Source of the DNA: Escherichia virus ESCO5
Lineage: Duplodnaviria > Heunggongvirae > Uroviricota > Caudoviricetes
Length of the DNA: 64,000 nucleotides
IMG/VR virus record: IMGVR_UViG_2974610597_000001
Strand: one strand, 5' to 3'
Shown here: positions 1 through 64,000 of the stretch, one piece after another
Layout of the letters: each line of letters begins with the position of its first letter
How positions within the stretch are numbered: position 1 is the stretch's first letter
Notes under the pieces: generated by a model
The model's database searches: none
What the model was told of the DNA's origin: nothing
What the model saw: only the letters and a program-made list of their open reading frames with translations
Translations under genes and position numbers: made by a program

Positions 1-1
1 T

Positions 2-415
2 CATTTTATTGAGCGAGATGTAGATATTGTTGTAGAAGCTATAAACTCTCAACTAATCCCTCAAACACTACGACTAAACAATATCTTCCTTTCTGATGAA
101 GATATGCCTAAGTTTGTCAGTGGTGAAATGGGTGATCCTGATATTGAAGTAAATGCTAAAGCTATTCAACAGTTGGTAGCCTCTGGTGCAATACCTTTAA
201 CCCCAGAAGTTATTAACGAGTTCCTTGAAAAAATTGGTTTTGAATATCGCATCCCTGACGATATTGTTGCCAATAAAGAGAAATTCTTTGAATTCATGGA
301 TAACTATATGCCTGACAAAACTTCACGATCAGGAGATGGTTTAGCTACAGCAGGGACTGGAACATCTGATACTGTTTCTGCTTTAGATCCTTCAGCACAA
401 AACCTGTCGAATTAA
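2..415 (+). CDS. C-terminal part of a virion protein truncated by the window edge, probably portal protein
   Basis: Frame is open from position 2 to the stop at 413-415; the listed ORF 104..415 is only the part after an internal Met. Lies immediately upstream of scaffold, decoration and capsid genes. Confidence 0.4.
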   Translation, partial: HFIERDVDIVVEAINSQLIPQTLRLNNIFLSDEDMPKFVSGEMGDPDIEVNAKAIQQLVASGAIPLTPEVINEFLEKIGFEYRIPDDIVANKEKFFEFMDNYMPDKTSRSGDGLATAGTGTSDTVSALDPSAQNLSN

Positions 416-443
416 AAATATTTAATATTTTTTAATTTTTCTA

Positions 444-472
444 TTGACAAAACAACAAATATCCTGTAGACT
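444..472 (+). promoter_or_regulatory. sigma70-like promoter (TTGACA - 17 bp - TAGACT)
   Basis: Consensus -35 hexamer at 444-449 and -10-like hexamer at 467-472 in an AT-rich intergenic gap upstream of the 509 gene. Confidence 0.35.
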
Positions 473-508
473 AAGATTTATGGGATATCTGTTTTTAAGA
501 GGTTTCAA

Positions 509-988
509 ATGGAACTCAATAAAGATACACTGTGGGAACTCTTCAAAACCTTCGCTGGTTTTAAAGAGAATTCTGAATCCCAACAAGATTCTATACCATC
601 TCAAAAACCTGAAACTTTAGTCAAACAAAATAAATTTGATGAAGAAAAGATGCAGGTTATTGAGGTCTTGTATTGTCCACCTGAAGAAGACGATCTCCAC
701 GGAGAGCGCATGTCTGATTTGGAAATCAGGAAGATGGTTGACAACTTCAATGAGAATATTACCAACATTAGTGGTAATCTTGGTCACATGAAGAACACCG
801 ATAAGTTTTCTCCAATTAAAGCTTGGGTAAATGAAGTTGATTGTTACATTGGTGACGAACTCGTTGTGGAAGGAACTCCCCTCGTTAAAATCCAATTCAA
901 CGACCCTGAATTATATCAAGCTCGTAAAGACGGCGTTCTTAAAGGTTTGAGTATAGGCGCAATGGGCGTTAAAGTCAAGAAGGACTAA
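509..988 (+). CDS. hypothetical head-module protein (possible prohead protease or scaffold-associated)
   Basis: 159-aa ORF with RBS AAGAGG upstream, between probable portal and scaffold-like gene. Function assigned by position only. Confidence 0.5.
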   Translation: MELNKDTLWELFKTFAGFKENSESQQDSIPSQKPETLVKQNKFDEEKMQVIEVLYCPPEEDDLHGERMSDLEIRKMVDNFNENITNISGNLGHMKNTDKFSPIKAWVNEVDCYIGDELVVEGTPLVKIQFNDPELYQARKDGVLKGLSIGAMGVKVKKD

Positions 989-990
989 TC

Positions 991-2106
991 GTGGCAAATA
1001 CATATTTAACTAACGTAGACTTTTCAGGAAAAGCTACGGAAGAGTCACTAGGTGCTCATATTGCTTACACTTTTGATTTTCAAGGTGGAGCGGCATCTGG
1101 TTATAATACCCCCCTTTTATTTAAGTCAGACGGATCTCCAGACATAACTTTTGAAAAGTTAGAAGCTCTCACTAAAATGGGAGAAGATGTTACAGAGTTA
1201 CGTAAAAGCTATATTCAACAAGTGATGGATCGCATTTCTGAAAAAGTGCGTGAAAAATTTGAAGCTGGTTGGGATTGGGTTTACGTTATTGATGCTGACT
1301 TCGATGCGAACGTTGCAATTTTCTGTTCAGATAACGGTATGTTCTCTGTTGGCTTTAAAGTTGACGGACTGAATGTTGAAGTTGAAGAGGTTGCTAAACC
1401 TGTTGTTCGTGTTACTGATTATCAAGTTGTTGATGGTGATGTAATGATCTCCATTGATTTCTTTGAGGACGTTTTAGACGATGCTTTGAGTAATCTCGTT
1501 AAGAGTTCCTTGAAACAAAGTCAAGTTAAAGATTATTTAGTGAAAGCTCACGCTAAAGCTAATACAAACTCTGTGGATGCAGAGGCTAACCCCGCAGGTG
1601 ATAAATCTGCAAACACAACTGGAATCAATAAAGGAGAAACCCCTTTGGAAAATATCAACAAAGAAGAATTCCTGAAATCTGCTGAATTCCAAGAACTGAT
1701 GAAAGCACAGATCGCTGAAGCTGTAGAAAAAGCAGCCGCAGATGCACGTGCAGCCGCAGAACTTGAAGCACAGGAAAAAATCGCTAAGGCAGAACAGGAA
1801 GCAGAAGAACTTCGTAAAGCTGAACAAGCTCGTATCGAAGAAGAATATACAACTGTTGTTAAATCCTATTCTTTCGTAGAAGAAGACAAAGTTGAAGCTC
1901 TCGTTAAATATCTGGTAGATAATAAAGATATCGCTGAAACTATCGTCAAAGCATTCGAAAAAGCACGTGCAGAAGTGGACGCAGTTAAGAAAGAATTTGG
2001 AGCAGAACGTGGTGTTGATGTGATCAATACTCAACCTGTAGCTAAATCTTCTTCTGAACTGATTAGTCAGAAAGCTGCTGAACTTAAAAAAGCCCAGAAA
2101 CAATAA
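991..2106 (+). CDS. scaffold-like head assembly protein
   Basis: 371 aa with a long Ala/Glu/Lys-rich coiled-coil segment (AEAVEKAAADARAAAELEAQEKIAKAEQEAEELRKAEQAR); sits upstream of decoration and capsid genes. Confidence 0.5.
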   Translation: MANTYLTNVDFSGKATEESLGAHIAYTFDFQGGAASGYNTPLLFKSDGSPDITFEKLEALTKMGEDVTELRKSYIQQVMDRISEKVREKFEAGWDWVYVIDADFDANVAIFCSDNGMFSVGFKVDGLNVEVEEVAKPVVRVTDYQVVDGDVMISIDFFEDVLDDALSNLVKSSLKQSQVKDYLVKAHAKANTNSVDAEANPAGDKSANTTGINKGETPLENINKEEFLKSAEFQELMKAQIAEAVEKAAADARAAAELEAQEKIAKAEQEAEELRKAEQARIEEEYTTVVKSYSFVEEDKVEALVKYLVDNKDIAETIVKAFEKARAEVDAVKKEFGAERGVDVINTQPVAKSSSELISQKAAELKKAQKQ

Positions 2107-2125
2107 TCTTAGGAGATTAAATTAA

Positions 2126-2524
2126 ATGGCTAAAGGAATTACTTTATCTAACTCTCGCCAGGAATTCGGACACCTGGTTCTGGGTGGAGTGTTTAGCTCT
2201 GACCTTGGACACTGTGTACGTGAAGTTAACCTGGTTAAAACAGCAACCATGAAAATTGGTTCTATCCTGAAAGCTGACAACACTGAAGCTGCTAAAGCTG
2301 AAGCTGCCGATGCTGCTAAAGTTCTGATTTGGACTGATGCTCTGTTCGGTATTGATGATGTAGCAGTAGGTGACACTTTCACCGCAGTTGTTGGCGTACG
2401 TGATCTTACTCTGAACCGCTTTGCAGTATACTACAAAGATGGCTCCCTGGTAGATGACGCTGGCGTAGCAGCACTGGAAACACATGATCTGAAACTGACC
2501 GAAAAAGTCGTTTTCACTTCTTAA
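2126..2524 (+). CDS. head decoration protein (lambda gpD-like)
   Basis: 132 aa, Ala/Gly/Val-rich, directly precedes the capsid gene as D precedes E in lambda; RBS TAGGAGAT. Confidence 0.45.
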   Translation: MAKGITLSNSRQEFGHLVLGGVFSSDLGHCVREVNLVKTATMKIGSILKADNTEAAKAEAADAAKVLIWTDALFGIDDVAVGDTFTAVVGVRDLTLNRFAVYYKDGSLVDDAGVAALETHDLKLTEKVVFTS

Positions 2525-2545
2525 TTTTAATAGGAGATTAATATA

Positions 2546-3547
2546 ATGCCAGCAGTAATTTTAGATCAGGTTGTAGATTTCAGCCCTATGATCGAACTTC
2601 AGGATTCCCCTGATACACTGATTGCCAGCCTGAATCTGTTCAGCGTTGACTATCATTCAACTACCGCTATTGAAATCGGTAAAGAAAAAGCTGAAGATGC
2701 GCTGATCTCCGCTCGTGAGCGTGGTGGTGAGCGTAACTTCCTGACCATGAAAAATCCAGAACTGAAAGCGTTCCGTATTCCGTTCTTCCCTCTGGATAAA
2801 AACATCAAAGCTCAAGATATTCAATCTTTCCGTAGCTTTGCGATGGCAGGAATCAATGACTCTCTGCGCACAGACGCTGAAGTTGTTAACCGCTATATGT
2901 CCCAGATTCTGCGTGACGTAGCAAAAACCAAAGAGAAAATCTTTGCAGAAGCAGTTATGGGTCGTGCCTATAACGGCGTAGGTGGTGCAGCTAACTCTGC
3001 ATACAACTGGTATACCGAGTGGAATGCTACCCAGAAATCTGTTGCTGTAGACTTTGCTTCTACCACTGTTTCTCCAGCAGCCACTATCGAGCAAGAAGCT
3101 CGTGCTTACATCATCGATACTAAACAAGATGGCTCTACCGCTACTCGTATCGTAGCTCTGTGTTCTCGTGAATTTTTCGCATCTCTGGTTAACTCTCCAT
3201 TTGTTCGCCAGGCATATCAGTATTTCCAAGGAACTCCTAACCTTCTGCGTGACCGCCTTAGCGGTAACATGGATGTTCAGGTGTTCGAATGGAACGGTGT
3301 AACTTACATTGAAGATATCCACGGTAACATCCCTGCTGGTGAAGCATATGTTCTGCCTATGGGTATCGAAGGTATGTTCCAGGCGCACTACGCTCCTGCG
3401 GATACTCCAGAACTGGCTAACACCCAGGCTCGTGAACTGTATACCTTCATGATCAGCCAGCACCGCACCATTCAGCTTCAGTCTGAATTCTCGCTGCTCG
3501 CAGTTAACACCCGTCCAGAACTGGTAGTTAAACTGACTACGGCTTAA
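2546..3547 (+). CDS. major capsid protein (lambda gpE-like)
   Basis: 333 aa; size, position and C-terminal region (LANTQARELYTF) recall the lambda E family; followed by a strong hairpin. Confidence 0.65.
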   Translation: MPAVILDQVVDFSPMIELQDSPDTLIASLNLFSVDYHSTTAIEIGKEKAEDALISARERGGERNFLTMKNPELKAFRIPFFPLDKNIKAQDIQSFRSFAMAGINDSLRTDAEVVNRYMSQILRDVAKTKEKIFAEAVMGRAYNGVGGAANSAYNWYTEWNATQKSVAVDFASTTVSPAATIEQEARAYIIDTKQDGSTATRIVALCSREFFASLVNSPFVRQAYQYFQGTPNLLRDRLSGNMDVQVFEWNGVTYIEDIHGNIPAGEAYVLPMGIEGMFQAHYAPADTPELANTQARELYTFMISQHRTIQLQSEFSLLAVNTRPELVVKLTTA

Positions 3548-3567
3548 CAGAACTCTGTTAATATTAG

Positions 3568-3597
3568 AGGCTCGTCCGTGATGGGCGAGCCTTTTCT
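3568..3597 (+). terminator. hairpin terminator after the capsid gene
   Basis: AGGCTCG (3568-3574) pairs with CGAGCCT (3586-3592) across an 11-nt loop, followed by TTTTCTGTTT. Confidence 0.5.
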
Positions 3598-3631
3598 GTT
3601 TACAACAAGAGTTTACAATGAGGAGATTGAT

Positions 3632-3976
3632 ATGTCAAACCCAGAATTGAAACGTTACTTTAGTTATCACGAAATGATTCGTGATTTCGAATCGCTTTCA
3701 CCACTGATTGATGCTGATAAAACATTAGTATCTGCGCCACCAATGTCTTTCTATCTGAAAGATGGTCGTATTGCATTAGGTGGAAACTTCATTCACTTCC
3801 TCACACGTTTGAGAGAAGAAACAGGTATTCTTGTGCATCCTTTTGCAAGTGAAGAACACATGGGTTACTATCTTGTAAGTTACGAAGATTATGCACCTGT
3901 AAAAATCAAAGAAGAAGTTTTAAAAGTAGAAGCGGTAGACACTCCAGCTAAAAAACGTTCCCTTCGTAAAAAATAA
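3632..3976 (+). CDS. hypothetical protein (head completion or neck region)
   Basis: Start moved to the ATG at 3632, preceded by GAGGAG; the listed ATG at 3578 lies inside the terminator hairpin loop. Confidence 0.5.
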   Translation: MSNPELKRYFSYHEMIRDFESLSPLIDADKTLVSAPPMSFYLKDGRIALGGNFIHFLTRLREETGILVHPFASEEHMGYYLVSYEDYAPVKIKEEVLKVEAVDTPAKKRSLRKK

Positions 3977-3985
3977 GGTGGGCTT

Positions 3986-4534
3986 ATGCTGAATGCGGTA
4001 GAGTTGGCACCACTGATCCGAATTCTTGTTTATAACCCTTCTCAAGAAGTATTGCCAGATGCAATGCTGATTCAGATCATCCAGACTTGGATTGATATTA
4101 TAGGGAATGAAGATAAGGATAAGTGTGCAGTATTGTGGAACAGCTTGATTTCTGTTTTAGAGTATTTATGGAACAACGATGTTCTTAATAACAATACTCA
4201 AACAGGAGGGGCTATGTCTCGCAGAGAAAAGATGGGTGAAGTCGAAGTTGAAGTTAAATTTAACAACGGTCAAGTAACTTATAAGTCTCCGTGGGAAGAT
4301 ATTTATCATAACTATTTAAATGGTCTTATGGTTATTCCTGGGTGCACGGCAGGACGAGGAGCAACCAGTAAAGTTCTTATTGGTGGTGTTGATGCTCGTG
4401 AGATTGATCGAGTAAACAGCGATCCTAACTCTGTAAATGGTCTTGGTAATGTTGCAAGTGTTGATCGTAATACACGCAACGTTAATTATTTGCGAAATTA
4501 TGGACCTGTTTCTTTTTATCGTAGGGACAAATAA
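3986..4534 (+). CDS. putative head-tail connector protein
   Basis: 182-aa ORF in the neck region between capsid and sheath genes; by position only. Confidence 0.4.
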   Translation: MLNAVELAPLIRILVYNPSQEVLPDAMLIQIIQTWIDIIGNEDKDKCAVLWNSLISVLEYLWNNDVLNNNTQTGGAMSRREKMGEVEVEVKFNNGQVTYKSPWEDIYHNYLNGLMVIPGCTAGRGATSKVLIGGVDAREIDRVNSDPNSVNGLGNVASVDRNTRNVNYLRNYGPVSFYRRDK

Positions 4535-5022
4535 TGGAAAGTGAGATCTTACCAGGTGATGATACGGATTGGGAAACCATTATCAAAAAGATGATGGACC
4601 TTGAACAAGTTCAAATCGAAGCTGGTTTTTTAACAAACAAAAGGCATCCTGAATCAGATCTCACTATTCCTGCAATAGCAGCTATTCAACAATATGGTAA
4701 TGAAACAAATAACATACCTGCTCGCCCTTTTATAACAGATGGCGCTGTTATCTCACAGAACAATATCGCTAAAAAGATGAAGCAGGTGTTTGCAAATTAC
4801 TTAATGAATAATGTCGGGTTAGCTGTTTTTGAGCCTATAGCGAGAGCCTCTAGAGAAGGAATAGCTCAAGCGATTGCAATGCAACGTTATCGTCCTTTAT
4901 CTCCTGTGACAATTAAGATACGACAAGATAAAGGCAACTATTCTAATCATATCTTAATAGATACGGCACACATGATAAATGCAATCGAAACAAAAATCAC
5001 AAAAAGCAAGTCTAAAAAATAA
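4534..5022 (+). CDS. putative neck or tail-completion protein
   Basis: 162 aa; start overlaps the upstream stop (ATGA); position between head and tail genes. Confidence 0.4.
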   Translation: MESEILPGDDTDWETIIKKMMDLEQVQIEAGFLTNKRHPESDLTIPAIAAIQQYGNETNNIPARPFITDGAVISQNNIAKKMKQVFANYLMNNVGLAVFEPIARASREGIAQAIAMQRYRPLSPVTIKIRQDKGNYSNHILIDTAHMINAIETKITKSKSKK

Positions 5023-5067
5023 CTTGCATAAACTTTGTTTTTGATGTATACTAAAAAGGAGATACAA

Positions 5068-5484
5068 GTGTTACTAGATCAATTTACTCTCCTTGATCTA
5101 ACTGAATACCAAGGTCGTAGACGAGTCTACAAAGAGGCGGTTGGTTCAGTTATTGCTAACTTAGAAAGTAGTGTAGAATATGAACCATTTACTATTGAAG
5201 CGGCAAGCTTACAACCGATATCTGGTAAAACACTGAATGCACTACCTGAAGGTTACAGATCTAAGGCTCAATATAGTTTCTGGACTAAAACAGAAATGAA
5301 GGGGTTACAACAAGGAACAGAACAGTTATCAGATCAGATATTGATAGATGGTAAATGGTATTCTGTTTATTCCCTTAAAAATTGGACCAGAACATCTTTC
5401 TTAGTCCATCATCACTGTGTTGCAATATTAGACGATCAAAACAACTCCTGGTCTTATGGAACAGAAGGAGGAAACTTTGGCTAA
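5068..5484 (+). CDS. hypothetical neck or tail protein
   Basis: Probable GTG start at 5068 preceded by AAGGAG; the listed ORF begins at 5035. Confidence 0.4.
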   Translation: MLLDQFTLLDLTEYQGRRRVYKEAVGSVIANLESSVEYEPFTIEAASLQPISGKTLNALPEGYRSKAQYSFWTKTEMKGLQQGTEQLSDQILIDGKWYSVYSLKNWTRTSFLVHHHCVAILDDQNNSWSYGTEGGNFG

Positions 5485-6115
5485 TATTTACCAACAAATA
5501 GAAGCATACGAAAATGCCATCTACTTAAATATAGGTGGCTTCCTTCAAGAATTAGTGGGGTTGCCAGTCTATGTTATGGATAAGCCATTCATTAAACCGG
5601 ATACTCCTTACCTAGCACTACGTATTATCACTTCCAGCGATTCTGGAGGTTGGTCTTACCGAAGCTCTATTCAAAATGATATGTATTCCTACGAGATGGA
5701 TAATACCTACGAGATTGAACTTGTAGCCTATCGTGGAAGACCTACCACTTTGATGAGCTATGTTCTGGCTGCTCTCCGTGGTGCAGAGGAATTAAAATAC
5801 AAACATCTCTATTCTAAAGGTCTTGGTTTTTTAGGAGCCTCTAATATAGCTCAAGCCAATACGATTGTAGACGGAGATAAGACTGAATTAAGAGCGCGTA
5901 TGGTTATGACGTTCAACACTCGTATGAGTATTGAAGATATTGCTACTACACCAATAGAAGCAATCAACATGCACATCCGTTCATTCAGAGATAGTTACAA
6001 TGATCCTATCCCTTTAGATTTAATTCTAAACAGGGTTTATGCAATTACTTTGGTTCCAGGCGAATACTCGTCAGTTAATCAAAATGGATCATTATTTAAC
6101 AACCCTACCGAATAA
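5456..6115 (+). CDS. hypothetical tail protein (possible tail terminator or sheath-associated)
   Basis: 219-aa ORF directly upstream of the sheath gene; an alternative TTG start at 5477 follows AAGGAGG. Confidence 0.35.
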   Translation: MEQKEETLANIYQQIEAYENAIYLNIGGFLQELVGLPVYVMDKPFIKPDTPYLALRIITSSDSGGWSYRSSIQNDMYSYEMDNTYEIELVAYRGRPTTLMSYVLAALRGAEELKYKHLYSKGLGFLGASNIAQANTIVDGDKTELRARMVMTFNTRMSIEDIATTPIEAINMHIRSFRDSYNDPIPLDLILNRVYAITLVPGEYSSVNQNGSLFNNPTE

Positions 6116-6149
6116 ACTCATTGGAATTAAGTTTCTAACAGGAGCATAA

Positions 6150-7523
6150 ATGGCAACTTTTCGTGAAAAGGTAGCAACCGTAACTTTACTGTATGGTGCT
6201 ACATCAATTCGTGAAACCCAGTTCGATATTCCTCTGATCCTTACAGGTCAGAACGTAACTGGCGAAGCGATTCAATATTACTCTTCTTCCGATGCACTTT
6301 TGGAAGCAGGTTATGGATTAAATGATCCAGCGTATATTATGGCAGTCAAACTGTTTAACGGTTTGTTCCCACCAGATCAAGTCATGGTTGGTAAGCGTGA
6401 AGTTACAAACTTTACTCTAACTCCAATCGTAGAAGATAGTGCAACTTACACAATTACCATCAAAAATGGTACCAAGAAAAAAGAATTTAAATTCATTGCT
6501 GATGACACTGCAACTGCACAAGAGATTGTAGTTGGTCTGACTGAAATGATCAATGCAGATCTTGTTTATGGCCCACTGTTTACAGTAGCTAACAACGGCG
6601 CTGCAATGACTTTCACTCCAGTAGAAGGTAAGTTTGGTTCTATTGACAGCACAGGTTTCACTCAAGAAACTGTCTATGCTAATGCTATTACGGAAGATAT
6701 TGCTGCTCTGCATGATATTGATAGTAGCTGGTTCTGGACCCTTTCAGATTCCCATGAAACAGAAGATATTCTAGCTTTGGCTGCATGGGTAGAAGAGAAT
6801 GATAAAGTTTACTTCTTCTCTAGTTCTGAACCTGGAATTAAAACGAAAGCAGAAGATAACGTTCTGGAACGACTGAATGACCTCGGTTATAATAACACTT
6901 GCTTTGCATTGTGGATGACCGATGCAGATTCTGTATTCCCAGAAGCAGCAGTTGTTGGTGCTATCTGTTCTCGTCAACCTGGTTTAACTACCCTTCACGG
7001 TAAAACACTGGTAGGCGTAGAGATCGAGAAACTGGATCAGACTTCGGAAAACAATATTGTTCAACAGAACGGTAACATCTATCGTAAAGAGCATGGAACT
7101 CTGTTCTATCGTGATGGATTGATGGTTAGCGGTTTCTTTGTTGACTATGTTGTTCATGCTTTGTGGTTTAAAGCTCGCACAGAAGAATCACTGTTTACAC
7201 TGTTTAAACAACAGTCTATGCTGGGTGGTGGTGTTCGTGCTACTTCAAACGGTCTGGCTTTGATTCGACAAGCTGTTCTGGCTAACCCGATCCAAGTAGG
7301 TATCCTCAACGGTTCCATCGCTAATGAAGTTGTTACTTCTGAAGAGACTGGTTTGCGTGTCGATCTGAAACCTATTGTTTATATTCCTTCTCGTGCCGAT
7401 ATGACCGATGCGCAAATCAATGCTCGTCTGGTTGATGGGATGAAGATTGAATATGTTTACGCTGGCTTCTTCCATTACGTTAAAGTTCAGGTCAACGTCC
7501 TGACTAACCGTACTGCAAACTAA
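6150..7523 (+). CDS. tail sheath protein
   Basis: 457 aa, followed in order by tube, frameshifted chaperone pair and tape measure, the canonical contractile-tail arrangement. Confidence 0.7.
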   Translation: MATFREKVATVTLLYGATSIRETQFDIPLILTGQNVTGEAIQYYSSSDALLEAGYGLNDPAYIMAVKLFNGLFPPDQVMVGKREVTNFTLTPIVEDSATYTITIKNGTKKKEFKFIADDTATAQEIVVGLTEMINADLVYGPLFTVANNGAAMTFTPVEGKFGSIDSTGFTQETVYANAITEDIAALHDIDSSWFWTLSDSHETEDILALAAWVEENDKVYFFSSSEPGIKTKAEDNVLERLNDLGYNNTCFALWMTDADSVFPEAAVVGAICSRQPGLTTLHGKTLVGVEIEKLDQTSENNIVQQNGNIYRKEHGTLFYRDGLMVSGFFVDYVVHALWFKARTEESLFTLFKQQSMLGGGVRATSNGLALIRQAVLANPIQVGILNGSIANEVVTSEETGLRVDLKPIVYIPSRADMTDAQINARLVDGMKIEYVYAGFFHYVKVQVNVLTNRTAN

Positions 7524-7525
7524 TA

Positions 7526-7548
7526 CGGCGGGGGTTAAGCCCCCGTTA
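7526..7548 (+). other. GC-rich hairpin after the sheath gene (possible RNA stabiliser or weak terminator)
   Basis: CGGGGG (7529-7534), loop TTAAG, CCCCCG (7540-7545); no clear U-tract follows. Confidence 0.35.
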
Positions 7549-7569
7549 TCAAAATAAAGAGGATCTATA

Positions 7570-8049
7570 ATGGATAAAATGCTTACTGGCGTAATGGCCT
7601 ACGACCCATCTCAAGTTATCCTTTCATTAGGTGGTTGGGAACCGTGGGGTTTTGCGGCTGATACTAAAATCGTTATTGCTAAATCTAACGATATTATCAA
7701 CCCTTATTCAGGGACTGATGGGGACGTTTCATTAGCTTTGAGTCGTAACCGTTTGGGAACACTCACAATGTCTTTGCAACGCACATCTCCAGCTAACGAA
7801 GTACTTGCAACATATGCACAAACAATGTATTCTACTCGTCAAGTAGCATTCAGTGTTTACTTGGAAGACCCACGTGGCTATTACATTAGCACGATTGGAT
7901 GGATTCAAAGTCAGCCTGAAGATACTATTGGCGAAATGATTACAGAGAACCAATGGGTTATTGGTCTTAAAGATGCAAGCCTTCTGCGTAATGAAGTTGG
8001 TGTAGGTTTGAGCACCCTTAACTCAATCTCTGCTCTGACAATTCAATAA
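7570..8049 (+). CDS. tail tube protein
   Basis: 159 aa immediately downstream of the sheath gene and upstream of the chaperone genes. Confidence 0.65.
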   Translation: MDKMLTGVMAYDPSQVILSLGGWEPWGFAADTKIVIAKSNDIINPYSGTDGDVSLALSRNRLGTLTMSLQRTSPANEVLATYAQTMYSTRQVAFSVYLEDPRGYYISTIGWIQSQPEDTIGEMITENQWVIGLKDASLLRNEVGVGLSTLNSISALTIQ

Positions 8050-8055
8050 TAAATA

Positions 8056-8077
8056 AAGGGCAGAAATGCCCTTTTTA
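8056..8077 (+). terminator. rho-independent terminator
   Basis: AAGGGCA (8056-8062), GAAA loop, TGCCCTT (8067-8073), then TTTTT. Confidence 0.65.
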
Positions 8078-8094
8078 TCATTAGAGAGGAAAAT

Positions 8095-8577
8095 ATGTCA
8101 CAAGAACAAGATAACACAATTCAAAAATATGCTCGACCAGAAGAAGTAGTTGAGATTCCGTTAGATGGAAACAGATCTGTTACTTTCCGTATTATGAAGT
8201 GGAGTCCATCTAAAGTGTTTGACAGGATTCCAGAATTGGGTAGTGTTCTGGTTGTTCCTATGACTATGTATAGCACAGCAACAATGTCCGCAGACGAAGA
8301 CCTTGAGTCACGTATTGCTATGGCACTGATCCAACTTTTTGCAGGTTTGGAAGAAAAGAATTTAACTGTCTTTTTGCGTAAAATTTTAGATGAGGTTTAT
8401 ACTCAAGACGGTTATAACGTTGCAGAAAATTTTGATGAATTATTTATGGCTCACCCAGAACTAGTGTTAGATCTTACTGCTAAAGTTCTGGAGGTAAACT
8501 ACGGCCCTTTTTTCAAACGAGGTTTCGGAAAACTGTTCACACAGCTTCAGGCGATGACGAGTTTAGCAGCAAATTAA
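8095..8577 (+). CDS. tail assembly chaperone (gpG-like)
   Basis: 160 aa between tube and tape measure; overlapped at its 3' end by an open -1 frame. Confidence 0.6.
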   Translation: MSQEQDNTIQKYARPEEVVEIPLDGNRSVTFRIMKWSPSKVFDRIPELGSVLVVPMTMYSTATMSADEDLESRIAMALIQLFAGLEEKNLTVFLRKILDEVYTQDGYNVAENFDELFMAHPELVLDLTAKVLEVNYGPFFKRGFGKLFTQLQAMTSLAAN

Positions 8578-8843
8578 CACCTGCGATTGAACATGCTATC
8601 GACACAGCAACGAAAACCCTTACTTTGAAGTGGTATGAGGTTATTCTTTGCAAAGTCGTTAAAGATACCTCGGAAACACTGAAAACATTGGATAACTACG
8701 GTGTAGATTATCTTTTAAAACTATATGAGTATTTAACATACGAAGAGTATGTTGAAGCCATGTATGTTAAAGACACTTCAATAAAGAGAAAACATCAAAA
8801 CCAGACAAATAAAATGTCAGATTTGTTTAAGAAACTTGTTTAA
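8484..8843 (+). CDS. tail assembly chaperone C-terminal extension (gpGT-like, reached by -1 frameshift)
   Basis: The -1 frame is open from 8484 to the stop at 8841-8843; the listed ORF 8625..8843 is its tail end and starts at TTG with no good RBS. Confidence 0.5.
   Translation, partial: SSGGKLRPFFQTRFRKTVHTASGDDEFSSKLTPAIEHAIDTATKTLTLKWYEVILCKVVKDTSETLKTLDNYGVDYLLKLYEYLTYEEYVEAMYVKDTSIKRKHQNQTNKMSDLFKKLV
8508..8514 (+). promoter_or_regulatory. candidate -1 ribosomal frameshift slippery heptamer T_TTT_TTC
   Basis: X_XXY_YYZ heptamer in the zero frame of the chaperone ORF, inside the 94-nt overlap with the -1 frame. Confidence 0.5.
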
Positions 8844-8863
8844 TCCAACACGAGGAACATACT

Positions 8864-10852
8864 TTGTTAGAAATTAACGCCTCCAAAATTAGTAACGTGG
8901 TTACGTTTAAGGTGGACAAGAACAGTCTCAAGGAAGCAAAAGATGCCGTGTTGAGTGTTCAGAAGTTTGCAAATAAAATGCAACCCACTATGAACATGAC
9001 CAAGTTTAGACAACAAATGAAAGAGATTGAGCGTGAACTTAAGAAAGCTCAAACTCAAAGTCAAAAACCTATGCGAGCACCTACTCCCGCTGGAGCGGGT
9101 GCTCCTGTAGGCGGATCTGGCAGACCTAGAACTCCTAAAACCCCGCAAGGAAGAGAAGAAGAAAAAGCTCGTAAAGCTGCTGAACGCGAAGCTAAAGCAG
9201 CAGCACGTAGGGAAGACTTAGGTAATCTTCGTTTGCAGAACTTTAACTATCGAGCAAGAGCATTTAGTAAAGCCAGTCCTGGCGCTATGCAAGAAGCTAG
9301 AGACGTTATGGGTAAAGCTGTAGAGCAATACAAAAAGGGTGAAATAACTCTTCAACGTATGAACCAAGCTCTTGCTCACCAGTTAGATGCTTTACGCAGA
9401 TCGCATCGTGAAAAGAATGCTGAAATAGAAGACGAGGTTCGTGGTCGCCGTCGTATTCGTAGAGAGCTAGAAGCAGAAGCTAAAACCCGTATACGTATGC
9501 GAAATCGTGAACTTAGAGATATAGAACGCAACCGTAAGCGTGAATTAGCTCAACAAAGACGTGATCGTGATCGTCGATATGGACAATTAAAAGAAGGTGC
9601 GGCAGGTCTTAATCCACGCATGATTGCATCCTCTTTGATCGGTGCTGGGTTATTTGCAGGGGGTTCTGTAGTTGGTAACACTTTGATGAATACTAACGAA
9701 AGGATTAAACTTGTAAGCCGTGGTGCTGAAAACGTTCAGACAAACGCCAACGCTATTTTGGCAATGACAGCTTGGGGTGAACAGAACGGTGTAGACTCTG
9801 CAAATATTATTAAGTCAATAGATAATATTAAAGACGTTCGTGAACGTCTTGGTAATACAGTTTTAGCCTCAAAATGGAATGAGAAAGAAGGGAAGTGGAA
9901 AGGCGGTGATAATGGCATAAATGACATTATGAACTTGTTTGGATGGAATCCAGAACAGCTTAAACCTTTACAGAACGATCCTTTGGCTTTTATTCAGGCT
10001 ACTGTTAATGAAGGTGAGCGTCGAGGTATGAACTCTGCTCAAATCGGGCGACTTCTTGAAAACCTTGGTGATGACCTTATGCACTACCAACGTATGTTTA
10101 GTAAAAACGGCGAAGGGTATAATGAAGTATTGAAAATGCTTCAAAGAACAGGTGCAACATTAACTCAAGAACAAATAGATGCTTCTAAAGAGTTTACTCG
10201 TTTTGCTGCAACAGTTCAGCTTGTAGGTCAAGGTATGCAGAACCATTTCTTAGAGGGTTTTGTGAAAGCCTTACCTAAAGATGATTCTTGGTTGGATAAC
10301 GTTAAAGTGCTAGATCAGTTTGCCAAAGATTTAGGTGAAGAACTTGGTAAGACAACAGTTCAATTAGGAGGTTTTGCTAAAGAATTGGGAGATGGTTTCG
10401 GATCTTTTACCAATTGGCTTAAAGAGACATTCCCAGACACCTTCGGAGACAACACAGATCCTAATAAATCTATGGCACAAAAGGCATATGAGGCAACGCA
10501 AAGTGGAGACAGCAATCCTGTAGCAGATTGGTTGTACAATTTAACAGGTATTGATACACAAGATGTTGGTCGTATGTGGAGAGGAGAACAAACAAGGACA
10601 CGTGCTTTTGGATTTGGTAATCCTCTTGAAGATTTACGTGAATCAGCCTATACACCTAACGTAAGTTTGGCTCGTAATCAACCTATTGTTGAGAATACGG
10701 TAGCAATACCAAGTGATCTTATCAAAGTTACGATCAGCCCTTCTTCAGAGTTTGGAAATATTCTTGATGCAAGAATTCAAAATAGCGGAAATAGCATTTT
10801 CCAACGTTTATCTCTTTCAACTCTAAGTGGACAATCTAACACTGGTGGTTAA
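8864..10852 (+). CDS. tail tape measure protein
   Basis: 662 aa; Arg/Lys/Glu-rich coiled-coil N-terminal half and Gly-rich hydrophobic segment; follows the chaperone pair; TTG start after GAGGA. Confidence 0.8.
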   Translation: MLEINASKISNVVTFKVDKNSLKEAKDAVLSVQKFANKMQPTMNMTKFRQQMKEIERELKKAQTQSQKPMRAPTPAGAGAPVGGSGRPRTPKTPQGREEEKARKAAEREAKAAARREDLGNLRLQNFNYRARAFSKASPGAMQEARDVMGKAVEQYKKGEITLQRMNQALAHQLDALRRSHREKNAEIEDEVRGRRRIRRELEAEAKTRIRMRNRELRDIERNRKRELAQQRRDRDRRYGQLKEGAAGLNPRMIASSLIGAGLFAGGSVVGNTLMNTNERIKLVSRGAENVQTNANAILAMTAWGEQNGVDSANIIKSIDNIKDVRERLGNTVLASKWNEKEGKWKGGDNGINDIMNLFGWNPEQLKPLQNDPLAFIQATVNEGERRGMNSAQIGRLLENLGDDLMHYQRMFSKNGEGYNEVLKMLQRTGATLTQEQIDASKEFTRFAATVQLVGQGMQNHFLEGFVKALPKDDSWLDNVKVLDQFAKDLGEELGKTTVQLGGFAKELGDGFGSFTNWLKETFPDTFGDNTDPNKSMAQKAYEATQSGDSNPVADWLYNLTGIDTQDVGRMWRGEQTRTRAFGFGNPLEDLRESAYTPNVSLARNQPIVENTVAIPSDLIKVTISPSSEFGNILDARIQNSGNSIFQRLSLSTLSGQSNTGG

Positions 10853-10859
10853 TAAAATA

Positions 10860-10881
10860 CCTCGCTTCGGCGGGGTTTTTT
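10860..10881 (+). terminator. rho-independent terminator
   Basis: CCTCGC, TTCG loop, GCGGGG (one G-U pair), then TTTTTT at 10876-10881. Confidence 0.7.
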
Positions 10882-10889
10882 CGTTTCCC

Positions 10890-10919
10890 TTGACACAAAG
10901 TTTCTATATGTGTTACAAT
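10890..10919 (+). promoter_or_regulatory. sigma70-like promoter (TTGACA - 17 bp - TTACAAT)
   Basis: -35 at 10890-10895 and -10 at 10913-10919, immediately after the terminator and upstream of the baseplate genes. Confidence 0.45.
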
Positions 10920-10978
10920 AATCAATATGGGAAGATCTTGCATCTTCCTTTTGGCATTATCATTACTACGAGGTTATC

Positions 10979-11680
10979 ATGGCAGCAATGACTCCACAAC
11001 AGTCGGTGAGAGCCGTCTATAAGGCAGAACAGGAAATCAACTCTACCGAGAATAAAAATACCTCGGCATCTACTGTAAAGGGTGATAATGGTTTCTGCAT
11101 TTTAGCAAGTGTTTATAATAGTTCAAGTGATCAATACATTCAAAACTTTAAAGCAATTACTTTCGATTCGGTCCCTGAAGTAGGTGTAACTCGTGAGGCA
11201 GATGTTACAAGTTTTCCAGTAGAATCAGGATCGGATGTAAGTGACCACGTTCAAATAAAAAACAACAGATTTAAACTTTCAGGTATAATTACCGAAACAC
11301 CAATTCGGCTTATGCGAGATCAATTATACAGTGCAGGTGTAAATGGAGCAAGGATTTCTCAAGCAATAGAATATCTAGATCAAATATTTGAGTCAAGACA
11401 ACCAATAGTTCTTTTGACAGAACACAGGACTTTTGAAAATGTTATTCTGAAAGGCTACTCTTATGATTATAAATCTGAATTTGCTATGCAATTTGATTTA
11501 GAGTTCGAACAAATTCGTCTAGTCTCTAAGGCCACTACTAATGCTATTGCTGTAAAAACAGCACCAAATAAGTCAACTGGTGGTGATGTGAAAGGTCAAG
11601 TCGCTTCTAATGGTCCTAAGTCAGATATTACAGTAAGAACTGCTGAAGCTACTAATACCCCAACAAACAACGGAGGTTAA
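10979..11680 (+). CDS. tail or baseplate-associated structural protein
   Basis: 233-aa ORF, first gene after the tape measure; by position only. Confidence 0.4.
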   Translation: MAAMTPQQSVRAVYKAEQEINSTENKNTSASTVKGDNGFCILASVYNSSSDQYIQNFKAITFDSVPEVGVTREADVTSFPVESGSDVSDHVQIKNNRFKLSGIITETPIRLMRDQLYSAGVNGARISQAIEYLDQIFESRQPIVLLTEHRTFENVILKGYSYDYKSEFAMQFDLEFEQIRLVSKATTNAIAVKTAPNKSTGGDVKGQVASNGPKSDITVRTAEATNTPTNNGG

Positions 11681-11682
11681 TA

Positions 11683-12096
11683 GTGACAACTTATTCTAAA
11701 ACAACAAGGTCTACAAGTAATACTGGCTACAGTGCAGTTTATCTGGAGGACCATTCTACTTATTTTGCATGGTATCTGAAAACTGAAGAGTACCCTGATC
11801 AAACATATACAGTTACATTGGATGGAGTTGATTATGACATTCGTTTAAGGTGGAACACTAGGGACGAGTCTTGGCAATGTCAGATAGGATTATCTGGAGA
11901 TGATCCAAGTATAAGTTTCAAAGTTACAAATGGTTTAGATCTTCTTAAACCTTATAAATATCTTGAAAGTGTGCCAGATGGTCAATTGTATATAGTAGAT
12001 ACAGTTAAGATTAATGGTCGTCCTGGGTATACAACTACAGGTCGAGATAAACGTTTTGTATTGGTTTATATTGATAACAAACCTAATCAGGCGTAA
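11683..12096 (+). CDS. hypothetical baseplate protein
   Basis: 137-aa ORF tightly packed in the baseplate operon. Confidence 0.4.
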   Translation: MTTYSKTTRSTSNTGYSAVYLEDHSTYFAWYLKTEEYPDQTYTVTLDGVDYDIRLRWNTRDESWQCQIGLSGDDPSISFKVTNGLDLLKPYKYLESVPDGQLYIVDTVKINGRPGYTTTGRDKRFVLVYIDNKPNQA

Positions 12097-12105
12097 GGAG
12101 ATAAT

Positions 12106-13116
12106 ATGGCAGAAAGAGAGTATACAAAAGCTCCTGCCCCTAATTTAAACAGGGCATACAAATTATTAATTGGTTCTGCCACAAACACAATACAGAAGAG
12201 AACTAAGAACTCGGCATTTAAATCTACAGTAGATTTGGATACTAAGTTAGGCACAACAGAAAAATCCTCTTCTAATTTGTATTTGTTGCAAGACCATCAA
12301 ATAACCTTCAGCATTAAGAAAGATAATAATAAAGATCCTAACCAAGCAGAGATTGTAGTTTATAATCTATCGGATGATACTGTTAACTATATAAACCGTG
12401 GTATCCGAAATAACTTGGCGGTTGCTCTAGCGGTAGGATACGAAGGTGAAGAGTTGGTTATGATTTTCAAAGGAACTATCCAATGGGTTAGTGATACTTT
12501 TGACTCGGTAGACAGGAAAACCACTTTACACTGTTTGGATGGCGGTATTAACATTGCAGAAGCAAGAACAAGCCGCAGTTATCCAAAAGGAACTAAAATC
12601 AAACGTGTTGTGACAGATTTGGTAAAAGATTTAGGAACTACAGAAGGTAATATACACGTAGACAATGATCAAACCTTATCCTCAGCAACAGCTATGTGTG
12701 GAAACACTTCACATTACCTAGAACATATTTGTAAAAGTATTGATCACAATGTGTCAATACAAGATGGATCTGTTTATGTCACTCCTCGTTCACAAATGTC
12801 TAGTGCACGTAGCGCCTACATTAGCCCTGAAACTGGTCTGATAGGAAGTCCAGAACCATTCCACAACGATATAAAACCTACTAAAAAAGTTACCAAGTCC
12901 TCTAAGAAGGCAAAGAAACCTACAGATGGTGTTAAATTCAAATGCCAAATGAATGGTGCAATACTACCAGAAAAAACAATCTGGTTAAAAAGCCGAGATT
13001 ATGATGGTCCATTTAAAGTTGTTTCTGTTTCTCACAATGGTGATAAAGAGGGTAAAGAGTGGGTTACTGAAGTGGAGTGTGTATCCGTGTCTGAAATAAT
13101 GACTAAGGAGAAATAA
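12106..13116 (+). CDS. putative baseplate hub protein
   Basis: 336 aa directly upstream of the spike gene; RBS AAGGAG. Confidence 0.4.
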   Translation: MAEREYTKAPAPNLNRAYKLLIGSATNTIQKRTKNSAFKSTVDLDTKLGTTEKSSSNLYLLQDHQITFSIKKDNNKDPNQAEIVVYNLSDDTVNYINRGIRNNLAVALAVGYEGEELVMIFKGTIQWVSDTFDSVDRKTTLHCLDGGINIAEARTSRSYPKGTKIKRVVTDLVKDLGTTEGNIHVDNDQTLSSATAMCGNTSHYLEHICKSIDHNVSIQDGSVYVTPRSQMSSARSAYISPETGLIGSPEPFHNDIKPTKKVTKSSKKAKKPTDGVKFKCQMNGAILPEKTIWLKSRDYDGPFKVVSVSHNGDKEGKEWVTEVECVSVSEIMTKEK

Positions 13117-13850
13117 TGGATGCATTGAATTTTGTCACAGCAATGCGTGGCTTAATGACAGAACAATTAGCAGAAGTCCATACAGCCCTGCCAGTCCGTG
13201 TGACTGGCGTTAATTATGGTGCTAAAACTGTCACTTTAGAATCTATTGTTAAAAACACACGATCTAGTGAAGATGAAATAGATTATCCTACTTTTGAAGA
13301 TGTTCCTTTTATGGTTAATGGGGGTGGGACAGGAAGAATCTCATTCCCTATTAAAGCTGGCGATTTAGGAACTGTTATATTTTCTGAAAGAGATCCTTCT
13401 AATGCACTGCAAACTAGTGGAGAAACCTCTTCATCATCCACTTTTATGCAGCCTTGTGGATTATACCCTATTTGTTTTATTCCCAAAATAGCTACAGGAA
13501 CAGATTCAACAGAAGCCGTAGATTCTGAAAAGGTAGTTATTTCTAATAACAAAAACACGTACGCTTCTTTCGACCCTACAGGTAATATTTCAATATGGAA
13601 TAGTCAAGGGATGAAAATAGATATTACTACCTCCGGTATTACTATTACAGATGGCACAGGGACTTTGGATCTAAAAGGTGGTAATTTAACTTTCAAAGGC
13701 GGCGTGGCAGATATCAATGGTCTTAAAATAGATCAGAACGGTTTGATGACAGATGGTAATGGCATCGGATTCCATACTCACACGCACACGGTTCGTAACA
13801 TTCAGAGCGGTAACTCAAGTGCCGAGTCCTTAAAACCAACAGGAGCCTAA
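13116..13850 (+). CDS. baseplate central spike protein (gpV/gp5-like)
   Basis: 244 aa; Gly/Thr-rich repetitive C-terminal half ending in GIGFHTHTHTV, an HxH-type motif like the metal-binding tip of P2 gpV-type spikes. Confidence 0.55.
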   Translation: MDALNFVTAMRGLMTEQLAEVHTALPVRVTGVNYGAKTVTLESIVKNTRSSEDEIDYPTFEDVPFMVNGGGTGRISFPIKAGDLGTVIFSERDPSNALQTSGETSSSSTFMQPCGLYPICFIPKIATGTDSTEAVDSEKVVISNNKNTYASFDPTGNISIWNSQGMKIDITTSGITITDGTGTLDLKGGNLTFKGGVADINGLKIDQNGLMTDGNGIGFHTHTHTVRNIQSGNSSAESLKPTGA

Positions 13851-13851
13851 C

Positions 13852-14478
13852 ATGGGAATCCCTTTTGACTTAAAACTTGGGCCAAACAACGACCTCATCA
13901 TGGATGATGGGGATTTGGTCCTCACTACAACCAGAACAGAAATTGCAGCACAAACTCTTGGGATAACTCTGAACACGTATCGTGGAGAGTGGTTTTTAAA
14001 TACTAACTTCGGTGTTCCTTACTTACAAGAGATTATTGGTGTTGCTAGAAAGAAAGATATTGTAGACAGAATATTTTTAGCAGAGATTGCCAAAAACGTT
14101 TACATAGATACAATAAACAGTTATAAATCTGCTTATGACATGGATCAACGTTATTACTCAATGACAGTTATGGTGACAGTTGGAGCAGATACAGTAACAT
14201 CCATATTCAATACTCAACCTTCTGAAGAGTTTATTTACCCTGAAGCTGGTGAAGACAATGCAGCGATCATTTGTGAAGCTTACAGTATTGTTGAGAATTC
14301 GAATAGACTTTATCGCTTTATCAACTTTGTTGGTTTGCCACGTGATACCTACTCTACTTGGTGGAATGAATGGTCTACAGAGTCAGCAGGGGAAAGAATC
14401 ATGGTTAACGAAAAAGGTGATGCATTAGCTACAAACAATAATTTCGGTATAACAGCTATGACAGGAGTAGAAGAATAA
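13852..14478 (+). CDS. baseplate wedge protein (gpW/gp25-like)
   Basis: N-terminal segment EIAAQTLGITLNTYRGEWFLNTNFGVPYLQEI resembles the gp25/GPW signature; directly follows the spike gene. Confidence 0.5.
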   Translation: MGIPFDLKLGPNNDLIMDDGDLVLTTTRTEIAAQTLGITLNTYRGEWFLNTNFGVPYLQEIIGVARKKDIVDRIFLAEIAKNVYIDTINSYKSAYDMDQRYYSMTVMVTVGADTVTSIFNTQPSEEFIYPEAGEDNAAIICEAYSIVENSNRLYRFINFVGLPRDTYSTWWNEWSTESAGERIMVNEKGDALATNNNFGITAMTGVEE

Positions 14479-14951
14479 TGGCAGATTTAACTACGATCAA
14501 AGTTTCTGATCTTACACAAACAACCTCTGTGTCTGATACAGATTTCTTTGTAACAGATCAGGCTGGAATAACAAAGAAGACTTCTTTGAAAGTGCTGTTG
14601 AGTGGTGCAGGGGTAACTAGAAACCGTTTAAATGCACGGGGAACAGTAACTAGCACCTTGGCATTAGATATTAGTTCAGCAGAATATTTTTCGGCAACCT
14701 TATCTTCTGCAACGTGCACAATTAGTTTTACTAATATTCCAGTAGCAACGAATGCAGTTTTAAACTTTACTTTAGCTTTGCGTCAAGGAAGTGGCGCAAA
14801 TAAAGTCGTATGGCCTTCTTCTGTAAAATGGAGTTTTGGTCGTTCCCCAGTTTTGAGTTATCGTCAAGGTGCAACAGACACTTTTGAGTTTATCAGTTAT
14901 GATAATGGAGCAACTTGGACAGGTAGCTTAGTTTTAGCAGGAGTTATTTAA
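14478..14951 (+). CDS. hypothetical baseplate or tail-fibre-associated protein
   Basis: 157-aa ORF whose start overlaps the upstream stop. Confidence 0.4.
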   Translation: MADLTTIKVSDLTQTTSVSDTDFFVTDQAGITKKTSLKVLLSGAGVTRNRLNARGTVTSTLALDISSAEYFSATLSSATCTISFTNIPVATNAVLNFTLALRQGSGANKVVWPSSVKWSFGRSPVLSYRQGATDTFEFISYDNGATWTGSLVLAGVI

Positions 14952-17827
14952 TGTCAAGAGTTAAGCACAATATTGACAACACGTTTCAGTTGATTGAAGG
15001 GTTGGTTCAGTTTTTGGAAAGAAATACTGGGCTTACCATAGATCCTACGGTTCAGCATTACATTATCAACCCACAAAACGTATTGGCGAACAACAGACAC
15101 TTTATTAACTGGACAGCGCAGGAAGGGCAACCAAACGGTGACGCTACTACCGAAGGTCAATCTGTGCTTATCACTGGTTTTGCTTATGCATATTTGGCTA
15201 CAGGGGATAAAAAATATCTTGAATCTGCCGAGAAGTATTGGCAAGCCTATATAGATCACTTCTTCGGGGGCCAACCTATTCCTGATCCTCCAGCTAAATA
15301 TCGTCCCAACTGGATCATCAATGGTAAAGAACCACGTTTAGCACATTACCCTCTCACAGATGATGGGTATCCTACGCACGGCGGGTTCAAAGGTAGCATG
15401 ATGACTTGGATTAACGGAAGGACTGTTATTCCTAAAGGTGCACCGCATTGGGGGGAATACTTAGATAAAGCTTGGTTTGCTTTCAATGGCAATCTTGGTT
15501 GGAACTCCGTTAACGCAACAGTTTATGCAACTAACCCAGATGGTTCAACTAACTGGAAAGAATATGGAGATCAGTGGGATGTTGAATGGATTATAGATCG
15601 TCTAGGACGTAAAGTTGATTGGGATGGTAACATCTTATCTACAGGTCACAGCTTTGCAGAATATGGAACAGTGCAACTTAAAAATGCTTCTGTGAACGGT
15701 GACTATAAATTCAACTACGCTACATGCAACCCTGTAGAACACGGTGGATATCTGCTTAAGCGTAATGAGATGTGGCATAACCGTCCTGTAAACGTTCCGG
15801 TAGAATTAGGTTATCAAGATAATGCTTCCGATGCGGAAACGTGGTGGTGTGATGCAAACTACTTGATGTATCAGATCACAGGAGAGAGAAAATACTGGCT
15901 TTGCTGGCAATCTTCTTTATTGCTGTGTCAAGACTACTCAAACATTGATATGTTTGATAAATTCTTCCGTAGATCTACGACAGCAATAATTCCTTTTACA
16001 GATGGTATCTCTTATGATTACTCATACCCATCTACAGCAATACCTAAATACTCTCGTGACGAATTAGGATACACAGTAATTCGACAAGATGTTGCAGCCC
16101 AAACAACTCTAGAACAACAGGCAGTTTGGTTCAGAGTGGATCAGAATTCAAAACTGCGTATTGAGTTTCAAGGTGTAGATGATGCAGGGGAAGGTATTCT
16201 TTTCCGTCCAGAGTTAGAATTAAGCAAGACTAAGAGTGAAACAGACACAGTGACATATCGTTGTGGCTTACCTCTTGGTGCAGCTAATATGACTAAGATG
16301 GATATACCTTTATCTAGTTTTATGCGCACCGAACCTCCTGGAGGTGGTGTATATATTATTGCTGAACCTAGAATCATTGTTGACTGGGGAAGCAATACTG
16401 TGATACAATATAAATATGCAACTGGTATTGCTGGGACAAATAGTGATCAGATAGTTTCTGCTAATATGGATTCAGATGGTGGTTTTACTGTTGGGTTTTG
16501 GTTAACACCAACTAAAACAGCCAATTTAAAATCTATTACGTATCGTTCATACGCAGATGATTTTAACATCACTATTACGGATTCCGCAGGTTGGAGATGG
16601 TGGGCCATGTTAGAAAAAACAAATTCTACATGGGTTACTAAAGCTTTAAGTCCTGCTGATTTCAAATTAAGTACTTGGCAACCTAATCACGATGACACAG
16701 AGACAAAACCTTCGTCAATAAACCTGACTGCTATTGATCAGATCAATATTGCATTGGATTCTGAACCTGCAAATGGCTTGACAGGGGCAATCGATTTTTA
16801 TTGCGTTAACGATATCCCATCTTTGTATTCTTCAGCCACTGGTGATGACTACACAATGTATTTCAGGGTTACAGTTTCATCTGAAAATCCTTATACAGCA
16901 AAACTTGGAGATTGTACAATACTGGACTACAAACTTGACAGTTTGAATTATACTCCAGGAATCATTCCATTTTCTAATATTAGCGATCCTAACACAGCAT
17001 TATATGACGGTTGGCGCGGTATTCCTTACCCAGGTTATCAATACCCATCCTTATATTGTTTTAAAGGGAGAGATATTGATTGGGTTCGTATGAACAACAG
17101 TATAGACTTTTTATATGATTCACAAATGTGGTTTTATAATAAGTTTGCCCCTGTGATGCCTGGGCCAATGGCACAAGCTTATGTTTGGGATCGTTGGGAT
17201 GCTCATAAATACGGAAACAAGAATGAGTTCACAATGTATCATTGGAACGATAAAGCTTGGGATGGGTATGAAGCACGAGCATTCTTCTGTGCGTGTCATA
17301 CAGTATACGAACTTAAACAACGAGGAGCAGAAGTTCCTGAAAAACTTTTAACAGTTTGTAAAAACTGGATCAACTATCTGAAGTGGTTCCAAGACAACAA
17401 CGAAGGAAGAACACCAACAATATTTTATCCCAATGGAGAAGTGGCAGCGCCTGTAGATGACTTTACAAGTCACATGTCTGCGCTCTTTATGGCAGGATGT
17501 GCTATAATGGGGATGGCTGGATATGATTCAGAAATTCCTAACATTAAAATAGTAGCAGACCGCTGTTTTGAACTTATTCAGGAAAATTATATTGTTCTTG
17601 GTCCTAATCATGTTATGAATGGCTGTTGGAGTTCCGCTCCTAGACCAGATAGTGATAACGGAGTCTTCTTTGGCTTCCACGCTGGAGAGTTGTTACGTGG
17701 TTTTGGGTTGTATGCTTTATACAAAAAACTTAATCCCCAAAATGCATTACCTGTTTTGGATTCGAGCAATATTCCTGCACTTACTGTTTTGACAATGGCA
17801 AACATTAGTGTGGACGTTACCGAGTAA
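14951..17827 (+). CDS. large tail fibre or tailspike protein 1
   Basis: 958 aa, Trp/Tyr-rich; first of a run of large receptor-binding-type proteins. Confidence 0.5.
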   Translation: MSRVKHNIDNTFQLIEGLVQFLERNTGLTIDPTVQHYIINPQNVLANNRHFINWTAQEGQPNGDATTEGQSVLITGFAYAYLATGDKKYLESAEKYWQAYIDHFFGGQPIPDPPAKYRPNWIINGKEPRLAHYPLTDDGYPTHGGFKGSMMTWINGRTVIPKGAPHWGEYLDKAWFAFNGNLGWNSVNATVYATNPDGSTNWKEYGDQWDVEWIIDRLGRKVDWDGNILSTGHSFAEYGTVQLKNASVNGDYKFNYATCNPVEHGGYLLKRNEMWHNRPVNVPVELGYQDNASDAETWWCDANYLMYQITGERKYWLCWQSSLLLCQDYSNIDMFDKFFRRSTTAIIPFTDGISYDYSYPSTAIPKYSRDELGYTVIRQDVAAQTTLEQQAVWFRVDQNSKLRIEFQGVDDAGEGILFRPELELSKTKSETDTVTYRCGLPLGAANMTKMDIPLSSFMRTEPPGGGVYIIAEPRIIVDWGSNTVIQYKYATGIAGTNSDQIVSANMDSDGGFTVGFWLTPTKTANLKSITYRSYADDFNITITDSAGWRWWAMLEKTNSTWVTKALSPADFKLSTWQPNHDDTETKPSSINLTAIDQINIALDSEPANGLTGAIDFYCVNDIPSLYSSATGDDYTMYFRVTVSSENPYTAKLGDCTILDYKLDSLNYTPGIIPFSNISDPNTALYDGWRGIPYPGYQYPSLYCFKGRDIDWVRMNNSIDFLYDSQMWFYNKFAPVMPGPMAQAYVWDRWDAHKYGNKNEFTMYHWNDKAWDGYEARAFFCACHTVYELKQRGAEVPEKLLTVCKNWINYLKWFQDNNEGRTPTIFYPNGEVAAPVDDFTSHMSALFMAGCAIMGMAGYDSEIPNIKIVADRCFELIQENYIVLGPNHVMNGCWSSAPRPDSDNGVFFGFHAGELLRGFGLYALYKKLNPQNALPVLDSSNIPALTVLTMANISVDVTE

Positions 17828-17835
17828 GGGGTAAA

Positions 17836-19989
17836 ATGAAACAAGCTATATTTACTGTCACGCGAGACAAGAGAGTAAATGCGAGTTCATTTAACTACAC
17901 GACTGTTGATGGAACAGCAGTCGCTGGTAGAGATTATATTGCAAAATCGGGAACACTTGTGTTCCCTGATGATGCTGATTCTGCTACCATTGTGGTTGAA
18001 GTATTTGAACGACCAAAGAACTCAATAGATCTTAACTTCTCCCTCCAAGTTTCAGGGATTAGTCAAAATAACATGATGGTTGAAACGACCATCAACTGTA
18101 TTATAACTACGATTCAAGAAAATACTACTCCAATAACTTGGACTACAAAAGACGTTAAAATGTTCTCTCCTATGTATTGGACAATAGATTCTCAAGCAAC
18201 GGAAAGTTGTTCTATTGTATCTCATGGAGACTCTTTTACTGCAAGATTTGTAAACAGAACAACAGCAGGTTTGGCAGGGGTTATCTGGAGCACAGTTGAC
18301 AAATATGACCATAAAGGTGTTGGGTATTTACCCCACACAGATTTAAGTTCAGAGAAACTTTGGTTTAAAATGGAAGTTAGTCAAAACATGCCAGGTTTTA
18401 AAGAAGAACCTTTGGTGCCAACTTTGACTGTAACTCTCTTGGATAAAAGTGTCCACTATGTTAGTTTAGGATTTTATGCTTCAGATATTTCAGAAGATGG
18501 TAAAACAGCTACAATCAAACTAGATTTTGGTAATATCTTCTCTGGTCCTAATAATGATATTCCTTTGGACATGAGTGCTGTAGATAATATTTTCTTCTCT
18601 TTGATTACAGCAAGGTATGAAGAAATAGAAGAGATTGTACCTATTGATAGTCAAGAGGCTTGGTTTACTTTCACTCTTCTTGAACCTACTTCTGGTTATA
18701 GTATGATGAAAGTCAGTAACCTTGTCCAGCCTGAACATGATATTCGCATGTGCACATCTTATGACGATATGTATAACCTGACTCCAGAGAGAGTTATTTA
18801 TAATACATATGCGCTAGGTTATCGTGGAATGATTAACCATTACAACGGAATGTCTCACTATTATGAGTTCTCATGGAACGGAACATCTTGGGCTTTAAAT
18901 AGATCTGTCTTCCTGAATCCAGCTACAGAAGCTTGGCTAAATAGTTTCCATTCTATAGCGAACGAGAAGGGTTACACAATAATGAACTCTTTAAGTTTTG
19001 AGTTGATGAGCACAGTTTGTCCTGTAGAATGGGTCCAGCATGATTGGAACGATGCTCTTGCAGCAACAGGGTATGAGCCTCCTAGTTACGTGTTGTCTCC
19101 AACTATTGACGAAGGTATGAAATATTTGCAAAATGTTATTAATAAAATAGCATCTATTTCGCAAGCTAATAATATTCCAGTTGTCATTCAAATTGGTGAG
19201 CCTTGGTGGTGGTATAATACAGCGAGTAAAATGCCTTGTATATACGATTACACTACTAAACTAGCATTCAACACAGAAACAGGTTTATTTGCACAAGATG
19301 TAGGAACAATAGATAATTATAAAACAGGAACACCGTTTGACGAATACTATGCATTTTTGTCTCGTAAACTAGGATTAAGAGTTGCAAAGTTTGCAACAGA
19401 TACTAGATTAGCCTATCCTGGAGCTAAAGTTACATTATTACCATTTGTGCCATCCATTTTAGGTAACGGTATGATGGAGTTTGTTAACTTCCCTAAAGAT
19501 TATTATATCCCAGAAAACTTCGACTTTTATTGTTCAGAGTGTTATGACTGGTTGTTGGAAGGTAAGATGGAAAAATCTTTTGACGCTATCACAATACCTA
19601 ATGAACAATTAGGTTTTAGTTATGATAAGATACATTATCTTGCAGGTTTTGTTCCAGATGCTACTCTTGCACCTTTGTATAGCTTTGATCCTGAATCAAA
19701 CTACCGCACGTATCTTTGGAAAATGATTATAGGTAACATAGTGTTGAACGCCAATAAGTTCAATGGACTTACACAATATATATGGGCCTATCCTCAAATA
19801 ATGCACGATTCTATCACGGTAGTTAATTCTCAATCCCAAGTTTTCTATATGGGTAACGTGCCTTTGAACGTTTATTTACAGGATATCACTCTTAAACAGG
19901 TAAATGTTGAGATTGCCACCATAAGTGGAATTACATTAGCCACTAAATCTGGAGAAGATTTAGTAACAACACAAAAATTTTATATATAG
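17836..19989 (+). CDS. tail fibre or tailspike protein 2 with N-terminal Calx-beta-like domain
   Basis: 717 aa; N-terminus (NYTTVDGTAVAGRDYIAKSGTLVFPDDADSATIVVEVFE) matches the Calx-beta pattern. Confidence 0.5.
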   Translation: MKQAIFTVTRDKRVNASSFNYTTVDGTAVAGRDYIAKSGTLVFPDDADSATIVVEVFERPKNSIDLNFSLQVSGISQNNMMVETTINCIITTIQENTTPITWTTKDVKMFSPMYWTIDSQATESCSIVSHGDSFTARFVNRTTAGLAGVIWSTVDKYDHKGVGYLPHTDLSSEKLWFKMEVSQNMPGFKEEPLVPTLTVTLLDKSVHYVSLGFYASDISEDGKTATIKLDFGNIFSGPNNDIPLDMSAVDNIFFSLITARYEEIEEIVPIDSQEAWFTFTLLEPTSGYSMMKVSNLVQPEHDIRMCTSYDDMYNLTPERVIYNTYALGYRGMINHYNGMSHYYEFSWNGTSWALNRSVFLNPATEAWLNSFHSIANEKGYTIMNSLSFELMSTVCPVEWVQHDWNDALAATGYEPPSYVLSPTIDEGMKYLQNVINKIASISQANNIPVVIQIGEPWWWYNTASKMPCIYDYTTKLAFNTETGLFAQDVGTIDNYKTGTPFDEYYAFLSRKLGLRVAKFATDTRLAYPGAKVTLLPFVPSILGNGMMEFVNFPKDYYIPENFDFYCSECYDWLLEGKMEKSFDAITIPNEQLGFSYDKIHYLAGFVPDATLAPLYSFDPESNYRTYLWKMIIGNIVLNANKFNGLTQYIWAYPQIMHDSITVVNSQSQVFYMGNVPLNVYLQDITLKQVNVEIATISGITLATKSGEDLVTTQKFYI

Positions 19990-19997
19990 GAGTAAAA

Positions 19998-22763
19998 ATG
20001 TCAACTACAATTACTAATTTACCCGAAACATCAAAAGTTAATGGTTCTGATTACCTGGTTTTAGACCAACCTGATAAGACTGTTAAAAGCACAGTTTCCA
20101 ACTTTCTTACTGACACTGGGGTGGTTTTAGCCACCCAGTTAAAAGATATTTCTGGAGCTACCAAGTACCCAGAACTTCAAATGTCACGCTGGAGAGATGA
20201 AGGTGATCCTAGAGGATGGGGAGCAGTAGGTGACGGAGCAACAGACGATACCAATGCCATAACACAGCTTCTTGCTGCTATGCCTGATGGATGGATTATT
20301 GATGGGCGTAATCTCACTTTCAAGGTTACAACACTACCAGATATAAGCAAGTTTAAAAACGCTGCTTTTGTTTACGAGCGTATTGTTGGACAACCCCTTA
20401 CTTATGTATCTGAAGGTTTCTTCGATGGAAATCTGACAAAGATTACGGATACACCATTTTACAATGCTTGGACGCAAGATAAGACGTTTGTTTATGACAA
20501 TGTTATATATGCACCATTTATGGCTGGCGAACGTCATGGTGTACAAAACCTCCATGTAGCGTGGGTTAAATCAGGAGATGATGGACAAACTTGGTCTATG
20601 CCAGAATGGTTAACTCCAATTCATCCTGATTATAATGCCTCTTCAGCAAACAAAGTTAACTATCATTGTATGAGTATGGGCGTATGTGGTAATCGCCTAT
20701 ATGCAGTCATCGAAACCCGTTATTTATCTAACATGCGATTGAAGAAAGCAGAACTTTGGTCACGTCCAATGCCTTATTATAGAAGGCCAACTGGAGGTAT
20801 AACAATTAGTTCTGGGTCTACTACGGCGACGATTGTTTTAGAAAAGCATGGTCTTAAAGTTGGAGATGCTGTTAACTTTTCCAATTCAGGTGCAACTGGT
20901 GTATCTGGAAATATGACTGTTGCATCTGTAATTAACAAGGATACATTTACTGTTACATTAGCGAGTGCTGCCACATCTAATATAGATAATACAGGAACTA
21001 CTTGGCATTTTGGAACACGTTTCTGGGATAGCCCTTGGGAAATTACAGAATTACCAGATGTTGCCTATTCTACTAATGCAGACTTATGTGTTACAGAAAC
21101 CCATAGTTTTACAGTTATAGATGATGATAATTACACTTTTGCTGTGGGTTATCACAATGGTGATGTTTCCCCAAGAAGATTAGGTATTTTGTATTTCAAT
21201 AATGCTTACTCTGACCCAAGTTCTTTTACTCGTAGAACAATTAGTCAAGAATATGCTGACAATGCAGCAGAACCCTGCATTAAATATTATGATGGAATTT
21301 TATATTTAACTACTAGGGGTACTTCAACTTCTGCTGCTGGTTCTACATTAGCAATGAGTGCTGACCTTGGAGAAAACTGGAATTACTTAAGATTTCCTAA
21401 CAACGTTCATCATACAAACCTACCATTTGCAAAAGTTGGTAACTACCTTTATATCTTTGGTACAGAACGTTCATTTGGAGAATGGGAAGGAGAAGAACTA
21501 GATAATAGATATAAAGGTACGTATCCTCGAACGTTTATGTGCAAGATTAATGTATCTGCATGGCCTGCATCTTTATCCGATGTTCAATGGTTTAATATCA
21601 CCGATCAGATGTATCAAGGGCATATTGTTAATTCTGCATGTGGTGTTGGTTCGGTATGTGTTAAAGATGGTTGGTTATATTATATCTTTGGAGGCGAAGA
21701 TTTCTTATCTCCTTGGTCTATTGGGGATAATAGTAAAAAATTATGGTACAAGCACGATGGTCATCCAGCCGATTTATATAGCTATAGACTAAAGATTACC
21801 GAACATGATTTTGTATCACGTGATTTCAAATATGGAGCTACGCCAAACCGTACATTGCCTGTATCTATGGGTACAGATGGGGTAAGGCATGTCTCAGCCC
21901 CTGTAACTTTTGATAATGATGTGCAAGTACACTCTTTAACAGTTACTGGTCTTGAGCATGATGGGACACAACAATCTGCCGTTAGAATAAAATTAGATGG
22001 TGATTATGGGGTTGTTGCAAAAAATGTCCCAATAAAAAATCCTTCTGAACAGCGACTAATCTTATGTGGAGGAGAAACTCCTTACGTTACTGATGGATCG
22101 CTATTACAACTATATGGTTCAAACCATACGTATCCAAACAGAGCAGTTTTATATGCCCCAGGAGGAGCATATACCCAAAATAATTTCATGCCATATTTAG
22201 ATGGACAAGTTGCATTAGGTGGTGCATCTAACAGATGGTCAGAAGTGTACGCATCTACAGGAACCATTAATACTTCAGATGGAACATTAAAAACTAAACC
22301 TACAGAGATTGAAGATATTTTACTGAAAGCGTGGGAAGATATTCATGTAATCTCTTATCAATGGCTGAGTGCTATCGCGGAGAAAGGAGATTCTGCGCGT
22401 ATTCATTTTGGTGTTATAGCTCAAGATGTAAGAGATATTCTGATTAATTATGGTTTAATGGATGAAAATAGCACTGATTGTAAGTATGCTTTTCTGTGTT
22501 ATGATGAATACCCTGCTATGTACGATAGTGTTGTTACGGGACAAAAAGAAATCCCTTTATTTGATGATGAAGGGAATGTTGTAATTGATGAAGAAGGTAA
22601 TCCAGTAACAATCGTAGAAGATGTTGTAGAAACTATCGAAATAATTCCAGCAGGATCGCGATGGGGTATCCGCGCTGACCAAATGTTTTTTATTGAGATG
22701 GCTTATCAACGTAAAAAGTTAAAAGCTCTTGAAGAAAGACTTGCAACCCTGGAAAGTAAATAA
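19998..22763 (+). CDS. tailspike with Asp-box motifs and C-terminal S74-type intramolecular chaperone domain (sialidase-like)
   Basis: 921 aa; GDGATDDT motif near the N-terminus, Asp-boxes SGDDGQTW and SADLGENW, and a C-terminal TSDGTLKTKPTEIEDI...GVIAQDV segment typical of autoproteolytic chaperone domains. Confidence 0.6.
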   Translation: MSTTITNLPETSKVNGSDYLVLDQPDKTVKSTVSNFLTDTGVVLATQLKDISGATKYPELQMSRWRDEGDPRGWGAVGDGATDDTNAITQLLAAMPDGWIIDGRNLTFKVTTLPDISKFKNAAFVYERIVGQPLTYVSEGFFDGNLTKITDTPFYNAWTQDKTFVYDNVIYAPFMAGERHGVQNLHVAWVKSGDDGQTWSMPEWLTPIHPDYNASSANKVNYHCMSMGVCGNRLYAVIETRYLSNMRLKKAELWSRPMPYYRRPTGGITISSGSTTATIVLEKHGLKVGDAVNFSNSGATGVSGNMTVASVINKDTFTVTLASAATSNIDNTGTTWHFGTRFWDSPWEITELPDVAYSTNADLCVTETHSFTVIDDDNYTFAVGYHNGDVSPRRLGILYFNNAYSDPSSFTRRTISQEYADNAAEPCIKYYDGILYLTTRGTSTSAAGSTLAMSADLGENWNYLRFPNNVHHTNLPFAKVGNYLYIFGTERSFGEWEGEELDNRYKGTYPRTFMCKINVSAWPASLSDVQWFNITDQMYQGHIVNSACGVGSVCVKDGWLYYIFGGEDFLSPWSIGDNSKKLWYKHDGHPADLYSYRLKITEHDFVSRDFKYGATPNRTLPVSMGTDGVRHVSAPVTFDNDVQVHSLTVTGLEHDGTQQSAVRIKLDGDYGVVAKNVPIKNPSEQRLILCGGETPYVTDGSLLQLYGSNHTYPNRAVLYAPGGAYTQNNFMPYLDGQVALGGASNRWSEVYASTGTINTSDGTLKTKPTEIEDILLKAWEDIHVISYQWLSAIAEKGDSARIHFGVIAQDVRDILINYGLMDENSTDCKYAFLCYDEYPAMYDSVVTGQKEIPLFDDEGNVVIDEEGNPVTIVEDVVETIEIIPAGSRWGIRADQMFFIEMAYQRKKLKALEERLATLESK

Positions 22764-22783
22764 TACCGCTTAGGCGGTATTTC
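22763..22783 (+). terminator. hairpin terminator
   Basis: ATACCGC, TTAG loop, GCGGTAT, followed by TTCAATCTTT. Confidence 0.45.
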
Positions 22784-22811
22784 AATCTTTATATCTCACT
22801 TAGAGGTACTC

Positions 22812-23075
22812 ATGGTTAAAGAGAAAAACGGTTTTAAAAAATTTATTCGCGGAATGTTCTGCACTTACCCCGGCAACGGGGTAAGCTCTACGAAAGTCTG
22901 GAACGCTGTAGGCATGTCGGTTATGACAGGCATGTTTATCTTTTTAGGAATAGAAAAAGAAATTCCTGAATGGATGGGTTGGGCTTTTGTTTTCATGATA
23001 ACCCCTTCTCGCCTCATGAAAAATCTTATTGATTTACGTTGGGGCAGATCACAATCTACCAAAGAGGATGACTAA
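22812..23075 (+). CDS. small two-TM membrane protein (holin-like candidate)
   Basis: 87 aa with two hydrophobic segments (MSVMTGMFIFLGI, WMGWAFVFMITP) and a charged C-terminus; RBS GAGG. Confidence 0.3.
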   Translation: MVKEKNGFKKFIRGMFCTYPGNGVSSTKVWNAVGMSVMTGMFIFLGIEKEIPEWMGWAFVFMITPSRLMKNLIDLRWGRSQSTKEDD

Positions 23076-24562
23076 TGGACGAATATGGTTTGACAGATGC
23101 GGGATTTGTAATCCCGACTTTTGACGATGTTTTAAACAACTACATGACAGCAGTAAAAAACACATTTGGTGCAGATGCAGCCACTTCGGAAGATACTGTG
23201 ATCGGACAACTGTTTAGAATAATTGCATACACAGATTACACATTGTGGGAAGGTATGCAAGGGGTTTATAATACTCAAACACTGGATGGTGCAGAAGGTA
23301 TTTATCTTGACGAAATCTTTTCTAAACGTGGTTTCTATCGAGCAGGGGCAGCAGCAAGTACAGGTTATGCATATGTTAAAAGTAATAACAAAGCAGCTTG
23401 GACTTACGAGTTAGGCACAGATATTTACTTCAACTCTGATAGCGATATGAACTACTATGTTAGCACACCAACTATGTTGAATGCTAAGATTGCAGCTTAT
23501 CAAATTTCTCGTGCTAATGCCACTGCTACAGGTGTTCCAAATATTACTTTTTATGCACAAAGTGCGATAGATGGAGGACTAAACAGTAAAACACTTGCAC
23601 CTGGTTCTTCTACATTTATAGCCGATCTTGAAACTTTTATCAAGGCAAACTTAACAGAGGCTGATCGTAGTCTTGTATTTTCTGATTCTGGTAACTTGTC
23701 AATTGGTTTTACTTCTTTAACCAGTGATACTCCAGTGGGACTAGTAACTCCTATCAAATTTTATGCTAGTGTTCCAGTTGGAACCAAATGGAGTGAAATT
23801 CCGGTAGTTGCAGCAGAGAAAGGATACAATCCGGTGGGTGTGGAGTCTATTACAGGGATATCTTCTACCTTTACAGGTTATCTTGATAGTGGTAACTTCT
23901 ATTCGTTTTCTCCTGGTCGAGATGTTGAGACAGATGCAGAATTCCGCTCTCGTTTCAATGACAACGTTGACGAAGCTAACGCAGGGACACGAGCAGCTAT
24001 TGTGAAAGCTCTGTTACTTACAGATGGTGTTACTAAGGTGAAGATTTATGATAACCCTACGTTACATGATCAAGAACATGCTCCAGCTATGACTTTCCAG
24101 ACTATAGTCTATGGAGGGAGTGCTGAAGAAGTTGCTGAAGTTATTTACAAAACTAAACCAATCAACAGTTTGACACATGGAACAACTAACATAACTGTTA
24201 CAACGGAAGACGGAGGACAAGAAATTATTCGTTTTTCTCCTGGTGCTTCTGCTACGTATTCCGTAAAACTTGTTTATCAAACTGTCAACGGAACAACTTT
24301 AAGTGGAACAGAAAAACAAAACATTGTAGAAGCTTTACAAAACCTGCAAGCTTACTTTGAATTAGGTTCTTCAGTAACGAACGATCAAATCAAAGGTGTT
24401 ATTTATGCAGCACTTGCTTTTGGACGCTTGACTTCTCTTCGTGTTTATGTTAAACTTAATACTGAGGATGACAGTAAATATACAGAGAATAATATAGTTC
24501 CTGCTTATAATGTTGTCCCTTCTTTTGACCTTGATAACATTTCTTACGAGTATGGAGTGTAA
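23075..24562 (+). CDS. baseplate wedge protein (gpJ/gp6-like)
   Basis: 495 aa; N-terminal region (FDDVLNNYMTAVKNTFGADAATSEDTVIGQLFRIIAYTDYTLWEGMQGVYNTQTLDGAEGIYLDEIF) resembles the baseplate J family. Confidence 0.5.
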   Translation: MDEYGLTDAGFVIPTFDDVLNNYMTAVKNTFGADAATSEDTVIGQLFRIIAYTDYTLWEGMQGVYNTQTLDGAEGIYLDEIFSKRGFYRAGAAASTGYAYVKSNNKAAWTYELGTDIYFNSDSDMNYYVSTPTMLNAKIAAYQISRANATATGVPNITFYAQSAIDGGLNSKTLAPGSSTFIADLETFIKANLTEADRSLVFSDSGNLSIGFTSLTSDTPVGLVTPIKFYASVPVGTKWSEIPVVAAEKGYNPVGVESITGISSTFTGYLDSGNFYSFSPGRDVETDAEFRSRFNDNVDEANAGTRAAIVKALLLTDGVTKVKIYDNPTLHDQEHAPAMTFQTIVYGGSAEEVAEVIYKTKPINSLTHGTTNITVTTEDGGQEIIRFSPGASATYSVKLVYQTVNGTTLSGTEKQNIVEALQNLQAYFELGSSVTNDQIKGVIYAALAFGRLTSLRVYVKLNTEDDSKYTENNIVPAYNVVPSFDLDNISYEYGV

Positions 24563-24564
24563 AA

Positions 24565-25194
24565 ATGGCAGTGAGTGTTGACCATGTAACAACTTGGGCC
24601 AGTATCAATGAAGATGTTAAAAACCTTCTGATTGAAGATTTTAAATCTTCTCCTAACATTGTCAAGCTCCTCTACATCGTATCCAGTGAAAAGCAAAAGA
24701 TAGATCAGGCAATGATCTATCTTGCTAAACACCGCTTGATCTCCACAGCCACAGGCAAATACCTAGATATCTTAGGAGAAGAAATGGGGATCGAACGTAA
24801 TGGCTCTGATGATGAAGAGTATAGAACAATATTAAAAATCAGGGCTTACCGCGTAGCCTCATCGGGGACTCGTGGTGACATAATTGATATCTTCGCCCGT
24901 TTCACAGGAACAGAGCGTGAAACGCTTAATACTTACGTAGGTTTGAATAAAACCTTTGATGTGTTTTTCTACAACCTGTGTCTTCAATCTGATCAAGCTT
25001 TAGAGCAGTTGCTAAGTGTTTTCCCTATTATTAGTAGCTACCGTCTTGGAGCAAAAGCAGGATCAGCTTTTGGTTTTAGTTCTTATTATGCTGCCAAACC
25101 GCCTCATGGTATTGGTGGTTTAGGTTCCCTGTACATGGAATCTACTGGGGATGAAACAGGACGCATGTGTACGCTTCTCAAGCAAATAGATTAA
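24565..25194 (+). CDS. baseplate wedge subunit (gpI-like)
   Basis: 209 aa immediately after the J-like gene. Confidence 0.4.
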   Translation: MAVSVDHVTTWASINEDVKNLLIEDFKSSPNIVKLLYIVSSEKQKIDQAMIYLAKHRLISTATGKYLDILGEEMGIERNGSDDEEYRTILKIRAYRVASSGTRGDIIDIFARFTGTERETLNTYVGLNKTFDVFFYNLCLQSDQALEQLLSVFPIISSYRLGAKAGSAFGFSSYYAAKPPHGIGGLGSLYMESTGDETGRMCTLLKQID

Positions 25195-25203
25195 GGAGTT
25201 TAA

Positions 25204-26265
25204 ATGGCGAAGCCAATATATTATCCTGACTGGGCTACACAAACTGTAACGCTCCCAGGAACTTTAAACACAAACAAAATTAGACCTAAAGAAACCATCC
25301 GCACAATTGGTATGGATTATGGTCAAATCATGACTTGCGAAGAAATGAACTGGATTCTTAATAATATCGGTTTATGGATTCGCTATTTGGTGGATGACTT
25401 TCTTCCAACTTTACCTGATACTTACTTGCCTTTAATTGGAACTAAGATTACAATGGCAGGTGATGCTACTGGTGAGGCTACTTGGAATGGTAATAAAGAA
25501 GTTACTTTATCTATCCAAGTTCAAGATAATAGTCATAATCACTTGTCGGCAAACATTACAGATGCCACTAGTTCAACAGTAACACCAAACGTGTTGGTAA
25601 AACGTGATGCAGGTGGTGCTATTTACGGTGGTGATATTTATGTTAATGGCACTTCCACAACAGATCCTGCAACACTGTTCTTCAAAAACTTTGCAGGACA
25701 AACGAATGGTGAGATTTCTGCCGAGTATCAAAGCGGAGGTCAGCTTTACATCTATCGTAGAAATCCTAGCACAGGTAGTGTATCGGCAGGTGTTCGTTTA
25801 TATGATGCAGGTTATGTTCTAATAGATAATCCAAGATCAAACAGTGGACAAGACACTTCTAACGGAAATGCTTTAGTTCGTTTAGATTATCTGAACTCTC
25901 GTTTGACTTCCCTTCAGAATACATTGCAGACGAATATTAACACTGTTCAAAACAACTTGAATAATGTTAACAACAACCTCTCTTCTCGTATAAACAATGT
26001 AGAAAGTAATCATCAAAGTCAGATTACAAATAACTACAACTATGCTAACGGAACCTTTGTAAGAGATATTCGTTATACTAGCCAAGGTGTGTATTATCCA
26101 CCAGGGAACGAGGTTTCTTGGACTTATATCTGTTCTTCTGGTTATGTTCTTTCTGGTATTATCGTACAGGAAACAGGACGTAGCTCTGCGGATAACATCG
26201 GTGGGGTTTACTTCAAACGCCTCCAGCGCAACGTTAACGGAAACTGGTACGATATTGGAGGCTAA
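25204..26265 (+). CDS. short tail fibre protein
   Basis: 353 aa with an Asn/Gln-rich coiled-coil segment; followed by a tail-fibre assembly gene. Confidence 0.5.
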   Translation: MAKPIYYPDWATQTVTLPGTLNTNKIRPKETIRTIGMDYGQIMTCEEMNWILNNIGLWIRYLVDDFLPTLPDTYLPLIGTKITMAGDATGEATWNGNKEVTLSIQVQDNSHNHLSANITDATSSTVTPNVLVKRDAGGAIYGGDIYVNGTSTTDPATLFFKNFAGQTNGEISAEYQSGGQLYIYRRNPSTGSVSAGVRLYDAGYVLIDNPRSNSGQDTSNGNALVRLDYLNSRLTSLQNTLQTNINTVQNNLNNVNNNLSSRINNVESNHQSQITNNYNYANGTFVRDIRYTSQGVYYPPGNEVSWTYICSSGYVLSGIIVQETGRSSADNIGGVYFKRLQRNVNGNWYDIGG

Positions 26266-26811
26266 ATGATATTTACAAACTTTAAAAAATATATTCCTGA
26301 AGACCCTGAACTAAAAGAATTGGTAGAAGCAGAGAACATTCTTTTTCTTCGTTGCGATCAAGGTTACGATTGGTATGATTTACGTAGCACAGAATTCAAT
26401 AACGATAAAATGAAAGTCGTTTTTGATGATCAAAATCGTATTGTGTTTTGGAATACTGATCCTACACTACTTTGCCCTGAAGATCTTTCTATAGCACAAG
26501 TAGACTTTAACATAGATACTTTTGAGGATATTAGGAACAAGGTTCTGGATTTAGAAACCTTAACTCTTAAGAATAAAGAGTATTCCCGTGAAGAGTTGAT
26601 GACACAAGCTAGTGCAAAAATTCGCTCTTTACAAGAAACAGCGGTAGCACTTATAACACCTTTACAGTATGCTAAAGATTTAGAAATGGCTACTGAAGAC
26701 GAATTAGCTTATCTTAAAAATCTTCAAGTTTATGTAGTTAAACTAAATCGTGTTCCGCTTCAAAAAGACTATCCTTACGCTATAGATTGGCCTACATTAC
26801 CGACAGAATAA
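26266..26811 (+). CDS. tail fibre assembly chaperone (Tfa-like)
   Basis: 181 aa; C-terminus (KNLQVYVVKLNRVPLQKDYPYAIDWPTLP) matches the conserved tail-fibre assembly protein ending. Confidence 0.55.
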   Translation: MIFTNFKKYIPEDPELKELVEAENILFLRCDQGYDWYDLRSTEFNNDKMKVVFDDQNRIVFWNTDPTLLCPEDLSIAQVDFNIDTFEDIRNKVLDLETLTLKNKEYSREELMTQASAKIRSLQETAVALITPLQYAKDLEMATEDELAYLKNLQVYVVKLNRVPLQKDYPYAIDWPTLPTE

Positions 26812-26820
26812 GGGATCACT

Positions 26821-27156
26821 ATGGAATTTCAAGAAGCATGGGGACTTGCAAAGGATGCAATAATCCCTTTAATCGGAGTCATCTGGTTCTTTTTCAAACA
26901 AAAAATGGATAAATTCGGCTCTGATCTTGAGGAAATGGAGGAGAAAAGTCGAGAGCTAGAGAAGAAGTTGGTCTTTGTTGAATCAACTTATGCAACTAAA
27001 GCCGAACTTACCCAGATGCTAAATCAAATTAACTCTACATTAATGGCAAATAATAACACTCTTGAGCAAAAAATTGAAAAGATTATGGACCTCAAGAATG
27101 CGACTATCCAAATGATGCTAGATGACATAGTTAAACGTACACAGAATAAGGGGTAA
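26821..27156 (+). CDS. membrane-anchored coiled-coil protein
   Basis: 111 aa; N-terminal hydrophobic helix (IIPLIGVIWFFF) then heptad-like coiled coil. Confidence 0.35.
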   Translation: MEFQEAWGLAKDAIIPLIGVIWFFFKQKMDKFGSDLEEMEEKSRELEKKLVFVESTYATKAELTQMLNQINSTLMANNNTLEQKIEKIMDLKNATIQMMLDDIVKRTQNKG

Positions 27157-27159
27157 TTA

Positions 27160-30100
27160 ATGGCAACATTCCCAACATATCCAGCAACGTCTCTCGAACA
27201 GGGCGTAGACCTGGTTATTTTCTCATCTAACCAACTCCATGATGTTATTAATGGAAGTGCTACAGAGAGTATTGAAACAGAATCAGGGTTGATACCAACC
27301 CTGAGAAAATCCCTTGTTGACAACTTTTTCTTTAAAAGCCCATTGGATTGGGCGCAAGGCACAAACGAAACAGTTTTTAACCAACTACGTTATTTTCAGA
27401 ATGGGGTATTGAGCGGTTATTATTATGCTCCTAATGCTACATTGGTAAACCCAATTCCTATGCAAGGGACTCCAGTAGGAGATAACAACTGGGTATTGTG
27501 GGGACTGAAGACAGAACAACTAGCAACAGAAGTCACCCCTTGGGTATATTCTGGTGCAACTGGTTATGAAACAGTAATCAGTCCTCCCTACATCTTTGAT
27601 AGTGCTATTGTTACAATCAATGGTGTTATTCAGGTTCTGGGAGAAGCTTTCCGCATAGAAGATAGTAAAATCATTTTATCTGAACCTTTGGGACATGATC
27701 CTGCAACAGGACTGCCAAACAAGCTTTTTGCCTATATTGGTAAAATCGTAGCTTCCGCAGATACAGATCCTAACTTAGAAAACCGTCTTGTCAGTTTAGA
27801 AACAAAAACTGAAGAACTGACAGAAAACATGGATAAAGTACCTTTACAAACTATTGCTCGTAAATACGGTTTGTTGGATGACGAAGTAGCTTACGCAACA
27901 GCGGGTCAATCATTAACAGGGATTAAAGCTCTGTATGATCCGGTAGCACAATCTTCCTACACATTGCCTCCTAACATCACAGGGACTTTAACATCTTTGT
28001 CTGTTTCTGGAGTAATGACTTATTCTGGCGGATCTGTAGATCTTTCTGCATTAGCTGTTGAACGTGGACAGTTTGTTCATTTGCCTACAAGCTTTGGTAA
28101 TAATGTAACTCTGACAGCTAAAAATCAGACGATTGGGCGTGGCGCTGGTCGCTATCGTTGGGCGGGAAGTTTACCAAAAAGTATTTTAGCTTCTGATACA
28201 TTGGAAACAAGTGGTGGATTAGGTCCAAATGCATGGGTTCTAACTAATACAGAAGGACTGTTAACCCCTCGTGGTGGAACATACAACGATTTATTCGATG
28301 TTGTCCGCTTATCAGAATTTGCTAACAATACAACTACCTATACCACACCAGAAGCAGCTTTCCAGGCGGCACTGTTAGCAGCAAAAGCTTCGAAAAGTAA
28401 GATTCTCGACGCTTACGGTTGTGATATGACTTTCACGACAAGCTCTTTTGATATTCAAGATATCACTTTGCGTGGGGGTGTGTTCCGTGGTCAACGCGAT
28501 TATCGTGTGCAAAATGCTACAGTAGAAGGCACAACTTTCCGTAACTCTCGTGTTATGTATTGGGGTGGTGCTGTGCGCATGTTCGATTGTTTGTGGGACG
28601 GTGCTCCTCGCGCAGGTCAAGTTGGTAGCTTGGTATTCCAAGGAAACCCAATATCAGGTACTTTTGAAATTGATAATTGTACTTTTAAAAACGGGTTATA
28701 TGGCATCCTTCAACAAGGAACAGGGGAACCAGTAACACGCGGTGTCTTCCGTAACCTTACCTTCATGGACATGCAAGGTGATGCAATAGAACTGAACGTC
28801 ATCAATAAACATTATGATGATGGTTGTGTGATTGAGAATATTTACCTGTCTAATATTGATGGGACTAACGCTCCTATTCCTCTGTCCAACTGGGGTATCG
28901 GTATTGGTGTGGCTGGTAAAGGACCATATGGTTACGGAATTCCTGATGATCAATATTGCAAGAATATTACAATTCGTAACGTTTTTGCAAAACGTTGTCG
29001 TCAGATTGTCCACGTAGAAGTTGGTCGTAATATTTCTATCGAAAACATTCATGGCGATCCAGATCAAACTGTATCTGTTGGGACAGGTTTGGCAACTGGC
29101 GCAGTTGTAATGTATGGAAGTAAAGATTTTACGATTGATGGTGTTTACGGAGAGCCTAAAACAGACGGTAGCACACTTGCAAGTAATATCCGTATGATTT
29201 ATTTGGAGTGGGGAACTAACGCAGTTCTGGATGAAGAGGGCAATCCGGTAGTTCCGGCACAGGGCAGACCTTCAAACCCATGCTTTAACTATTCTGTTCG
29301 TAACATTCACACCAAAACTGGGCGTGTTTTTGCAGGAGTTTCCGCTGGGCCAGGTTATGAAAACAGAGTCAGCTTTGAGAATATCCATTGTGCTGCGTTG
29401 CAGTTGTTCGGTGTAGCTTCTTGGCTTTCAATGTCTAACATCACCTGTAATATCTTTGATTGTGTTGGTCAACCTGAATCTGGTCCAGGGACATTTTATG
29501 ATGGATTCTTCCGTAGAGAAAAATCTGTTCTTGAGATGGTTAACGTAAACTGTTACCCAGATGGCAAGACTATGGTTACTGGTCGCCCACAGTGGAGCCG
29601 TTGCCGTTACTCTGATATTCATCGTGTCAACTGTAATGTTGAAGCTAATATGTATACCAATATCGCAGGTGGTATTGGAGCTATTGTAGGGACAACTGGC
29701 AAAGTTTATTACTTAGAGCCTAACCCTAGCCGAAACATTGATGGGATGCATTTCCCAACAGGGAAGGAGTTTGACAAAGGGGATATGATAGTCAAAGCGG
29801 ATAATACGTTCTTCCTTGTAACAACAAGTGGGGCATACATTCCAGATATCCCAGCTTTCGGTATTCGAGCTACACAAGCAGGAGATACCTTCCTGACACA
29901 GAACTTGACTCCTAATGGGACAGCAACAAACGCTTCTTGGTTGTATCACTATCCTCTGTCAGCAGGAACACGTATCCGTATTCCTGGTGCTGGTGTAGGT
30001 GGAGCAGATTTGGACACAGTTATTACTCGTGCACCTTATCAAGATAATGATACGTGGACTAACCCAGTTAAAATAGACATTGCAGATCCAATTGTAACGC

Positions 30101-30213
30101 CTACGAGTGCTGGAGTTAGAATCAAAACCATACCTAACGATTCTAGTAATGTTTCTGTAGGTAATACTGCGGTTATTCGCCCAACACCAGTGGTAGATGT
30201 GCCAACAACCTAA
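27160..30213 (+). CDS. tailspike with parallel beta-helix depolymerase domain
   Basis: 1017 aa; central region has repetitive beta-helix rungs (NCTFKNG, NITIRNV, NISIENIHGD). Confidence 0.55.
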   Translation: MATFPTYPATSLEQGVDLVIFSSNQLHDVINGSATESIETESGLIPTLRKSLVDNFFFKSPLDWAQGTNETVFNQLRYFQNGVLSGYYYAPNATLVNPIPMQGTPVGDNNWVLWGLKTEQLATEVTPWVYSGATGYETVISPPYIFDSAIVTINGVIQVLGEAFRIEDSKIILSEPLGHDPATGLPNKLFAYIGKIVASADTDPNLENRLVSLETKTEELTENMDKVPLQTIARKYGLLDDEVAYATAGQSLTGIKALYDPVAQSSYTLPPNITGTLTSLSVSGVMTYSGGSVDLSALAVERGQFVHLPTSFGNNVTLTAKNQTIGRGAGRYRWAGSLPKSILASDTLETSGGLGPNAWVLTNTEGLLTPRGGTYNDLFDVVRLSEFANNTTTYTTPEAAFQAALLAAKASKSKILDAYGCDMTFTTSSFDIQDITLRGGVFRGQRDYRVQNATVEGTTFRNSRVMYWGGAVRMFDCLWDGAPRAGQVGSLVFQGNPISGTFEIDNCTFKNGLYGILQQGTGEPVTRGVFRNLTFMDMQGDAIELNVINKHYDDGCVIENIYLSNIDGTNAPIPLSNWGIGIGVAGKGPYGYGIPDDQYCKNITIRNVFAKRCRQIVHVEVGRNISIENIHGDPDQTVSVGTGLATGAVVMYGSKDFTIDGVYGEPKTDGSTLASNIRMIYLEWGTNAVLDEEGNPVVPAQGRPSNPCFNYSVRNIHTKTGRVFAGVSAGPGYENRVSFENIHCAALQLFGVASWLSMSNITCNIFDCVGQPESGPGTFYDGFFRREKSVLEMVNVNCYPDGKTMVTGRPQWSRCRYSDIHRVNCNVEANMYTNIAGGIGAIVGTTGKVYYLEPNPSRNIDGMHFPTGKEFDKGDMIVKADNTFFLVTTSGAYIPDIPAFGIRATQAGDTFLTQNLTPNGTATNASWLYHYPLSAGTRIRIPGAGVGGADLDTVITRAPYQDNDTWTNPVKIDIADPIVTPTSAGVRIKTIPNDSSNVSVGNTAVIRPTPVVDVPTT

Positions 30214-30221
30214 TGGAAATA

Positions 30222-30245
30222 GAGAGGGGGATTCCCCCTCTTCTT
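30222..30245 (+). terminator. hairpin terminator
   Basis: GAGAGGGGG, ATT loop, CCCCCTCTT. Confidence 0.5.
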
Positions 30246-30277
30246 CCAATAGAATGGTCTAATAATAGGAGAGATAA

Positions 30278-32302
30278 ATGAATTTAACAAGACCTAATAG
30301 TGCGATAGCCGATCTAGTAGAAGCTACTTATCGAAAACGTCGCAGTTTTGAGGCAGGTTTTACATTACGTAATTCCCGTGAAGTTTTGCTGTTAGCGGCA
30401 GAAGGGAATTATTACCAATGGAAAGGAACTTTTCCTAAAGTAGTTCCAGCAAACTCTACGCCAGCCACCACAGGTGGTATTTCTTCCCTTGCATGGCAAA
30501 GTGTTGGGACCGCTGATGATATAGCAATTATCAATGCCAAGTTTACGGCAATGCAGCAACAGATTGATGATCTGTCGGAAACAATACCTGAAGCTGGTAA
30601 ATCGGCTTATCAGATCGCACTTGATAATGGTTTTGTTGGAACAGAAGCACAATGGCTTGCTTCTTTGAAAGGGGATACTGGTGCTCAACTTAATATTAAA
30701 GGATCATTAGCAAGCACTAGTGAACTACCATCTACAGGTAACGTAGCAGGTGATGGTTATATTGTAGGAGATGTAATCTACGCTTGGGATGGGGCTGTTT
30801 GGAAACTTATCTCTTCTCTTGGGCCAGAAGGGAAATCAGCTTACGAGGTATGGTTAGCAGATGGTAATACAGGATCTGTTTATGACTTTCTTGCCTCTAT
30901 AAAAGGTGATAAAGGAGACGTTGGTCCTACAGGTCCACAGGGTGCACCTGGTGTCAACGCTAATGGTTTTGATTACCGTGGAGATTTGCCTTCTACAAGT
31001 AACTTACCACAACCTAACTCTGAAAACGTAAGCCAAGCTTATTCTATTAATGGTAATCTTTATGTCTCTAATGGGACAGCTTGGGTCAACATGGGTAATA
31101 TTGTTGGTCCTCAAGGTCCACAAGGTGAGGCAGGTAAAGACGGTCTAGATGGAACAGATGGAGACGAAGGGAAATCTGCATATCAAAGTTGGCTGGATGC
31201 TGGTAATGAAGGGACAGAAGTAGATTTTATTGCCTCACTTAAAGGTCCAAAAGGAGACAAGGGTGATCAAGGAGAGCGAGGTCCACAAGGTGAACTAGGT
31301 CCACAAGGACCAGTGGGTGCAACAGGATCAGGTTTAGAGATTATCGGGGTTCTGAACAGCGAAGCTGAACTTCCTCCTACTGGAGAAGTAGGTGATGCAT
31401 ATAAAATTAATAATGATTTGTATGTTTGGGTTCAAGATGCTACAGAATGGATGAATGTAGGCAGTCTTGGAGGAACATCAATTACAGCTAAAGGTCATGT
31501 TCCGAACAGTGAAGCTCTCCCTGTTTATAATAACTACGGTGATGCCTATTTAACTGAAGACACTAGTAATCTTTACATCTATACCTACGATCAAGACACC
31601 AATTCCGCATCTTTTGTTGACATGGGAAGTATTAAAGGCGACAAAGGTGAAAAAGGGGATAAAGGAGATAAGGGTGATCCTGGAACAAACGGAACCAACG
31701 GTACTGATGGGACCAACGGTAAGGACGGCGCACAGTGGTTTGTAGCAACAACTAATCCAGTCACAGGAGACGGTGTTATCAATGATTACGCCTTCAATAC
31801 TACCACTGGAGCAGTATTTAAGAAAACAGATTCTTCTACGTGGACACTTATAGGAACTCTTCCTAGTATACCAGAAGCCCCTCAAGACGGCTTGACGTAT
31901 GGTCGTTCTGATGGAAACTGGATCGAAATATCAGGATCAGATCCTACGGAAGCTATAACACCAACTAGAGTTACAGCAGGTTTCATGGAACTTGAAACAA
32001 CTACTGCCAACTCTGGAGCATCTTGGACTCCTTCTGGAACTTCCAATATGTATGTTGTTACAGTAACTGACGCTCTGACAGTTGGAGCATGGCCTGGTGT
32101 CACTGGCTCTACAAAACCTAAAGCGTTTTCAGCAATGATTTATTTGATTCAAGATACAACGGGACACACGGTTACACTAGATGCGTCTTATGGAGCACTA
32201 AATGATACAGAAATAGCAACTACTGCTAACGCAGTAACAATTTTGCAATTAACGTATCCTGGTGTGGGTGATATCGTGGACATGGTTGTTGTAACACGAT
32301 AA
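30278..32302 (+). CDS. collagen-like tail fibre protein
   Basis: 674 aa with four Gly-X-Y tracts, three copies of a GKSAY..WL..G..G...DF.ASLKG motif, and four copies of a ~40-aa LP.TG..GDAY...LY.W...W...G motif. Confidence 0.7.
   Translation: MNLTRPNSAIADLVEATYRKRRSFEAGFTLRNSREVLLLAAEGNYYQWKGTFPKVVPANSTPATTGGISSLAWQSVGTADDIAIINAKFTAMQQQIDDLSETIPEAGKSAYQIALDNGFVGTEAQWLASLKGDTGAQLNIKGSLASTSELPSTGNVAGDGYIVGDVIYAWDGAVWKLISSLGPEGKSAYEVWLADGNTGSVYDFLASIKGDKGDVGPTGPQGAPGVNANGFDYRGDLPSTSNLPQPNSENVSQAYSINGNLYVSNGTAWVNMGNIVGPQGPQGEAGKDGLDGTDGDEGKSAYQSWLDAGNEGTEVDFIASLKGPKGDKGDQGERGPQGELGPQGPVGATGSGLEIIGVLNSEAELPPTGEVGDAYKINNDLYVWVQDATEWMNVGSLGGTSITAKGHVPNSEALPVYNNYGDAYLTEDTSNLYIYTYDQDTNSASFVDMGSIKGDKGEKGDKGDKGDPGTNGTNGTDGTNGKDGAQWFVATTNPVTGDGVINDYAFNTTTGAVFKKTDSSTWTLIGTLPSIPEAPQDGLTYGRSDGNWIEISGSDPTEAITPTRVTAGFMELETTTANSGASWTPSGTSNMYVVTVTDALTVGAWPGVTGSTKPKAFSAMIYLIQDTTGHTVTLDASYGALNDTEIATTANAVTILQLTYPGVGDIVDMVVVTR
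30596..31730 (+). repeat. in-frame coding repeats (collagen-like triplets and tail-fibre repeat modules)
   Basis: Seen directly in the translation of 30278..32302. Confidence 0.7.
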
Positions 32303-32305
32303 CAG

Positions 32306-32330
32306 AAGCCCCGAAAGGGGCTTTCTTTTT
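32306..32330 (+). terminator. rho-independent terminator
   Basis: AAGCCCC, GAAA loop, GGGGCTT, then TTTCTTTTT. Confidence 0.7.
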
Positions 32331-32343
32331 ATGGAGGGTTTAA

Positions 32344-35016
32344 ATGTTTCCAATTCCAATATTTACTATTATGACCAGCACTGGTGTCGTTCCTCTGCCA
32401 GCAGGTATTGTTAAAAAAGTAATCACTCTAGATTACCCAGATAATGCTGGCAATTCTAATAGCAGTTTAGCAATTTTGCTTAATGATGGTAGATTGTTTA
32501 CTCAAGGCGCAAACCTTTTTGGTGAGATTGCAGATGGAACTCGTAGTGCACGATTCAATAATTTCCACTTAGCTTCTACTGTAGTAGCGGATGTGTTTAC
32601 CGCAGATCGTTGTTTTGTTATTAAAACTAACAGTGGGGGATGGCAATATTCAGGATTGACAGCAGGGTTGGTAGGATCTATAGCAGCAGGTGGTACGGAT
32701 GCATGTGTAACTACTTGGACCAGCTTTCCATCTGTAATAACAGGGACTATCTCTTTAGCCAATCTTAAAGAGGTTAAGGGAGGATATAACAACACTCTCT
32801 GGTTGATGAATAGTGGTGTTCTTTATGGATCAGGTCAAAACACAGTAGGCAGTTTAGGTGCAAGTACTACTAACGAAGTTTCTACTCCTCGTCAGATAAC
32901 AAGTGCAGCAGTTGCTTTTGATGCAGGTTACAACCAATGCTCTTATGTCAACAATGTGGGAACCTTGCGTGTTTGTGGGGCTAGTAAAGGTTTAGCAGGT
33001 AATAATAACACAACAACAGCTTTTGTCAATGCCAAGATATCCGCTACTGAAACAGTGTATGTCAAAGATTACATCAATACAGTTTCCCAGACAATAGTTG
33101 TAGGAGATACCTCCGGTGGCACGGGTACAGTAAACTACTTATATGTTAGATCTAATACAGAAACAACCTACACTAAACTGGACACCTTTGCAGCAGGTTT
33201 CTCAACATGGAAATTTCCACCAAGCCGCCACTCTTTTTTCGTTGGGATCAATAATTCCTTGTGGGCTATTGGTAAGAACTACACTGCAAACTTAGGTTTG
33301 GGGTATGATTCTGCGAGCGGAGATCCACTCCAAGTGGGAAAACCAGTTAAACCTGAAGGAGTGGGTTCCTGGGATATAAACAAGCTCACAAGCGTTCATA
33401 CACTGAATATGGATGTTACTAACCAATTAGGTTATCAAGGAACCTTTTTCGTTTATAATGGAGATATGTATTATTCAGGTATTTGGAAAGATGGGAAAGC
33501 CTCGTATCTGTTCAATAGTGGTCTAAACTATAATAAATTCACACCAATAGCAAGCTCCGTGATTACAGGGGATGTTCTGGCAACTGGCTTAACTACAGAT
33601 TCTTTAGGAATTTGTATTGTAGGTGGAACTAAACAGTTGACACATTCTGTTAGCCCAGAAGGAGGTAAACTTTTCAATATTAAATACACTTCTTCTGCCC
33701 CTGCAAACATGACAATATCATCTACTGGTTTAATGACTTTCCATGCAGAAGGTGGTTTTGATGCAGGTATGACAGCCTTAAACGCTGAAGGAACAATTTT
33801 ATCAGATACCTCTGGAGGATATGCTTCAACATTGAGTGTTTACACCCCTAGCTTATCTGCGATGGATGTAGGAACAACACAAACAATGGTAGCAGAAATA
33901 ACACCAACAGGAGCAGCAAGCTTACCTGATATGGTTGTTGAGTATACAACTACAGATCCTAATGTTGCTACAGTAGATCCTACAACTGGTGTAATAACTG
34001 GTGTTGGTGATGGTGGTTGTAGGATTGGTTGCACAGCTACGTATCAAGGTGTTGTTACCGCTTCTGATAGTTCTTATTTAACGGTGAATGCTGTTGCGGG
34101 AAAGGAGTTAGCTCCATCTCCGAGTAGTAGTTTAACGGTTCTAAACGGATATTTCAACCACTCGGCAGATGGGGCAATTACGTTCCCAACTTTATCGGGT
34201 ACTGTTACACCAGCTAACTTTGTAGTTAAGGTGGATGACGTTGTAGTTCCTTCAAGTAAAGTAATATTTAGAAACAAAGCTTTCTCTACAGTGGATAGTT
34301 ATCCAGCAGGAGAATATAGACTGGCTATTGAATTTGCAAGTGCTTCAGTAGTTAATAGTGTGGAAGTGTCTATGGAAGCAAACCCAAGTCTTTTAGAACT
34401 TTGGGGCGGTAATAGAATCAGTTATTCTACAAGCCCAGCCTCACAATTCTTAAAAGGTTGTGCTAACTTAAGACGAATAACTTCTGATTGTTTTAGTAAC
34501 ACATCTTACACCGGAACATCTATAAGCGGTATCTTCTCTGGCTGCACAAGTTTGACAGCTATCCCTGAAGGATTATTCAGTGATGCTTTATTTCCTTCAA
34601 TGACAACAATGTCAAGCACGTTTGAAGGTTGTACATCTTTAACATCTATTCCTTCAGATTTATTTAAGAATCTGTCAAAAGTTACAAGATATTCTTACAC
34701 CTTTAAAGATTGCACCTCTCTTGCAGAAGTTCCAGCAGGAATGTTTGATAATATTCCAACGAAAGTGACCTCTTTAACAGCTACATTCCAAGGTTGTTTA
34801 GGACTTACAGATTTTAATAAGATCTTTAATGACAACCCAGGGTTAACTGTTTGTGGTAAACGTGGAGCATTATCTTCTTTCTTTAGTGGATGCACAAATC
34901 TTACAGGAACAGGAACAACATTAACAAATACATTAGGCGGAGTAGCTAATAGTTACCTATTCAGGTATTGCACAAAACTTTCTGATTATAACAACATTCC
35001 TTCCGGTTATAAATAA
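32344..35016 (+). CDS. tail fibre or receptor-binding protein with Ig-like (Big_2-type) domain and C-terminal BspA-type leucine-rich repeats
   Basis: 890 aa; Big_2-like segment (TTTDPNVATVDPTTGVITGVGDGGCRIGCTATYQGVVTA); five or six C-terminal F.GCTSLT.IP..LF repeats. Confidence 0.55.
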   Translation: MFPIPIFTIMTSTGVVPLPAGIVKKVITLDYPDNAGNSNSSLAILLNDGRLFTQGANLFGEIADGTRSARFNNFHLASTVVADVFTADRCFVIKTNSGGWQYSGLTAGLVGSIAAGGTDACVTTWTSFPSVITGTISLANLKEVKGGYNNTLWLMNSGVLYGSGQNTVGSLGASTTNEVSTPRQITSAAVAFDAGYNQCSYVNNVGTLRVCGASKGLAGNNNTTTAFVNAKISATETVYVKDYINTVSQTIVVGDTSGGTGTVNYLYVRSNTETTYTKLDTFAAGFSTWKFPPSRHSFFVGINNSLWAIGKNYTANLGLGYDSASGDPLQVGKPVKPEGVGSWDINKLTSVHTLNMDVTNQLGYQGTFFVYNGDMYYSGIWKDGKASYLFNSGLNYNKFTPIASSVITGDVLATGLTTDSLGICIVGGTKQLTHSVSPEGGKLFNIKYTSSAPANMTISSTGLMTFHAEGGFDAGMTALNAEGTILSDTSGGYASTLSVYTPSLSAMDVGTTQTMVAEITPTGAASLPDMVVEYTTTDPNVATVDPTTGVITGVGDGGCRIGCTATYQGVVTASDSSYLTVNAVAGKELAPSPSSSLTVLNGYFNHSADGAITFPTLSGTVTPANFVVKVDDVVVPSSKVIFRNKAFSTVDSYPAGEYRLAIEFASASVVNSVEVSMEANPSLLELWGGNRISYSTSPASQFLKGCANLRRITSDCFSNTSYTGTSISGIFSGCTSLTAIPEGLFSDALFPSMTTMSSTFEGCTSLTSIPSDLFKNLSKVTRYSYTFKDCTSLAEVPAGMFDNIPTKVTSLTATFQGCLGLTDFNKIFNDNPGLTVCGKRGALSSFFSGCTNLTGTGTTLTNTLGGVANSYLFRYCTKLSDYNNIPSGYK

Positions 35017-35019
35017 GAA

Positions 35020-35046
35020 AAGGAGCCATTTGGCTCCTTTCTTTTA
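35020..35046. terminator. bidirectional terminator between the convergent modules
   Basis: AAGGAGCC, ATTT loop, GGCTCCTT, flanked by an A-tract upstream and T-tract downstream. Confidence 0.7.
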
Positions 35047-35072
35047 TAAAAACTCTTTATAAATCAATAAGA

Positions 35073-35960
35073 TCAGAACGGAATATCATCATCGAAGTCC
35101 ATCGGAGGTTCTTCTTGATTACTTGGAGTTGGTTCTGGTTGTGGTTCAGGCTTTTTAACTTCTTTCTTCTCTTCTTTCTTAGGTTGTTCTGCGGAACCAC
35201 GAATGGCAGCAGCAACTTTATCAGACAGAGCCAGAACTTTACGAGCAGAATCAATCAGATCTTCTACAGATACAGTCTTAATGGTATGGTCTTTACAAGC
35301 ATTAAGGATAGCGTGACCAACAGATGCCCCAAGATCATAATCATTAATATCAACGCCACGAGATTCAGCAATTTCAGATTTCAGCGTGACAGTTGCAGAT
35401 TGAACAACCCCAGCGATATCGAAAGCATCGCCTTTAACACCATTACGAATCAGTTCCAGTGCACCATTTACTGCGTGACCAGTTTCCAGACCTACAGTAT
35501 CACGTTTTTTATAGGACTGTTTAGGAGCAGCATCGTTGGAACCTTTATTGCCAGAAGATTTGTTAGACTTCTGAACACCATCGGTAGACAATACTGTAAT
35601 ACGAGATTTTTTAGTATTGTAGTAAGTTTTACCGCCTTTATTATCAACGCGATCAATATCAATACTTACTTCTACACCTTTTTCAATAGTGATCCAGTTA
35701 TCACCTTCTTTGACTTGCAGGTTTTCATAACCTTCTTTCAGTTCAATGTCACCAAGAGAAATCCAAACACCTTTCTCCTCTGGTTTAGCACCTTTCTCTT
35801 TCAGAACAAGAGAAGCTCGGTGAGTTGAAACAATCGTTTTTCCTTCCCAATGAAAAGTTTTAGGTTCAGCGAATTTATCCAGTTTAACGTAGTCTACGAT
35901 ACCAGTTGCATAAGTTACGGTTTTGCCTTTACGATCAGTTTCAGTATTAATTACGGACAT
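35073..35960 (-). CDS. single-stranded DNA-binding protein-like, with E. coli SSB-type C-terminal tip
   Basis: 295 aa ending in PSNQEEPPMDFDDDIPF, nearly identical to the E. coli SSB tail; N-terminal body is not a canonical SSB OB fold by eye. Confidence 0.55.
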   Translation of the reverse strand: MSVINTETDRKGKTVTYATGIVDYVKLDKFAEPKTFHWEGKTIVSTHRASLVLKEKGAKPEEKGVWISLGDIELKEGYENLQVKEGDNWITIEKGVEVSIDIDRVDNKGGKTYYNTKKSRITVLSTDGVQKSNKSSGNKGSNDAAPKQSYKKRDTVGLETGHAVNGALELIRNGVKGDAFDIAGVVQSATVTLKSEIAESRGVDINDYDLGASVGHAILNACKDHTIKTVSVEDLIDSARKVLALSDKVAAAIRGSAEQPKKEEKKEVKKPEPQPEPTPSNQEEPPMDFDDDIPF

Positions 35961-35976
35961 TATTATCTCCTCTATA

Positions 35977-36369
35977 TTACATTAATTTTGCACAGAAAGA
36001 GCGGAGTCTTTCCATATCATCTTGCTCTAACAGGTATTTACCTTTACCTATTCCAACTCCAATTTCACCGTTAGGGAAATGAACTATTTGCACTGGAAAA
36101 CCTCCGAGTTTAATTGTGGCAGCTTTGCCTTCTTCGTCTATAACGTTTCGGATTGTATCTTGCAGTGAAATGAATTCTTTGTTTGTAACAGTGGCTTCAA
36201 TTATTTCAGAGGTTTCAACACGAGCCGTTAGCTTCTTGTCTCCACCTTGAATAATCAAAATTTGAAAATAAAAAGAGTTGTCAAGACCTACAACATTTTT
36301 CTCAACTAGTGTCAAACTGGTATAATTTCCATAAACAGTTTCAACAGCTATTTTAGAACGTTCAGTCAT
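35977..36369 (-). CDS. hypothetical protein
   Basis: 130-aa ORF with ATG start and AGGATAG upstream. Confidence 0.45.
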   Translation of the reverse strand: MTERSKIAVETVYGNYTSLTLVEKNVVGLDNSFYFQILIIQGGDKKLTARVETSEIIEATVTNKEFISLQDTIRNVIDEEGKAATIKLGGFPVQIVHFPNGEIGVGIGKGKYLLEQDDMERLRSFCAKLM

Positions 36370-36414
36370 TGAATGCTATCCTATCATAAAATGTTTAATA
36401 TTGTCAAGCTTTAA

Positions 36415-37008
36415 TTACCAAGGAATATCTTCTTCTTCCAATTTGGTATCTACTTGAGGTGGACGTGGAACCTTAACCTCTTTAACAAAACGAAGATATG
36501 GAAAACGTGTAGCGATTTTAATAACATGTTTGGCATCTTCTCTAACATCTTTGTGCAAGAAGCAGATCCCTGTTTCCAAAGTTGTTTCAAAATCTTTAGA
36601 GTAATAACAATCCTTTCCATCAAATGCAGCCTGGCAGATGGACAGATCAAACTCATTCAGAAAGGTTGTCATTACATTTGGGTCCATAATCATAAGGTTG
36701 CAAAGCTGACCGTCACGTTCAAATTCAAAAACGTGTTTAAGACCAGTAACACCCTCGTAGTTATCAGAAGCCTCTTTGTTTCCTAGCTTACGAACATTAG
36801 TTCCCATTAAAGCAGATGCAATTAGTTCTTGTATTTGCTCTTCTGATCGATGTGCAGGAAGTGACGTATAGAAATCCAGATCACGTCCAGCAATATCAAG
36901 AATACGCCAATCACGAACAGCACCGCCAGCCAAGACAGAATTAGGATCAGCGATCTTTAAGACAGTAAGAATTTCTTTGGCAATGTTGATTTGTTTTGAT
37001 TTAGTCAT
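36415..37008 (-). CDS. Pol-beta superfamily nucleotidyltransferase (CCA-adding/poly(A) polymerase head-like)
   Basis: GGAVRDW then RDLDF ([GS]-x(9-13)-DxD pattern) near the N-terminus; C-terminus EEEDIPW resembles the SSB tip. Confidence 0.5.
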   Translation of the reverse strand: MTKSKQINIAKEILTVLKIADPNSVLAGGAVRDWRILDIAGRDLDFYTSLPAHRSEEQIQELIASALMGTNVRKLGNKEASDNYEGVTGLKHVFEFERDGQLCNLMIMDPNVMTTFLNEFDLSICQAAFDGKDCYYSKDFETTLETGICFLHKDVREDAKHVIKIATRFPYLRFVKEVKVPRPPQVDTKLEEEDIPW

Positions 37009-37219
37009 TGATACGCTCCACAGTTACTTTAACAATATCGTCCATATTAATCTCATCTCCCAAGACTTCAATAACACCTTCCTCATAAAGTCGAGCACAT
37101 TCTTCCCATACTTCTGCTTCCGTCATTCCACCTTCAATCTTATTTGCAAGACCTTTAATAACATCTTCATTTTGTTCATCAATAAGAATTGAAACATTAA
37201 AGCTCACTAGTTTACGCAT
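37001..37219 (-). CDS. hypothetical small acidic protein
   Basis: 72-aa ORF overlapping the upstream stop. Confidence 0.35.
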   Translation of the reverse strand: MRKLVSFNVSILIDEQNEDVIKGLANKIEGGMTEAEVWEECARLYEEGVIEVLGDEINMDDIVKVTVERIND

Positions 37220-37227
37220 TGTTTTCT

Positions 37228-37395
37228 CCTTATACCTCTAAACGGAAAGTTTCTTTAGATACAAAATCGTATCCACCTTTTTCAAGCCAGTCATTGTAAA
37301 CCTCATCAGCTTGAGACTCTATCATAAAATACCGAGTGGTAATTTCGTCTCCGACAATACGCACAATTTTATAGCAAATCATGATACCATTTCCC
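37228..37395 (-). CDS. hypothetical small protein (55 aa, not in the ORF track)
   Basis: ATG overlaps the upstream stop (TAATG) and follows GGAGG; translation MGNGIMICYKIVRIVGDEITTRYFMIESQADEVYNDWLEKGGYDFVSKETFRLEV. Confidence 0.3.
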
Positions 37396-37396
37396 A

Positions 37397-37588
37397 TTAA
37401 TCTTCCTCCAGATCAATTTCATTATAGCAATGTATGCAGTAGCCATCGTTGTGCATATGTTGTTCATAAGACATATCTTTACCACAAGACCAACAACGAA
37501 TATCGCCATCGTCCCATTCACGTTCTTCTTCGCCTTCAAATGCATCTGGTAGGTAAGGCATACCAAGACAATCTAAATCGTAATGCAT
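37397..37588 (-). CDS. small zinc-ribbon protein
   Basis: Start moved to the ATG at 37588 after AGGAGGAG; Cys pairs CWSCG and CIHC; acidic C-terminus. Confidence 0.4.
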   Translation of the reverse strand: MHYDLDCLGMPYLPDAFEGEEEREWDDGDIRCWSCGKDMSYEQHMHNDGYCIHCYNEIDLEED

Positions 37589-37637
37589 ATCTCCTCCTAT
37601 AAAGGGGCAGAAGCCCCTTATAAAACAATATGTTAGA

Positions 37638-40600
37638 TCAATGACAGGATGCCCAGGAATTACCCACGTCATATCCGGCAGTAAGCTGAACGTTAAGATT
37701 GTAAAATTCTCCAGCCTTAGTAACAGCTAAAGCAGCAAGTTCACCTGCCCGACTATAAGCTGTAAACCATCCACCTTTGGGAGATTCATGAATGTTAGCC
37801 CAAATTTGCCCTGTCTCTTTTTCCTTATTATGCTTCCATTCTTCAACTTTAGCAAGGCATTCTTTATCAATTTTCTTTTGTTCTTCAGGATCGTCTACTT
37901 TCTTCCAACCTAATGATTCAGGTGAAAACCATTTGAATTCTACAAGGTTACGAGAAACTTCAAGCTGGGCTTCATCGTGGTATGCAATCATTTGTTGCAC
38001 GAAGTCTTTATTCTTCCAGTCATCTTTAAAGAAGTCAACACTTAGTCCTTCTTCTTCGATCATATCGTCATAAATAACCATTGCACGTTTAGCACAGATA
38101 ACCCCACCACTTTGGAACAGAGAGTTAAGAATCGCGTGAGCAGAACGAGTAGGAACCTTACGACCGTCAATACCCAAAACATACTGTTTACCAGTCTTAA
38201 CCCAGAAATCGTTTAAACGTTCTTTAAGACGCGCCAGTGGGAATGCAGCTTCCCAGAAAGCATCGAACACCAGTTGCCCTGTAAACTTATCGCTACCAAT
38301 TGTTTTAGCAACCTTGTCGGCTTGTGCACCATAGGTAATACCATACTTAACAGATTTAGCAGGACTACGTTCAAATTTACGTCCAATAGTTTCAGTGATA
38401 CGTTTTGCCATCATGGTATGAACATCGTTAGGCTTCTCTAACAAGAGAGCGTTACAGTATTCATGAGGCTCCGGTTCGTAGCGCCAACAGTTTCCTGTGA
38501 TGGTAATGCAGTCTTTCTGACGCATGACCCACGTACCAAGTTCTGTTTGTGGACACCAAACATCCTCTACACCCCACTCTTCAATAGTCAAACTTTGAAC
38601 AGGAATGTGAGAGCGGTTAGCCAATGTTACCACTTTTACTTTCTGCTCTTTTGTATTGAAAGCTACAGAGATATTGCCTCCATGCACCAGGTACGAGGCA
38701 GTTAAAGCTGCTTCAAAAAGTTCACCTGGGTTCTGCGCCCAACGCCAAACAGGTTTTTGTTTATGTTCATGCCAGTAACCATCTGCAATCAAGAAACCTT
38801 CCAAGAAAGCTACACGCTCGGCATGAGACATATTAACTACACGCTCTACCCACGGAACATCCCATTTACCTTGTTGAACAGAAGTTAAACTATTTACCTG
38901 ATCTTGTTCCATGTTAAATGGAGCATTACAAATAATATTATCTCCTGTGCAAAGCTCGGCAGTTGTTCTGACTTTAGGCACATAAGTATTCCCTTTACTA
39001 CGGGTATTAACATACCAACGGTGATCTGCTGTTGCACGGTAAGTGTGTGATTTCCCTTTAATCTCAAACGTCTTACTATTTTTATAGAAGACCTTACCTT
39101 TTACTTTAGTCCATTCTTTCAGACCTGTTTCAGCATTGTACCCTAAAATCTCATCCCCTTCCTTCAGGTCGTGATATCCTACCCAACCTTTACGAGTCAA
39201 AGCTTGAGCATCCATCGGCACACAGTAATGCGACTCAATCTTTGCTTCCAAAGAGTCGAAGTCATAACCGATCTGGAAATATTTAGGAACTTCTACACCA
39301 AACAAGTTACGCATCTCCCATCCAAACAAAGATGTGACACGAGGGATATTGGCTACAGACCTATGCTTCATACGAGAGGTTGCAGCATCACATGTAGCGG
39401 CTGGGGTAGGAATACGCCCATCTGCCCTTACTGCGGCTAAGAAACCTTTATCGTATTCTTGATCTTCTTCATCTTCTTCCCAATCAGCACCGCCACCTAA
39501 AATAGAGTTCCTACGATGCTTATACGTTAAGTATTCTACAATCTGAGTAGCATAAGGAAATTTCTCACCCAAAGCTTGCAGGTTAGGACAGATTTCTTTT
39601 TCCTGACCTTTGGTAAAACATGGGTTAGTCAATACTTTAAGACCGCGACCTTTACCTTTTGCTATACGCTCTTGAATCTTCCTTTCCAAGGTTTCCGGTG
39701 CGCACTCCAGATGATCACAACGGTCCTGACAAAAATTAGAAGATAAAGTTTGCTCAACGTAAGCTCGAATACCTTTCTGAAGTTCTTCCTCACTCTTTTT
39801 AATCTTGGTGCCAGATTTAAGAGTCAAATCTTTATCTTTATATTCCGATGGTACCCAACCTAATCCTACAAGCCAGTTTTTAATATGGGTTGTATCGTTC
39901 AATGTCGCAGGGATGTTAGGATCACACAGAGGCTCATCTGCTGCAACTGGCAGTTTCCACTCTTTCCCCAACATAACTAACCACCAATCGCCATCCCTCT
40001 CTTCCAAATGACCATCATGTTTTTTAGCAAAATTGATCATATGGTTAGTTGGTTCGAGGTTCTTTTTAATTTGCAATTTAGGCGGAATAAAAGCTTTAAG
40101 ATAACCTTTTGTTGCTGGTTTAGGTGGCAAAATAGGCTCAACGAGTAAACGAAGACGCTCCATTTCTGCATCCAAAAAAGCAAGGTTCTCTTCTGCTTGC
40201 TTCATATTAAAAGCAAACCCACGGTGTTCCTGGCGCGTGATAATGTCTGCTACACGTTGTTCAAGTTCAAATGGACCTTCCCATTTATCATAATCACCCC
40301 ATTCTTCCATAAGGTAGTTATATACGCTCGTATTGGCTTTGTTGTCATAGATACAGTAATAAAGCATATCCGCAGCAAAAGTCTTAAATCGATCTTCTTC
40401 TGGAATCTCTTTACGGAAATCTATTTTTACATCACCACCTGCTTTTCGAGAAAGTGCTGCCAAGCTATGTCCTGATTTGCCCTCAATCTTTCGATCTGGG
40501 TTTAACACTTTACTCAAAATCAAGGAGTCAATAAGTTTTACCTTATTTTTGCCCCACGTATTATATTTAACACTGTAATCTAATCCATAAAACAGTTTTG

Positions 40601-40970
40601 TAGCCAACCAGTCGTAGTTGATACCGTTGTGAGCCACAGCCATTTCAACCAGATATTCAGGCTTGTCTTTAAAATAACCTTCATGATTAATAAAGTCTGG
40701 GAAATCTTTTAGTTGAAAATGCGTGTAATCTTGCGCCACATACTCTTTAAGAACATATGTATATTTACCATCTGACTCTTCATAAGGACGCCCATCAAAG
40801 ATGTATTTAGGGCCATCGTGGAAAGCTACTATTTCTCCTGTTTCATGGTTCTCTAAGACAATACAGTGCATTTGAAATGTGTCTTTGAGACGATAAGGAC
40901 TAGCTAAATAATCAATAGTGTCATTATTCAACAATCCGTTTGCTTCAATATCCCATGTAAACTTACTCAC
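37638..40970 (-). CDS. family A DNA polymerase with 3'-5' exonuclease domain, interrupted by a putative intein
   Basis: Exo motif DIEANGL; motif A DFDSLEAKI (res 571-579), motif B RSPAKSVKYGITYG (869-882), motif C YHDE (997-1000); about 250 extra residues between motifs A and B. GTG start overlaps the upstream TAG. Confidence 0.9.
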   Translation of the reverse strand: MSKFTWDIEANGLLNNDTIDYLASPYRLKDTFQMHCIVLENHETGEIVAFHDGPKYIFDGRPYEESDGKYTYVLKEYVAQDYTHFQLKDFPDFINHEGYFKDKPEYLVEMAVAHNGINYDWLATKLFYGLDYSVKYNTWGKNKVKLIDSLILSKVLNPDRKIEGKSGHSLAALSRKAGGDVKIDFRKEIPEEDRFKTFAADMLYYCIYDNKANTSVYNYLMEEWGDYDKWEGPFELEQRVADIITRQEHRGFAFNMKQAEENLAFLDAEMERLRLLVEPILPPKPATKGYLKAFIPPKLQIKKNLEPTNHMINFAKKHDGHLEERDGDWWLVMLGKEWKLPVAADEPLCDPNIPATLNDTTHIKNWLVGLGWVPSEYKDKDLTLKSGTKIKKSEEELQKGIRAYVEQTLSSNFCQDRCDHLECAPETLERKIQERIAKGKGRGLKVLTNPCFTKGQEKEICPNLQALGEKFPYATQIVEYLTYKHRRNSILGGGADWEEDEEDQEYDKGFLAAVRADGRIPTPAATCDAATSRMKHRSVANIPRVTSLFGWEMRNLFGVEVPKYFQIGYDFDSLEAKIESHYCVPMDAQALTRKGWVGYHDLKEGDEILGYNAETGLKEWTKVKGKVFYKNSKTFEIKGKSHTYRATADHRWYVNTRSKGNTYVPKVRTTAELCTGDNIICNAPFNMEQDQVNSLTSVQQGKWDVPWVERVVNMSHAERVAFLEGFLIADGYWHEHKQKPVWRWAQNPGELFEAALTASYLVHGGNISVAFNTKEQKVKVVTLANRSHIPVQSLTIEEWGVEDVWCPQTELGTWVMRQKDCITITGNCWRYEPEPHEYCNALLLEKPNDVHTMMAKRITETIGRKFERSPAKSVKYGITYGAQADKVAKTIGSDKFTGQLVFDAFWEAAFPLARLKERLNDFWVKTGKQYVLGIDGRKVPTRSAHAILNSLFQSGGVICAKRAMVIYDDMIEEEGLSVDFFKDDWKNKDFVQQMIAYHDEAQLEVSRNLVEFKWFSPESLGWKKVDDPEEQKKIDKECLAKVEEWKHNKEKETGQIWANIHESPKGGWFTAYSRAGELAALAVTKAGEFYNLNVQLTAGYDVGNSWASCH
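38490..39224 (-). other. putative intein (Hint domain with LAGLIDADG-like motif) inside the DNA polymerase
   Basis: Residues 583-827: N-terminal Cys, block-B-like TADH, LEGFLIADGYW, C-terminal ITITGN followed by Cys +1. Confidence 0.55.
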
Positions 40971-41764
40971 TATTCCTCCTTTCTAATGTTCTCCAGAACC
41001 CACTGAAGTTCTTTTAAACTTAAACTTCTTACTCCCGCAGTTTTACTAGCTTCAGCTTTAAGTAACGGGTAAGCCTCAATGATACGCGTTTTAAGATCAG
41101 AAGTCAAGGCTTTTAAAAAATAGGTAGATGCTTCAGATAAAGAATCTTCTTCTGATAACACTTTACCTGCACTTGCTCCCGCTCTCCTAACGGCTATATC
41201 GTAGTCTTTACTGTTACCTAATACGAATAGTCGATTCTCTCCTAAAACAACGGGAGAACGCTTCTCGTTGCGTTTAATCCATATCTGGAATACACAAGGA
41301 ACATCCCAAGGTTCTCCATGAAGAATAAAAGATCCTTTTGGACATTCTTCTTCGTAAAGAAGATGCATGTGGGGATTTAGTTTGTGTGCAAAAAAGATTT
41401 TTTGAAATGTGCGAGGCAAGATAAAACAAATACCACCTTCGTTATCCAACATTTCAGCACAATGGTTAAAGAACTTAATGGCAAGACTAGCATTTTTTCC
41501 AAACGGAGGATTACCGACAAAAGCAGTTACACTACCAACAGACTCAACAGATTGAGCTAAAAAATCTGCCTCAATACAATCTTCAAACTTAGGGTCAATA
41601 TCAAAAGAAGTTATGTTTTTAAAACAAGAAGAGAAAGCTCCTTCTCCCGCAGATGGTTCTACGTAGTTAGCTTCCTCTCCAAAAATTTCTTTGATCTTAT
41701 CACATAAGAACCCCGCATAAGCGGGGTTAGTGTAATATTGATCAAGTGTGTTCAACTTGCTCAA
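40970..41764 (-). CDS. N6-adenine DNA methyltransferase
   Basis: AdoMet motif VEPSAGEGAF followed by catalytic motif GNPPFG. Confidence 0.65.
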   Translation of the reverse strand: MSKLNTLDQYYTNPAYAGFLCDKIKEIFGEEANYVEPSAGEGAFSSCFKNITSFDIDPKFEDCIEADFLAQSVESVGSVTAFVGNPPFGKNASLAIKFFNHCAEMLDNEGGICFILPRTFQKIFFAHKLNPHMHLLYEEECPKGSFILHGEPWDVPCVFQIWIKRNEKRSPVVLGENRLFVLGNSKDYDIAVRRAGASAGKVLSEEDSLSEASTYFLKALTSDLKTRIIEAYPLLKAEASKTAGVRSLSLKELQWVLENIRKEE

Positions 41765-41773
41765 TAGTCCTCC

Positions 41774-42205
41774 TTAGTTGTTAGCGAACTCAATAGTGAG
41801 GTCAACTTTACCATCGTCAGAAATAACCATGTTTTTGGTATTTTTAAAGATGATATCTACTTTACCTTCACTTACACGACAGAATGCAACACCATCTGCA
41901 ACTTTATCGATATAATATTTGTAAGAAAGAATACCCACTTTACTACGACCAGCACCTTTTGTGAAAGAAGGGCTTACATCGAAACGGAAACCTTTAGAAG
42001 AAACAACACGGTAAGAACGTCCAGTTGGAAGATGTTCAATAACAGAGACATTGTTCTCAACAACTTTTACAGCAAACTCTTCAGGATGATCCTCAACAAT
42101 CATATGTGGGATGGCAAATGCCAACGCTTGTTTGTGTTTAATAACACCAGCACCCAGAGCACCAGCAGCTTTAACTTTTGCATTCAGATCGATTGTCATA
42201 CGCAT
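41774..42205 (-). CDS. hypothetical protein
   Basis: 143-aa ORF, ATG after AGAGGAGAAG, directly downstream of a consensus promoter. Confidence 0.5.
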   Translation of the reverse strand: MRMTIDLNAKVKAAGALGAGVIKHKQALAFAIPHMIVEDHPEEFAVKVVENNVSVIEHLPTGRSYRVVSSKGFRFDVSPSFTKGAGRSKVGILSYKYYIDKVADGVAFCRVSEGKVDIIFKNTKNMVISDDGKVDLTIEFANN

Positions 42206-42238
42206 TTTTACTTCTCCTCTTGTTTGGTTGATGAGACA

Positions 42239-42267
42239 AGTATAAGTCCCTTCCGTAAAGTTGTCAA
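42239..42267 (-). promoter_or_regulatory. sigma70-like promoter (TTGACA - 17 bp - TATACT)
   Basis: On the - strand, -35 at 42267-42262 and -10 at 42244-42239. Confidence 0.5.
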
Positions 42268-42271
42268 CAGG

Positions 42272-42299
42272 TATTTTTAATAAAAGGGCCGAAGCCCTT
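42272..42299 (-). terminator. rho-independent terminator after primase-helicase
   Basis: On the - strand AAGGGC, TTCG loop, GCCCTT, then TTATT; stem overlaps the primase-helicase stop codon. Confidence 0.55.
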
Positions 42300-44076
42300 A
42301 ATAATTGCTATCCGTAGGCAAATTAGCAGGATTGTTGAAATACTGCTCTTTGTCATGCAGAGTTGCAGTTCTAATGTCATAGTAAAACTGCCCTGCCGGA
42401 CCAGTTTCCGAGAACTCACGGTTTTTTAGGATAAAGCAATGAGTCGTATTGCGTTCTACAGGGTCTTCAGCGGCTTTATCTCGTTCCAAAGCCAAGGTAA
42501 TACCAGCACCTTTAGCCAAGAAACTACTACCCATTGCATCGTCCTCTGTTAAGTGTTCATTGCCACCATTAGCCGATTTCTTAACGTGTGAGATGACGAT
42601 AATAGTTATAGCATACTCTTTCATGATGCGCTTCAACCATGTTGCTAACTCTTCCTGGGCTTGAACATCCATACCAGAAAGCAAATCAGAATAAGGGTCG
42701 ATAACAAGAATTGTTACTCCAAAATAGATGATCATCTCCAAAACTTTTTCTTTGATAGACTCCACATCTGCTCCACGATCATCACACACATAAAAACGTG
42801 GTGATCCATCTTCTCTTTCGTAAAAATCCAGGATTTTTTCTTTATTCTCTTCCAAGATTTGAAATTTCTCTTCCGGTGTTTTCCTGTGTAGAGGAATATG
42901 CAGGAACGAGGACAACAGGTTACGAGAATATTTCTTATAAGTTGCTTCCAAGGACAGAATACCTAGGGTATGTTCTGGGTGCGCAACAATAATATGTTTG
43001 GTGATCTCGTTCACCATCAAAGTTTTACCGATACTGGTCTTTGCCAGGATGACTGTAATCTCTTCCTCTACTAAACCACCACCCAGCATATTTGCAGCAA
43101 CACGCATAAAAGGAGGCAAGGTAATCATCTTGGATTCCAAGCATTCTAATGCAGCTTCATACAAGACATTAGAAGCATAAACACCTGCTGGGGTGTATAG
43201 ACGAGCACTCCAAAAAGCTTTTACGAAATCTTTTGCACGACCTTCTTCCAGATACTGATTGGCATCCTTAAGATCCATCTGCATACGATAGACTTTGTTA
43301 CGAGGCAGCACCTTAACAATATTTTCAAATGCCTCATTACCTGCTTTGTCGTTATCCATGCAAACAATAATCTTCTTAAATTTTTCAAAGAAAGGATATT
43401 GTGCCTGAACTTGTTTATACATACTGGTTTCACCAGTTGTGCCACTTACTACGGCTGGAAGCTCATATTTACTGTCCAAGTTTTCAGATAGCATTTGATA
43501 AGCTGCCAGAGCATCGTGTTCACCACCTGTAATTACAACAGTATGAGAACGGTCTGCAAAACGAATTTGTCCAAAAAGATCTACATCTTTACCTACTTGA
43601 CCAATAGGTTTACTGAAATCTTTAGGATGAATACGACGCTTAAAACCAACCAATTCTTTACCGATGGTAGTCGGATATAAACAACTTTCTACTACCATCT
43701 GATCTCCTTCCTGACGGTATTCATAACGAACACCATAGAAAGATGAAACTTTTTCTTTAATGCCTCGATAACCACGTGGGTTGGTTGATGTTTCTTGAAC
43801 AATTTTACGATGAATCTGTTTATTAAATTCCGAACCCACAATCTCCTCCTCTTCTTCTAAAACTTCACCATTTTCTCGTAACCATTCTACGCTAGGAATA
43901 GTGTATTCACACGCAAAGCACTTAGCACCTTTATGCTCTCCATTAGAATCTAATCCGTAAACCATCAGGTTATTACGAGAGCGATCCTTGCCATTTTTCA
44001 TGCAGCGCGGACAACCTGTATGTCCTTCCTTGCTAAGATCAACATCAAATCCATATTTAGTTATAATGTGCGACAC
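42298..44076 (-). CDS. bifunctional DNA primase-helicase (T7 gp4-like)
   Basis: N-terminal zinc ribbon (CPRC...CFAC), TOPRIM-like segment (VVITGGEHD, CMDNDKAGNEA), Walker A (AKTSIGKT); GTG start after AGGAGA. Confidence 0.85.
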   Translation of the reverse strand: MSHIITKYGFDVDLSKEGHTGCPRCMKNGKDRSRNNLMVYGLDSNGEHKGAKCFACEYTIPSVEWLRENGEVLEEEEEIVGSEFNKQIHRKIVQETSTNPRGYRGIKEKVSSFYGVRYEYRQEGDQMVVESCLYPTTIGKELVGFKRRIHPKDFSKPIGQVGKDVDLFGQIRFADRSHTVVITGGEHDALAAYQMLSENLDSKYELPAVVSGTTGETSMYKQVQAQYPFFEKFKKIIVCMDNDKAGNEAFENIVKVLPRNKVYRMQMDLKDANQYLEEGRAKDFVKAFWSARLYTPAGVYASNVLYEAALECLESKMITLPPFMRVAANMLGGGLVEEEITVILAKTSIGKTLMVNEITKHIIVAHPEHTLGILSLEATYKKYSRNLLSSFLHIPLHRKTPEEKFQILEENKEKILDFYEREDGSPRFYVCDDRGADVESIKEKVLEMIIYFGVTILVIDPYSDLLSGMDVQAQEELATWLKRIMKEYAITIIVISHVKKSANGGNEHLTEDDAMGSSFLAKGAGITLALERDKAAEDPVERNTTHCFILKNREFSETGPAGQFYYDIRTATLHDKEQYFNNPANLPTDSNY

Positions 44077-44088
44077 TTTGTTCTCCTG

Positions 44089-44367
44089 TTAAAATGGTTC
44101 GTTAGTCTCCATCATATATTCTGCTTCTAGTTCTTCCATGTGCTTTCTAAATTGGAAAGCAATTTCTGCTACAGTTACATTTAAATCTTTTTCAAAAACT
44201 TCTGTAGATCCTTCATAAAAACGAATACCGTCAATTAAAAGCCCTCCGTGGTAATCCCAATCGCTTTCACGAGAAAGTGGATTAGGTTCTTCATAATAGT
44301 AATCCACCTCCACAACCAAGGCTTTCCCGTTACGAGTGGTGTATTCAAAATCAAAAGTGTTAATCAT
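44089..44367 (-). CDS. hypothetical protein
   Basis: 92-aa ORF between primase-helicase and the glycosyltransferases. Confidence 0.4.
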   Translation of the reverse strand: MINTFDFEYTTRNGKALVVEVDYYYEEPNPLSRESDWDYHGGLLIDGIRFYEGSTEVFEKDLNVTVAEIAFQFRKHMEELEAEYMMETNEPF

Positions 44368-45311
44368 TATAGCTCCTCAAATAAAAGTCTACGACGCTCA
44401 TTCAACACATCAATGTGATAATGAGTCCTGACATACTTAGCTAATGCTAATCCTTTCTCCATGCAAACATCGGGAGCACTTAATAAGTATTCCGTAATAT
44501 CTTTCCACTCGGAAGGTGTTTCAGCAAAGAATAACAAATCTTTAAACTCTTGTGTATGATAATTCTCACGAGGAGAGCAGATTAAAGGTAAACCCTTAGC
44601 ACCTGCCTCAAGAATTTTAAGATTGCTTTTTGCATTATTAAACACGTTATCGATCAATGGTGCAAGACTGATTTGATGACCATCGTAAGATTCCATGTAG
44701 TAGGCATATGGTCTTACACCTTCATAAACACAAGTTGGTGCTACATTTTCCCTGATTAAAGACCATTCACGACTACTTAAAACTTCAGAATCCCTACGAA
44801 AACCACATATTGTAAGATCTTTACCAAAATCGGGCAAGATAGCCAAATCTTGTTTATGTGTTTCACTTCCAGCCCAGACTAATGGAGTTTTGGAGTAGCG
44901 ATCACGGGTCAACACAAATTGACCTTCATCGTAAGGAAGTCCATTAGGGATTATGTGCACATTATCATTGTATTGTGAAAGTTCAACTTGCAAGGCAGGT
45001 GTCGTAGTTGTAACAAGATCACTGTGCTCTAAAAACCATTTTAAATGTTCACGAATACCTGATTCAAAAATACCTTCTAACATGTGTCCTTTTGGAATAA
45101 CTAAAGAGTCATCCAAATCCATAACCATTTTAAAGCCCAGGTTTTTAAGGGCTAAAAAGCCCTCTTTACCTTTTGTTGGCACTCCGTTAAAAACGAAAAC
45201 GTTGTGTTTAGGTTGTGAAGAGAACTGCCTTGAGTAAGGCAGCACTACCCTATGGAAATCGCAGACACTATAATTGATTCCGTTACGATTGTCAAGAATT
45301 ATTTGTCCCAT
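44367..45311 (-). CDS. glycosyltransferase, GT-B-like (paralog 1)
   Basis: 314 aa; C-terminal NLKILEAGAKGLPLICS resembles the GT-B sugar-donor region; clearly paralogous to 45319..46305. Confidence 0.5.
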   Translation of the reverse strand: MGQIILDNRNGINYSVCDFHRVVLPYSRQFSSQPKHNVFVFNGVPTKGKEGFLALKNLGFKMVMDLDDSLVIPKGHMLEGIFESGIREHLKWFLEHSDLVTTTTPALQVELSQYNDNVHIIPNGLPYDEGQFVLTRDRYSKTPLVWAGSETHKQDLAILPDFGKDLTICGFRRDSEVLSSREWSLIRENVAPTCVYEGVRPYAYYMESYDGHQISLAPLIDNVFNNAKSNLKILEAGAKGLPLICSPRENYHTQEFKDLLFFAETPSEWKDITEYLLSAPDVCMEKGLALAKYVRTHYHIDVLNERRRLLFEEL

Positions 45312-45318
45312 ACTTCAC

Positions 45319-46305
45319 CTACAAACTTTCAATAACCTGGCGTCGCAATTCGTTTGCATCTGCCAGATTATAATGTGTTCGAACATGTTCCGCTAAGAAC
45401 AAGCCGCGATCTTCCCGATAGTTCGGATTGCGAAGAAGCTTAACAATTTCGTAATGCCATTCAGCTTTATTCTCTGCGTAAGCAACAGCGCGAGCATCTA
45501 CAGGGTTAAAATAAGGTAATACCTTAGAACAAACAATCGGAATACCTTTTGCCCCAGCTTCAAGGATTTTGAGATTACTTTTACAATTATTAAAATCATT
45601 GTCTACCAAAGGAGCTATAGCAATAGCATGACTTTCGTAAACACTCATGTAATTATCTAAATCTTTTACAGCAGCTTTATATTTGGCGTTTGGTAAATTT
45701 CTACGGATCTTAATCCACTCTTGCCCTGTGATACTCTGCGATGCTTCATATCCTGCAATAGTAAGAAGTTCATCATCGAAAGTATTAGAGACTAGTCGTA
45801 AATCGGGTTCGTGACTAGCACCGCCAGCCCATACAACAGGGGTACCGGATGAACGATCATTTGACAAAGTGAATTGTCCGCTATCAAAAGGAAGTGCATT
45901 TCGGATCACAACAACATTCCTATTTAAGTGACGGATCTTATATGCCAAATATTCCGTAGTCACAATGACCACATCGGCAAGCTTAACCATAGCTACAATA
46001 GCATGAGTGTTTGACTCATATAAACTTGCTAAATAATGTTCTGGATTAAGTTGGTAGAAATCATCTAAATCTACAACAATCTTAACACCTTGACGTTTCA
46101 GTGACAGAACATATTCTGCCCCTTTAGAATGAATACGGTTAAACACGACAACATCTTTCTTAGGCTGAAAATTATTGTTGTTAAATGGTATAACAATACG
46201 ATGATAATCACAACCACTGTGAGGTTTTGCATCAATTTTCAGTTTAGTCCATTTTTTATTTGACATGTGCCAGTGCCTCCTCATAAGAAATTCGGATTTT
46301 CCCAT
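45319..46305 (-). CDS. glycosyltransferase, GT-B-like (paralog 2)
   Basis: Shares CDYHRIV..., VVWAGGASHEPDL and NLKILEAGAKGIPIVCS with paralog 1; true start probably the internal Met near 46266. Confidence 0.5.
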   Translation of the reverse strand: MGKSEFLMRRHWHMSNKKWTKLKIDAKPHSGCDYHRIVIPFNNNNFQPKKDVVVFNRIHSKGAEYVLSLKRQGVKIVVDLDDFYQLNPEHYLASLYESNTHAIVAMVKLADVVIVTTEYLAYKIRHLNRNVVVIRNALPFDSGQFTLSNDRSSGTPVVWAGGASHEPDLRLVSNTFDDELLTIAGYEASQSITGQEWIKIRRNLPNAKYKAAVKDLDNYMSVYESHAIAIAPLVDNDFNNCKSNLKILEAGAKGIPIVCSKVLPYFNPVDARAVAYAENKAEWHYEIVKLLRNPNYREDRGLFLAEHVRTHYNLADANELRRQVIESL

Positions 46306-46939
46306 TTTTAATATCTTCTAAAGACGCTTTATATTCTTCCCAGTTAATGCCAATAGCAACTTCTTTCTCTTCTTTTGTCAGATTAGCAAAAGGCATAGGA
46401 TTGTTTCCAAAAACATCGTCTGGGTGGATATAAGCCATGATACGAAGTGGACAAGGTATTGCCTGAATGCCCTGATTCAAACCAGCAGCTTTCAAACGGT
46501 GTACCCATTCAGCATCTTCAAAACCATAGCCGTGAGTGTAAGGGCGGAAATAACCCATCTTCTCAACAACGGCACGAGAATACATTGCAAATTGACACAT
46601 TGCAAGTTCCCAGAGAATAACTTCTCCTTTACTCCCAACAACTTTATCTTTGAAATACTCCGGCATACCAAAGAAATCCCATCCTCCAGAGACAGCTTGA
46701 TCTACAAAATATGTTTCCCATCCCTCCATGATTGGGTAGCAATCGTCGTCAAAAATAAACCAATAATCATAACCTTCTTCATAAAACTGGTGCATAAGTT
46801 CATTCCTGGCGTAAGCTACACCTTTACGATCTGGATCGTTGAATACTCGAAAATCTGCATGTGGATCTGTTACAAGGTAGTCTTTAAGTGGACGGACACC
46901 TACAGTGATAACACCCACTCCGATTTTAATATTTTCCAT
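46256..46939 (-). CDS. glycosyltransferase, GT-A (family 2)-like
   Basis: 227 aa with DxD-type motif (IFDDDC) and GYGFEDAEW. Confidence 0.5.
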   Translation of the reverse strand: MENIKIGVGVITVGVRPLKDYLVTDPHADFRVFNDPDRKGVAYARNELMHQFYEEGYDYWFIFDDDCYPIMEGWETYFVDQAVSGGWDFFGMPEYFKDKVVGSKGEVILWELAMCQFAMYSRAVVEKMGYFRPYTHGYGFEDAEWVHRLKAAGLNQGIQAIPCPLRIMAYIHPDDVFGNNPMPFANLTKEEKEVAIGINWEEYKASLEDIKNGKIRISYEEALAHVK

Positions 46940-46947
46940 TTTCTCTC

Positions 46948-47511
46948 CTAAATAGTTTTACTGTGATCGTGACAGTGTAATAAATGATGTATAGACCGTT
47001 GAGGATTTGTTTGACCTAATCTGTAAATGTGAAACAGATACATTCCCCGCATCAATCCTAACCTCTTTCCTTTTTCATGTAAAGTGCGAGAGAAAATTAA
47101 GTCGAATTGGATAGATTTTTCTTCGAAAGGAATTTCATTCCACAATGATTTTCTAAAAAGCAAAAAGAAACCTGCCAGAGGTGTTCCGAAAGGAACTTCT
47201 TCAACACTCACTTTATGATATTCTCTTGCAATCTTAGCATATTCTATATGGTTTAGAATATCTGGATCATCGTTAATTTGGTTAGAGAAAAGCTGATAAC
47301 CACTACCTAACCTGTTACAAGTTGCACCTATTACATCAAAAGGCGGGTTTGACATAACAAGCTCTTCAAGCATAGATGGTTGATCAGGCAGGAGGAACAT
47401 TGTATCGGTATCTCTTAAGCACACCCAACTATCATCTGGAAGAACGGCAATAGCTTCATTGATAGCCTTGCCGATATTTCCTGTCAGATAGGGAGTAATA
47501 TAATAAATCAT
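46948..47511 (-). CDS. putative nucleotide-sugar transferase (GT-A-like)
   Basis: 187 aa with CLRDTDTMF; weak gestalt similarity. Confidence 0.35.
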   Translation of the reverse strand: MIYYITPYLTGNIGKAINEAIAVLPDDSWVCLRDTDTMFLLPDQPSMLEELVMSNPPFDVIGATCNRLGSGYQLFSNQINDDPDILNHIEYAKIAREYHKVSVEEVPFGTPLAGFFLLFRKSLWNEIPFEEKSIQFDLIFSRTLHEKGKRLGLMRGMYLFHIYRLGQTNPQRSIHHLLHCHDHSKTI

Positions 47512-47527
47512 TCTCCCCTCCGTTATA

Positions 47528-47719
47528 TTAACTGTCAGCTACAATCCCACGTTTAATCATTTCTTGTTGGATTTGGATGACACGATCTCGTGCTTCCATA
47601 TATTCTTTAAAAGATTCTTGGAGATGGTCACGAGCTACATCCCGTAGTTTAATCAGCTTGTCGTTTGTCACTTCTTGAAGAGAGATCTCGCCAGTTTCAT
47701 TGGTCCCAAGCGTTTTCAT
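47528..47719 (-). CDS. hypothetical small protein
   Basis: 63-aa ORF. Confidence 0.35.
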   Translation of the reverse strand: MKTLGTNETGEISLQEVTNDKLIKLRDVARDHLQESFKEYMEARDRVIQIQQEMIKRGIVADS

Positions 47720-47927
47720 TTACAACCTCCTTAATAGCTACTGCACAGTTCTTACAAATACATTGACCTTTGTTCTTAGAAATTTCAATGTAAGGTTCAT
47801 TTTCGTTTTCTCCGCGTCGTGAATCGTATATTACAGTATTGAAGCAGACAACGCAAATGTTTTTAATAACAACATATTTTTGCACTTTTTGTTTAGTGCG
47901 AAAATTTACTTCAATGACTTCTCCCAT
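47697..47927 (-). CDS. small zinc-finger-like protein
   Basis: Start moved to the ATG at 47927 (TGATG overlap with upstream stop, GGGGAG RBS); Cys pairs CVVC and CICKNC. Confidence 0.4.
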   Translation of the reverse strand: MGEVIEVNFRTKQKVQKYVVIKNICVVCFNTVIYDSRRGENENEPYIEISKNKGQCICKNCAVAIKEVVNENAWDQ

Positions 47928-48211
47928 CAGTGAATCTCCCCTAAAATGTTGTTTTGAGACATTACTGCGGAGCATTCTACAGCATCATGAGTCCTTGCAA
48001 AACGCTCCCACAGCACAGCATCTACTTTAAGAACCACACAAGGATAAATACTGTCGTTGATCATATCAATGCTATATTTATCTACATCCTTTTCATCTTC
48101 CATAAACAAAGTAGCGTATGCTTCCAAATGTTTACGGGTGTAGTATACGTCCTCTTCGGTAAGACCGACAACCAGGTAACTTGCTACAACAACAGTATTA
48201 TCTTCTTGCAT
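47927..48211 (-). CDS. hypothetical protein
   Basis: Start moved to the ATG at 48211 preceded by GGGGAG. Confidence 0.4.
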   Translation of the reverse strand: MQEDNTVVVASYLVVGLTEEDVYYTRKHLEAYATLFMEDEKDVDKYSIDMINDSIYPCVVLKVDAVLWERFARTHDAVECSAVMSQNNILGEIH

Positions 48212-48212
48212 T

Positions 48213-48734
48213 TTAACTCCCCTTTGGTAGATAGAAACCATGCACTTTATCTCGATAAACAAGACGCATATCACGCTCCCAGTGTGTCCTTATATTCCGT
48301 TTCTTGAAGTATAGAGCACCTTTAGTAACATCTAAAACAGACCGCAATTCAGGAAAATGTTTCTCTAAATAAAGTAAACGCTCCGCTATTGCTTTTGCTT
48401 CCTGCCATTTATCTTTCTCTGTCACGTTAAAAGTTTTCGCATATGAGAATTGCCCTTTCTGGAACAAGACTCCCTTGACTGTGTTAGGGAAGTAGGCATC
48501 ATTTCTTCTGTTGATTACCACATTCCCAACGGCATTCATTCCTTTTTTACCCAGACCGCGACCTTCTGCGTAAATTGCACAAGCTAATAGAATTTTATCA
48601 TTATATTGCTTTGTACATTTGTGAACTACTTTAGCGGTTTTTACGTTTGCAGCTTCGGCTTTCGCCACAACAGGTGTAAATGTAAAAGCAGTTAAGGATA
48701 GTAACGCAACTGTTACAAAGTTTTTTATCAGCAA
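48213..48734 (-). CDS. secreted endolysin, SleB/CwlJ-type cell-wall hydrolase
   Basis: N-terminal signal peptide (ending AKAEA); hydrolase motif AIYAEGRGLGKKGMNAVGNVVINRRND...GQFS; TTG start after AGGAGG. Confidence 0.6.
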   Translation of the reverse strand: MLIKNFVTVALLSLTAFTFTPVVAKAEAANVKTAKVVHKCTKQYNDKILLACAIYAEGRGLGKKGMNAVGNVVINRRNDAYFPNTVKGVLFQKGQFSYAKTFNVTEKDKWQEAKAIAERLLYLEKHFPELRSVLDVTKGALYFKKRNIRTHWERDMRLVYRDKVHGFYLPKGS

Positions 48735-48766
48735 ATTTTGCCTCCTTTTTAAGTTAACGAATTTCT

Positions 48767-48795
48767 AGTATAACACGATAGAGGCTTTATTGCAA
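48767..48795 (-). promoter_or_regulatory. sigma70-like promoter (TTGCAA - 17 bp - TATACT) upstream of the endolysin
   Basis: On the - strand, -35 at 48795-48790 and -10 at 48772-48767. Confidence 0.45.
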
Positions 48796-48815
48796 GAGGG
48801 GGATTTCTCCCCCTC
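48796..48815 (-). terminator. GC hairpin after the TerD-like gene
   Basis: GAGGGGG / CCCCCTC inverted repeat directly abutting the -35 hexamer. Confidence 0.4.
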
Positions 48816-48830
48816 AAAATCATTTGTTAA

Positions 48831-49433
48831 TTATGGACATTCATACCATTCTTTTTTACCACCGAAGGCCATTACCACATCGCAAATATCCAGACCAGCT
48901 TTACCTACACCATATGCTTTCAGCTTCCATTCTCCATCTTCACGAACCAGGGAAGCCACGTGGCAGATTGTGTTGCCAGCTACTTCAGGAGCCAGGAAGT
49001 CAAAATCCAGAATTTCCACATTACGCTCGGAGTCGAAGATTTTAAGCATACCTTCAGAAGCATGACCAAAACGTTTCAGACCTGTATCATCATCAATAGT
49101 CAGAACAAAGGCAATCTCTTGTGCATCAGGAGAGATTTTAGCCAGAGTAATATCAATCTGCTCCATGCTGCCAGTTCCATCACGAACATCGTCACCAGCA
49201 AAGGTAGAACGTTCAGGATCAAACTTATTAGCATAGCAAACCAGATGACGTGCAGACAGCATTTCAGGATTGCCAGCGGCATTGTGACGACAAACCAGTG
49301 CACTTACATCCAGATCCAGTTTAGAATCAGATTTCCAAGAGAACTCCAGGCGTAGTTCTTTCAGAGCCGGAGCAACTTTCTTCAGGGAAATTTTTTCGCT
49401 AGAGCCTTTTTTCAGGGAAATTTTATCAGTCAT
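48831..49433 (-). CDS. terD: TerD-family protein
   Basis: Duplicated ISLKK N-terminus, LDLDVSAL and GDDVRDGTG acidic loops, C-terminal EDGEWKLKAYG, matching E. coli TerD features (VSLSK, FDLDASAF, NGEWKFRAVG). Confidence 0.8.
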   Translation of the reverse strand: MTDKISLKKGSSEKISLKKVAPALKELRLEFSWKSDSKLDLDVSALVCRHNAAGNPEMLSARHLVCYANKFDPERSTFAGDDVRDGTGSMEQIDITLAKISPDAQEIAFVLTIDDDTGLKRFGHASEGMLKIFDSERNVEILDFDFLAPEVAGNTICHVASLVREDGEWKLKAYGVGKAGLDICDVVMAFGGKKEWYECP

Positions 49434-49448
49434 CTTTTGTCTCCTCTA

Positions 49449-49718
49449 TTATTTAAGTGTAATACCAGTTACAGTCAATTCTACTTCCAAAAGCTTAGAT
49501 GTGTTTTGGATTGATACTAATTGTGCATGATGGTTTAGTTCTACAGCAGAATAATCATTTTCCCCATCATCTACTTTTAAATAAACAATGATTTCACTAA
49601 GGTCTAAACCATTTTCGTCAAATGCATTTTCATAGACGAAAGTATCTCCTACATCCAAATCTTTAATGGTAAGGCATCGTTTATTTACTTTTTGCTCATC
49701 AATTTCGAAGTTTAACAC
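49449..49718 (-). CDS. hypothetical small protein (paralog A)
   Basis: 89 aa; shares DLDVGDTF..Y..A.DE.GLD and a C-terminal V.L.VT.ITLK with 50740..51018. Confidence 0.45.
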   Translation of the reverse strand: MLNFEIDEQKVNKRCLTIKDLDVGDTFVYENAFDENGLDLSEIIVYLKVDDGENDYSAVELNHHAQLVSIQNTSKLLEVELTVTGITLK

Positions 49719-49947
49719 TTCTTCCTCCTAATATTATCTCCGGTTTATATATACGAAGAATTATAGCATTTTCATTTTCTTTGTCAACCCATTCTTCATA
49801 ATCAGGCCATACATGAATCTCTACTCTACTTACAATATCTTCCATTCGCACAGTCCCAATGAAATACTCTTTGAGACTGCACATAATGAAAGCTTCTCTC
49901 TCGCGCCAATAATTTTCTATGACTTGAGAGGCAAGCTCGTCGATCAT
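49699..49947 (-). CDS. hypothetical protein
   Basis: 82-aa ORF. Confidence 0.4.
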   Translation of the reverse strand: MIDELASQVIENYWREREAFIMCSLKEYFIGTVRMEDIVSRVEIHVWPDYEEWVDKENENAIILRIYKPEIILGGRSVKLRN

Positions 49948-50738
49948 TTTTTAGCACCTACTTTAACAACCCACTCTCCGAACTCTTCAGATAAGAGTTT
50001 GTCATAAAGCTCTGAATCTGTCAAGTCTAAATCTTTAATGCCAATAAAACCAACATTATCATAAGCATTTGCCAGTTCTTTCAGGAAGCCAAACTTCTCA
50101 TTACCAACGCCAACCATGAACCAATAAATAGGTTTATTCTTATTCTCTTCAATAAGACGACGAACAGCACTAGGATCACCATTCTCACCATCCGTCTGGA
50201 AGAATACAACACCAGGGGTAACGTCAGCACCTGGTTCAGACACAGCTACAACCTTTTCACGCTCTACAGATACTGTTTCAGTTTTACCAAGCAGACGATT
50301 AAAGAAGCCTTTCTTTGGAGCCTCTTCTTGTACCACTTGTTTAGTGGTAATATATTTGGTAACAGTGCCAAAATACTCATCGTAGATATCTGCCATTACA
50401 GGGGCGTAATTTGTTCCACCTCCGATACGAACATTACGCATACATTTACCAACATAGTCATCGTAAACGTCTGCTGTTGCTGGAGTAAGCTCTTGGGAAC
50501 TCGTATTGAAGGCCCACATATCAATTTGTTGATTATCGTCGAACAGCATACCAAAAGGAAGCAGTTTACCTACAAAATCACTCACTACCCCACTAGAATA
50601 TAGACCATGCATACTACCAGAAATATCTAGAGCACATGCTACACGAAGAACAATCTTACCTTCATTCAGGTTCTTATTCTTTTTCAGAGAGAAAGCAAGG
50701 TTTTCTTGACGTTTTTTCAGGCTGATTTTATCGGACAT
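49944..50738 (-). CDS. von Willebrand factor A domain protein (TerY / TerF-vWA-like)
   Basis: MSDKISLKK N-terminus, then MIDAS motif DISGSM, GGGTNY and FQTDGENGD. Confidence 0.7.
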   Translation of the reverse strand: MSDKISLKKRQENLAFSLKKNKNLNEGKIVLRVACALDISGSMHGLYSSGVVSDFVGKLLPFGMLFDDNQQIDMWAFNTSSQELTPATADVYDDYVGKCMRNVRIGGGTNYAPVMADIYDEYFGTVTKYITTKQVVQEEAPKKGFFNRLLGKTETVSVEREKVVAVSEPGADVTPGVVFFQTDGENGDPSAVRRLIEENKNKPIYWFMVGVGNEKFGFLKELANAYDNVGFIGIKDLDLTDSELYDKLLSEEFGEWVVKVGAKK

Positions 50739-50739
50739 A

Positions 50740-51018
50740 TTATTTCTCCTTCTTAAGTGTAATGTTGGTAACTTCTAAATCTACTTCCACCATATTTGTA
50801 TCTGGCGGGATGCAATGAGTATAGCCTCGTTGTGCTAGTGATCCATTAATACAAATCGCACTGTTTGTGGAATTTTTAATGAACACCAAGTTACGGTAGG
50901 TATCCAACCCTGCGTCTTCATAGGCATCATAATACATGAATGTGTCCCCTACGTCAAGATCTTCGAAAGCAATAGGTAAATCCTGACCTTTTTCTTCTTG
51001 AATATTGAATCTAAACAC
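50740..51018 (-). CDS. hypothetical small protein (paralog B)
   Basis: Probable GTG start at 51018 after GAGGAGG; see paralog A. Confidence 0.4.
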   Translation of the reverse strand: MFRFNIQEEKGQDLPIAFEDLDVGDTFMYYDAYEDAGLDTYRNLVFIKNSTNSAICINGSLAQRGYTHCIPPDTNMVEVDLEVTNITLKKEK

Positions 51019-51574
51019 GCATACCTCCTCTACCAATTTTGAAGCCCAAATCGTAAGCTTCCTTAGTAATCTTTTGTAACTCACTTATAGGAAGTGTTAC
51101 AAGAGGATCATCTTCTTCAATTTCCATCTTGTCATCTTCTGTTTCAATGAGAGTATTATGCACTTTGTGATAAGGGTTGTCAACACGTTTAAACTTATTC
51201 TTTTCTGTGCTGAAAAAACAATCTGGATCTTCTTCACCATCACCCCAACCTTGATTAGGATCTCCGTCAGATTGTTCTGTAGGGATTTCACCTGTAAAGT
51301 ACTCTTCCAGCACCATAGCAATACCGTCCCTTGGATTTGAGGAATGCATTAAATCACAAACCTTACCCCAATCCATAGCCCATTCGAACCGTTCACGAAC
51401 GCCATTTTCATCCTCTTTTCCAGAGAAAACACAACCATAACTATCATAGTTGCCATACATCTCTTCAATAACAACACCGTCTTTCAAAAGAAAGAGGTAG
51501 CAAGGTGATCCGTCGAAAGAAGTAGAAAGGGCAGCTTTGCCCGATTCTTTGCACAAAAAACTAAAACAACCCAT
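51011..51574 (-). CDS. hypothetical acidic protein
   Basis: 187-aa ORF, Asp/Glu-rich. Confidence 0.45.
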   Translation of the reverse strand: MGCFSFLCKESGKAALSTSFDGSPCYLFLLKDGVVIEEMYGNYDSYGCVFSGKEDENGVRERFEWAMDWGKVCDLMHSSNPRDGIAMVLEEYFTGEIPTEQSDGDPNQGWGDGEEDPDCFFSTEKNKFKRVDNPYHKVHNTLIETEDDKMEIEEDDPLVTLPISELQKITKEAYDLGFKIGRGGMRV

Positions 51575-51777
51575 TACAAACCCTCCTTCAGATTATCAAG
51601 AGCTACAGTGGTTTCACAAAATTCTCCATAAGCTTTATGATGTTCCAGAAAAGCTTCGGGTCCACCCCAGTCATTATCTTGTGTATTCCAACCATCAATA
51701 AAAGCATCTTCAATGATTGTGATCAGTTCTTGTCGGGTTAACTGGATAATATTAGGATCGTTATCGTAGTTAAACAT
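51574..51777 (-). CDS. hypothetical protein
   Basis: 67-aa ORF; ATG overlaps the upstream stop. Confidence 0.4.
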   Translation of the reverse strand: MFNYDNDPNIIQLTRQELITIIEDAFIDGWNTQDNDWGGPEAFLEHHKAYGEFCETTVALDNLKEGL

Positions 51778-51938
51778 CTTCTTCCTCCTCTAAAATATGA
51801 AACCCGTAATTACAATAGTCCTGAAAGGTTTCGTGCGCAAGATCTTCTATATCCTCTTGAGACATATCATCTTCAATTTCGATATCCACAACCTCATTGC
51901 ATCCACACCAAGCAGTTTCAATATTCACTCGTAATATT
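51774..51938 (-). CDS. hypothetical small acidic protein (about 55 aa, not in the ORF track)
   Basis: ATG after AGGAGG; translation MKILRVNIETAWCGCNEVVDIEIEDD...EEEEDV; coupled start/stop overlaps on both sides. Confidence 0.3.
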
Positions 51939-51942
51939 TTCA

Positions 51943-52140
51943 TTACTCCTCCTCCTCATTGAAGTCAATATCTGCAAGGAGTTCGAATTTACGGAAGTTA
52001 CGACAACCTTCATAAATATAACAATCACGACAAACTGCTAGAACACTTGGGGGATATATGCCTCCCATCGGTGCGAATCGTTTTTCGTCATCATAACGGA
52101 CACCAATGTCTTCATCAATTATATAGATACGGATTCTCAT
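51943..52140 (-). CDS. hypothetical small protein
   Basis: 65 aa with CRDC...C and a C-terminal EEEE. Confidence 0.35.
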   Translation of the reverse strand: MRIRIYIIDEDIGVRYDDEKRFAPMGGIYPPSVLAVCRDCYIYEGCRNFRKFELLADIDFNEEEE

Positions 52141-53249
52141 TTACCAAGCCCTCGTTTCACAGCAGCTACCATCCCGTCTTCCAGAGATTGAACTTCATTA
52201 ATATAATCAACACGAGCAGCACGGGCTTCCGTATTGATGCGGTTAGTTTCTTCCAACATCTTAACCAAGTTTTCCTGATCGTGACGCAGAGTTTCAATAT
52301 CCAACACTTGACGGTTAGCCAGTGCTGCTGCTTCGATCTGATTCTGTGTGGCAAGATCGCTACCTAGTTTAATTGCCAGGTTAAATTCATCAAGAACGTT
52401 ATTCTGCGTCTCTGCTGCTTTCATTTGACGTAAGCTCTCGATATACATTGAGAAGTTAGCAGAGTAAGCAGGAATAACATTATTTACTATGTTACGCGCA
52501 GATCGCATTAAGCTTGCAGAAACTTTTTGCATACCTTGTACACGCGGTCCCATTTGGACACACAGTAGGCGCAACGCCTTTAAATCTGCAATACGAATCT
52601 CCAGGAGATCCAAAGTATCTCGGATCACTTGTCGCTGTTCTACGGCATCTTCTGGAAGAGCAGCCAAAGCTTGTTCTTCTTTTTCATAGGTTGCTGTTAG
52701 AAGCTGCATATCTCGGTTCAAACTTGCAGCATATTGTCCAATAGCTTGGTGTAGCTTTTCAAGATATACCAAGGAATCTTCTTCTTTGCGAATATCCATT
52801 TGAAGGTTCTTTACCAACTCTTCAATACGGTTATTAACATTATCAAACTCCCCAAACAGGTCTTCTTTCATACCCATAACTTTTTTAATGAGTTTAGTAA
52901 TACCCTTGCTTTGTTTAATAGAGTTTGGATCAAGTTGTTTTGCCTGTTTAATCAAGGCTGTGAGTCGTTCACTCATCTGATCGCCTTGATTACTACGTTG
53001 ATGTTTTAACACCTCGGCATTCAAGGAACGCAAGGTTGTTCCTGCCTCTGCCCCAATCTCTTCGATCTCTTGTCGGGTCATAGAAGGTAAAACTGGAACT
53101 TCTTGCGGTGCTGCTGGTGCATAAACAGGACTGGCATCTAACACACTTGGAGCAAATACAGATTTACTTGCATCTGTTGTTGCAGCGAATACACTCATTT
53201 CAGACTTCTTCTGACCACCAGTAGCTGCTTTTAAAAATGGACTTGTCAT
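52137..53249 (-). CDS. TelA-like helical protein
   Basis: 370 aa, predicted all-alpha coiled coil with a low-complexity N-terminus; size and composition fit the TelA/KlaA family; sits between the TerD/vWA genes and TerC. Confidence 0.45.
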   Translation of the reverse strand: MTSPFLKAATGGQKKSEMSVFAATTDASKSVFAPSVLDASPVYAPAAPQEVPVLPSMTRQEIEEIGAEAGTTLRSLNAEVLKHQRSNQGDQMSERLTALIKQAKQLDPNSIKQSKGITKLIKKVMGMKEDLFGEFDNVNNRIEELVKNLQMDIRKEEDSLVYLEKLHQAIGQYAASLNRDMQLLTATYEKEEQALAALPEDAVEQRQVIRDTLDLLEIRIADLKALRLLCVQMGPRVQGMQKVSASLMRSARNIVNNVIPAYSANFSMYIESLRQMKAAETQNNVLDEFNLAIKLGSDLATQNQIEAAALANRQVLDIETLRHDQENLVKMLEETNRINTEARAARVDYINEVQSLEDGMVAAVKRGLGK

Positions 53250-53836
53250 TCTTCATTCTCCTCTTCTGCATCTCTTATATATGGTGAAACACCGTACTCT
53301 TTAGCTACTTTAACCCAATCATCCCATTTATACAACCATAATTTTCCTTCAGTTCCTTCTTTATCTGATTTCAACCACATGTTAGGTTGCTTGCCTGGGT
53401 ACATGCGATTAGGTTTACGATTATAACCTCTAACACATCTTGTCGCAAACCTATCTACCAGAACAAGAACATATTTATATTCGTGGTTCAACGGCTCTTT
53501 GGAAGTGGCTTTAGGATTAGCTCCTAATTCTGCTGCCAGTTTTTGCCAATGAGCACCGTGTCTACTAAACTTACCCATACAACCATCAATAGCATGAGCA
53601 ATTTCGTGCTTCATTGTATCCACGATCATATCTCTTGTAGAGTTCTTATGCAAGTGCCAATTTACAACAACAATTTTATCTCGGTAGTTGCACCAACCGA
53701 AAGAGTTATTAACTTTGTTTCTAACACAAGCTTTATATCCTGCTTCACGTAACATGTTGTAGTAAACAGGAAAATCTTCTTTTATTTCCTGCATCACTTC
53801 CCACCACAAGAGTTGCAAGTCTCTCTCGGTATGCAT
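53246..53836 (-). CDS. SprT-like zinc metallopeptidase
   Basis: HEIAHAI (HExxH) and a downstream His/Cys-rich segment (GCMGKFSRHGAHW). Confidence 0.45.
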   Translation of the reverse strand: MHTERDLQLLWWEVMQEIKEDFPVYYNMLREAGYKACVRNKVNNSFGWCNYRDKIVVVNWHLHKNSTRDMIVDTMKHEIAHAIDGCMGKFSRHGAHWQKLAAELGANPKATSKEPLNHEYKYVLVLVDRFATRCVRGYNRKPNRMYPGKQPNMWLKSDKEGTEGKLWLYKWDDWVKVAKEYGVSPYIRDAEEENEE

Positions 53837-53839
53837 AAC

Positions 53840-54433
53840 TTACACCTTAAAAGCGAAATGCGTGGTCGTGGCTTCAAAATCAGGGCCAGATAAACTTGCA
53901 CTGAAATCTGAAATATTTGTAATTAAAAAGCTTTTATGCATACCTAACACAGCCACGCTTTCAATATCTTCTACTAACATTTCAATCATGTTAGAAACAT
54001 GGCTGAACGTAGAGTTTTGTTTTTTGATGGTGTAGAAAGAAAGATTCCCACCTGCTATATAAGACACCTCTTCAAAATCTTTAATCGTATATTGTGTGCC
54101 ATCAGTAAAGAAAATGGTAGCTTTATTAGTAGCACGTTTCTTGTTTTTTGGTCCTTTTTTACGTTTACTGCGAGTAGGCAAACCGTTTGGAAATACCGTA
54201 GCTACAAATTCTTCAGGAGAAACCTCCTTACCGAAATCATAACCGTAAGAAACAGCGTCTATAAACTCGTCGTCTTCATTTTTAAAATAATGAAAATAGG
54301 GCCAATTTGAGAGATTATCGAGCATCTTATGCTCATCCACAGCAGAGAACGTATCCCTCAAAGCACGTGTGATTTGCAAAGCATTAGGCAAACTTTTAAC
54401 ACCTGTAATGGAAGTACGAATAGAAATTGTCAT
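53840..54433 (-). CDS. hypothetical protein
   Basis: 197 aa with a basic patch (RSKRKKGPKNKKR). Confidence 0.4.
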   Translation of the reverse strand: MTISIRTSITGVKSLPNALQITRALRDTFSAVDEHKMLDNLSNWPYFHYFKNEDDEFIDAVSYGYDFGKEVSPEEFVATVFPNGLPTRSKRKKGPKNKKRATNKATIFFTDGTQYTIKDFEEVSYIAGGNLSFYTIKKQNSTFSHVSNMIEMLVEDIESVAVLGMHKSFLITNISDFSASLSGPDFEATTTHFAFKV

Positions 54434-54447
54434 TGTTTTTCTCCTTA

Positions 54448-54885
54448 TTAACGTCGCTTGCTACGAGATGAACTCTTTTTACTTAAAGGACTATTGTAAG
54501 ATTTACGAGTTGTATAGCTACTATTTGTTTTAAAAGTTTGTCTCGGCTTTTCATAAGTTTTTATCTCTTGTTTAGGCTTACTATAAAAATTAGTTTTCGG
54601 TTTAGGTGTATTATAATGCTTATTAATAATCGTTCTGTTATCGTTATAATCCCCACTGCTACGATTACTACCGCCACTCATCATATGCCCTAACAACATA
54701 CCTGTAGCAAACTCACCAACACCGCTACTACTAGAACCGCCACCATTGTTGATAATAGTTGTATCTCCGTCAGATCCTTGTTGAGCGTATTGTTGAGGAG
54801 GTTGTTGGTATTGTGCAGGATTTGTTTCATCCTCGCAAGCTGTTAAAAAGATACAACCAATTAAAATCAGGGCTAGTTTTTTCAT
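54448..54885 (-). CDS. lipoprotein
   Basis: Start at internal Met: MKKLALILIGCIFLTAC with lipobox LTAC; mature part rich in Gln/Pro/Gly/Ser/Asn/Lys. Confidence 0.6.
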   Translation of the reverse strand: MKKLALILIGCIFLTACEDETNPAQYQQPPQQYAQQGSDGDTTIINNGGGSSSSGVGEFATGMLLGHMMSGGSNRSSGDYNDNRTIINKHYNTPKPKTNFYSKPKQEIKTYEKPRQTFKTNSSYTTRKSYNSPLSKKSSSRSKRR

Positions 54886-55068
54886 ATTTGCTTTCCTCGT
54901 TTTGGCTATTAATACATCTGTGTTTGAAATCTCCAGAGAAGCAATAAAGTTGCTCTCCATCTCGGTATAAACTCACTTTACTGCCGTTGATTACGCTTGT
55001 CAATACAAAAATTACAACAAACAACCCTATTGCAAAACAAATATTTTCAAACACAACCAACAAGTATT

Positions 55069-55419
55069 TCATTTTAAAAATACCTCATCATCAGTTTCAT
55101 TATCCCAGAAGAACAAGTCCCAACCATTCGGATCATTCCATTTAGCTGCTGGAGAAGTCCATATTTGCTCGATATCAATATTCAAAACTTCACCGTTTCG
55201 TTTTGAAACAGCTTTAGTTAATTCCCAACGGGATACAGGCTCCACTTCCCCTGAACCACTCCCACAACAAGCTACCACATTAGGAGGCAAATTAATTGGA
55301 TCTTTGGTCACAATCATAACGCTTACCCCAGGGTAAACTTTTGAAAGATAATCTAAAACGTAATCCACATCACCAGATAAATCCCAAACAAGTTCTTGAA
55401 TTTCATCAAAATTATTCAT
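55069..55419 (-). CDS. hypothetical protein
   Basis: 116-aa ORF downstream of TerC. Confidence 0.4.
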   Translation of the reverse strand: MNNFDEIQELVWDLSGDVDYVLDYLSKVYPGVSVMIVTKDPINLPPNVVACCGSGSGEVEPVSRWELTKAVSKRNGEVLNIDIEQIWTSPAAKWNDPNGWDLFFWDNETDDEVFLK

Positions 55420-55437
55420 AAGTCTCTCCTATAAAAT

Positions 55438-55455
55438 AGCCTCCCGAAGGAGGCT
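55438..55455 (-). terminator. hairpin terminator after terC
   Basis: On the - strand AGCCTCC, TTCG loop, GGAGGCT, then ATTTTAT. Confidence 0.45.
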
Positions 55456-55461
55456 CATCTA

Positions 55462-56535
55462 TTAAACAGCAGCTTCTTCTTTTTCAGGGAAGATAAAGCT
55501 TGCAATAACACCAAGAGATAATGTGCCTAGAACAATCATCAGACTTACGTTAGGGGAAATATCATGCGGGAGGAATGACCACTTGGCATGAAGTGTTTCA
55601 CCGAACGGGTGATACATAAGTTTAGCACCAACAAACACCAGAACCACAGCAACAGCTTTCTCTAAGTGAACCAGATATTTCACAGCTACACTTAACACAA
55701 AGAAAAGTGCACGTAAACCAAGAACAGCCATCAGCATTGCAGAATAAACTAGCAGAGGTTCTTGTGTCACACCGATTACAGCCGGAACTGAATCAAAAGA
55801 GAAGACAATATCTGTAAGCTCAATAACAAACACACAAAGAAGAGCAGGAGTTGCATATTTAATACCATTCTTAATGGTAATGAACTTTTCACCATCTAGT
55901 GCATTGTGCACAGGCAGAACTTTACCTACTAAACGAACAGCCCAATGCTTAGAGTAATCAATATCCTCTTCTTCGTCACCACCTTTGATGATAGCCACGG
56001 CAGACCAAGCTACAATCAAACCGAACAACACTTGGACCGACCAATGAAGGTTAAACAAAGCGGTCCCTGCTGCAACAAAAATACCTCGGAAGACAATGGC
56101 TCCTGCAATCCCCCAAAGTAAAATCTTATGTTGAAGATGTGTGCTCTTAATTCCAAAGCTTGCAAAAATTGCCATGAATACCATCAGGTTATCTACAGAA
56201 AGACTCTTTTCCAACACATAGCCACTTAGGAAAAGCGCGGCAAACTCTTTACCATGTTCTACCCAAATGAATGCGTAATATCCTAAAGCTAAAGCAATCC
56301 AAAAAACAGACCAAAGCAAAGCAGATTTAATTCCAATTTCTTTATTTTTACCATGTTCTACCCAAATGAATGCGTAATATCCTAAAGCTAAAGCAATCCA
56401 AAAAACAGACCAAAGCAAAGCAGATTTAATTCCAATTTCTTTATTCTCTTTATGACCAAAGAAATCGATACCAATAGACAATGCCAAAATACCAACTAAA
56501 ACAACTACATCAATAATTGGGAAACCGAGTTGCAT
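55462..56535 (-). CDS. terC: TerC-family integral membrane protein
   Basis: Multi-pass membrane protein with LEKSLSVDN and TDIVFSFDSVPAV motifs; contains an internal exact 33-aa duplication. Confidence 0.8.
   Translation of the reverse strand: MQLGFPIIDVVVLVGILALSIGIDFFGHKENKEIGIKSALLWSVFWIALALGYYAFIWVEHGKNKEIGIKSALLWSVFWIALALGYYAFIWVEHGKEFAALFLSGYVLEKSLSVDNLMVFMAIFASFGIKSTHLQHKILLWGIAGAIVFRGIFVAAGTALFNLHWSVQVLFGLIVAWSAVAIIKGGDEEEDIDYSKHWAVRLVGKVLPVHNALDGEKFITIKNGIKYATPALLCVFVIELTDIVFSFDSVPAVIGVTQEPLLVYSAMLMAVLGLRALFFVLSVAVKYLVHLEKAVAVVLVFVGAKLMYHPFGETLHAKWSFLPHDISPNVSLMIVLGTLSLGVIASFIFPEKEEAAV
56248..56445. repeat. perfect 99-bp tandem duplication (2 copies) inside terC
   Basis: 56248-56346 is identical to 56347-56445; in frame; CTCTTTA occurs at both 56245-56251 and 56446-56452. 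Confidence 0.95.
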
Positions 56536-56616
56536 TCTTTTCTCCTCTCTTTGCGGGGAACTATTCCCCGCTTCATTTGATATATATCTTACTCTTTTTA
56601 AGAACTATGTCAACAC

Positions 56617-56838
56617 TTATTTTGTTGAATGAGAGGAAAAGATTCCTCGTAATACCGCCAGAATAAACGAAACACAAACCACGGTCCAGAAGGTTACTGG
56701 GACAGTGATATCTGCATGACCCATAACTTCAGCAACATAGTTGTAAGCCAGCAACAGTAACCAAGCTGGAATCAAACTAAGCATAAAAGCAATAACAAAA
56801 AAGCTTACCACCGCAATAATACCTGCAAAAACACCCAT
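56617..56838 (-). CDS. small two-TM membrane protein
   Basis: 73 aa with two hydrophobic helices. Confidence 0.45.
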   Translation of the reverse strand: MGVFAGIIAVVSFFVIAFMLSLIPAWLLLLAYNYVAEVMGHADITVPVTFWTVVCVSFILAVLRGIFSSHSTK

Positions 56839-56850
56839 ACTAATCTCCTC

Positions 56851-57324
56851 TTAAAGTTTATAAATAGTCACATCGTGACCTGTTTTTACTAAAGTTTCTT
56901 CAATCATCACTTGGATGATAGCCCAATTACCTCCAGCATATCCAGCGCCAATCATAGGTAAGCCGATCTTACATTTTTGGTCACGGAGAAGCACATCATT
57001 AGCCATAGCTATTAGTGCATCGTAAAGTGCATCATAGTCCAACTGACGACCTTTAGCATTGTATCCGTAACGGTATTGCCCGTATAGATTATATACCAAA
57101 GGGTCTGATTGTTCGTCTGGCACCCCTAAACTAAAAGAACCTAACTTACTTTGATCACCAGCCATTGTGTCTAAATCTGCCGCATATGCATAAGGGAATG
57201 CTCGTTTAATTTGCGGAGCAATTCCTGCCCCCATATTACACATACAATTGCAACAATGAGCAATAACAGTTACTTCACCTGCTTTAGCGGCATCAATAAG
57301 ATTACCTGTTTTCATTTTAAGCAT
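56851..57324 (-). CDS. macrodomain protein (OARD1/TARG1-like ADP-ribose hydrolase)
   Basis: Start at internal ATG after AAGGAG; VIAHCCNCMCNMGAGIAPQIKRAF resembles the TARG1 motif [24 protein letters not shown]. Confidence 0.55.
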   Translation of the reverse strand: MLKMKTGNLIDAAKAGEVTVIAHCCNCMCNMGAGIAPQIKRAFPYAYAADLDTMAGDQSKLGSFSLGVPDEQSDPLVYNLYGQYRYGYNAKGRQLDYDALYDALIAMANDVLLRDQKCKIGLPMIGAGYAGGNWAIIQVMIEETLVKTGHDVTIYKL

Positions 57325-57337
57325 TTTTAGCTCCTTA

Positions 57338-58165
57338 TTACAGAATGTGTTGTTTTGTGTAACGATCCAAGAATTCAAAGTTTTCAGCATACTTTGAAAT
57401 TCGGTTGTAACCTTCTCCCAAACATCCGAAGAAAAGTTGCTCTACATAGTAGTGTGGCAATTGGCTAAGAATGATTTTGAAGTCTTCGTGATTTTGGCCC
57501 ATAAGATACTTAATAGGACGAACAAGACACTGTGCATCACGTTCTTCATTAATCATTTTAACAAACGCTTCTGGTGTATTGATATAGTTAAAATTCAGTT
57601 TAGCTTCAGTATCTGCTTGATTACCTTCATATTTTGCAAAATACAAGAAGTAAACATCATTTTTAACTTGATTTTCATCAAGAATCTCAATCAGTTTGTC
57701 TTCATGAGTTCCGGTGATATTTACATCATCAATGAACACAAGCTTCTTATCACCCCAGAATTCTTTGTTGCAGTAGAATGTATCCCCATCAATAAGTTTC
57801 TTACGACTAGCTTTATCCAAGAAACCATAATCGTTGATATAGCTAACTTTACGATGAATAATATCCAGTTCTGCTGAACGACCTTGATCATATTGTGCTT
57901 GCAACATATTAAAGTAATTAATAAAATGATCTGTCATCATTGTTGCAGCATTGTGCACATGGTTATAAGGAGAAGGGATGATAACAAATTGTTCCCCAAT
58001 ATGTTTCATTGCCACTTGAGCAAAAAACTGAAGTACCAATTCTTTACCCATACGACGCGCAGCTTGGTTACTACCAAATTTCAATTTTGAATAGTCTTTG
58101 ATATCAAAAGTAGCAGTTTCCAGGTCATCAAATTTATTTGCAAAAATTTGAGTTTGATTACGCAT
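57338..58165 (-). CDS. phosphoribosyltransferase (type I PRTase) domain protein
   Basis: PRPP-binding signature KLVFIDDVNITGTHE; RBS GAGGAG. Confidence 0.6.
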   Translation of the reverse strand: MRNQTQIFANKFDDLETATFDIKDYSKLKFGSNQAARRMGKELVLQFFAQVAMKHIGEQFVIIPSPYNHVHNAATMMTDHFINYFNMLQAQYDQGRSAELDIIHRKVSYINDYGFLDKASRKKLIDGDTFYCNKEFWGDKKLVFIDDVNITGTHEDKLIEILDENQVKNDVYFLYFAKYEGNQADTEAKLNFNYINTPEAFVKMINEERDAQCLVRPIKYLMGQNHEDFKIILSQLPHYYVEQLFFGCLGEGYNRISKYAENFEFLDRYTKQHIL

Positions 58166-58814
58166 TTACAATTTCTCCTCTTTTAAGTTTCTCTAGTAAG
58201 TCGTTAGGGTTCTTAATATGACAGAAGTTAATCCCTATGTCAACACATTTACCATCAAATTCTTCGCTGTCCCCAACATGTAAAATCTCTTCAGCCTTCA
58301 AAGGAATGCTTGAATATGTGGCGGTCCTAACAAAGAATCTAGGATCTGGTTTACATAACAGATGTTCGTCTGAAAAATGCATAAATTCAAAACAATTCCA
58401 ACTGTCGAACATACAAGCACGACGCAAAATATCCCCAGATATAAAATTAGTATTGCTTTTAATACTAAGATCATATTTACCAGACAAGTATAGCAAACAA
58501 ACTGGCAAATCTAAAGCGATATGTGGAGGAAATTTAAGAAACCATTGCTCACAATCAAAACGCATTTGTGCAGATTCTACAGGGGTTAAACCTATCTTTC
58601 TTCCCAACATATTCCATGCATATGCTACACCTTCTGCACACCCATTTAGTGCAGCATTATCCATAATTTCTTTGGCATCTTTATATGCTTCTTTTGCCGC
58701 ACGTTCAGACATTCTACCATATGTAGCAATAGTGTGCGTACGTGCATCTGCATAGTTTTGATTGGCAGAAATAAGAGTATTCCATACATCAAAAGAAATA
58801 TGTTTTATTGTCAT
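58158..58814 (-). CDS. HAD-superfamily phosphatase-like protein
   Basis: N-terminal ISFDVWNTL (motif I-like), LSIKSNT, C-terminal HVGDSEEFD; start moved to internal ATG at 58814. Confidence 0.5.
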   Translation of the reverse strand: MTIKHISFDVWNTLISANQNYADARTHTIATYGRMSERAAKEAYKDAKEIMDNAALNGCAEGVAYAWNMLGRKIGLTPVESAQMRFDCEQWFLKFPPHIALDLPVCLLYLSGKYDLSIKSNTNFISGDILRRACMFDSWNCFEFMHFSDEHLLCKPDPRFFVRTATYSSIPLKAEEILHVGDSEEFDGKCVDIGINFCHIKNPNDLLEKLKRGEIVNA

Positions 58815-58815
58815 A

Positions 58816-59421
58816 CTAGGCCCACCACGCATCAAGATTTAAGTTACTGTCTACCACAACTTGTTCTATGTGGTAGCCTTTTATCTGTATCCCACTGTTC
58901 AAGAGCATATCATATGCTTCATTGAAACGCAACTTATCTTCTGCGGAATATAAGCGAGCATTGTAAAATCGGTAATCAAGTTCTTCAGCATTAGAAGAAA
59001 TACGGAAGAAGTTTGTTTCTACTTCAGGATCACTTGCTGAAGTTTTAATGTGAACTTCTCCGTAATTTTCTTTGCTTAGATCCATGAAAAGAACACAGGC
59101 AACATGTTTAAACATTCGTTCCAGTTTGTAACGAACAACATTGAAACCTGCGTTCTCAAGTTTTTCTACACATTGCAACATTAACGTAGTGTCGAGATCG
59201 CTTTGATACTTTGTTAACATACGATCACGTTGAGACTTTGTATCCCGATGTAAATCAATTGTTGTGCATTTGGCACCAATGATCTTAGCTGCTTTCATCA
59301 ACTCTTCAGAACTAACGTTAGATAAAGTAAGATGAAAATGGGCTTTCCACACTTTTTTAGCAGGGACACCAAAAGATTTATCCCCACTATTCGGCATGTT
59401 GACTACTACACTATGTTGCAT
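58816..59421 (-). CDS. hypothetical protein
   Basis: 201 aa, ATG after GAGGAG. Confidence 0.45.
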   Translation of the reverse strand: MQHSVVVNMPNSGDKSFGVPAKKVWKAHFHLTLSNVSSEELMKAAKIIGAKCTTIDLHRDTKSQRDRMLTKYQSDLDTTLMLQCVEKLENAGFNVVRYKLERMFKHVACVLFMDLSKENYGEVHIKTSASDPEVETNFFRISSNAEELDYRFYNARLYSAEDKLRFNEAYDMLLNSGIQIKGYHIEQVVVDSNLNLDAWWA

Positions 59422-59436
59422 TACTTATCTCCTCAC

Positions 59437-59628
59437 TTAAAATGGAAGTCTTTGAAGTTCATCTCCTCCGATATCAAGTAATTTAGCAACATCTCGATCA
59501 GAAAGCAACTCTTTTCTTTGTAAAATATCCACAAGGGTTGCAAGAATGTCCTTAACGTCCCGATCACTGTTCTTCAAAAGTTCTCCTGCCGTCCCTACCC
59601 TATCTCCTACAGCAAAATATGTAACCAT
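59437..59628 (-). CDS. hypothetical small protein
   Basis: Start at ATG 59628 after TAGGAGG. Confidence 0.35.
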   Translation of the reverse strand: MVTYFAVGDRVGTAGELLKNSDRDVKDILATLVDILQRKELLSDRDVAKLLDIGGDELQRLPF

Positions 59629-59641
59629 AAAACCTCCTACG

Positions 59642-60112
59642 CTAATCTGATTGCCAACCACTCGCCGTTTTGGTCCATAATCTTTGATTATCTGACCCTC
59701 TGAAAGGTTTTGTGGTTGGATTGTTTATTTCATACTTTCCGTCTACAATAATGTCAACAAGATTTTTAATATACAAAGGCACTTCCTCAAAAGTATATCC
59801 TGTATACACCATTATATCTTTGCTTGACCCATAAACGTCTCTAACCTTTTCTATAAGGTTTTTAACATTGTAAATATTCTGCGGATCTAATGGTTCTCCT
59901 CCTAAAATTGTTAAACCTTTTACAAACGGTCTTGACAAATCTTTTAAAACTTGCTCTACATTTTCGTTAGTGAACGGTTTCCCATAAGAATAAGACCAGG
60001 CTTTCTGGTTAAAACAGCCACGACAACCGTGGCTACAACCACTAACCCAGAGGGAGCACCTAACTCCCTCACCATTAATAAGATCTACAGGTTCATATCC
60101 TGCAAAATTCAA
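59642..60112 (-). CDS. nrdG: anaerobic ribonucleotide reductase activating protein (radical SAM)
   Basis: CSHGCRGC motif; 156 aa; immediately downstream of nrdD with overlapping stop/start. Confidence 0.85.
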   Translation of the reverse strand: MNFAGYEPVDLINGEGVRCSLWVSGCSHGCRGCFNQKAWSYSYGKPFTNENVEQVLKDLSRPFVKGLTILGGEPLDPQNIYNVKNLIEKVRDVYGSSKDIMVYTGYTFEEVPLYIKNLVDIIVDGKYEINNPTTKPFRGSDNQRLWTKTASGWQSD

Positions 60113-61923
60113 AGATGTTTCTCCCTTTGCAAAACTTCCTGCATTTTACCTTTGTTATAAGGCCGTGAATTAGGGGCAGAAAGATACCCTGATACACGTC
60201 TAACTACAGAAATAGTTTCTTCTTCATGGTTGCCACAATTAGGACACTCAAACCCTTTAGCCGTTGCCTTAAATTCTCCATGAAAACCACACTTAAAGCA
60301 TTGATCCACGGGCTGATTAATACCAAAATAGTGAATATGTTCATAAGCGTAGTCTACTAAAGTCTCCAAAGCTTCTAAGTTATTCTTTAAGTTTGGTGTT
60401 TCGACATAACTTATGTTACCACCATTGCTAATCTGTGCAAAACCTGCTTCATAATCCCATTTTTCAAAAGGATTTGTTACCAACCATACAGGTTGATGAA
60501 AAGAATTAGTAAGATAGTCTCTTTCTACCAGACCTGGATATTTTTCATTTAAAGCTGTTGCAAATTTATAGCACAAGGATTCTGCTGGAGTTCCATAAAG
60601 ACTAAATGCCAACTTAGATCGTTCTTTAAACACAGCACACACATCTTTCATATGTTGCAGAATGTTTTTACCTAGTTCCTTTTTATCTTTTTCCTCTGGA
60701 TAAAGGATTTCCAAAGCTTCGGCAAGACCTACATAACCAATACTAATAGAAGCATAACCACCTTCAAACAAAGCACCAATTTCATCGTTGGCATTTAAAC
60801 GCGCTAAAGCCCCTTCCATGAAAAGAATAGGGTTTTCAGATGCTTTGGTATGTCTGATACGGTTTACACGTAGCATGTGAGCATCGTAGGCTATCTCCAT
60901 ATGTTTATTAAGAAGATCGGTGAAAGATTCTCCTTTACTTCTCGCTTCCGCAGCAATCAGAGGCAAGTTGATAGAAACTACTCCAAGGTTGAATCGTCCA
61001 TCATATTTTTCTCCTTGTTCGGTGGCATAGTACGACAAAAAGGAACGACAACCCATACTCGTAACGGTACCATCTGCTGATCCCGTAACTTCTTTGTTCA
61101 AAGGAACAGAAATAAAATCTGGATAAATACGATCAGCACAACATGCCAAAGCTTGTTGCTTAAGGTCGTAGTTAGGATCACTAGGTTTCATGTTAACACC
61201 TTCTTGTAAAAAGAAAATAACTTTAGGGAATACAGGCGTTACATGATCTTTACCTAGACCGTTACTATGCACTTTAAGATAGTTAGCTGTGATCATTCTG
61301 CCAAAAACAGAGGTATCCAGACCCATACTGATTGTAATAAAAGGAGATTGTCCATTAACACTCATTAAAGTGTTAACCTGATACAAAAGAGTTTGCATAG
61401 CGTCATATACATCTTGTTCGGTCATTTCTAGGGCTTCTTTCCTTGCATAACAACCGTAGCGACGTTTGGTTATCTCCATGTTTTTAAGGAAACTGGCTTC
61501 AACATAAGGACTAAGACCTTTATCAATGTGCGCACACGTCTGACCTCCATACTGACTGGAGGCAACAGCTTGGATGATTTGAGTTAGCACTGTAGTAGCT
61601 ACTCCAATAGATTTTGGTTTTTCTATCTGTGCAGCACCGATCTTAAAACCATTCTCTAACATATCTTGATAATTAACAAGACAACAGTTTGTAAGAGGAG
61701 AGAGCAGATAATCCAAGTCGTGAATATGTCCAAAACCTTCTGTATGCCATTCTGACAAGTTTTTTGGCAGTATCTGTGTCATTGCCATATGTTTGCTTAA
61801 AATCCCCGCCAAGAGATCCCTGTGCGTGTTAACAAGGTGGGAAGGTTTGTTTGCATTCTCTCTAGTGTATGTTTCTGAAGTGCGATCTAAAAAAGAAAAA
61901 ACATCTTGGTACAAATCTTTCAT
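60109..61923 (-). CDS. nrdD: anaerobic ribonucleoside-triphosphate reductase (class III)
   Basis: C-terminal glycyl-radical motif RRVSGYL and zinc ribbon CFKCG...CPNCG; 604 aa. Confidence 0.9.
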   Translation of the reverse strand: MKDLYQDVFSFLDRTSETYTRENANKPSHLVNTHRDLLAGILSKHMAMTQILPKNLSEWHTEGFGHIHDLDYLLSPLTNCCLVNYQDMLENGFKIGAAQIEKPKSIGVATTVLTQIIQAVASSQYGGQTCAHIDKGLSPYVEASFLKNMEITKRRYGCYARKEALEMTEQDVYDAMQTLLYQVNTLMSVNGQSPFITISMGLDTSVFGRMITANYLKVHSNGLGKDHVTPVFPKVIFFLQEGVNMKPSDPNYDLKQQALACCADRIYPDFISVPLNKEVTGSADGTVTSMGCRSFLSYYATEQGEKYDGRFNLGVVSINLPLIAAEARSKGESFTDLLNKHMEIAYDAHMLRVNRIRHTKASENPILFMEGALARLNANDEIGALFEGGYASISIGYVGLAEALEILYPEEKDKKELGKNILQHMKDVCAVFKERSKLAFSLYGTPAESLCYKFATALNEKYPGLVERDYLTNSFHQPVWLVTNPFEKWDYEAGFAQISNGGNISYVETPNLKNNLEALETLVDYAYEHIHYFGINQPVDQCFKCGFHGEFKATAKGFECPNCGNHEEETISVVRRVSGYLSAPNSRPYNKGKMQEVLQREKHL

Positions 61924-62000
61924 TATTAATCCTTATTTTGTGAGTAGAACTATTATTCTACCTCTTTCAACCGAAAAAAGCTTTGAGGGAAATCAAAAAA

Positions 62001-62025
62001 GGCGCAAAGTGCGCCTTTAAGTTTT
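62001..62025 (-). terminator. rho-independent terminator upstream of nrdD
   Basis: On the - strand GGCGCA, CTT loop, TGCGCC, then TTTTTTGATTT. Confidence 0.65.
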
Positions 62026-62026
62026 A

Positions 62027-63442
62027 TCATTTGGAGAGGAATTGTCTTCCCATGATCTTACCGTTCTTCACAGCGGTCCCATCGTGTCCATTGTAATCCC
62101 AGGTTCCATCGATATTACGCAAGAAGCTATCACGAACAGTATAGGCTTTACCGTTCTCTACTTTACTTTCTTCCACAATGATTGCCATAACAAGCTTATT
62201 TTCAATTTCGGTAGTAACCGATTCTTTGATACCCTCTGTAACTTCACGATCATATTGGATATAAACTCGCTCCTCGGTTACTTGCACGTCTACCACATTT
62301 TTAAATGTGTAGGTCTGTTGCGTAGTGTAGAGGACACGAACGACACTCTTCTTACCTACCGGAGGCTTCTTACGAGGCTTACGGTAACGTGGTTTAGGGT
62401 TGTTAGTTGGAAGCCAACCAACAATATCCCGATCATATCCAACATGACCCCAAGTGAAATGCGTAGCCGATCCACTATCCGTAGTTCCGTCACGAAAGAG
62501 AACTTCTACGTGACCACCACAAGGGCGGTGTCCACCATTATTATAGTTGTATTTTGCCGTGCGCGGGAGAATGAAGTATTCTTTAATCGCCCACTCTTCC
62601 AGATTGTCGATATTCCAAGTGAATACTGTTCCCTTAGCAACATCTGTTTGACCATTGTTGAAGCGAACCTGCACGAAATCTTCCGAAGGCATAACACCTG
62701 TGTTCGGCAGATATTCAAATGCAGTATCTTCCGCTACAAACTGTTCTTCCTCTTGCTCCTCAATACTTGGCACAGGCGCAGCTTCATCGTATTTCGCAGC
62801 AAACATATTTTTAAATTCTTGAGCCGTGACTTCTACAAGGCCGCGATCACCAGTAGCAGCAGAGTGTGGGCGTGGTAAATCCCCAACTTCAATATGCATT
62901 GCATCTAAGCCTGCTTGACGATCAAAGAAGATAACCTTGCGGAATTGTTTATCTTTATATTGTGGCAGTTCATACATACTTGGATCGATTGTCTTCAAAC
63001 GTTCAGCATCTTCTGGCTTCCAGAAGCTTTTACCTGTTGCAAATCTAAAGTCTACCAGTAGTTTAACAACATCTCCTAATGATAAACTATCTGCATCTAC
63101 GAAAACGTCTTCGATTCCCAATAACCCTGATTTCTTAAGAATCAAATCTAACATGTAACCTCCTGTGGTTTGTTCTGCGTCTGGATAACGATCAACACTG
63201 GTGCTGGTTACACCGTTTATTTCACCAGTGGAGGCATTGTAGGAAATATATGGGAAGGTCATATCGTTCATTGCAAAATCACCTGAACAGGTTGGATCAT
63301 CTTCTCCCTCCCAGCCATACACCTTCACAATACCTTCACACAATTTGTCATACACACCAGCGCGACGTGCTGCTTCAGCAACTTCCTGTTTACGGGCAAA
63401 TTTATTAATCATGATTCCTCCTGTTAATTGCCATAGATGCAC
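62027..63442 (-). CDS. hypothetical large protein (possible enzyme of the accessory biosynthetic module)
   Basis: 471-aa ORF; likely true start is the internal Met (MINKFARKQ) after GGAGGA near 63411; no motif identified by eye. Confidence 0.5.
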   Translation of the reverse strand: MHLWQLTGGIMINKFARKQEVAEAARRAGVYDKLCEGIVKVYGWEGEDDPTCSGDFAMNDMTFPYISYNASTGEINGVTSTSVDRYPDAEQTTGGYMLDLILKKSGLLGIEDVFVDADSLSLGDVVKLLVDFRFATGKSFWKPEDAERLKTIDPSMYELPQYKDKQFRKVIFFDRQAGLDAMHIEVGDLPRPHSAATGDRGLVEVTAQEFKNMFAAKYDEAAPVPSIEEQEEEQFVAEDTAFEYLPNTGVMPSEDFVQVRFNNGQTDVAKGTVFTWNIDNLEEWAIKEYFILPRTAKYNYNNGGHRPCGGHVEVLFRDGTTDSGSATHFTWGHVGYDRDIVGWLPTNNPKPRYRKPRKKPPVGKKSVVRVLYTTQQTYTFKNVVDVQVTEERVYIQYDREVTEGIKESVTTEIENKLVMAIIVEESKVENGKAYTVRDSFLRNIDGTWDYNGHDGTAVKNGKIMGRQFLSK

Positions 63443-63962
63443 GAGGTTCGGCTATGGCTGTTGCATAAATATATGGATGACCTTGTGGGGACAATCTTGT
63501 TCCGAATGACCCTAATTCTAAACCATTCATGTCTTCCACGTCAAGCCCTATTTCTGTTTCTACAATTCTTGTTTGGACTTTGTAGTAGGTCCAGAAGAAG
63601 TATCGCATTTCTTCGGCATACTCTTTCACTTCACCAAAGCTGGGATAGAACTCAATCAACTCCAGCTTCAAGAAGATGTTGAAGTGAGAATCATCCAACA
63701 CTTCCTCTGTGCGGTAACATGGTGTCAGGGCCATGTAGGGATGACCAGCGATAAACTCGTAGCCATCCTTTTCCATTTGCAAGAATGATTGCTCGGCACT
63801 GGCAACATAAAACTTCCCATTAGGATGCCCCAAAGGAGCATCTTCTTTGCCAGGTGGCAGTGTGAATGCCAAAATATCTGCATCCACTAAATAAGGAACA
63901 TCTAACATTTCAGCAAAGCGTCCATAACTCTGGATGGCTTCGGCAATCACACCTGTGTTCAT
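63405..63962 (-). CDS. hypothetical protein with weak class II aminoacyl-tRNA synthetase/AsnA-like ligase motifs
   Basis: 185 aa; strong RBS AGGAGG; CYRTEE (motif-2-like) and GLELGSFGTR (motif-3-like); tentative. Confidence 0.35.
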   Translation of the reverse strand: MNTGVIAEAIQSYGRFAEMLDVPYLVDADILAFTLPPGKEDAPLGHPNGKFYVASAEQSFLQMEKDGYEFIAGHPYMALTPCYRTEEVLDDSHFNIFLKLELIEFYPSFGEVKEYAEEMRYFFWTYYKVQTRIVETEIGLDVEDMNGLELGSFGTRLSPQGHPYIYATAIAEPRASMAINRRNHD

Positions 63963-64000
63963 GACCTTCCTCCTGTGCGGAAAGCGCGTTTAGTAATGTT

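What the first reader, a model, noticed from the sequence alone, without database searches (positions are those of the whole stretch)
8484..8843. Programmed -1 frameshift joining the two tail assembly chaperone ORFs
Between tube and tape measure genes, the 160-aa chaperone ORF is overlapped for 94 nt by a -1 frame that stays open to 8843. The overlap contains the heptamer T_TTT_TTC at 8508-8514. This matches the conserved G/GT-type frameshift of tailed phages and would give a roughly 250-aa fusion. The annotated downstream ORF starts at TTG with no RBS, consistent with expression only by frameshifting.
Basis: partly seen in the sequence, partly recalled or inferred. Interest (0 to 1): 0.5.

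Follow-up and report, generated by a model that had tools for sequence, protein, structure and literature searches.

The report
Tail chaperone -1 ribosomal frameshift site
This is the ordinary, widely conserved "G/GT-type" programmed -1 ribosomal frameshift that lets a myovirus (E. coli phage ESCO5, a phAPEC8-like phage) make a short and a long tail assembly chaperone from one gene; it is real and missing from the database annotation, but it is not a new kind of thing.

Summary
The window is Escherichia phage ESCO5 (Phapecoctavirus). Between tube (7570-8049) and tape measure (8864-10852) lies a 160-aa Pfam Phage_TAC_15 chaperone gene (8095-8577). Its last 94 nt overlap a -1 frame open from 8484 to 8843. 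T_TTT_TTC sits in register at 8508-8514, and a second in-register heptamer, C_CCT_TTT, at 8505-8511. A slip gives a 249-aa fusion (…NYGPFF|QTRFRK…).

Comparison with 40+ relatives (TAC identity 100% down to ~21%) is decisive:
- The heptamer is invariant in register in nearly all.
- The -1 ORF (77-92 codons past the stop) is always open and ends just before the tape measure gene; the +1 frame is closed.
- The -1 ORF has a coding substitution pattern.
- Conserved -1-frame residues, including R-F-R kept with four different Arg codons, begin 2-4 codons after the heptamer, upstream of any start codon.

No 3' RNA structure is supported. A Shine-Dalgarno-like GGAGGT (8490-8495), 12 nt upstream, is a likely stimulator.

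The homologous site is already annotated as a frameshift in Felix O1-like phage Moogle. A 2025 paper proposes one at a similar poly-T motif in Pakpunavirus relatives. Verdict: new member of a known kind, low interest.

The parts
8055..8074 (+). Terminator-like hairpin plus T tract between the tube gene and the chaperone gene (context; it probably lowers expression of the chaperone/TMP unit relative to sheath and tube)
   Evidence: Consensus scan. Terminators are annotated in this 3.5-kb stretch (window 7500-11000) in the phAPEC8 and ASO2A records, exact positions not checked. Function is inferred.
8095..8577 (+). Zero-frame tail assembly chaperone gene (TAC-N, gpG analogue), 160 aa, ATG start with GAGAGG RBS at 8084-8089
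   Evidence: Pfam PF21822 Phage_TAC_15 E=1.3e-23 and phrog_3840 'tail assembly chaperone' E=2.8e-55. RefSeq annotates it as tail assembly chaperone.
8490..8495 (+). Internal Shine-Dalgarno-like GGAGGT, 12 nt 5' of T_TTT_TTC and 9 nt 5' of C_CCT_TTT; candidate 5' stimulator of the -1 shift
   Evidence: Duplex with the 16S 3' end is -10.7 kcal/mol. It is the strongest anti-SD match in about 360 nt of upstream TAC sequence here and in 17 of 28 related loci. GAG is only 26% of Glu codons in the ESCO5 tail genes. The stimulatory spacing of 9-14 nt for -1 shifts comes from PMC5009743. Function is inferred; the element is absent in CB7, CR9, KpS8 and KP13-16.
8505..8514 (+). Slippery decamer C_CCT_TTT_TTC: two overlapping in-register heptamers (C_CCT_TTT 8505-8511; T_TTT_TTC 8508-8514). 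T_TTT_TTC is the one conserved across subfamilies.
   Evidence: T_TTT_TTC is in register in 13 of 15 GenBank relatives, in all 28 distinct IMG/VR loci and in Moogle. H_HH.U_UU.Y heptamers are among the most efficient in E. coli (PMC4066793).
8514..8843 (+). -1-frame continuation (linker plus T domain), 109 codons then TAA at 8841-8843. With 8095-8514 it encodes the 249-aa fusion (TAC-NC, gpGT analogue).
   Evidence: Translation. phrog_16039 E=1.2e-44. Codon-position divergence is 0.46/0.39/0.66, and the other frames carry 3-14 stops. Fusions of 212-258 aa align end to end across 15 phages.
8520..8531 (+). -1-frame codons AGG TTT CGG AAA = R-F-R-K, a conserved motif 2-4 codons after the slip site and inside the dual-coding overlap
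   Evidence: R-F-R-[KRD] is present in Stephanstirmvirinae, Vequintavirinae and Pseudomonas phage KPP10. The last Arg is encoded by CGG, CGC, AGG or CGA while the zero-frame residues change (G/A/D, F/L).
8864..10852 (+). Tape measure protein gene (TTG start, GAGGA RBS at 8852-8856), beginning 20 nt after the -1 ORF stop
   Evidence: phrog_16051 E=0; RefSeq annotation.

Best explanation
A minority of ribosomes translating the chaperone gene (8095-8577) slip back one nucleotide on C_CCU_UUU_UUC (8505-8514). The tRNA-Phe on UUC re-pairs with UUU, and the P-site tRNA-Phe (or tRNA-Pro) re-pairs one base back. These ribosomes then read CAA ACG AGG UUU CGG... in the -1 frame to the UAA at 8841-8843.

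Two proteins share residues 1-140. One is the abundant 160-aa TAC-N. The other is a rarer 249-aa TAC-NC, which carries a short linker and a roughly 75-aa T domain.

By analogy with lambda G/GT, the shared N part coats the tape measure protein. The T domain recruits the tube protein so that the tube, and then the sheath, polymerise to the right length. Neither chaperone remains in the virion.

The shift probably relies on the heptamer plus pairing of the 16S rRNA 3' end with the internal GGAGGU 12 nt upstream. No 3' RNA structure is needed.

Shown here: the ORF architecture, the heptamer and its register, the coding status of the -1 frame from just after the heptamer, the lack of an independent start, and conservation across families. 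Inferred: the slip itself, its efficiency, the role of the SD-like element, and the assembly function of the two products.
For: - Identity and context. The window is 100% identical to phage ESCO5. Gene order is sheath, tube, TAC, -1 ORF, TMP. The TAC matches Pfam PF21822 at E=1e-23.
- Heptamer conservation. T_TTT_TTC is in register inside the -1 overlap in 13 of 15 GenBank relatives spanning Stephanstirmvirinae and Vequintavirinae, with TAC identity 100% down to about 29%. It is also in all 28 distinct IMG/VR loci and in Felix O1-like Moogle. Vibrio phage S4-7 has A_AAT_TTT three codons upstream. KPP10 has G_GTT_TTT.
- ORF architecture. The -1 ORF extends 72-92 codons past the TAC stop in the GenBank relatives and 77-92 in the IMG/VR loci. 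It ends 8-57 nt before the TMP gene in 13 of the 15 GenBank loci compared; CB7 and CR9 are the exceptions, and TMP distances were not measured in the IMG/VR loci. The +1 frame is closed.
- Coding signal. Codon-position divergence in the -1 ORF is 0.46/0.39/0.66.
- No independent start. ESCO5 has only an SD-less TTG at 8625, inside the conserved domain. KpS8 has no ATG, GTG or TTG until halfway through the domain.
- -1 frame read from the heptamer. The R-F-R motif is kept with four different Arg codons directly after the heptamer, while the zero-frame residues vary.
- Overlapping constraint. Synonymous-site identity in the TAC zero frame rises from about 0.35-0.5 to 0.67-0.76 around the site.
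- Heptamer class. Both heptamers belong to the high-efficiency H_HH.U_UU.Y class in E. coli (PMC4066793).
- SD-like element. It lies within the 9-14 nt stimulatory range and is the best anti-SD site in the gene in 17 of 28 loci.
- No in-frame fusion exists. The 41 homologues of the fusion are all 158-175 aa. T-domain homologues are 55-107-aa ORFs.
- Precedent. Moogle carries a joined CDS at the homologous site.
Against: - There is no experimental evidence for this phage. No fusion protein, junction peptide or reporter assay was found in the searched literature.
- No significant 3' stimulatory structure was found. Fold z-scores were 0 or above, and there was no covariation. Efficiency may therefore be low, possibly well under a few percent.
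- The SD-like element is missing in some relatives (CB7, CR9, KpS8, KP13-16), so it cannot be essential to the family.
- The IMG/VR loci were retrieved with a peptide pattern that includes ...NYGPFF. That sample is therefore biased towards an F-F site, though not towards the particular codons.
- Neither the TAC-N model nor the T domain matches any solved structure. The assembly role rests on family annotation and analogy.
Confidence: 0.88

Rival explanations
1. Transcriptional slippage. RNA polymerase adds one extra U on the T6 run (8508-8513), so a fraction of mRNAs encode the 249-aa fusion in a single frame. The ribosome does not shift.
For: The site is a homopolymer run. Adding one U gives exactly the same protein (...PFFQTRFRK...), so peptide data cannot tell the two mechanisms apart. 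[quoted passage not shown] One metagenomic T-domain ORF, P0043 ('MALFQTRFRK'), implies a run-length variant or a homopolymer error.
Against: The run is only 6 T and is never longer in more than 40 relatives. Bacterial transcriptional slippage is described for runs of about 9 A or T (PMC5009743). Relatives keep a proper X_XXY_YYZ or tetramer site with even shorter runs: A_AAT_TTT in Vibrio S4-7 and G_GTT_TTT in KPP10. The register relative to the zero frame is invariant. A conserved SD-like element at the -1-stimulatory distance acts on ribosomes, not on RNA polymerase.
Confidence: 0.06
2. Two separate genes. The downstream ORF is translated on its own from TTG 8625 (72 aa), as several GenBank records annotate it, and no fusion is made.
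For: Many records annotate a 72-83-aa hypothetical protein here. PHROG 16039 models exactly the 72-aa form. In Hena1 and SNUABM01 an ATG overlaps the heptamer in the -1 frame, with GGAG 11 nt upstream.
Against: TTG 8625 has no SD. The annotated starts differ from phage to phage and fall inside the conserved domain. Conserved -1-frame residues (R-F-R..., TPAIEHAIDTA...) lie upstream of every candidate start, and KpS8 has none for half the domain. The -1 frame is kept open through the whole overlap in all loci. ESCO5 has no ATG, GTG or TTG within 5-13 nt of the internal SD-like element.
Confidence: 0.04
3. Chance open frame. The -1 ORF and the heptamer are coincidental and non-functional.
For: The sequence is AT-rich, so T-rich heptamers are not rare. 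Two T_TTT_TTC sites in register occur among 12,714 codons in the window.
Against: P is about 1e-4 for 119 open codons at local base composition. The arrangement is conserved over several phage subfamilies and families, with a coding substitution pattern. The other in-register heptamers hit a -1 stop after 0-13 codons.
Confidence: 0.01

Closest known systems
Citrobacter phage Moogle (Felix O1-like) 'tape measure chaperone' with annotated translational frameshift (GenBank KM236239; PMC4319497)
   Same: The site is homologous. The zero-frame peptide is the same (LEANFGSFF against LEVNYGPFF), the T_TTT_TTC heptamer is in the same register, and GGAGG lies 13 nt upstream. The -1 ORF extends 78 codons to the TMP gene, and the locus sits beside the TMP gene; whether the neighbouring gene on the other side is the tube gene was not checked.
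   Different: In Moogle the fusion is annotated as a joined CDS. In ESCO5 and every Phapecoctavirus, Justusliebigvirus and Vequintavirinae record inspected it is not. Moogle lacks the extra upstream C_CCT_TTT heptamer and the R-F-R motif. Sequence similarity between the two TACs was not scored directly.
Conserved -1 PRF with a GTTTTT motif in TAC genes of Vandenendeviridae (Pakpunavirus, Nankokuvirus) and Andersonviridae (PMC12846349, 2025)
   Same: Same Pfam family: KPP10 TAC matches PF21822 at E=9e-25. Same synteny, a poly-T slip site near the 3' end of TAC-N, an uninterrupted -1 frame to the TMP gene, and the R-F-R motif after the site.
   Different: KPP10 uses G_GTT_TTT (T5), a tetramer-type site. 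I recall this as resembling the T7 gene 10 site (from memory, not checked here). It is not a canonical X_XXY_YYZ. Stephanstirmvirinae have CCC rather than G before the T run. That paper's frameshift section, as read, covers only Vandenendeviridae and Andersonviridae.
Phage lambda G/GT (and P2) tail assembly chaperone frameshift (Levin 1993 and Xu 2004/2013/2014, as summarised in PMC5009743; the P2 gene names E/E+E' are from memory)
   Same: The gene position is immediately upstream of the TMP gene. [quoted passage not shown]
   Different: No detectable sequence similarity was found. The heptamer differs: G_GGA_AAG in lambda (from memory) against U_UUU_UUC here. This is a contractile-tail phage with a different TAC Pfam family. 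The product ratio and the binding partners are untested here.
E. coli dnaX and IS-element -1 frameshift cassettes
   Same: An internal SD-like sequence lies 9-14 nt 5' of an X_XXY_YYZ heptamer. U_UU.U_UU.C is also used by IS elements.
   Different: No 3' stem-loop or pseudoknot is detectable here. The biology is different.

Membership tests
G/GT-type tail assembly chaperone programmed -1 frameshift (Xu, Hendrix & Duda 2004 class) | The gene pair lies between the major tail (tube) gene and the tape measure gene | tested here: met
   Tube 7570-8049 (phrog_280, PF11681), TAC 8095-8577, TMP 8864-10852 (phrog_16051). RefSeq annotation agrees.
G/GT-type tail assembly chaperone programmed -1 frameshift (Xu, Hendrix & Duda 2004 class) | The upstream ORF is a tail assembly chaperone | tested here: met
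   Pfam PF21822 Phage_TAC_15 at 84 bits against a cutoff of 22; phrog_3840. The fold search against the PDB was uninformative.
G/GT-type tail assembly chaperone programmed -1 frameshift (Xu, Hendrix & Duda 2004 class) | A second ORF overlaps the 3' end in the -1 frame and has no initiation signal of its own | tested here: met
   94-nt overlap with the -1 frame open 8484-8843. There is no SD-preceded start, and conserved residues lie upstream of all candidate starts.
G/GT-type tail assembly chaperone programmed -1 frameshift (Xu, Hendrix & Duda 2004 class) | A slippery X_XXY_YYZ heptamer lies in the zero-frame register inside the overlap | tested here: met
   T_TTT_TTC at 8508-8514 and C_CCT_TTT at 8505-8511. 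Both belong to the efficient class in E. coli.
G/GT-type tail assembly chaperone programmed -1 frameshift (Xu, Hendrix & Duda 2004 class) | The two-frame arrangement and the slip site are conserved in diverged relatives | tested here: met
   15 GenBank loci, 28 distinct IMG/VR loci, KPP10 and Moogle.
G/GT-type tail assembly chaperone programmed -1 frameshift (Xu, Hendrix & Duda 2004 class) | A fusion protein is actually produced at a low fixed ratio and is required for tail assembly | not testable with these tools
   This needs a western blot or mass spectrometry, a reporter assay and genetics. No such data were found in the literature searched.
G/GT-type tail assembly chaperone programmed -1 frameshift (Xu, Hendrix & Duda 2004 class) | The chaperones are absent from mature virions | tested here: inconclusive
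   Only indirect evidence. In the CB7 annotation the sheath, tube and TMP are marked 'MS/MS confirmed' while the two chaperone ORFs are not.
SD-stimulated -1 frameshift cassette (dnaX / IS type) | An internal SD-like sequence lies 9-14 nt 5' of the shift site | tested here: met
   GGAGGT at 8490-8495, 12 nt before 8508, with a duplex energy of -10.7 kcal/mol. It is the best site in the gene in 17 of 28 loci. The spacing rule is from PMC5009743. Function is untested.
SD-stimulated -1 frameshift cassette (dnaX / IS type) | A 3' stem-loop or pseudoknot lies 5-9 nt after the heptamer | tested here: not met
   Fold z-scores ranged from -0.09 to +1.30. The alifold consensus was -2.5 and -6 kcal/mol, with no supported covariation.
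Transcriptional slippage recoding | A long homopolymeric A/T run (about 9 nt or more in bacterial examples) | tested here: not met
   The run is T6 here and in relatives, T5 in KPP10 and T4 in Vibrio S4-7. The run-length criterion is from PMC5009743.

The most novel reading that the evidence does not exclude
The signal may be a compact, ancient recoding cassette rather than a bare heptamer. It would consist of an internal Shine-Dalgarno-like element, a spacer of about 12 nt, U_UUU_UUC, and a conserved -1-frame R-F-R motif. This cassette appears to be held at the nucleotide level across Phage_TAC_15 chaperones of several myovirus subfamilies and families, even though the chaperones share only about 20-30% identity. 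In Stephanstirmvirinae it is reinforced by a second overlapping heptamer, giving the decamer C_CCU_UUU_UUC. If the SD-like pairing and the tandem heptamers really set the G:GT ratio without any 3' structure, this would be a clean natural model for 5'-only stimulated -1 frameshifting in phage morphogenesis.
Probability: 0.4. Interest if true: 0.35.

Novelty: new member of a known kind. Interest (0 to 1): 0.2.

Why it matters
The main value is for annotation. RefSeq ESCO5 leaves 8578-8863 empty, and all of the roughly 18 Phapecoctavirus, Justusliebigvirus and Vequintavirinae records inspected either omit the region or call a spurious 40-120-aa 'hypothetical protein'. These records should carry a joined ribosomal_slippage CDS for a roughly 250-aa tail assembly chaperone.

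The practical relevance is modest. phAPEC8-like and phi92-like phages are used in therapy and biocontrol cocktails and in engineering, where disturbing the T6 run or the overlap would break tail assembly.

Scientifically, it adds a deep comparative data set for one homologous frameshift site, with a probable SD-like stimulator and no 3' structure. It does not change the understanding of the mechanism.

Tried and rejected
- 3' stimulatory RNA structure. Eight single-sequence folds and two alignment folds gave no stability beyond shuffles and no covariation. Small hairpins seen by eye around GGTTTCG are not conserved. I attribute the conservation of GGTTTCG to dual coding (G-F in frame 0, R-F-R in frame -1).
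- Natural in-frame TAC-T fusions. The search with the 249-aa fusion returned only 158-175-aa TAC-N proteins. The exhaustive T-domain search returned only 55-107-aa ORFs, plus one compositional false positive, the 3956-aa acidic repeat protein P0045.
- Solved-structure homologues of TAC-N and the T domain. None were found by sequence.
- AF2 model of TAC-N. The model reached pLDDT 73.6, with a beta-hairpin plus helices and a low-confidence tail after residue 140. It had no PDB fold match better than E=0.9.
- Structure prediction of the fusion.
- Literature on a frameshift in phAPEC8, rV5, Stephanstirmvirinae or Vequintavirinae. Nothing was found. Vladimirov et al. 2022 is not held in the library.
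- A window-wide '-1 extension past stop' null. I abandoned it because ordinary overlapping neighbour genes confound it.
- tRNA genes in the window that might modulate Phe decoding. None were found.
Full report
**Identity and context**

Window 7500-11000 is 100% identical to Escherichia phage ESCO5 and vB_EcoM_REC, and 98-99% identical to about 60 other phAPEC8-like phages of the genus Phapecoctavirus, subfamily Stephanstirmvirinae. The local gene order on the + strand is:

| Gene | Coordinates | Evidence |
|---|---|---|
| Tail sheath | 6150-7523 | phrog_205 |
| Tail tube | 7570-8049 | phrog_280 / PF11681 |
| 160-aa ORF | 8095-8577 | Pfam PF21822 Phage_TAC_15 (E=1.3e-23); phrog_3840 'tail assembly chaperone' (E=2.8e-55) |
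| Tape measure protein | 8864-10852 | phrog_16051 |

RefSeq NC_047776 annotates only the 160-aa chaperone. It leaves 8578-8863 empty and has no ribosomal-slippage join. Other records call a short 'hypothetical protein' in that gap.

**Checking the observation**

- The -1 frame relative to the chaperone ORF opens after a TAA at 8481-8483 and runs from 8484 to the TAA at 8841-8843. That is 119 codons with a 94-nt overlap.
- T_TTT_TTC is at 8508-8514 in the zero-frame register, CC[T TTT TTC].
- Slipping there gives a 249-aa protein with the junction ...NYGPFF|QTRFRK....
- The first start codon in the -1 ORF is TTG at 8625, with no Shine-Dalgarno match upstream.

C_CCT_TTT at 8505-8511 is a second in-register heptamer, so the site is really the decamer C_CCT_TTT_TTC. 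A slip on either heptamer yields the same peptide.

The arrangement is more than chance would give.

- 119 open codons have P of about 1e-4 at local composition.
- About 0.11 in-register heptamers are expected in the overlap.
- The three other in-register T_TTT_TTC or C_CCT_TTT sites in the window run into a -1 stop after 0-13 codons, against 109 here.
- The +1 frame is closed.

**Comparative evidence**

tblastn with the chaperone finds 359 phage records. I fetched 14 loci spanning 82% down to about 29% identity:

- phiWec181, phi92, Klebsiella 05F01 and KP13-16;
- Avunavirus 18-1-2, rV5, SSE121, Hena1, KpS8, CB7, pEp_SNUABM01, CR9 and UPEC06;
- Vibrio S4-7.

Counting the window, that makes 15 phages. 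In 14 of the 15, T_TTT_TTC sits in the same register inside the -1 overlap. Vibrio S4-7 instead has A_AAT_TTT three codons upstream.

- In every locus the -1 ORF is open for 117-141 codons and the +1 frame is closed.
- The -1 ORF ends 8-57 nt before the tape measure gene. The exceptions are CB7 and CR9, which carry inserted DNA there.
- The deduced fusions are 212-258 aa; the 212-aa one is UPEC06, whose annotated start is truncated. They align end to end.
- A scan of IMG/VR added 28 distinct loci, all with T_TTT_TTC in register and a -1 extension of 77-92 codons where the contig allows. This scan used a peptide pattern covering ...NYGPFF, so it is biased towards an F-F site. It is not biased towards the codons NNT-TTT-TTC. 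From ESCO5 codon usage, those codons would be expected only about 13% of the time.

**The -1 frame is coding and is read from the heptamer onward**

- Downstream of the chaperone stop, pairwise divergence by -1-frame codon position is 0.46/0.39/0.66 (positions 1/2/3). This is the usual coding pattern. The other two frames carry 3-14 stops per sequence.
- Conserved T-domain residues (...TPAIEHAIDTATKTLTLKWYEV... in ESCO5) lie upstream of every candidate start codon.
- In KpS8 there is no ATG, GTG or TTG until halfway through the conserved domain.
- The motif R-F-R-[K/R/D] sits two to four codons after the heptamer. It is conserved in the -1 frame across Stephanstirmvirinae, Vequintavirinae and Pseudomonas phage KPP10. 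Its last Arg is encoded by CGG, CGC, AGG or CGA. The zero-frame residues at the same nucleotides change (G/A/D, F/L). These changes are synonymous in the -1 frame and non-synonymous in the zero frame, and they lie upstream of any start. That is what translation entering the -1 frame at the heptamer predicts.
- Synonymous-site identity in the chaperone zero frame rises from about 0.35-0.5 to 0.67-0.76 around the site.
- No in-frame fusion exists among the database homologues. The 41 homologues of the fusion are all 158-175 aa. T-domain homologues in 1.8 billion representatives are 55-107-aa ORFs, apart from one compositional false positive.

**Signals**

Sharma et al. 2014 place H_HH.U_UU.Y heptamers among the most efficient -1 motifs in E. 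coli. This class includes both U_UUU_UUC and C_CCU_UUU. The paper also notes that U_UU.U_UU.C is used by IS elements (PMC4066793).

I found no 3' stimulatory structure. Folds of the 46-141 nt around or after the site are no more stable than shuffles, with z-scores from -0.09 to +1.30. Two alignment folds show no supported covariation.

There is a Shine-Dalgarno-like GGAGGT at 8490-8495, 12 nt before T_TTT_TTC and 9 nt before C_CCT_TTT.

- Its predicted duplex with the 16S 3' end is -10.7 kcal/mol.
- It is the strongest such site in about 360 nt of upstream chaperone sequence here and in 17 of 28 related loci, Moogle included.
- It is built from L-E-V codons (CTG GAG GTN), although GAG is only 26% of Glu codons in the ESCO5 tail genes.
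- The Atkins et al. review gives 9-14 nt as the stimulatory SD-to-site spacing for -1 shifts. It notes such elements in dnaX and in about 56% of IS elements (PMC5009743).
- The element is missing in CB7, CR9, KpS8 and KP13-16, so it is a likely but non-essential enhancer. This is inference.

**Rivals**

- Transcriptional slippage would add one U and give the same protein. But the run is only T6, it is never longer in any relative, and it is replaced by T5 or T4 sites that still allow tRNA re-pairing. Bacterial slippage examples involve runs of about 9.
- Independent initiation of the downstream ORF is contradicted by the start-codon and conservation data above. In Hena1-like phages an ATG happens to overlap the heptamer in the -1 frame, which explains why gene callers produce 100-130-aa ORFs there. 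ESCO5 has no such codon.
- Chance is excluded by the conservation.

**Comparison with what is known**

This is the G/GT paradigm of long-tailed phages. In lambda, a low-level -1 shift gives about a 30:1 ratio. G and GT bind the tape measure protein, the T domain binds the tail tube protein, and neither is in the virion (PMC5009743).

The closest specific precedent is Citrobacter phage Moogle, a Felix O1-like phage. Its GenBank record has a joined 'tape measure chaperone' CDS, and its announcement mentions the frameshift. Its site is visibly homologous: LEANFGSFF, with GGAGG, 13 nt and then T_TTT_TTC.

A December 2025 paper argues for a conserved -1 PRF with an invariant GTTTTT motif in the TAC genes of Vandenendeviridae and Andersonviridae (PMC12846349). 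KPP10's TAC is in the same Pfam family and shows G_GTT_TTT followed by R-F-R-R in the -1 frame.

I found no paper or inspected GenBank record that states the frameshift for Phapecoctavirus, Justusliebigvirus or Vequintavirinae. The finding is therefore a new, unannotated member of a known kind.

**Verdict**

My confidence that a -1 ribosomal frameshift produces a 249-aa chaperone isoform is about 0.88. What remains inferred is the slip itself, its efficiency, the role of the SD-like element, and the assembly function.

Interest is low (0.2). A specialist would expect this frameshift, and its main consequence is a correction to genome annotations. The modestly more novel reading is that of an ancient cassette (SD-like element, spacer, U_UUU_UUC, R-F-R) held at the nucleotide level across families, doubled to a decamer in Stephanstirmvirinae, and working without 3' structure. 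I give that a probability of about 0.4 and an interest of 0.35 if true.

Noticed in passing
window 8055-8074 and 10859-10876 (+ strand): Terminator-like GC hairpins with T tracts bracket the chaperone/T/tape-measure unit. One lies right after the tube gene and one right after the tape measure gene. Terminators are annotated within this 3.5-kb stretch in the phAPEC8 and ASO2A records (positions not checked). rV5 annotates a promoter before its TAC and a terminator between the T ORF and the TMP gene.
   Followed up: partly
window 8578-8863: RefSeq NC_047776.2 (ESCO5) and iGC_PHA_EC001 leave this 286-nt stretch unannotated. Other records call a 72-83-aa hypothetical protein with inconsistent starts. 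None of the roughly 18 records inspected in Stephanstirmvirinae or Vequintavirinae has a slippage join.
   Followed up: yes
L009 1851 and L012 1839 (Erwinia phages Hena1, pEp_SNUABM_01); P0046: In these lineages the zero-frame G-C-F-F is encoded GGA TGT TTT TTC. This places an ATG in the -1 frame overlapping the heptamer, with GGAG 11 nt upstream. Internal initiation of a free T protein is conceivable there, and gene callers do produce ORFs of 100 aa or more.
   Followed up: partly
P0043 (metagenomic representative, 107 aa): This T-domain ORF begins 'MALFQTRFRK'. That requires a T5 rather than a T6 run in its contig, so it is either a homopolymer sequencing error or natural run-length variation at the slip site.
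   Followed up: no
L011 2223-3369 (Pectobacterium phage CB7) and L013 2193-2418 (Cronobacter phage CR9): Extra DNA separates the T ORF from the tape measure gene. In CB7 it is about 1.1 kb with two small genes, CB7_21 and CB7_22. In CR9 it is about 0.2 kb. All other relatives have a gap of only 8-57 nt.
   Followed up: no
search hits: Records named Campylobacter phage (A110a, B15, C14 and others), Acinetobacter phage vB_AbaM_ABPW7, Pseudomonas phage PsgM04F and Klebsiella phage ZCKP1 resemble E. coli Phapecoctavirus, Justusliebigvirus or rV5-like phages in this region. ABPW7 is 98.6% identical in DNA, and B15 and ZCKP1 are 100% identical in the T domain. The others match the profile of those E. 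coli phage groups. The host labels look doubtful, or the host ranges are unusually broad.
   Followed up: no
L018 5011-5017 (Pseudomonas phage KPP10): The homologous chaperone uses G_GTT_TTT, a site I recall (from memory) as resembling the T7 gene 10 frameshift site, instead of a canonical X_XXY_YYZ. It has three tandem tube-like genes upstream, and its -1 ORF overlaps the TMP start.
   Followed up: partly
window 33234-33240, 4725-4731, 13860-13866: These are other in-register slippery heptamers (T_TTT_TTC once, C_CCT_TTT twice) inside long ORFs. All reach a -1 stop within 0-13 codons, so they are probably incidental.
   Followed up: yes
L004 464-556 (phage phi92 record): The phi92 RefSeq record annotates a 'Hypothetical tRNA' inside the tail sheath coding sequence. 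This is almost certainly an annotation artefact.
   Followed up: no

Follow-up and report, generated by a model that had tools for sequence, protein, structure and literature searches.

In T4-type phages, small composites of a terminator and a promoter with near-perfect sigma70 hexamers have been described as promoter-early stem-loops, or PeSLs (Arbiol et al. 2010, PMC2839356; Comeau et al. 2014, PMC4122927). Transcriptional isolation of the genes they flank has been proposed for them, as has a role as recombination linkers (PMC2839356, PMC4122927). In rV5, which like ESCO5 is a large myovirus and is related to it but belongs to a different subfamily, 33 consensus-like promoters (11 of them extended -10) and 20 terminators were predicted genome-wide, and host polymerase was thought possibly to be used without reprogramming, the same inference as is drawn here (Kropinski et al. 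2013, PMC3606486). For Certrevirus, the published promoters of this kind are limited to the early and middle regions (PMC7344957). Dozens of predicted terminators are routinely given in papers on Phapecoctavirus isolates, and no transcript mapping for Phapecoctavirus or Stephanstirmvirinae was found in the literature searched.

The window analysed here is a 64,000-nt stretch of Escherichia phage ESCO5 (Phapecoctavirus, Stephanstirmvirinae), a phAPEC8-like myovirus with a genome of ~150 kb. An initial annotation had described recurrent cassettes in it, each a tetraloop hairpin terminator followed by a near-perfect sigma70 promoter. We conclude that these sites very probably represent ordinary transcription-unit boundaries of a large virulent coliphage without an annotated polymerase. 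The layout has already been described for related phages and involves no new kind of element and no new mechanism; promoters and terminators are routinely predicted in this way, as they had been for rV5. The rV5 paper contains no cross-genus conservation analysis (PMC3606486). The ESCO5 boundary map is conserved, and hence trustworthy, for phAPEC8/phi92-like therapeutic phages, where it helps engineering and the choice of strong portable promoter and terminator parts.

Window, gene content and scoring

Over bases 10000–14000, the window shows 100% identity to Escherichia phage ESCO5 and vB_EcoM_REC, and as a whole it matches ESCO5 NC_047776.2 from position 63035 on. The sole difference is a perfect 99-bp (33-codon, in-frame) tandem duplication in terC (window 56248–56445), which is not in RefSeq ESCO5 NC_047776.2 and could be either a real variant or an assembly/version difference. 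The structural module, from the portal to the tail fibres, occupies the plus strand (1–35016), and genes for replication, nucleotide metabolism, Ter-family proteins and endolysin lie on the minus strand (35073–64000). Only ~2.7% of the sequence is non-coding. Rfam searches at gathering thresholds returned no match within the window.

The gene labels used in the initial annotation agree with Pfam for TerD, TerC, the endolysin (Hydrolase_2) and the first baseplate gene (Dit-like), while primase/helicase comes from the record annotation. The gene at 509–988 (+) is labelled 'DNA methyltransferase' in RefSeq, and likewise in phi92. It matches the XkdF-like phage serine protease family in Pfam (Peptidase_S78_2, E = 1.4e-11), and its place between the portal and scaffold genes is consistent with a prohead protease. 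The apparent 286-nt gap that separates the tail chaperone gene from the tape-measure gene (8578–8863, +) holds an ORF in the -1 frame (8625–8843), and phi92 annotates gp133 there. This is probably a programmed-frameshift extension of the chaperone rather than intergenic DNA.

Promoters were scored with a sigma70 matrix whose hexamer frequencies follow the E. coli promoter literature rather than a curated model, with spacers of 15–19 nt and a bonus for TGn. Within the window, matches scoring at least 11 were counted in 19 co-directional intergenic gaps and in 500 dinucleotide shuffles of the same gaps; the genome-wide scan used scores of at least 13, with the expectation taken from block shuffles. 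Post-stop hairpins were counted in the 19 gaps at a minimum free energy (MFE) of -10 kcal/mol or below and compared with shuffles.

Enrichment of sigma70-type promoters between genes

Sense-strand matches were detected in six of the 19 co-directional gaps, at 444, 10890, 36407, 42267, 48795 and 56613, and antisense matches in none; the shuffles yielded 0.25 ± 0.49, and not one of the 500 reached six. TGn is present at 10890 (site 1), 48795 (site 3) and 36407, and absent at 42267 (site 2), 444 and 56613. The five promoters of the initial annotation, including the two without a preceding hairpin (444–472, and 56613–56586 upstream of terC), can all be read directly in the sequence, as can its three hairpin-then-promoter sites, but its list had overlooked the sixth at 36407–36378 (-).

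The whole-genome motif search that the initial annotation had recommended gave 25 sense intergenic matches scoring at least 13, against 0.13 expected. In-gene sense matches were also in excess (20 against 3.7 expected), and some upstream genes may thus carry embedded promoters. Antisense matches stayed at chance, with one intergenic and six in-gene against 4.3 expected. In total, ~40 intergenic sense promoters are spread over all modules of the genome; in the late region they lie upstream of the tRNA cluster, the spanin-terminase block (gap 58205–58411), the portal, the prohead protease and the Dit gene.

In an AT-rich genome such matches might simply arise by chance. Indeed, a loose consensus scan of 60 kb (at least 9/12) found no more sites than shuffled sequence did (52 vs 56±7, 55 vs 52±8 and 67 vs 58±8), and several strong antisense matches lie inside genes, for example at 33029, 24665 and 3638. 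Weak matches are thus noise, and enrichment is confined to top-scoring, intergenic, sense-strand matches. For these, however, a chance origin is refuted by the gap shuffles, by the genome-wide enrichment and by conservation at site 1, where the hexamers are invariant at ~56% background identity. We regard it as vanishingly improbable.

The promoter-like elements are conserved across Stephanstirmvirinae genera. In relatives that are ~70% identical, the putative -35 and -10 elements, the TG extension and the spacer length are invariant; spacer sequences drift, and hairpins persist with altered stems. The promoters at 444, 36407 and 56613 are likewise kept in phi92, phiWec and Tr1.

Several promoter-like sites inside genes (49787, 45295, 55003, 58243, 51183 and 63544) are also conserved, but they were set aside as evidence, as coding constraint could explain their retention. 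One of them, at 49760–49787 (-), is unique in the window in combining a 12/12 sigma70 match with TG; situated within the 3' end of hyp204 and 42 nt ahead of hyp205, it is kept in phiWec190.

Co-occurrence of hairpins and promoters

Hairpins after stop codons are also frequent. At the MFE threshold they were found in 14 of the 19 gaps, against 3.3 ± 1.5 in shuffles, and about ten carry canonical T-runs. The recurrent cassette of the initial annotation nevertheless dissolves as a unit. Promoter and hairpin occur together in three gaps, against ~4 expected if six promoters and 13 hairpins were placed independently in 19 gaps, and genome-wide a hairpin precedes only six of the ~40 intergenic promoters. 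This co-occurrence rules out hairpin–promoter pairing as a special arrangement, and the sites have no extended similarity. The two elements stand side by side for want of non-coding space, of which the genome has almost none, and do not make up a composite element.

These observations bear on the possibility that the sites are PeSL-like mobile regulatory cassettes, that is, repeated terminator/promoter modules acting as linkers for recombination and thereby shuffling the flanked genes. The composite layout does fit the published description (PMC2839356, PMC4122927): an intergenic stem-loop terminator or attenuator with G-run/C-run stems stands beside a near-consensus sigma70 promoter at three sites in the window and six genome-wide, and the interval holding site 2 is an indel hotspot. 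However, PeSLs are a repeated, BLAST-detectable family concentrated in hyperplastic regions and recombining into mini-circles. When seven intergenic regions (six cassettes, and the gap that separates the RNR-like gene from nrdD, which has only a terminator) were compared with the ESCO5 genome by BLASTN, only matches of 16–22 nt were retrieved, mostly with E >= 0.03. The shared nucleotides are essentially the UUCG hairpin or TTTTTTATTGACA, which rules out a PeSL-type repeat family. Unlike PeSLs, moreover, most ESCO5 cassettes lie at fixed core-gene junctions, sites 1 and 3 and promoter 444 being found at the same junctions of conserved genes across genera; only site 2 is indel-associated, and ESCO5 is not T4-like. 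Mobile cassettes are therefore an improbable explanation.

Boundaries at sites 1 and 2

Site 1 separates the tape-measure gene from the Dit-like baseplate gene. A putative intrinsic terminator (10859–10882, +) follows the tape-measure gene, with ACCTCGC-TTCG-GCGGGGT at 10859–10876 and then T6. The promoter (10890–10919, +; matrix score 15.3) consists of TTGACA at 10890–10895 and TACAAT at 10914–10919, separated by 18 nt of which the last three are TGT; 11 of its 12 hexamer positions agree with consensus, and the Dit-like gene starts 60 nt beyond it, at 10979. Across five lineages (ESCO5, phiWec190, phi92, Citrobacter Tr1 and Klebsiella FKP3), the bases TTGACA, TG and TA..AT never vary, nor does the 18-nt spacer length, at a mean column identity of 56%. 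The hairpin is kept in phi92, UAB_1 and Tr1 and is identical in three of the five aligned lineages, while phiWec190 has swapped it for GGGGC-TTCG-GCCCC and FKP3 lacks a terminator hairpin. In phage Schickermooser (99.6% identical), it had already been annotated as an ARNold terminator (-13.9).

A second hairpin, GGAAGAT-CTTGC-ATCTTCC (10930–10948, +), lies near the predicted 5' end of the transcript from site 1. A hairpin is found at this position also in phi92, Tr1 and phiWec190, the phi92 and Tr1 sequences being unrelated. Stem-loops at the 5' terminus, of the type known from ompA, stabilise mRNAs, and the hairpin at 10930–10948, which lies a few nucleotides past the predicted start site, is probably such a stabilising element.

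At the site 1 junction of FKP3 (segment ~585–645), the GC hairpin is missing, and the entire TTGACA-18-TATCAT promoter lies between the arms of a 13-bp inverted repeat (TTGTACATCAGT...ACTGATGTACAA).

Site 2 follows the primase/helicase gene. Directly 3' of its stop codon is a terminator-like hairpin (42279–42297, -), GGGC-TTCG-GCCC at 42297–42286 and then TTTTATT. Its stem is short, and its fold energy is no better than that of shuffles (z = -0.37). The promoter (42239–42267, -; score 15.2) comprises TTGACA at 42267–42262, a 17-nt spacer and TATACT at 42244–42239. With 11/12 hexamer matches and no TGn, it stands 34 nt ahead of hyp217. Conservation of the hairpin is variable; a hairpin is present here in phiWec190, and none occurs in Klebsiella phage 05F01, where TTGACA-17-TAAGAT is kept at the same junction. 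The interval between primase and DNA polymerase is an indel hotspot when ESCO5, phi92, phiWec190 and 05F01 are compared. In ESCO5 it holds hyp217 and a Dam methylase; in phi92 another gene, with a hairpin and then TTTACA-17-(TG)TACAGT behind it; in phiWec190 only a hairpin abutting TTGACT; and in 05F01 three genes.

At such boundaries, a GC-rich tetraloop hairpin after a gene block, with a U-run at sites 1 and 2, would stop or attenuate polymerase arriving from upstream, and a sigma70-type promoter, often with TGn, would let host RNA polymerase start afresh on the block that follows. The 273 annotated ESCO5 features include none named as an RNA polymerase, and the host sigma70 holoenzyme is therefore the natural reader of these promoters. 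We consider it highly probable that this holoenzyme initiates at them, that incoming transcription is terminated or attenuated at the site 1 and site 2 hairpins and that promoter-proximal hairpins stabilise 5' ends; what the sequence itself shows is the presence, sense-strand bias, enrichment and conservation of the elements, from which we infer initiation, termination efficiency and timing. The interpretation given in the initial annotation is partly supported, and its 'insulated' units would presuppose efficient termination at the hairpins. As many ESCO5 proteins have no annotated function, a phage sigma factor or modifier is conceivable, and one may be encoded among them.

Site 3 and the endolysin gene

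The hairpin at site 3 (48796–48815, -), GAGGGGGA-GAAA-TCCCCCTC, follows the TerD-domain gene and abuts the -35 hexamer (dG -15.7). In ESCO5 the next bases are TTGCAATA, that is, there is no U-tract. The predicted endolysin promoter (48767–48795, -; score 11.9) has TTGCAA at 48795–48790, a 17-nt spacer with TGT, and TATACT at 48772–48767. Its hexamers match consensus at 9/12 positions, and the TG extension, which compensates for a weak -35, makes it credible as an extended -10 promoter. In eight aligned sequences TTGC-A, TG, TA...T, the Shine-Dalgarno (SD) sequence and the TTG start are invariant, and the hairpin persists. It is noticeable that the conserved start codon of the endolysin is TTG.

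Site 3 calls for corrections to the initial description. 'Near-perfect' promoters hold for sites 1 and 2 and not for site 3, and the same division applies to 'hairpin terminator', since T6 and TTTTATT follow the first two hairpins, whereas the third does not qualify as a canonical terminator in ESCO5. The distance of at most 10 nt between hairpin and promoter is true only when counted from the end of the T-run (7, 11 and 0 nt). Canonical E. coli intrinsic terminators of the UUCG/GNRA type, with a GC stem, a tetraloop and a T-run after the stop codon, resemble sites 1 and 2 and the hairpins at 8055, 32305, 35019, 55438 and 61998, whereas site 3 and a few others lack the T-run.

In the promoter spacer of site 3, the motif GCCTCT (48780–48785, -) is complementary to the endolysin SD AGGAGGC at 48746–48740 and is a candidate anti-SD. 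All six lineages that were folded have a pyrimidine motif in this spacer that pairs with the SD of the endolysin (TCCTT in Klebsiella phages). Across these lineages, the probability that the SD is unpaired is 0.04–0.18 in read-through RNA and 0.28–0.64 in promoter-initiated RNA; with shuffled upstream sequence it is 0.26–0.44. As judged from these folds, the anti-SD can hide the endolysin ribosome-binding site in read-through RNA and would be absent from locally initiated RNA. If this reading is true, endolysin would be translated only when its own promoter fires.

A promoter-embedded anti-SD as a general design was rejected, the mean z being +0.08 over 20 intergenic promoters. Among these, SD occlusion was detected only at the terminase–portal junction, site 2 and site 3.

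The site 3 hairpin may let polymerase through, and a broader alternative is that the hairpins, chiefly this one, are not terminators at all but serve 3'-end protection, processing or pausing, with upstream transcription reading through. The U-tract is missing at site 3 not only in ESCO5 but also in phi92, phiWec and Tr1, the T-runs at three other hairpins (7528–7546, 30222–30241 and 37602–37619) are weak, and a conserved anti-SD makes sense only if read-through transcripts exist. Canonical T-runs nevertheless accompany both the site 1 and site 2 hairpins and at least six others, and in Klebsiella phages the site 3 hairpin is GGGGC-GAAA-GCCCC followed by TTTT. We regard read-through as a real possibility, though on balance not the probable one, and retain termination or attenuation as the preferred reading for sites 1 and 2.

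The portal–protease junction and late timing

In agreement with the initial annotation, promoters are found within the structural module, preceding the prohead protease–scaffold–capsid block and the Dit/baseplate block. The first of these (444–472, +; TTGACA-17-TAGACT, score 14.5) lies between the portal gene and the XkdF-like prohead protease gene, with 10/12 hexamer matches, a 17-nt spacer and no TGn. An inverted repeat (457–496, +), AAATATCC..(18)..GGATATCT (ATATCC-N18-GGATAT), brackets its -10 element and is followed by T5 (dG -13.1). In five lineages the region is 100% conserved over ~60 nt, from TATTGACAAA to TTTTTA, against about 73–79% identity for the alignment spanning the surrounding portal and protease genes. 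One arm of the repeat lies upstream of the predicted start, so the hairpin with U5 can form only in transcripts coming from the portal gene. The repeat may be an operator for a late regulator, or a terminator acting only on incoming upstream transcripts, and the invariant region as a whole looks like a regulated promoter.

In the 149-kb genome, TATCC-N(11-26)-GGATA was detected four times, at 55963, 58809, 61698 and 63494 (the last being window position 460). All four are confined to 7.6 kb (55.9–63.5 kb) where the late region begins; each lies at a promoter or close to one, and their spacing varies. A role of the motif as a genome-wide operator gains no support from its total count, which equals the shuffle expectation, though all four copies are clustered.

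We tentatively propose, although we think it unlikely, that some boundary promoters are interlocked with a signal acting only on transcripts from upstream.

Consensus host-type promoters precede head and baseplate genes, and therefore something else must set late timing. Site 1 in particular, with a perfect -35 and an extended -10, would fire at once on naked DNA, a poor fit to late expression unless it is repressed or redirected. One alternative is that late genes use a phage factor or a modified polymerase, the sigma70 promoters in the structural module being early, constitutive or regulated auxiliary starts. Consistent with this, rV5 has a T4-late-like motif upstream of late genes beside its sigma70 sites (PMC3606486), the sigma70-like promoters of Certrevirus are confined to early and middle regions (PMC7344957), the conservation at 444 extends well past the hexamers and includes an inverted repeat, and the 24 kb downstream of site 1 contain no sigma70 match. 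However, inspection by eye of the structural-module gaps in ESCO5 found neither a T4-late-like motif nor any other shared alternative motif, and the late-region promoters resemble the others, with TTGACA/TTGACT, 17–18-nt spacers and TG. A separate late factor is accordingly somewhat doubtful, and initiation by the host holoenzyme remains our preferred reading for the structural module as well.

Further promoters and terminators

The terC promoter (56586–56613, -; TTGACA-16-TAAGAT, score 12.1) has 10/12 hexamer matches and no TGn, and TTGAC with the 16-nt spacing is kept in phi92, phiWec190 and Tr1. Downstream of it, in the 5'-UTR, is a hairpin (56553–56571, -), GCGGGGAA-TAG-TTCCCCGC. In four lineages 93.8% of its cells are paired, and three pairs have changed on both sides. 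Located, like the hairpin at 10930–10948, a few nucleotides past a predicted start and supported by these compensatory changes, it resembles the ompA-type stem-loops, and both hairpins probably stabilise the 5' ends of new transcripts.

Several predicted terminator hairpins stand apart from the three sites. On the plus strand they follow the major capsid gene (3566–3594; z = -3.9, with no promoter behind), the gene following the tail sheath gene (8055–8074), which is annotated as a virion structural protein and is the tube protein by position only, and the tail-fibre gene gp227 (32305–32324, hairpin plus T-run). A bidirectional terminator (35019–35040) lies between the convergent structural and replication modules. 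On the minus strand, a terminator with a UUCG loop after terC (55438–55455) is retained by phiWec190 and Tr1, where its stem differs, and the one after the RNR-like gene (61998–62018) has no sigma70 match behind it; at the same junction phi92 has an unrelated terminator hairpin.

The sixth intergenic promoter (36378–36407, -; TTGACA-18-(TGA)TAGGAT, 10/12, score 13.8) is kept in phi92 and phiWec190. It ends 8 nt ahead of the ATG of hyp224 (window 36369–36407, -; 10 nt in phi92), and its predicted transcript would be leaderless or nearly so. The AGGA inside its -10 element could act as an SD for read-through RNA.

Outside the window, promoters at the small-ORF right end of the genome (141335–147668) mostly have 16-nt spacers, several of them being TTGACA-16-(TGA)TAAGAT, whereas spacers of 17–18 nt predominate elsewhere. 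These right-end promoters may represent a distinct, perhaps immediate-early, promoter class.

Follow-up and report, generated by a model that had tools for sequence, protein, structure and literature searches.

A phi92-type baseplate central spike in a Phapecoctavirus, with a predicted double-histidine iron site at its apex

The window, a stretch of 64,000 nucleotides of DNA from Escherichia virus ESCO5 (IMG/VR record IMGVR_UViG_2974610597_000001), contains a baseplate core encoded on the plus strand in the order Dit-like protein, plug, hub, spike and wedge-like protein. The Dit-like tail protein (10979..11680, +) was recognized by Pfam PF21821 (E = 9e-27), and the baseplate plug protein, which is Pam3 gp18-like (11683..12096, +), by PF22479 (E = 3.7e-21). 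The baseplate hub (12106..13116, +) matched both PF22759, named after the E217 gp41 hub (E = 1.5e-9), and PHROG 196 (E = 1.5e-80), and the ESCO5 annotation of the gene preceding the spike is also 'baseplate hub'. Downstream of the spike gene (13116..13850, +) lies a baseplate wedge-like gene (13852..14478, +), which found no match in a Pfam search and was placed by PHROG 120, a wedge subunit (E = 6e-20), and PHROG 4233 (E = 2.4e-79). The spike region is a tightly packed structural operon: the hub stop and the spike start share one base (TAATG), the sequence AGGAG is present at 13106..13110 upstream of the spike ATG, and the spike stop codon and the start of the next gene are 2 nt apart.

The order of genes in the window is consistent with that reported for phage phi92, where gp135 starts tail tube assembly, gp137 is the hub and gp139 is the sheath initiator (PMC13450770). 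Judged by position, the Dit-like protein may be the tube initiator, as it is encoded two genes before the hub like gp135 relative to gp137, and the wedge-like gene appears to occupy the position of gp139.

The spike ORF was found exactly as the initial annotation had placed it, with an ATG start and a product of 244 amino acids. Its translation includes ...GNGIGFHTHTHTVRNIQSGNSSAESLKPTGA, in which the run H-T-H-T-H-T forms residues 220 to 225 (13773..13790, +; DNA CATACTCACACGCACACG). The protein had been said to end in GIGFHTHTHTV; the motif does lie near the C-terminus, but 19 residues follow it. Only four of the 244 residues are histidines, three of them within one stretch of five residues, and an HxHxH run was obtained in 88 of 200,000 permutations of the spike residues (p ~4e-4). 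The DNA of the motif is visibly CA-rich, and it could be argued that the run is a functionless product of chance, low-complexity (CA)n-like DNA read in frame. We rejected this explanation, which the conservation data refute and which now has practically no probability left: in protein sequence the motif persists even in homologues of only 44% identity, the permutation value speaks against it, and the equivalent residues are reported as iron-binding in solved structures. Conservation among homologues is more telling here than the shuffling p-value.

In a search of PDB sequences the protein matched the central spike of phi92, both the full-length structure 3PQI and 21vq from the cryo-EM baseplate, at E = 5e-117, with residues 1-243 aligned to residues 1-244; a C-terminal fragment of the phi92 protein (3PQH) was matched at E = 5.6e-45. 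The phi92 spike has 245 amino acids, and the alignment contains 177 identical residues in 244 columns (72.5%) with a single gap of one residue. Identity falls from 82% in the N-terminal part (residues 1-120) through 67% in the beta-helix to 53% in the apex (residues 206-243). The alignment of the apex is gapless and keeps the core G-I-G-x-H-T-H-T-H-x-V-R; the tip segment, residues 217-244 (13764..13847, +), contains the histidine run. Differences at the apex include HTHTHP in phi92 for HTHTHT here, and L for F219.

The domain content of the two proteins is also the same. The N-terminal OB-fold domain PF18352 (E = 8e-11; 42.3 bits against a gathering cutoff of 26.1) covers residues 25-106 (13188..13433, +). 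Residues 140-216 (13533..13763, +) match PF21930, a beta-helical trimerization domain, over the full model from 1 to 75 (E = 8.5e-32; 109.4 bits, cutoff 27). A Pfam search of the spike at E <= 0.1 returned nothing besides these two. In the PHROGs search at E <= 0.01 the neighbours were all placed and the spike was left without a family, an absence that lies with the library and takes nothing from the assignment.

We also built an AF2 monomer model of the spike from an alignment of 43 sequences and used it for fold matching only. The mean pLDDT was 77. The beta-helix region, predicted as a run of short beta strands, reached 87-94, and the apex, at 58-72, had the lowest confidence in the C-terminal part of the model. 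The top PDB match found by Foldseek was again 3PQI (E = 2.6e-22), and further matches were to the central spikes of PhiTE, the Pseudomonas phages SN (gp41), E217 (gp43) and Pa193, R2 pyocin, P2 (gpV) and Mu and to VgrG. The features of the phi92 type, namely PF18352, PF21930, collinearity with a solved spike over the full length, an invariant HxH motif and a position adjacent to the hub, were thus all found in this protein. The earlier identification as a central spike is borne out by the full-length orthologue and its two domains. With a probability of roughly 0.94, the product of ORF 13116..13850 is a Phapecoctavirus baseplate central spike of the phi92 type, an iron-caged trimeric needle as in phi92 and P2. 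Within this reading the iron site is a transfer by homology, from which we infer the trimer and the occupancy of the site.

The feature is already known, in that the spike is annotated in public records and an iron tip has been described in phi92. Positions 1-25000 of the window correspond to ESCO5 63035-88034 with 100% identity, and are also 100% identical in vB_EcoM_REC. The DNA of the spike gene itself shows 100% identity in these two phages and 95-99.7% in 62 others among the matches listed. Because of its complete identity to ESCO5 HOR27_gp240, the gene is to be regarded as publicly annotated: the ESCO5 and vB_EcoM_REC records carry the same gene under the names 'baseplate spike' or 'baseplate central spike', and they name the protein with no mention of a metal site. 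ESCO5, a Phapecoctavirus, and phi92 are both members of the Stephanstirmvirinae and belong to different genera; matches to the window at 60-80% DNA identity include Justusliebigvirus records. The phi92 spike (Browning et al., Structure 2012, as cited in PMC13450770) is said to be one of the two proteins in which an iron-loaded tip was first described. Since the same idea is found in the solved phi92 orthologue, the initial annotation was right in proposing it, and the proposal is not new. The useful gain lies in an exact annotation and in a sharper reading of the motif, with H222 and H224 as the probable cage and H220 as a variable neighbour; as a discovery it has little weight.

The phi92 spike consists of an OB-fold, a beta-helix and an apex, and in the apex a ferric ion is coordinated via three HxH motifs, the cryo-EM data being consistent with an earlier crystal structure (PMC13450770). 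In P2 gpV, a buried Fe ion is enclosed in an octahedral cage to which each of the three chains contributes H197 and H199; HxH has been termed the one feature that all such spikes conserve, and the phi92 spike is among the examples aligned (bioRxiv 10.1101/2023.02.25.529910). P2 gpV (3QR7/3QR8) and the R2 pyocin spike PA0616 (4S37) resemble the present protein in having an OB-fold, a triple beta-helix and an apex with an HxH iron cage, the last of these predicted here, and gpV likewise bears an H-x-H-x-H run (H195, H197, H199). The likeness was detected at the level of the fold, where the AF2 model matched 4S37 with E about 2e-6 and 3QR8 with E = 1.2e-3 by Foldseek.

The two spikes are not related in the same way by sequence. 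When the family profile of the spike was compared with gpV by hhalign, the probability was 29.5% over 45 C-terminal columns only, with no significant homology outside the apex, and no gpV-type Pfam family was matched in the spike. The C-terminal 45 residues of the query did not match PF18946, the 'GpV Apex motif', even at E <= 10. Among distant members of the family, one (P0041, 27.2 bits) scored above the PF18946 cutoff of 20.8 bits and two (P0028, 20.5 bits; P0042, 19.2 bits) scored just below it. We did not assign the spike to PF18946, as the query is unmatched and distant relatives alone touch the model, and we rejected 'P2 gpV-type' as a label for the sequence family on the basis of the hhalign result, confined as it is to C-terminal columns. 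The spike is kin to P2 gpV, the R2 pyocin spike and VgrG/PAAR by fold, architecture and function. The description of the tip as P2 gpV-type is therefore to be divided: the idea of a His-x-His metal site gains support through phi92 orthology, whereas by sequence the family is the phi92 type.

Which of the three histidines matter was read from a family alignment of 42 homologues with 44-98% identity, which together with the query made 43 sequences. H222 and H224 are invariant in all 43 members, and T223 between them is kept in 40, so that the HxH motif proper is H222-T223-H224 (13779..13787, +). Residue 220, on the other hand, is H in only 24 members, the rest having N (10), D (8) or A (1), and T225 varies across the family (T, P, L, G, K and others). 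The gpV protein translated from NC_001895 reads ...KVL-H195-T-H197-K-H199-PGD, and a weak profile alignment put its HTHKH in register with HTHTH, by which H222 and H224 align with H197 and H199. Because of this conservation and the P2 numbering, H222 and H224 are the likely ligands, which would supply a six-histidine iron cage in the trimer. Since only these two are invariant and the cage of P2 is built from the last two histidines of its run, the triple run appears to be an ordinary HxH cage next to a variable polar neighbour, H220, rather than a special or extended metal site. The metal-loaded tip that had been deduced from a triple His-Thr run thus retains support as a probable HxH site, and the additional first histidine adds nothing to it, H220 being replaced in 19 of the 43 sequences.

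An alternative is that all three histidines are functional and form an extended or second metal site, or an element sensing pH or metal, which would make the tip unlike a plain HxH cage. The first histidine is indeed present in this spike, in phi92 (HTHTH), in P2 gpV (HTHKH) and in more than half of the family (24/43), and His at position 220 is commoner than an unconstrained position would retain. Yet H220 gives way to N (10), D (8) or A (1) among the 43 relatives, while H222 and H224 are never altered, and the exchange of H, N and D resembles a polar second-shell or surface position and not a ligand. Moreover, the cage described for P2 consists of H197 and H199 only (bioRxiv 10.1101/2023.02.25.529910), and the phi92 cryo-EM paper speaks of 'double-histidine' HxH motifs (PMC13450770). 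We consider a three-histidine site very improbable on these grounds. Equally slim are the odds that H220 has a role of its own outside the cage, for example by tuning the Fe site through a hydrogen bond from the second shell, or by acting as a switch that responds to pH or metal and loosens the apex once penetration has occurred. The clade of Phapecoctavirus and phi92 retains H220, as P2 gpV does independently, and more distant relatives have N or D; if such a role were true, H-x-H-x-H tips would make up a functional subclass of iron-loaded spikes.

With H222 and H224 as the preferred cage residues, the following architecture can be proposed. Three spike chains would form a needle, docked by its N-terminal OB-fold domains to the trimeric hub where the tail tube ends. 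In their middle regions the three chains would intertwine into a triple beta-helix, and the last ~30 residues would make a conical apex. There, H222 and H224 from the three chains would surround a single iron ion, buried on the three-fold axis, with six imidazoles, as in phi92 and P2, with H220 standing outside the conserved cage. The iron cage may rigidify the narrow tip, which contraction of the sheath would drive through the outer membrane of the host. Trimerization, iron occupancy and the mechanical role are expected here by analogy with the solved spikes.

The cage is a well established structural feature of such spikes; its need for piercing is not. In P2, replacement of the cage histidines by Ala unfolded the apex and lowered plating efficiency only about two-fold, replacement by Phe or deletion of the apex gave infection like the wild type, and the authors concluded that the spike's diameter matters and not the kind of apex it bears (bioRxiv 10.1101/2023.02.25.529910). 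The P2 apex and its histidine cage are thus dispensable under laboratory conditions, and it is in doubt whether a cage would be necessary for piercing here. These mutants favour an alternative in which the histidine cage is a clamp for folding and stability that holds the chains in register and is not needed for piercing, so that 'metal-loaded tip' would describe a structure and not a mechanism; an in-register clamp has already been proposed for the HxH motifs of tail fibres. Against it, the conservation of both histidines among unrelated spikes is as strong as that seen in enzymes and speaks for selection under natural conditions, missed by plating in the laboratory, and the mutant results come from P2, not from spikes of the phi92 type. 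We hold the clamp to be a serious alternative, though somewhat less probable than its opposite. Strict conservation of HxH versus its laboratory dispensability in P2 raises a puzzle for such spikes.

Phapecoctaviruses and phi92 infect encapsulated E. coli. With an endosialidase tailspike also encoded in the window, they are reasonable systems in which to study the role of a rigid metal tip on natural capsulated hosts. That tailspike (19998..22763, +; 921 aa) has a full set of Pfam domains, End_N_terminal, End_beta_propel (E = 1e-212), End_beta_barrel and End_tail_spike, and also bears the Peptidase_S74 intramolecular chaperone; its domains indicate that the phage probably degrades a polysialic acid (K1-type) capsule.

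A metal-stabilized, sharpened tip on a trimeric beta-helical spike is also found in T4 (gp5 with gp5.4) and in type VI secretion systems (T6SS; VgrG with PAAR). There a PAAR protein distinct from the spike provides the tip; here the spike chain forms it with its own C-terminus. VgrG structures were weak fold matches of the AF2 model in the Foldseek search, and PAAR may be homologous to the apex according to the P2 study (bioRxiv 10.1101/2023.02.25.529910). A Pfam scan of 11 neighbouring gene products revealed no PAAR domain.

Several further observations were made in the window. The protein of 717 aa encoded at 17836..19989 (+) combines a Calx-beta domain with N-terminal and TIM-barrel domains of a 'non-contractile tail sheath protein' (PF23844, PF23845), and is encoded in the fibre module of a contractile-tailed phage. 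In the same fibre region, neither the 958-aa 'tail protein' at 14951..17827 (+) nor the 353-aa ORF at 25204..26265 (+), which has an HNH triplet at residue 111, had a Pfam match at E <= 0.01. The 187-aa protein encoded at 46948..47511 (-), with nine histidines in total and no Pfam family at E <= 0.01, carries a second H-x-H-x-H run, HCHDH, near its C-terminus (residues 179-183). ARAGORN reported no tRNA or tmRNA genes in the window (1..64000).

Finally, a slippery-type heptamer, T_TTT_TTC, lies at 8508-8514 in the zero frame of the ORF for the tail assembly chaperone (8095..8577, +). The -1 frame is open over 8484-8843 and stops just before the tape measure gene, which begins with TTG at 8864. 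The arrangement points to a probable programmed -1 frameshift of the classical type, by which a longer form of the chaperone would be made. The ESCO5 RefSeq annotation gives the short chaperone ORF only, and leaves the gap of ~290 nt before the tape measure gene empty.

Follow-up and report, generated by a model that had tools for sequence, protein, structure and literature searches.

The window, a stretch of 64,000 nucleotides of which the locus described here is a part, is 100% identical across the whole region to Escherichia phage ESCO5 (Phapecoctavirus). As predicted originally, seven large open reading frames (ORFs) encoding proteins of 958, 717, 921, 353, 1017, 674, and 890 amino acids (aa) lie on the + strand between positions 14951 and 35016, with wedge genes and a tail fiber chaperone gene between the fiber genes. 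Gaps between genes of the block range from -1 to 64 nt. The locus is syntenic, gene for gene, with gp140 to gp151 of phage phi92, and the orthologue set keeps the phi92 gene order and begins right after the genes for the baseplate hub and spike; orthologues share 60 to 97% amino acid identity (BLASTP), with the exception of the chaperone (24%). The chance of an open frame of ≥674 codons is ~e^-45 by our estimate (~39% GC and ~6.5% random stop codons), and all seven large proteins match phage tail PHROG families, with E values from 1e-107 down to 0. The proteins are unrelated at the sequence level: the sole cross-match, between the 1017- and 674-aa proteins, is marginal and falls where Pfam calls Tail_spike_N in both. 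Minus-strand ORFs of 86 to 123 aa all lie inside long + strand genes, are unannotated in the record, and were treated as spurious.

The genes form a single tightly packed + strand block, preceded by those for the baseplate hub and the central spike. A bidirectional terminator-like hairpin (35019 to 35040, both strands) detected by terminator scan closes the late + strand unit, with the gene for SSB (- strand) converging from the other side, and the sign of the GC skew flips at the same position. In the same scan, the 921-, 1017-, 674-, and 890-aa genes each had a hairpin after their stop codon. A scan for sigma-70 promoters gave 66 sites versus 58.7 ± 9.1 expected and is therefore uninformative on operon structure.

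The first gene of the orthologue set encodes a 157-aa small tail protein (14478 to 14951, + strand) with 84% identity to phi92 gp140, which is listed as a fiber-like candidate (PMC13450770). It has no Pfam match, and its interpretation as a free-standing P2 gpI (Tail_P2_I) domain was rejected, as no BLASTP or Pfam similarity was found at E values of up to 10. The 958-aa protein (14951 to 17827, + strand) is a conserved tail protein orthologous to phi92 gp141 and has a glycoside hydrolase-like barrel, i.e., an (alpha/alpha)6 toroid fold (GH8/GH76/GH105-like) with beta-sandwich inserts, at a sequence identity of only 9 to 13% to glycoside hydrolase structures. Many D, E, H, and W columns are invariant in the family. 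The protein is glycosidase-like by fold and a putative enzyme and, instead of the fiber or spike counted in the original prediction, it is a globular tail protein. More than 500 phages, whose hosts span many genera, keep the family at full length, and 958-type bodies bear varied distal modules at the C terminus.

The neighboring 717-aa protein (17836 to 19989, + strand; 79% identity to phi92 gp142) is a candidate binder of the N4 glycan receptor (NGR). Pfam places on it the predicted Calx-beta N terminus (aa 4 to 82), followed by NCTSP_N (aa 107 to 292; E = 2.7e-16) and a TIM barrel (TIM-barrel_NCTSP, aa 299 to 658; E = 1.3e-79). The protein matches gp64 (9lc0_M, E = 4.6e-30) and gp65 of phage N4 and carries a GMSHY motif at aa 338. 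This motif has been reported for NGR-binding proteins, with NGR predictions limited to Vequintavirus, Justusliebigvirus, and Enquatrovirus and Phapecoctavirus unnamed (preprint 10.64898/2026.04.02.716166). The N4 noncontractile sheath proteins gp65/gp64 (PDB 9lc0 and 9yf4) share the homologous TIM barrel, N-domain, and GMSHY motif with the 717-aa protein. However, N4 is a podovirus in which the module surrounds the tail tube, whereas the ESCO5 module is encoded in a myovirus baseplate locus and starts with Calx-beta.

Natural fusions connect the 958- and 717-aa families. Protein P0099 consists of a 958-type body and a 717-type module (52% identity), and protein P0088, which occupies the gpI position in a P2-like prophage, consists of a P2 gpI domain and a 958-type body. 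These fusions suggest that the 958- and 717-aa proteins form one wedge-attached appendage, which, given also the GMSHY motif, would recognize the N4 glycan receptor. We infer this placement, because the 2026 phi92 cryo-electron microscopy (cryo-EM) study leaves fiber II and the arm of fiber I without gene assignment and never mentions gp141 or gp142 (PMC13450770).

The 921-aa protein (19998 to 22763, + strand) is an endosialidase tailspike orthologous to phi92 gp143 (EndoN92), with 96.7% amino acid and 96.8% nucleotide identity. The Asp-box enzyme with an autoproteolytic chaperone that had been anticipated is borne out: all four endosialidase domains (End_N_terminal, End_beta_propel, End_beta_barrel, and End_tail_spike) and Peptidase_S74 are above Pfam cutoffs, two Asp-boxes are located at aa 192 and 454, the protein matches PDB 4hiz over aa 75 to 759 (E = 0), and the cleavage site TINT|SDGT (Ser760) is exactly the one annotated in phi92. 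From the 96.7% identity to characterized EndoN92, we infer cleavage of alpha-2,8/2,9 polysialic acid. The catalytic propeller, stalk, and S74 chaperone are the same as those of K1F/K1E/K1-5 endosialidase tailspikes, but the anchor at the N terminus is found specifically in Stephanstirmvirinae and recurs on unrelated spikes of the same slot. This anchor (~50 to 54 aa; 19998 to 20159, + strand) belongs to whichever spike fills the slot: ESCO5, phi92, AV125, Ro121c4YLVW, and tuntematon have 47 of its first 50 residues in common, and the bodies downstream differ. Sequence comparison places the endosialidase in a swap slot that follows this invariant ~50-aa anchor; AV125, Ro121c4YLVW, and tuntematon have other spikes there, and in ESCO13 the slot is empty. 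The ESCO13 orthologue of the 717-aa protein lacks its last ~34 aa; a role of this segment as the spike docking site was considered and rejected, as a single deletion (window positions 19886 to 22829) is the simpler explanation.

Two small proteins, the baseplate wedge, and the short fiber with its chaperone lie between the endosialidase and the next large spike. An 87-aa small hydrophobic protein (22812 to 23075, + strand; 84% identity to phi92 gp144) is annotated in the deposited record as a membrane protein and has hydrophobic stretches. It is followed by the 495-aa wedge subunit (23075 to 24562, + strand; Baseplate_J, PF04865; 80% identity to gp145) and the 209-aa wedge subunit (24565 to 25194, + strand; DUF2612; 86% identity to gp146), which would form the baseplate periphery, as shown for the phi92 orthologues. 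The 353-aa short tail fiber (25204 to 26265, + strand; PHROG tail fiber) is the orthologue of phi92 gp147 (fiber III), with 75% identity restricted to aa 1 to 267. Its C-terminal tip differs from that of gp147, and aa 286 to 353 match a solved short tail fiber (9cuy_c). The 181-aa tail fiber assembly chaperone (26266 to 26811, + strand; Pfam Caudo_TAP) shares 24% identity with gp148, compared with 75 to 86% for neighboring genes, and has been swapped together with the fiber tip. This Mu/P2-type short fiber, folded with the chaperone, would hang from the wedge and make the final contact with the lipopolysaccharide (LPS) core, as phi92 fiber III and genetics on relatives indicate. The second of the two small proteins (111 aa; 26821 to 27156, + strand; 76% identity to gp149) is annotated in the record as a lipoprotein; its N-terminal segment is hydrophobic, and the rest is helical.

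The 1017-aa protein (27160 to 30213, + strand) is a modular tailspike, as indicated by BLASTP, PDB, and PHROG matches. It consists of a gp150-type anchor (aa 1 to 215), CBA120/G7C-type spike N-domains (aa ~227 to 367), and a colanidase-type body (aa ~426 to 1000), and aa 128 to 360 have partial similarity to Kuttervirus TSP4-type proteins. Identity to phi92 gp150 is 74% at the N terminus and 33% at the C terminus (BLASTP), and relative to gp150 the spike carries an extra CBA120/G7C-type N-domain insert of ~240 aa. The predicted depolymerase spike gains support from homology to the phi92 gp150 crystal structure (PDB 6e0v, E = 2.1e-78, aa 426 to 1000), with further matches to 4oj5, 5w6h, and 4qnl; Pfam Beta_helix was not detected in the protein. 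Its PHROG is "colanic acid degradation," and it is 47% identical to the colanic acid-degrading protein of phage NST1. By homology, the spike would degrade colanic acid, but the substrate could differ, as the catalytic body is only 33% identical to that of gp150.

The predicted collagen-like fiber is the 674-aa protein (30278 to 32302, + strand; 60% identity to phi92 gp151), which has four G-X-Y runs of 6 to 11 triplets each, a Pfam Collagen match (E = 3.6e-12), Tail_spike_N at aa 12 to 77, and a C-terminal tip (aa 560 to 671) matching a solved tail fiber (9cuy_g). Tail_spike_N (PF18668), found in both the 1017- and 674-aa proteins and in alternative spikes of the endosialidase slot, is also a component of the branched tailspikes of Ackermannviridae (CBA120 and Det7) and G7C. 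The analysis gave no evidence of XD docking domains or of a four-spike branched complex in ESCO5. The 674-aa fiber and the 890-aa protein would bind further ligands.

The 890-aa protein (32344 to 35016, + strand), characterized with Pfam, AlphaFold2 (AF2), and Foldseek, is absent as such from phi92. It comprises an RCC1-like seven-blade propeller (aa 1 to ~400; Foldseek match to UVR8/RCC1, E = 8.5e-14), two Big_2 Ig domains (aa 410 to 583), a beta-sandwich (aa 598 to 690), and a BspA-type leucine-rich repeat (LRR) region (aa 700 to 890). The AF2 model (pLDDT 84.9, pTM 0.54) is a monomeric-looking string of domains, and no baseplate anchor or trimerization motif is recognizable in the protein. 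Tandem ~28-aa repeats with the signature F-x-G-C-x-x-L-x-x-I-x-I/P include six F-x-x-C-x-x-L repeats between aa 731 and 873, aa 700 to 890 are modeled as a short-strand solenoid, and homologues P0141 to P0145 carry PF03382. These repeats, the model, and the homologues identify a predicted BspA-type LRR (LRR_5/DUF285 clan); no curated LRR-clan profile is significant in the protein (DUF285, E = 0.099, below its cutoff). There is also a match to 4psj (E = 7.6e-6), a designed LRR protein. The LRR part of the proposed BspA-LRR fiber was thus retained but is confined to the C-terminal ~190 aa, the remainder being propeller and Ig. Similarity to ESCO13 and phAPEC8-type relatives ends at window position 34094, which delimits an exchangeable C-terminal tip of ~307 aa (34095 to 35016, + strand); the ESCO13 tip is unrelated and without an LRR motif. 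The protein has been reported as TfpM1, lacking in Justusliebigvirus (PMC12695924), and its location in the virion is putative.

It is unlikely, although worth weighing, that some of these proteins serve a purpose other than adsorption, with the 890-aa protein decorating the tail or capsid through its Ig domains in a Hoc-like manner and the 958-aa protein acting as a structural or cell wall-penetrating enzyme of the baseplate that does not influence host choice. In the 890-aa protein, the Ig region matches the PHROGs "major tail protein" and "structural protein with Ig domain" and, over aa 411 to 584 only, phi92 gp152, which is annotated with a lambda gpV-like fold; the missing anchor and trimer signatures and the nearly invariant architecture of the 958-aa family across hosts also fit a nonadsorption role. 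However, relatives with 97% identity carry swapped tips on the 890-aa protein, a pattern characteristic of receptor-binding tips, the first ~190 aa of this protein reappear in a protein of the rV5 group whose annotation is lateral tail fiber, and the varied distal modules on 958-type bodies argue against a purely structural role.

Similarity to phi92 (Justusliebigvirus) extends to the endosialidase, colanidase-type spike, collagen-like fiber, short fiber and chaperone, wedge proteins, and gp141/gp142 pair. The differences are the remodeled colanidase-type spike, the replaced short-fiber tip and chaperone, the 890-aa propeller-Ig-LRR protein in place of gp152 (202 aa, Ig only), and gp153, which has no counterpart in ESCO5. 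Other Phapecoctavirus phages, including phAPEC8 and ESCO13, share 95 to 100% of the locus at 96 to 98% nucleotide identity and differ in the content of the endosialidase slot and in the phAPEC8/ESCO13-type C-terminal tip of the 890-aa protein. The lateral tail fiber loci of rV5/Vequintavirinae phages and PVP-SE1 (the "nanosized Swiss army knife" [PMC8594841]) share with ESCO5 the 958-aa family (35% identity), a gp142-type module, short fibers accompanied by a chaperone, and the N-terminal portion of the 890-aa protein. Nevertheless, rV5/Vequintavirinae identity is much lower, and rV5 has two short-fiber paralogues and different large distal fibers.

In papers citing Schwarzer et al. (2012), phi92 is the original case of a "multivalent adsorption apparatus." Cryo-EM of phi92 resolves three fiber sets per wedge, displayed together on the virion and carried on wedge protein gp145; fibers I and III attach to gp145, fiber III is assigned to gp147, and fiber I is inferred to carry gp143 (PMC13450770). 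The polysialic acid endosialidase and the colanic acid hydrolase, the latter being gp150, have both been characterized (PMC13450770, PMC8594841), and EndoN92 has been reported on the phi92 particle (PMC5374246). Of 46 E. coli strains from eight O-serogroups, 32 supported plating of ESCO5, with K1-positive and K1-negative strains among them, and the phage is not K1 dependent (PMC5374246). Infection by Vequintavirinae and phi92-like phages needs wecB/nfrB, i.e., the NGR glycan, and relatives also depend on LPS outer-core glucose (PMC8594841). Furthermore, mass spectrometry has detected rV5 orthologues of the fiber proteins in virions; for ESCO5 and all other Phapecoctavirus phages, the literature searched contained neither virion proteomics nor a structure.

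A multifiber adsorption locus of the phi92 type is already known, and the ESCO5 identity, gene-by-gene phi92 orthology, and phi92 and ESCO5 literature, including plating, support the original reading of several fiber/spike species and a broad host range, as in phi92/rV5-type phages. Its count of at least six is probably too high, because the conserved 958-aa tail protein is glycosidase-like and the fusions suggest that it and the 717-aa protein make up a single unit. A set of six or seven distinct species with separate attachment, each of them receptor binding by itself, would agree with seven large ORFs that barely resemble one another in sequence and all fall in PHROG tail families, but is improbable given the >500-phage conservation and globular glycosidase fold of the 958-aa protein, its occurrence fused to the 717-type module, and the three fiber sets per wedge of phi92 (PMC13450770). 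Capsule switching is supported as an event between related phages, which exchange cassettes at the endosialidase slot, but not within one virion. Soluble depolymerases freed at lysis would account for the enzyme folds of the catalytic bodies and for the hairpins after the 921-, 1017-, 674-, and 890-aa genes, which make separate regulation conceivable, but are very improbable, as each enzyme has an N-terminal anchor module conserved independently of its catalytic body, EndoN92 has been reported on the phi92 particle (PMC5374246), and the genes lie inside the baseplate operon.

Very probably, the locus is the host adsorption cluster of ESCO5 (Phapecoctavirus, Stephanstirmvirinae) and corresponds directly to the multivalent adsorption apparatus of phi92. 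In the working model of this cluster, the endosialidase would dock through its invariant ~50-aa N terminus and cut the K1/K92 polysialic acid capsule, an activity shown for the phi92 protein. Host range would widen in two ways: through several proteins per virion and through exchange of heads and tips behind conserved anchors over evolutionary time. More tentatively, the 958- and 717-aa proteins might constitute one two-enzyme appendage directly on the wedge, with Calx-beta as the docking piece, and correspond to the phi92 density left unassigned (fiber II or the exchangeable-spike arm of fiber I), with the 890-aa protein as a genus-specific extra adhesin with plug-in tips.

The fusions offer a concrete, testable assignment of gp141/gp142-type proteins to fibers seen by cryo-EM. 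In addition, the mapped swap points, namely, the ~50-aa slot anchor, the 890-aa tip, and the short-fiber tip with its chaperone, are practical sites for host range engineering. Their wide host range is the reason why therapy cocktails include phages of this group, and knowledge of which protein acts on which glycan helps in choosing and engineering phages, a general point established for phi92 and its relatives.

Seven large ORFs, encoding proteins of 958, 717, 921, 353, 1017, 674 and 890 amino acids (aa), lie on the + strand at window positions 14951-35016, and all seven proteins match phage tail families in a PHROG search (E values from 1e-107 down to 0). ORFs of this length are not explicable by chance at 39% GC. 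Genes in the locus are separated by -1 to 64 nt, and those between the large genes encode two wedge subunits, one of them a Baseplate_J protein, and a Caudo_TAP fiber-assembly chaperone, so that the layout proposed in the original prediction is borne out. GC skew is positive across the locus and changes sign at ~35 kb, at the switch of transcription direction. Four of the large genes (921, 1017, 674 and 890 aa) each have a GC-rich hairpin immediately beyond the stop codon (22762-22781, 30221-30241, 32305-32324 and 35019-35040, respectively); these hairpins could be terminators, attenuators or recombination-module boundaries; the last is bidirectional and ends the + strand unit. A 237-aa + strand ORF at 35115-35828, absent from the record's annotation and wholly inside a - strand gene annotated as SSB (35073-35960), is probably spurious.

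Across its 20 kb, the locus matches Escherichia phage ESCO5 (KX664695.3/NC_047776.2; Phapecoctavirus, Stephanstirmvirinae) at 100% identity, and ~60 further Phapecoctavirus genomes share 96-98% identity with it. The source host of ESCO5 was an O2:K1 avian-pathogenic E. coli, and the phage plated on 32 of 46 strains (eight O-serogroups), with K1 not required (PMC5374246). GenBank entries for nearly identical Phapecoctavirus genomes name other hosts, for example “Campylobacter phage B15” and “Klebsiella phage ZCKP1” (99% aa identity each for the 958-aa protein), and one paper describes a Phapecoctavirus infecting Acinetobacter baumannii; these labels reflect either true polyvalence or wrong host names.

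Gene order in the locus is that of gp140 to gp151 in the record of phi92, a Justusliebigvirus. By BLASTP, aa identities to phi92 are 84% for the 157-aa protein (gp140), 83% for the 958-aa protein (gp141), 79% for the 717-aa protein (gp142), 96.7% for the 921-aa protein (gp143), 84% for the 87-aa protein (gp144), 80% for the 495-aa protein (gp145), 86% for the 209-aa protein (gp146), 75% for the 353-aa protein (gp147; limited to aa 1-267), 24% for the 181-aa protein (gp148), 76% for the 111-aa protein (gp149), 74% in the N terminus and 33% in the catalytic body of the 1017-aa protein (gp150), and 60% for the 674-aa protein (gp151). The 890-aa protein differs in having only the Ig region of gp152 as its phi92 counterpart. 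The phi92 locus is a textbook “multivalent adsorption apparatus,” as outlined by Schwarzer et al. (2012). Because this syntenic locus has been described, the prediction of a phi92-like, multifiber apparatus is supported and already in the literature, and the feature is known for ESCO5 itself and its family. Only three points need correction: what kind of protein the 958-aa product is, the composite build of the 890-aa protein, and how many separate fibers there are likely to be.

Three further features of the phage were observed. The 87-aa (22812-23075) and 111-aa (26821-27156) ORFs, orthologues of gp144 and gp149, contain hydrophobic segments and are conserved within the baseplate/fiber operon. 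Directly upstream of the locus, a 244-aa central baseplate spike (13116-13850) carries a C-terminal HTHTH motif (aa 220-224) similar to the HxH apex reported to bind iron in the phi92 spike. Four consecutive glycosyltransferase-annotated genes lie on the - strand at 44367-47511, as in phi92, and a putative dTDP-sugar glycosylation machinery is mentioned in the literature on this group, with DNA or a virion protein as candidate targets.

The 717-aa protein contains Calx-beta, NCTSP_N and TIM barrel domains (Pfam) homologous to gp64 and gp65, the receptor-binding “non-contractile sheath” of N4. It also carries GMSHY at aa 338, a motif that, according to a 2026 preprint, is shared without exception by proteins that bind the N4 glycan receptor (NGR), with phi92 gp142 as the named example (10.64898/2026.04.02.716166); wecB and nfrB are needed by related phages. 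The 921-aa protein is a complete endosialidase with Asp-boxes and an S74 chaperone, matches the phi92 crystal structure (4hiz) and shares its cleavage site; its published identity to EndoN92 of phi92 is 96.7% (PMC5374246). The 353- and 181-aa proteins are a short Mu/P2-type fiber and its chaperone, and the fiber tip and chaperone have been swapped together relative to phi92. The 1017-aa spike has three modules: a gp150-type anchor is followed by CBA120/G7C-type N-domains, and the catalytic body shows homology to the phi92 gp150 crystal structure (6e0v; E = 2.1e-78) and to the colanic-acid-degrading protein of NST1. The 674-aa protein comprises Tail_spike_N, four collagen-like runs and a tip resembling a solved tail fiber (9cuy_g). 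In the AF2 model of the 890-aa protein (pLDDT 84.9, pTM 0.54), an RCC1-like propeller with seven blades (Foldseek E = 8.5e-14 versus UVR8) is joined by two Big_2 Ig domains and a beta-sandwich, and the C terminus forms a solenoid with six F-x-x-C-x-x-L repeats. These repeats are the predicted BspA-type LRRs but make up only about one-fifth of a composite protein, and in ESCO13-type relatives an unrelated, non-LRR domain replaces its last ~307 aa.

The endosialidase position is exchangeable, as judged from sequence comparison. Of the first 50 endosialidase residues, 47 are invariant in ESCO5, phi92, AV125, Ro121c4YLVW and tuntematon, and the sequence beyond differs throughout; other occupants are a 731-aa beta-helix spike (AV125) and proteins of 762 aa (Ro121c4YLVW) and 452 aa (tuntematon). 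ESCO13 has lost this position (window 19886-22829; 7600-9916 in the ESCO13 sequence). The same deletion shortens the 717-aa orthologue to 687 aa by removing ~34 codons from its 3′ end, so that this C terminus is dispensable. The endosialidase cassette has 96.8% nucleotide identity to phi92, versus 72-80% for the flanking genes, and elevated identity (about 90-99%) spans ~19336-22900, reaching into the 3′ part of the gene upstream. This difference suggests a recent cassette exchange between Phapecoctavirus and Justusliebigvirus.

Homologues of the 958-aa protein bear on how many separate appendages the locus encodes. One homologue (P0099; 1557 aa) fuses a 958-type body to 717-type residues 108-675 (52% identity), with Calx-beta alone missing. 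Its gene adjoins that of the adaptor in an SU10-like podovirus (SRR10874396 contig, 6691-11364), which indicates that the 958/717 module is passed between the baseplates of myoviruses and the tails of podoviruses. Another (P0088) joins a P2 gpI domain to the 958-type body and is encoded where gpI would lie in a P2-like prophage, directly after gpV, gpW and gpJ; further family members have differing C-terminal additions. By Rosetta-stone reasoning from these natural fusions, the 958- and 717-aa proteins are probably parts of a single appendage attached to the wedge.

In the phi92 cryo-EM structure, wedge protein gp145 bears three fiber sets; gp147 is fiber III, gp143 is inferred at the fiber I tip, and fiber II has no assignment (PMC13450770). 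Wedge architecture, the gp147-type fiber III, endosialidase structure and activity, and gp150 colanidase activity have been shown for orthologues only, and dependence on NGR and the LPS core has been shown in related phages. The ESCO5 proteins would have the same roles, with the 958/717 pair attached to the wedge, exchangeable spikes docking via the ~50-aa anchor, and the 674- and 890-aa proteins participating in receptor binding. The 2026 phi92 cryo-EM paper does not mention gp141 or gp142 (PMC13450770). At least six fiber or spike genes had been predicted; seven large tail genes are present, but the independent appendages are likely fewer than these genes suggest.
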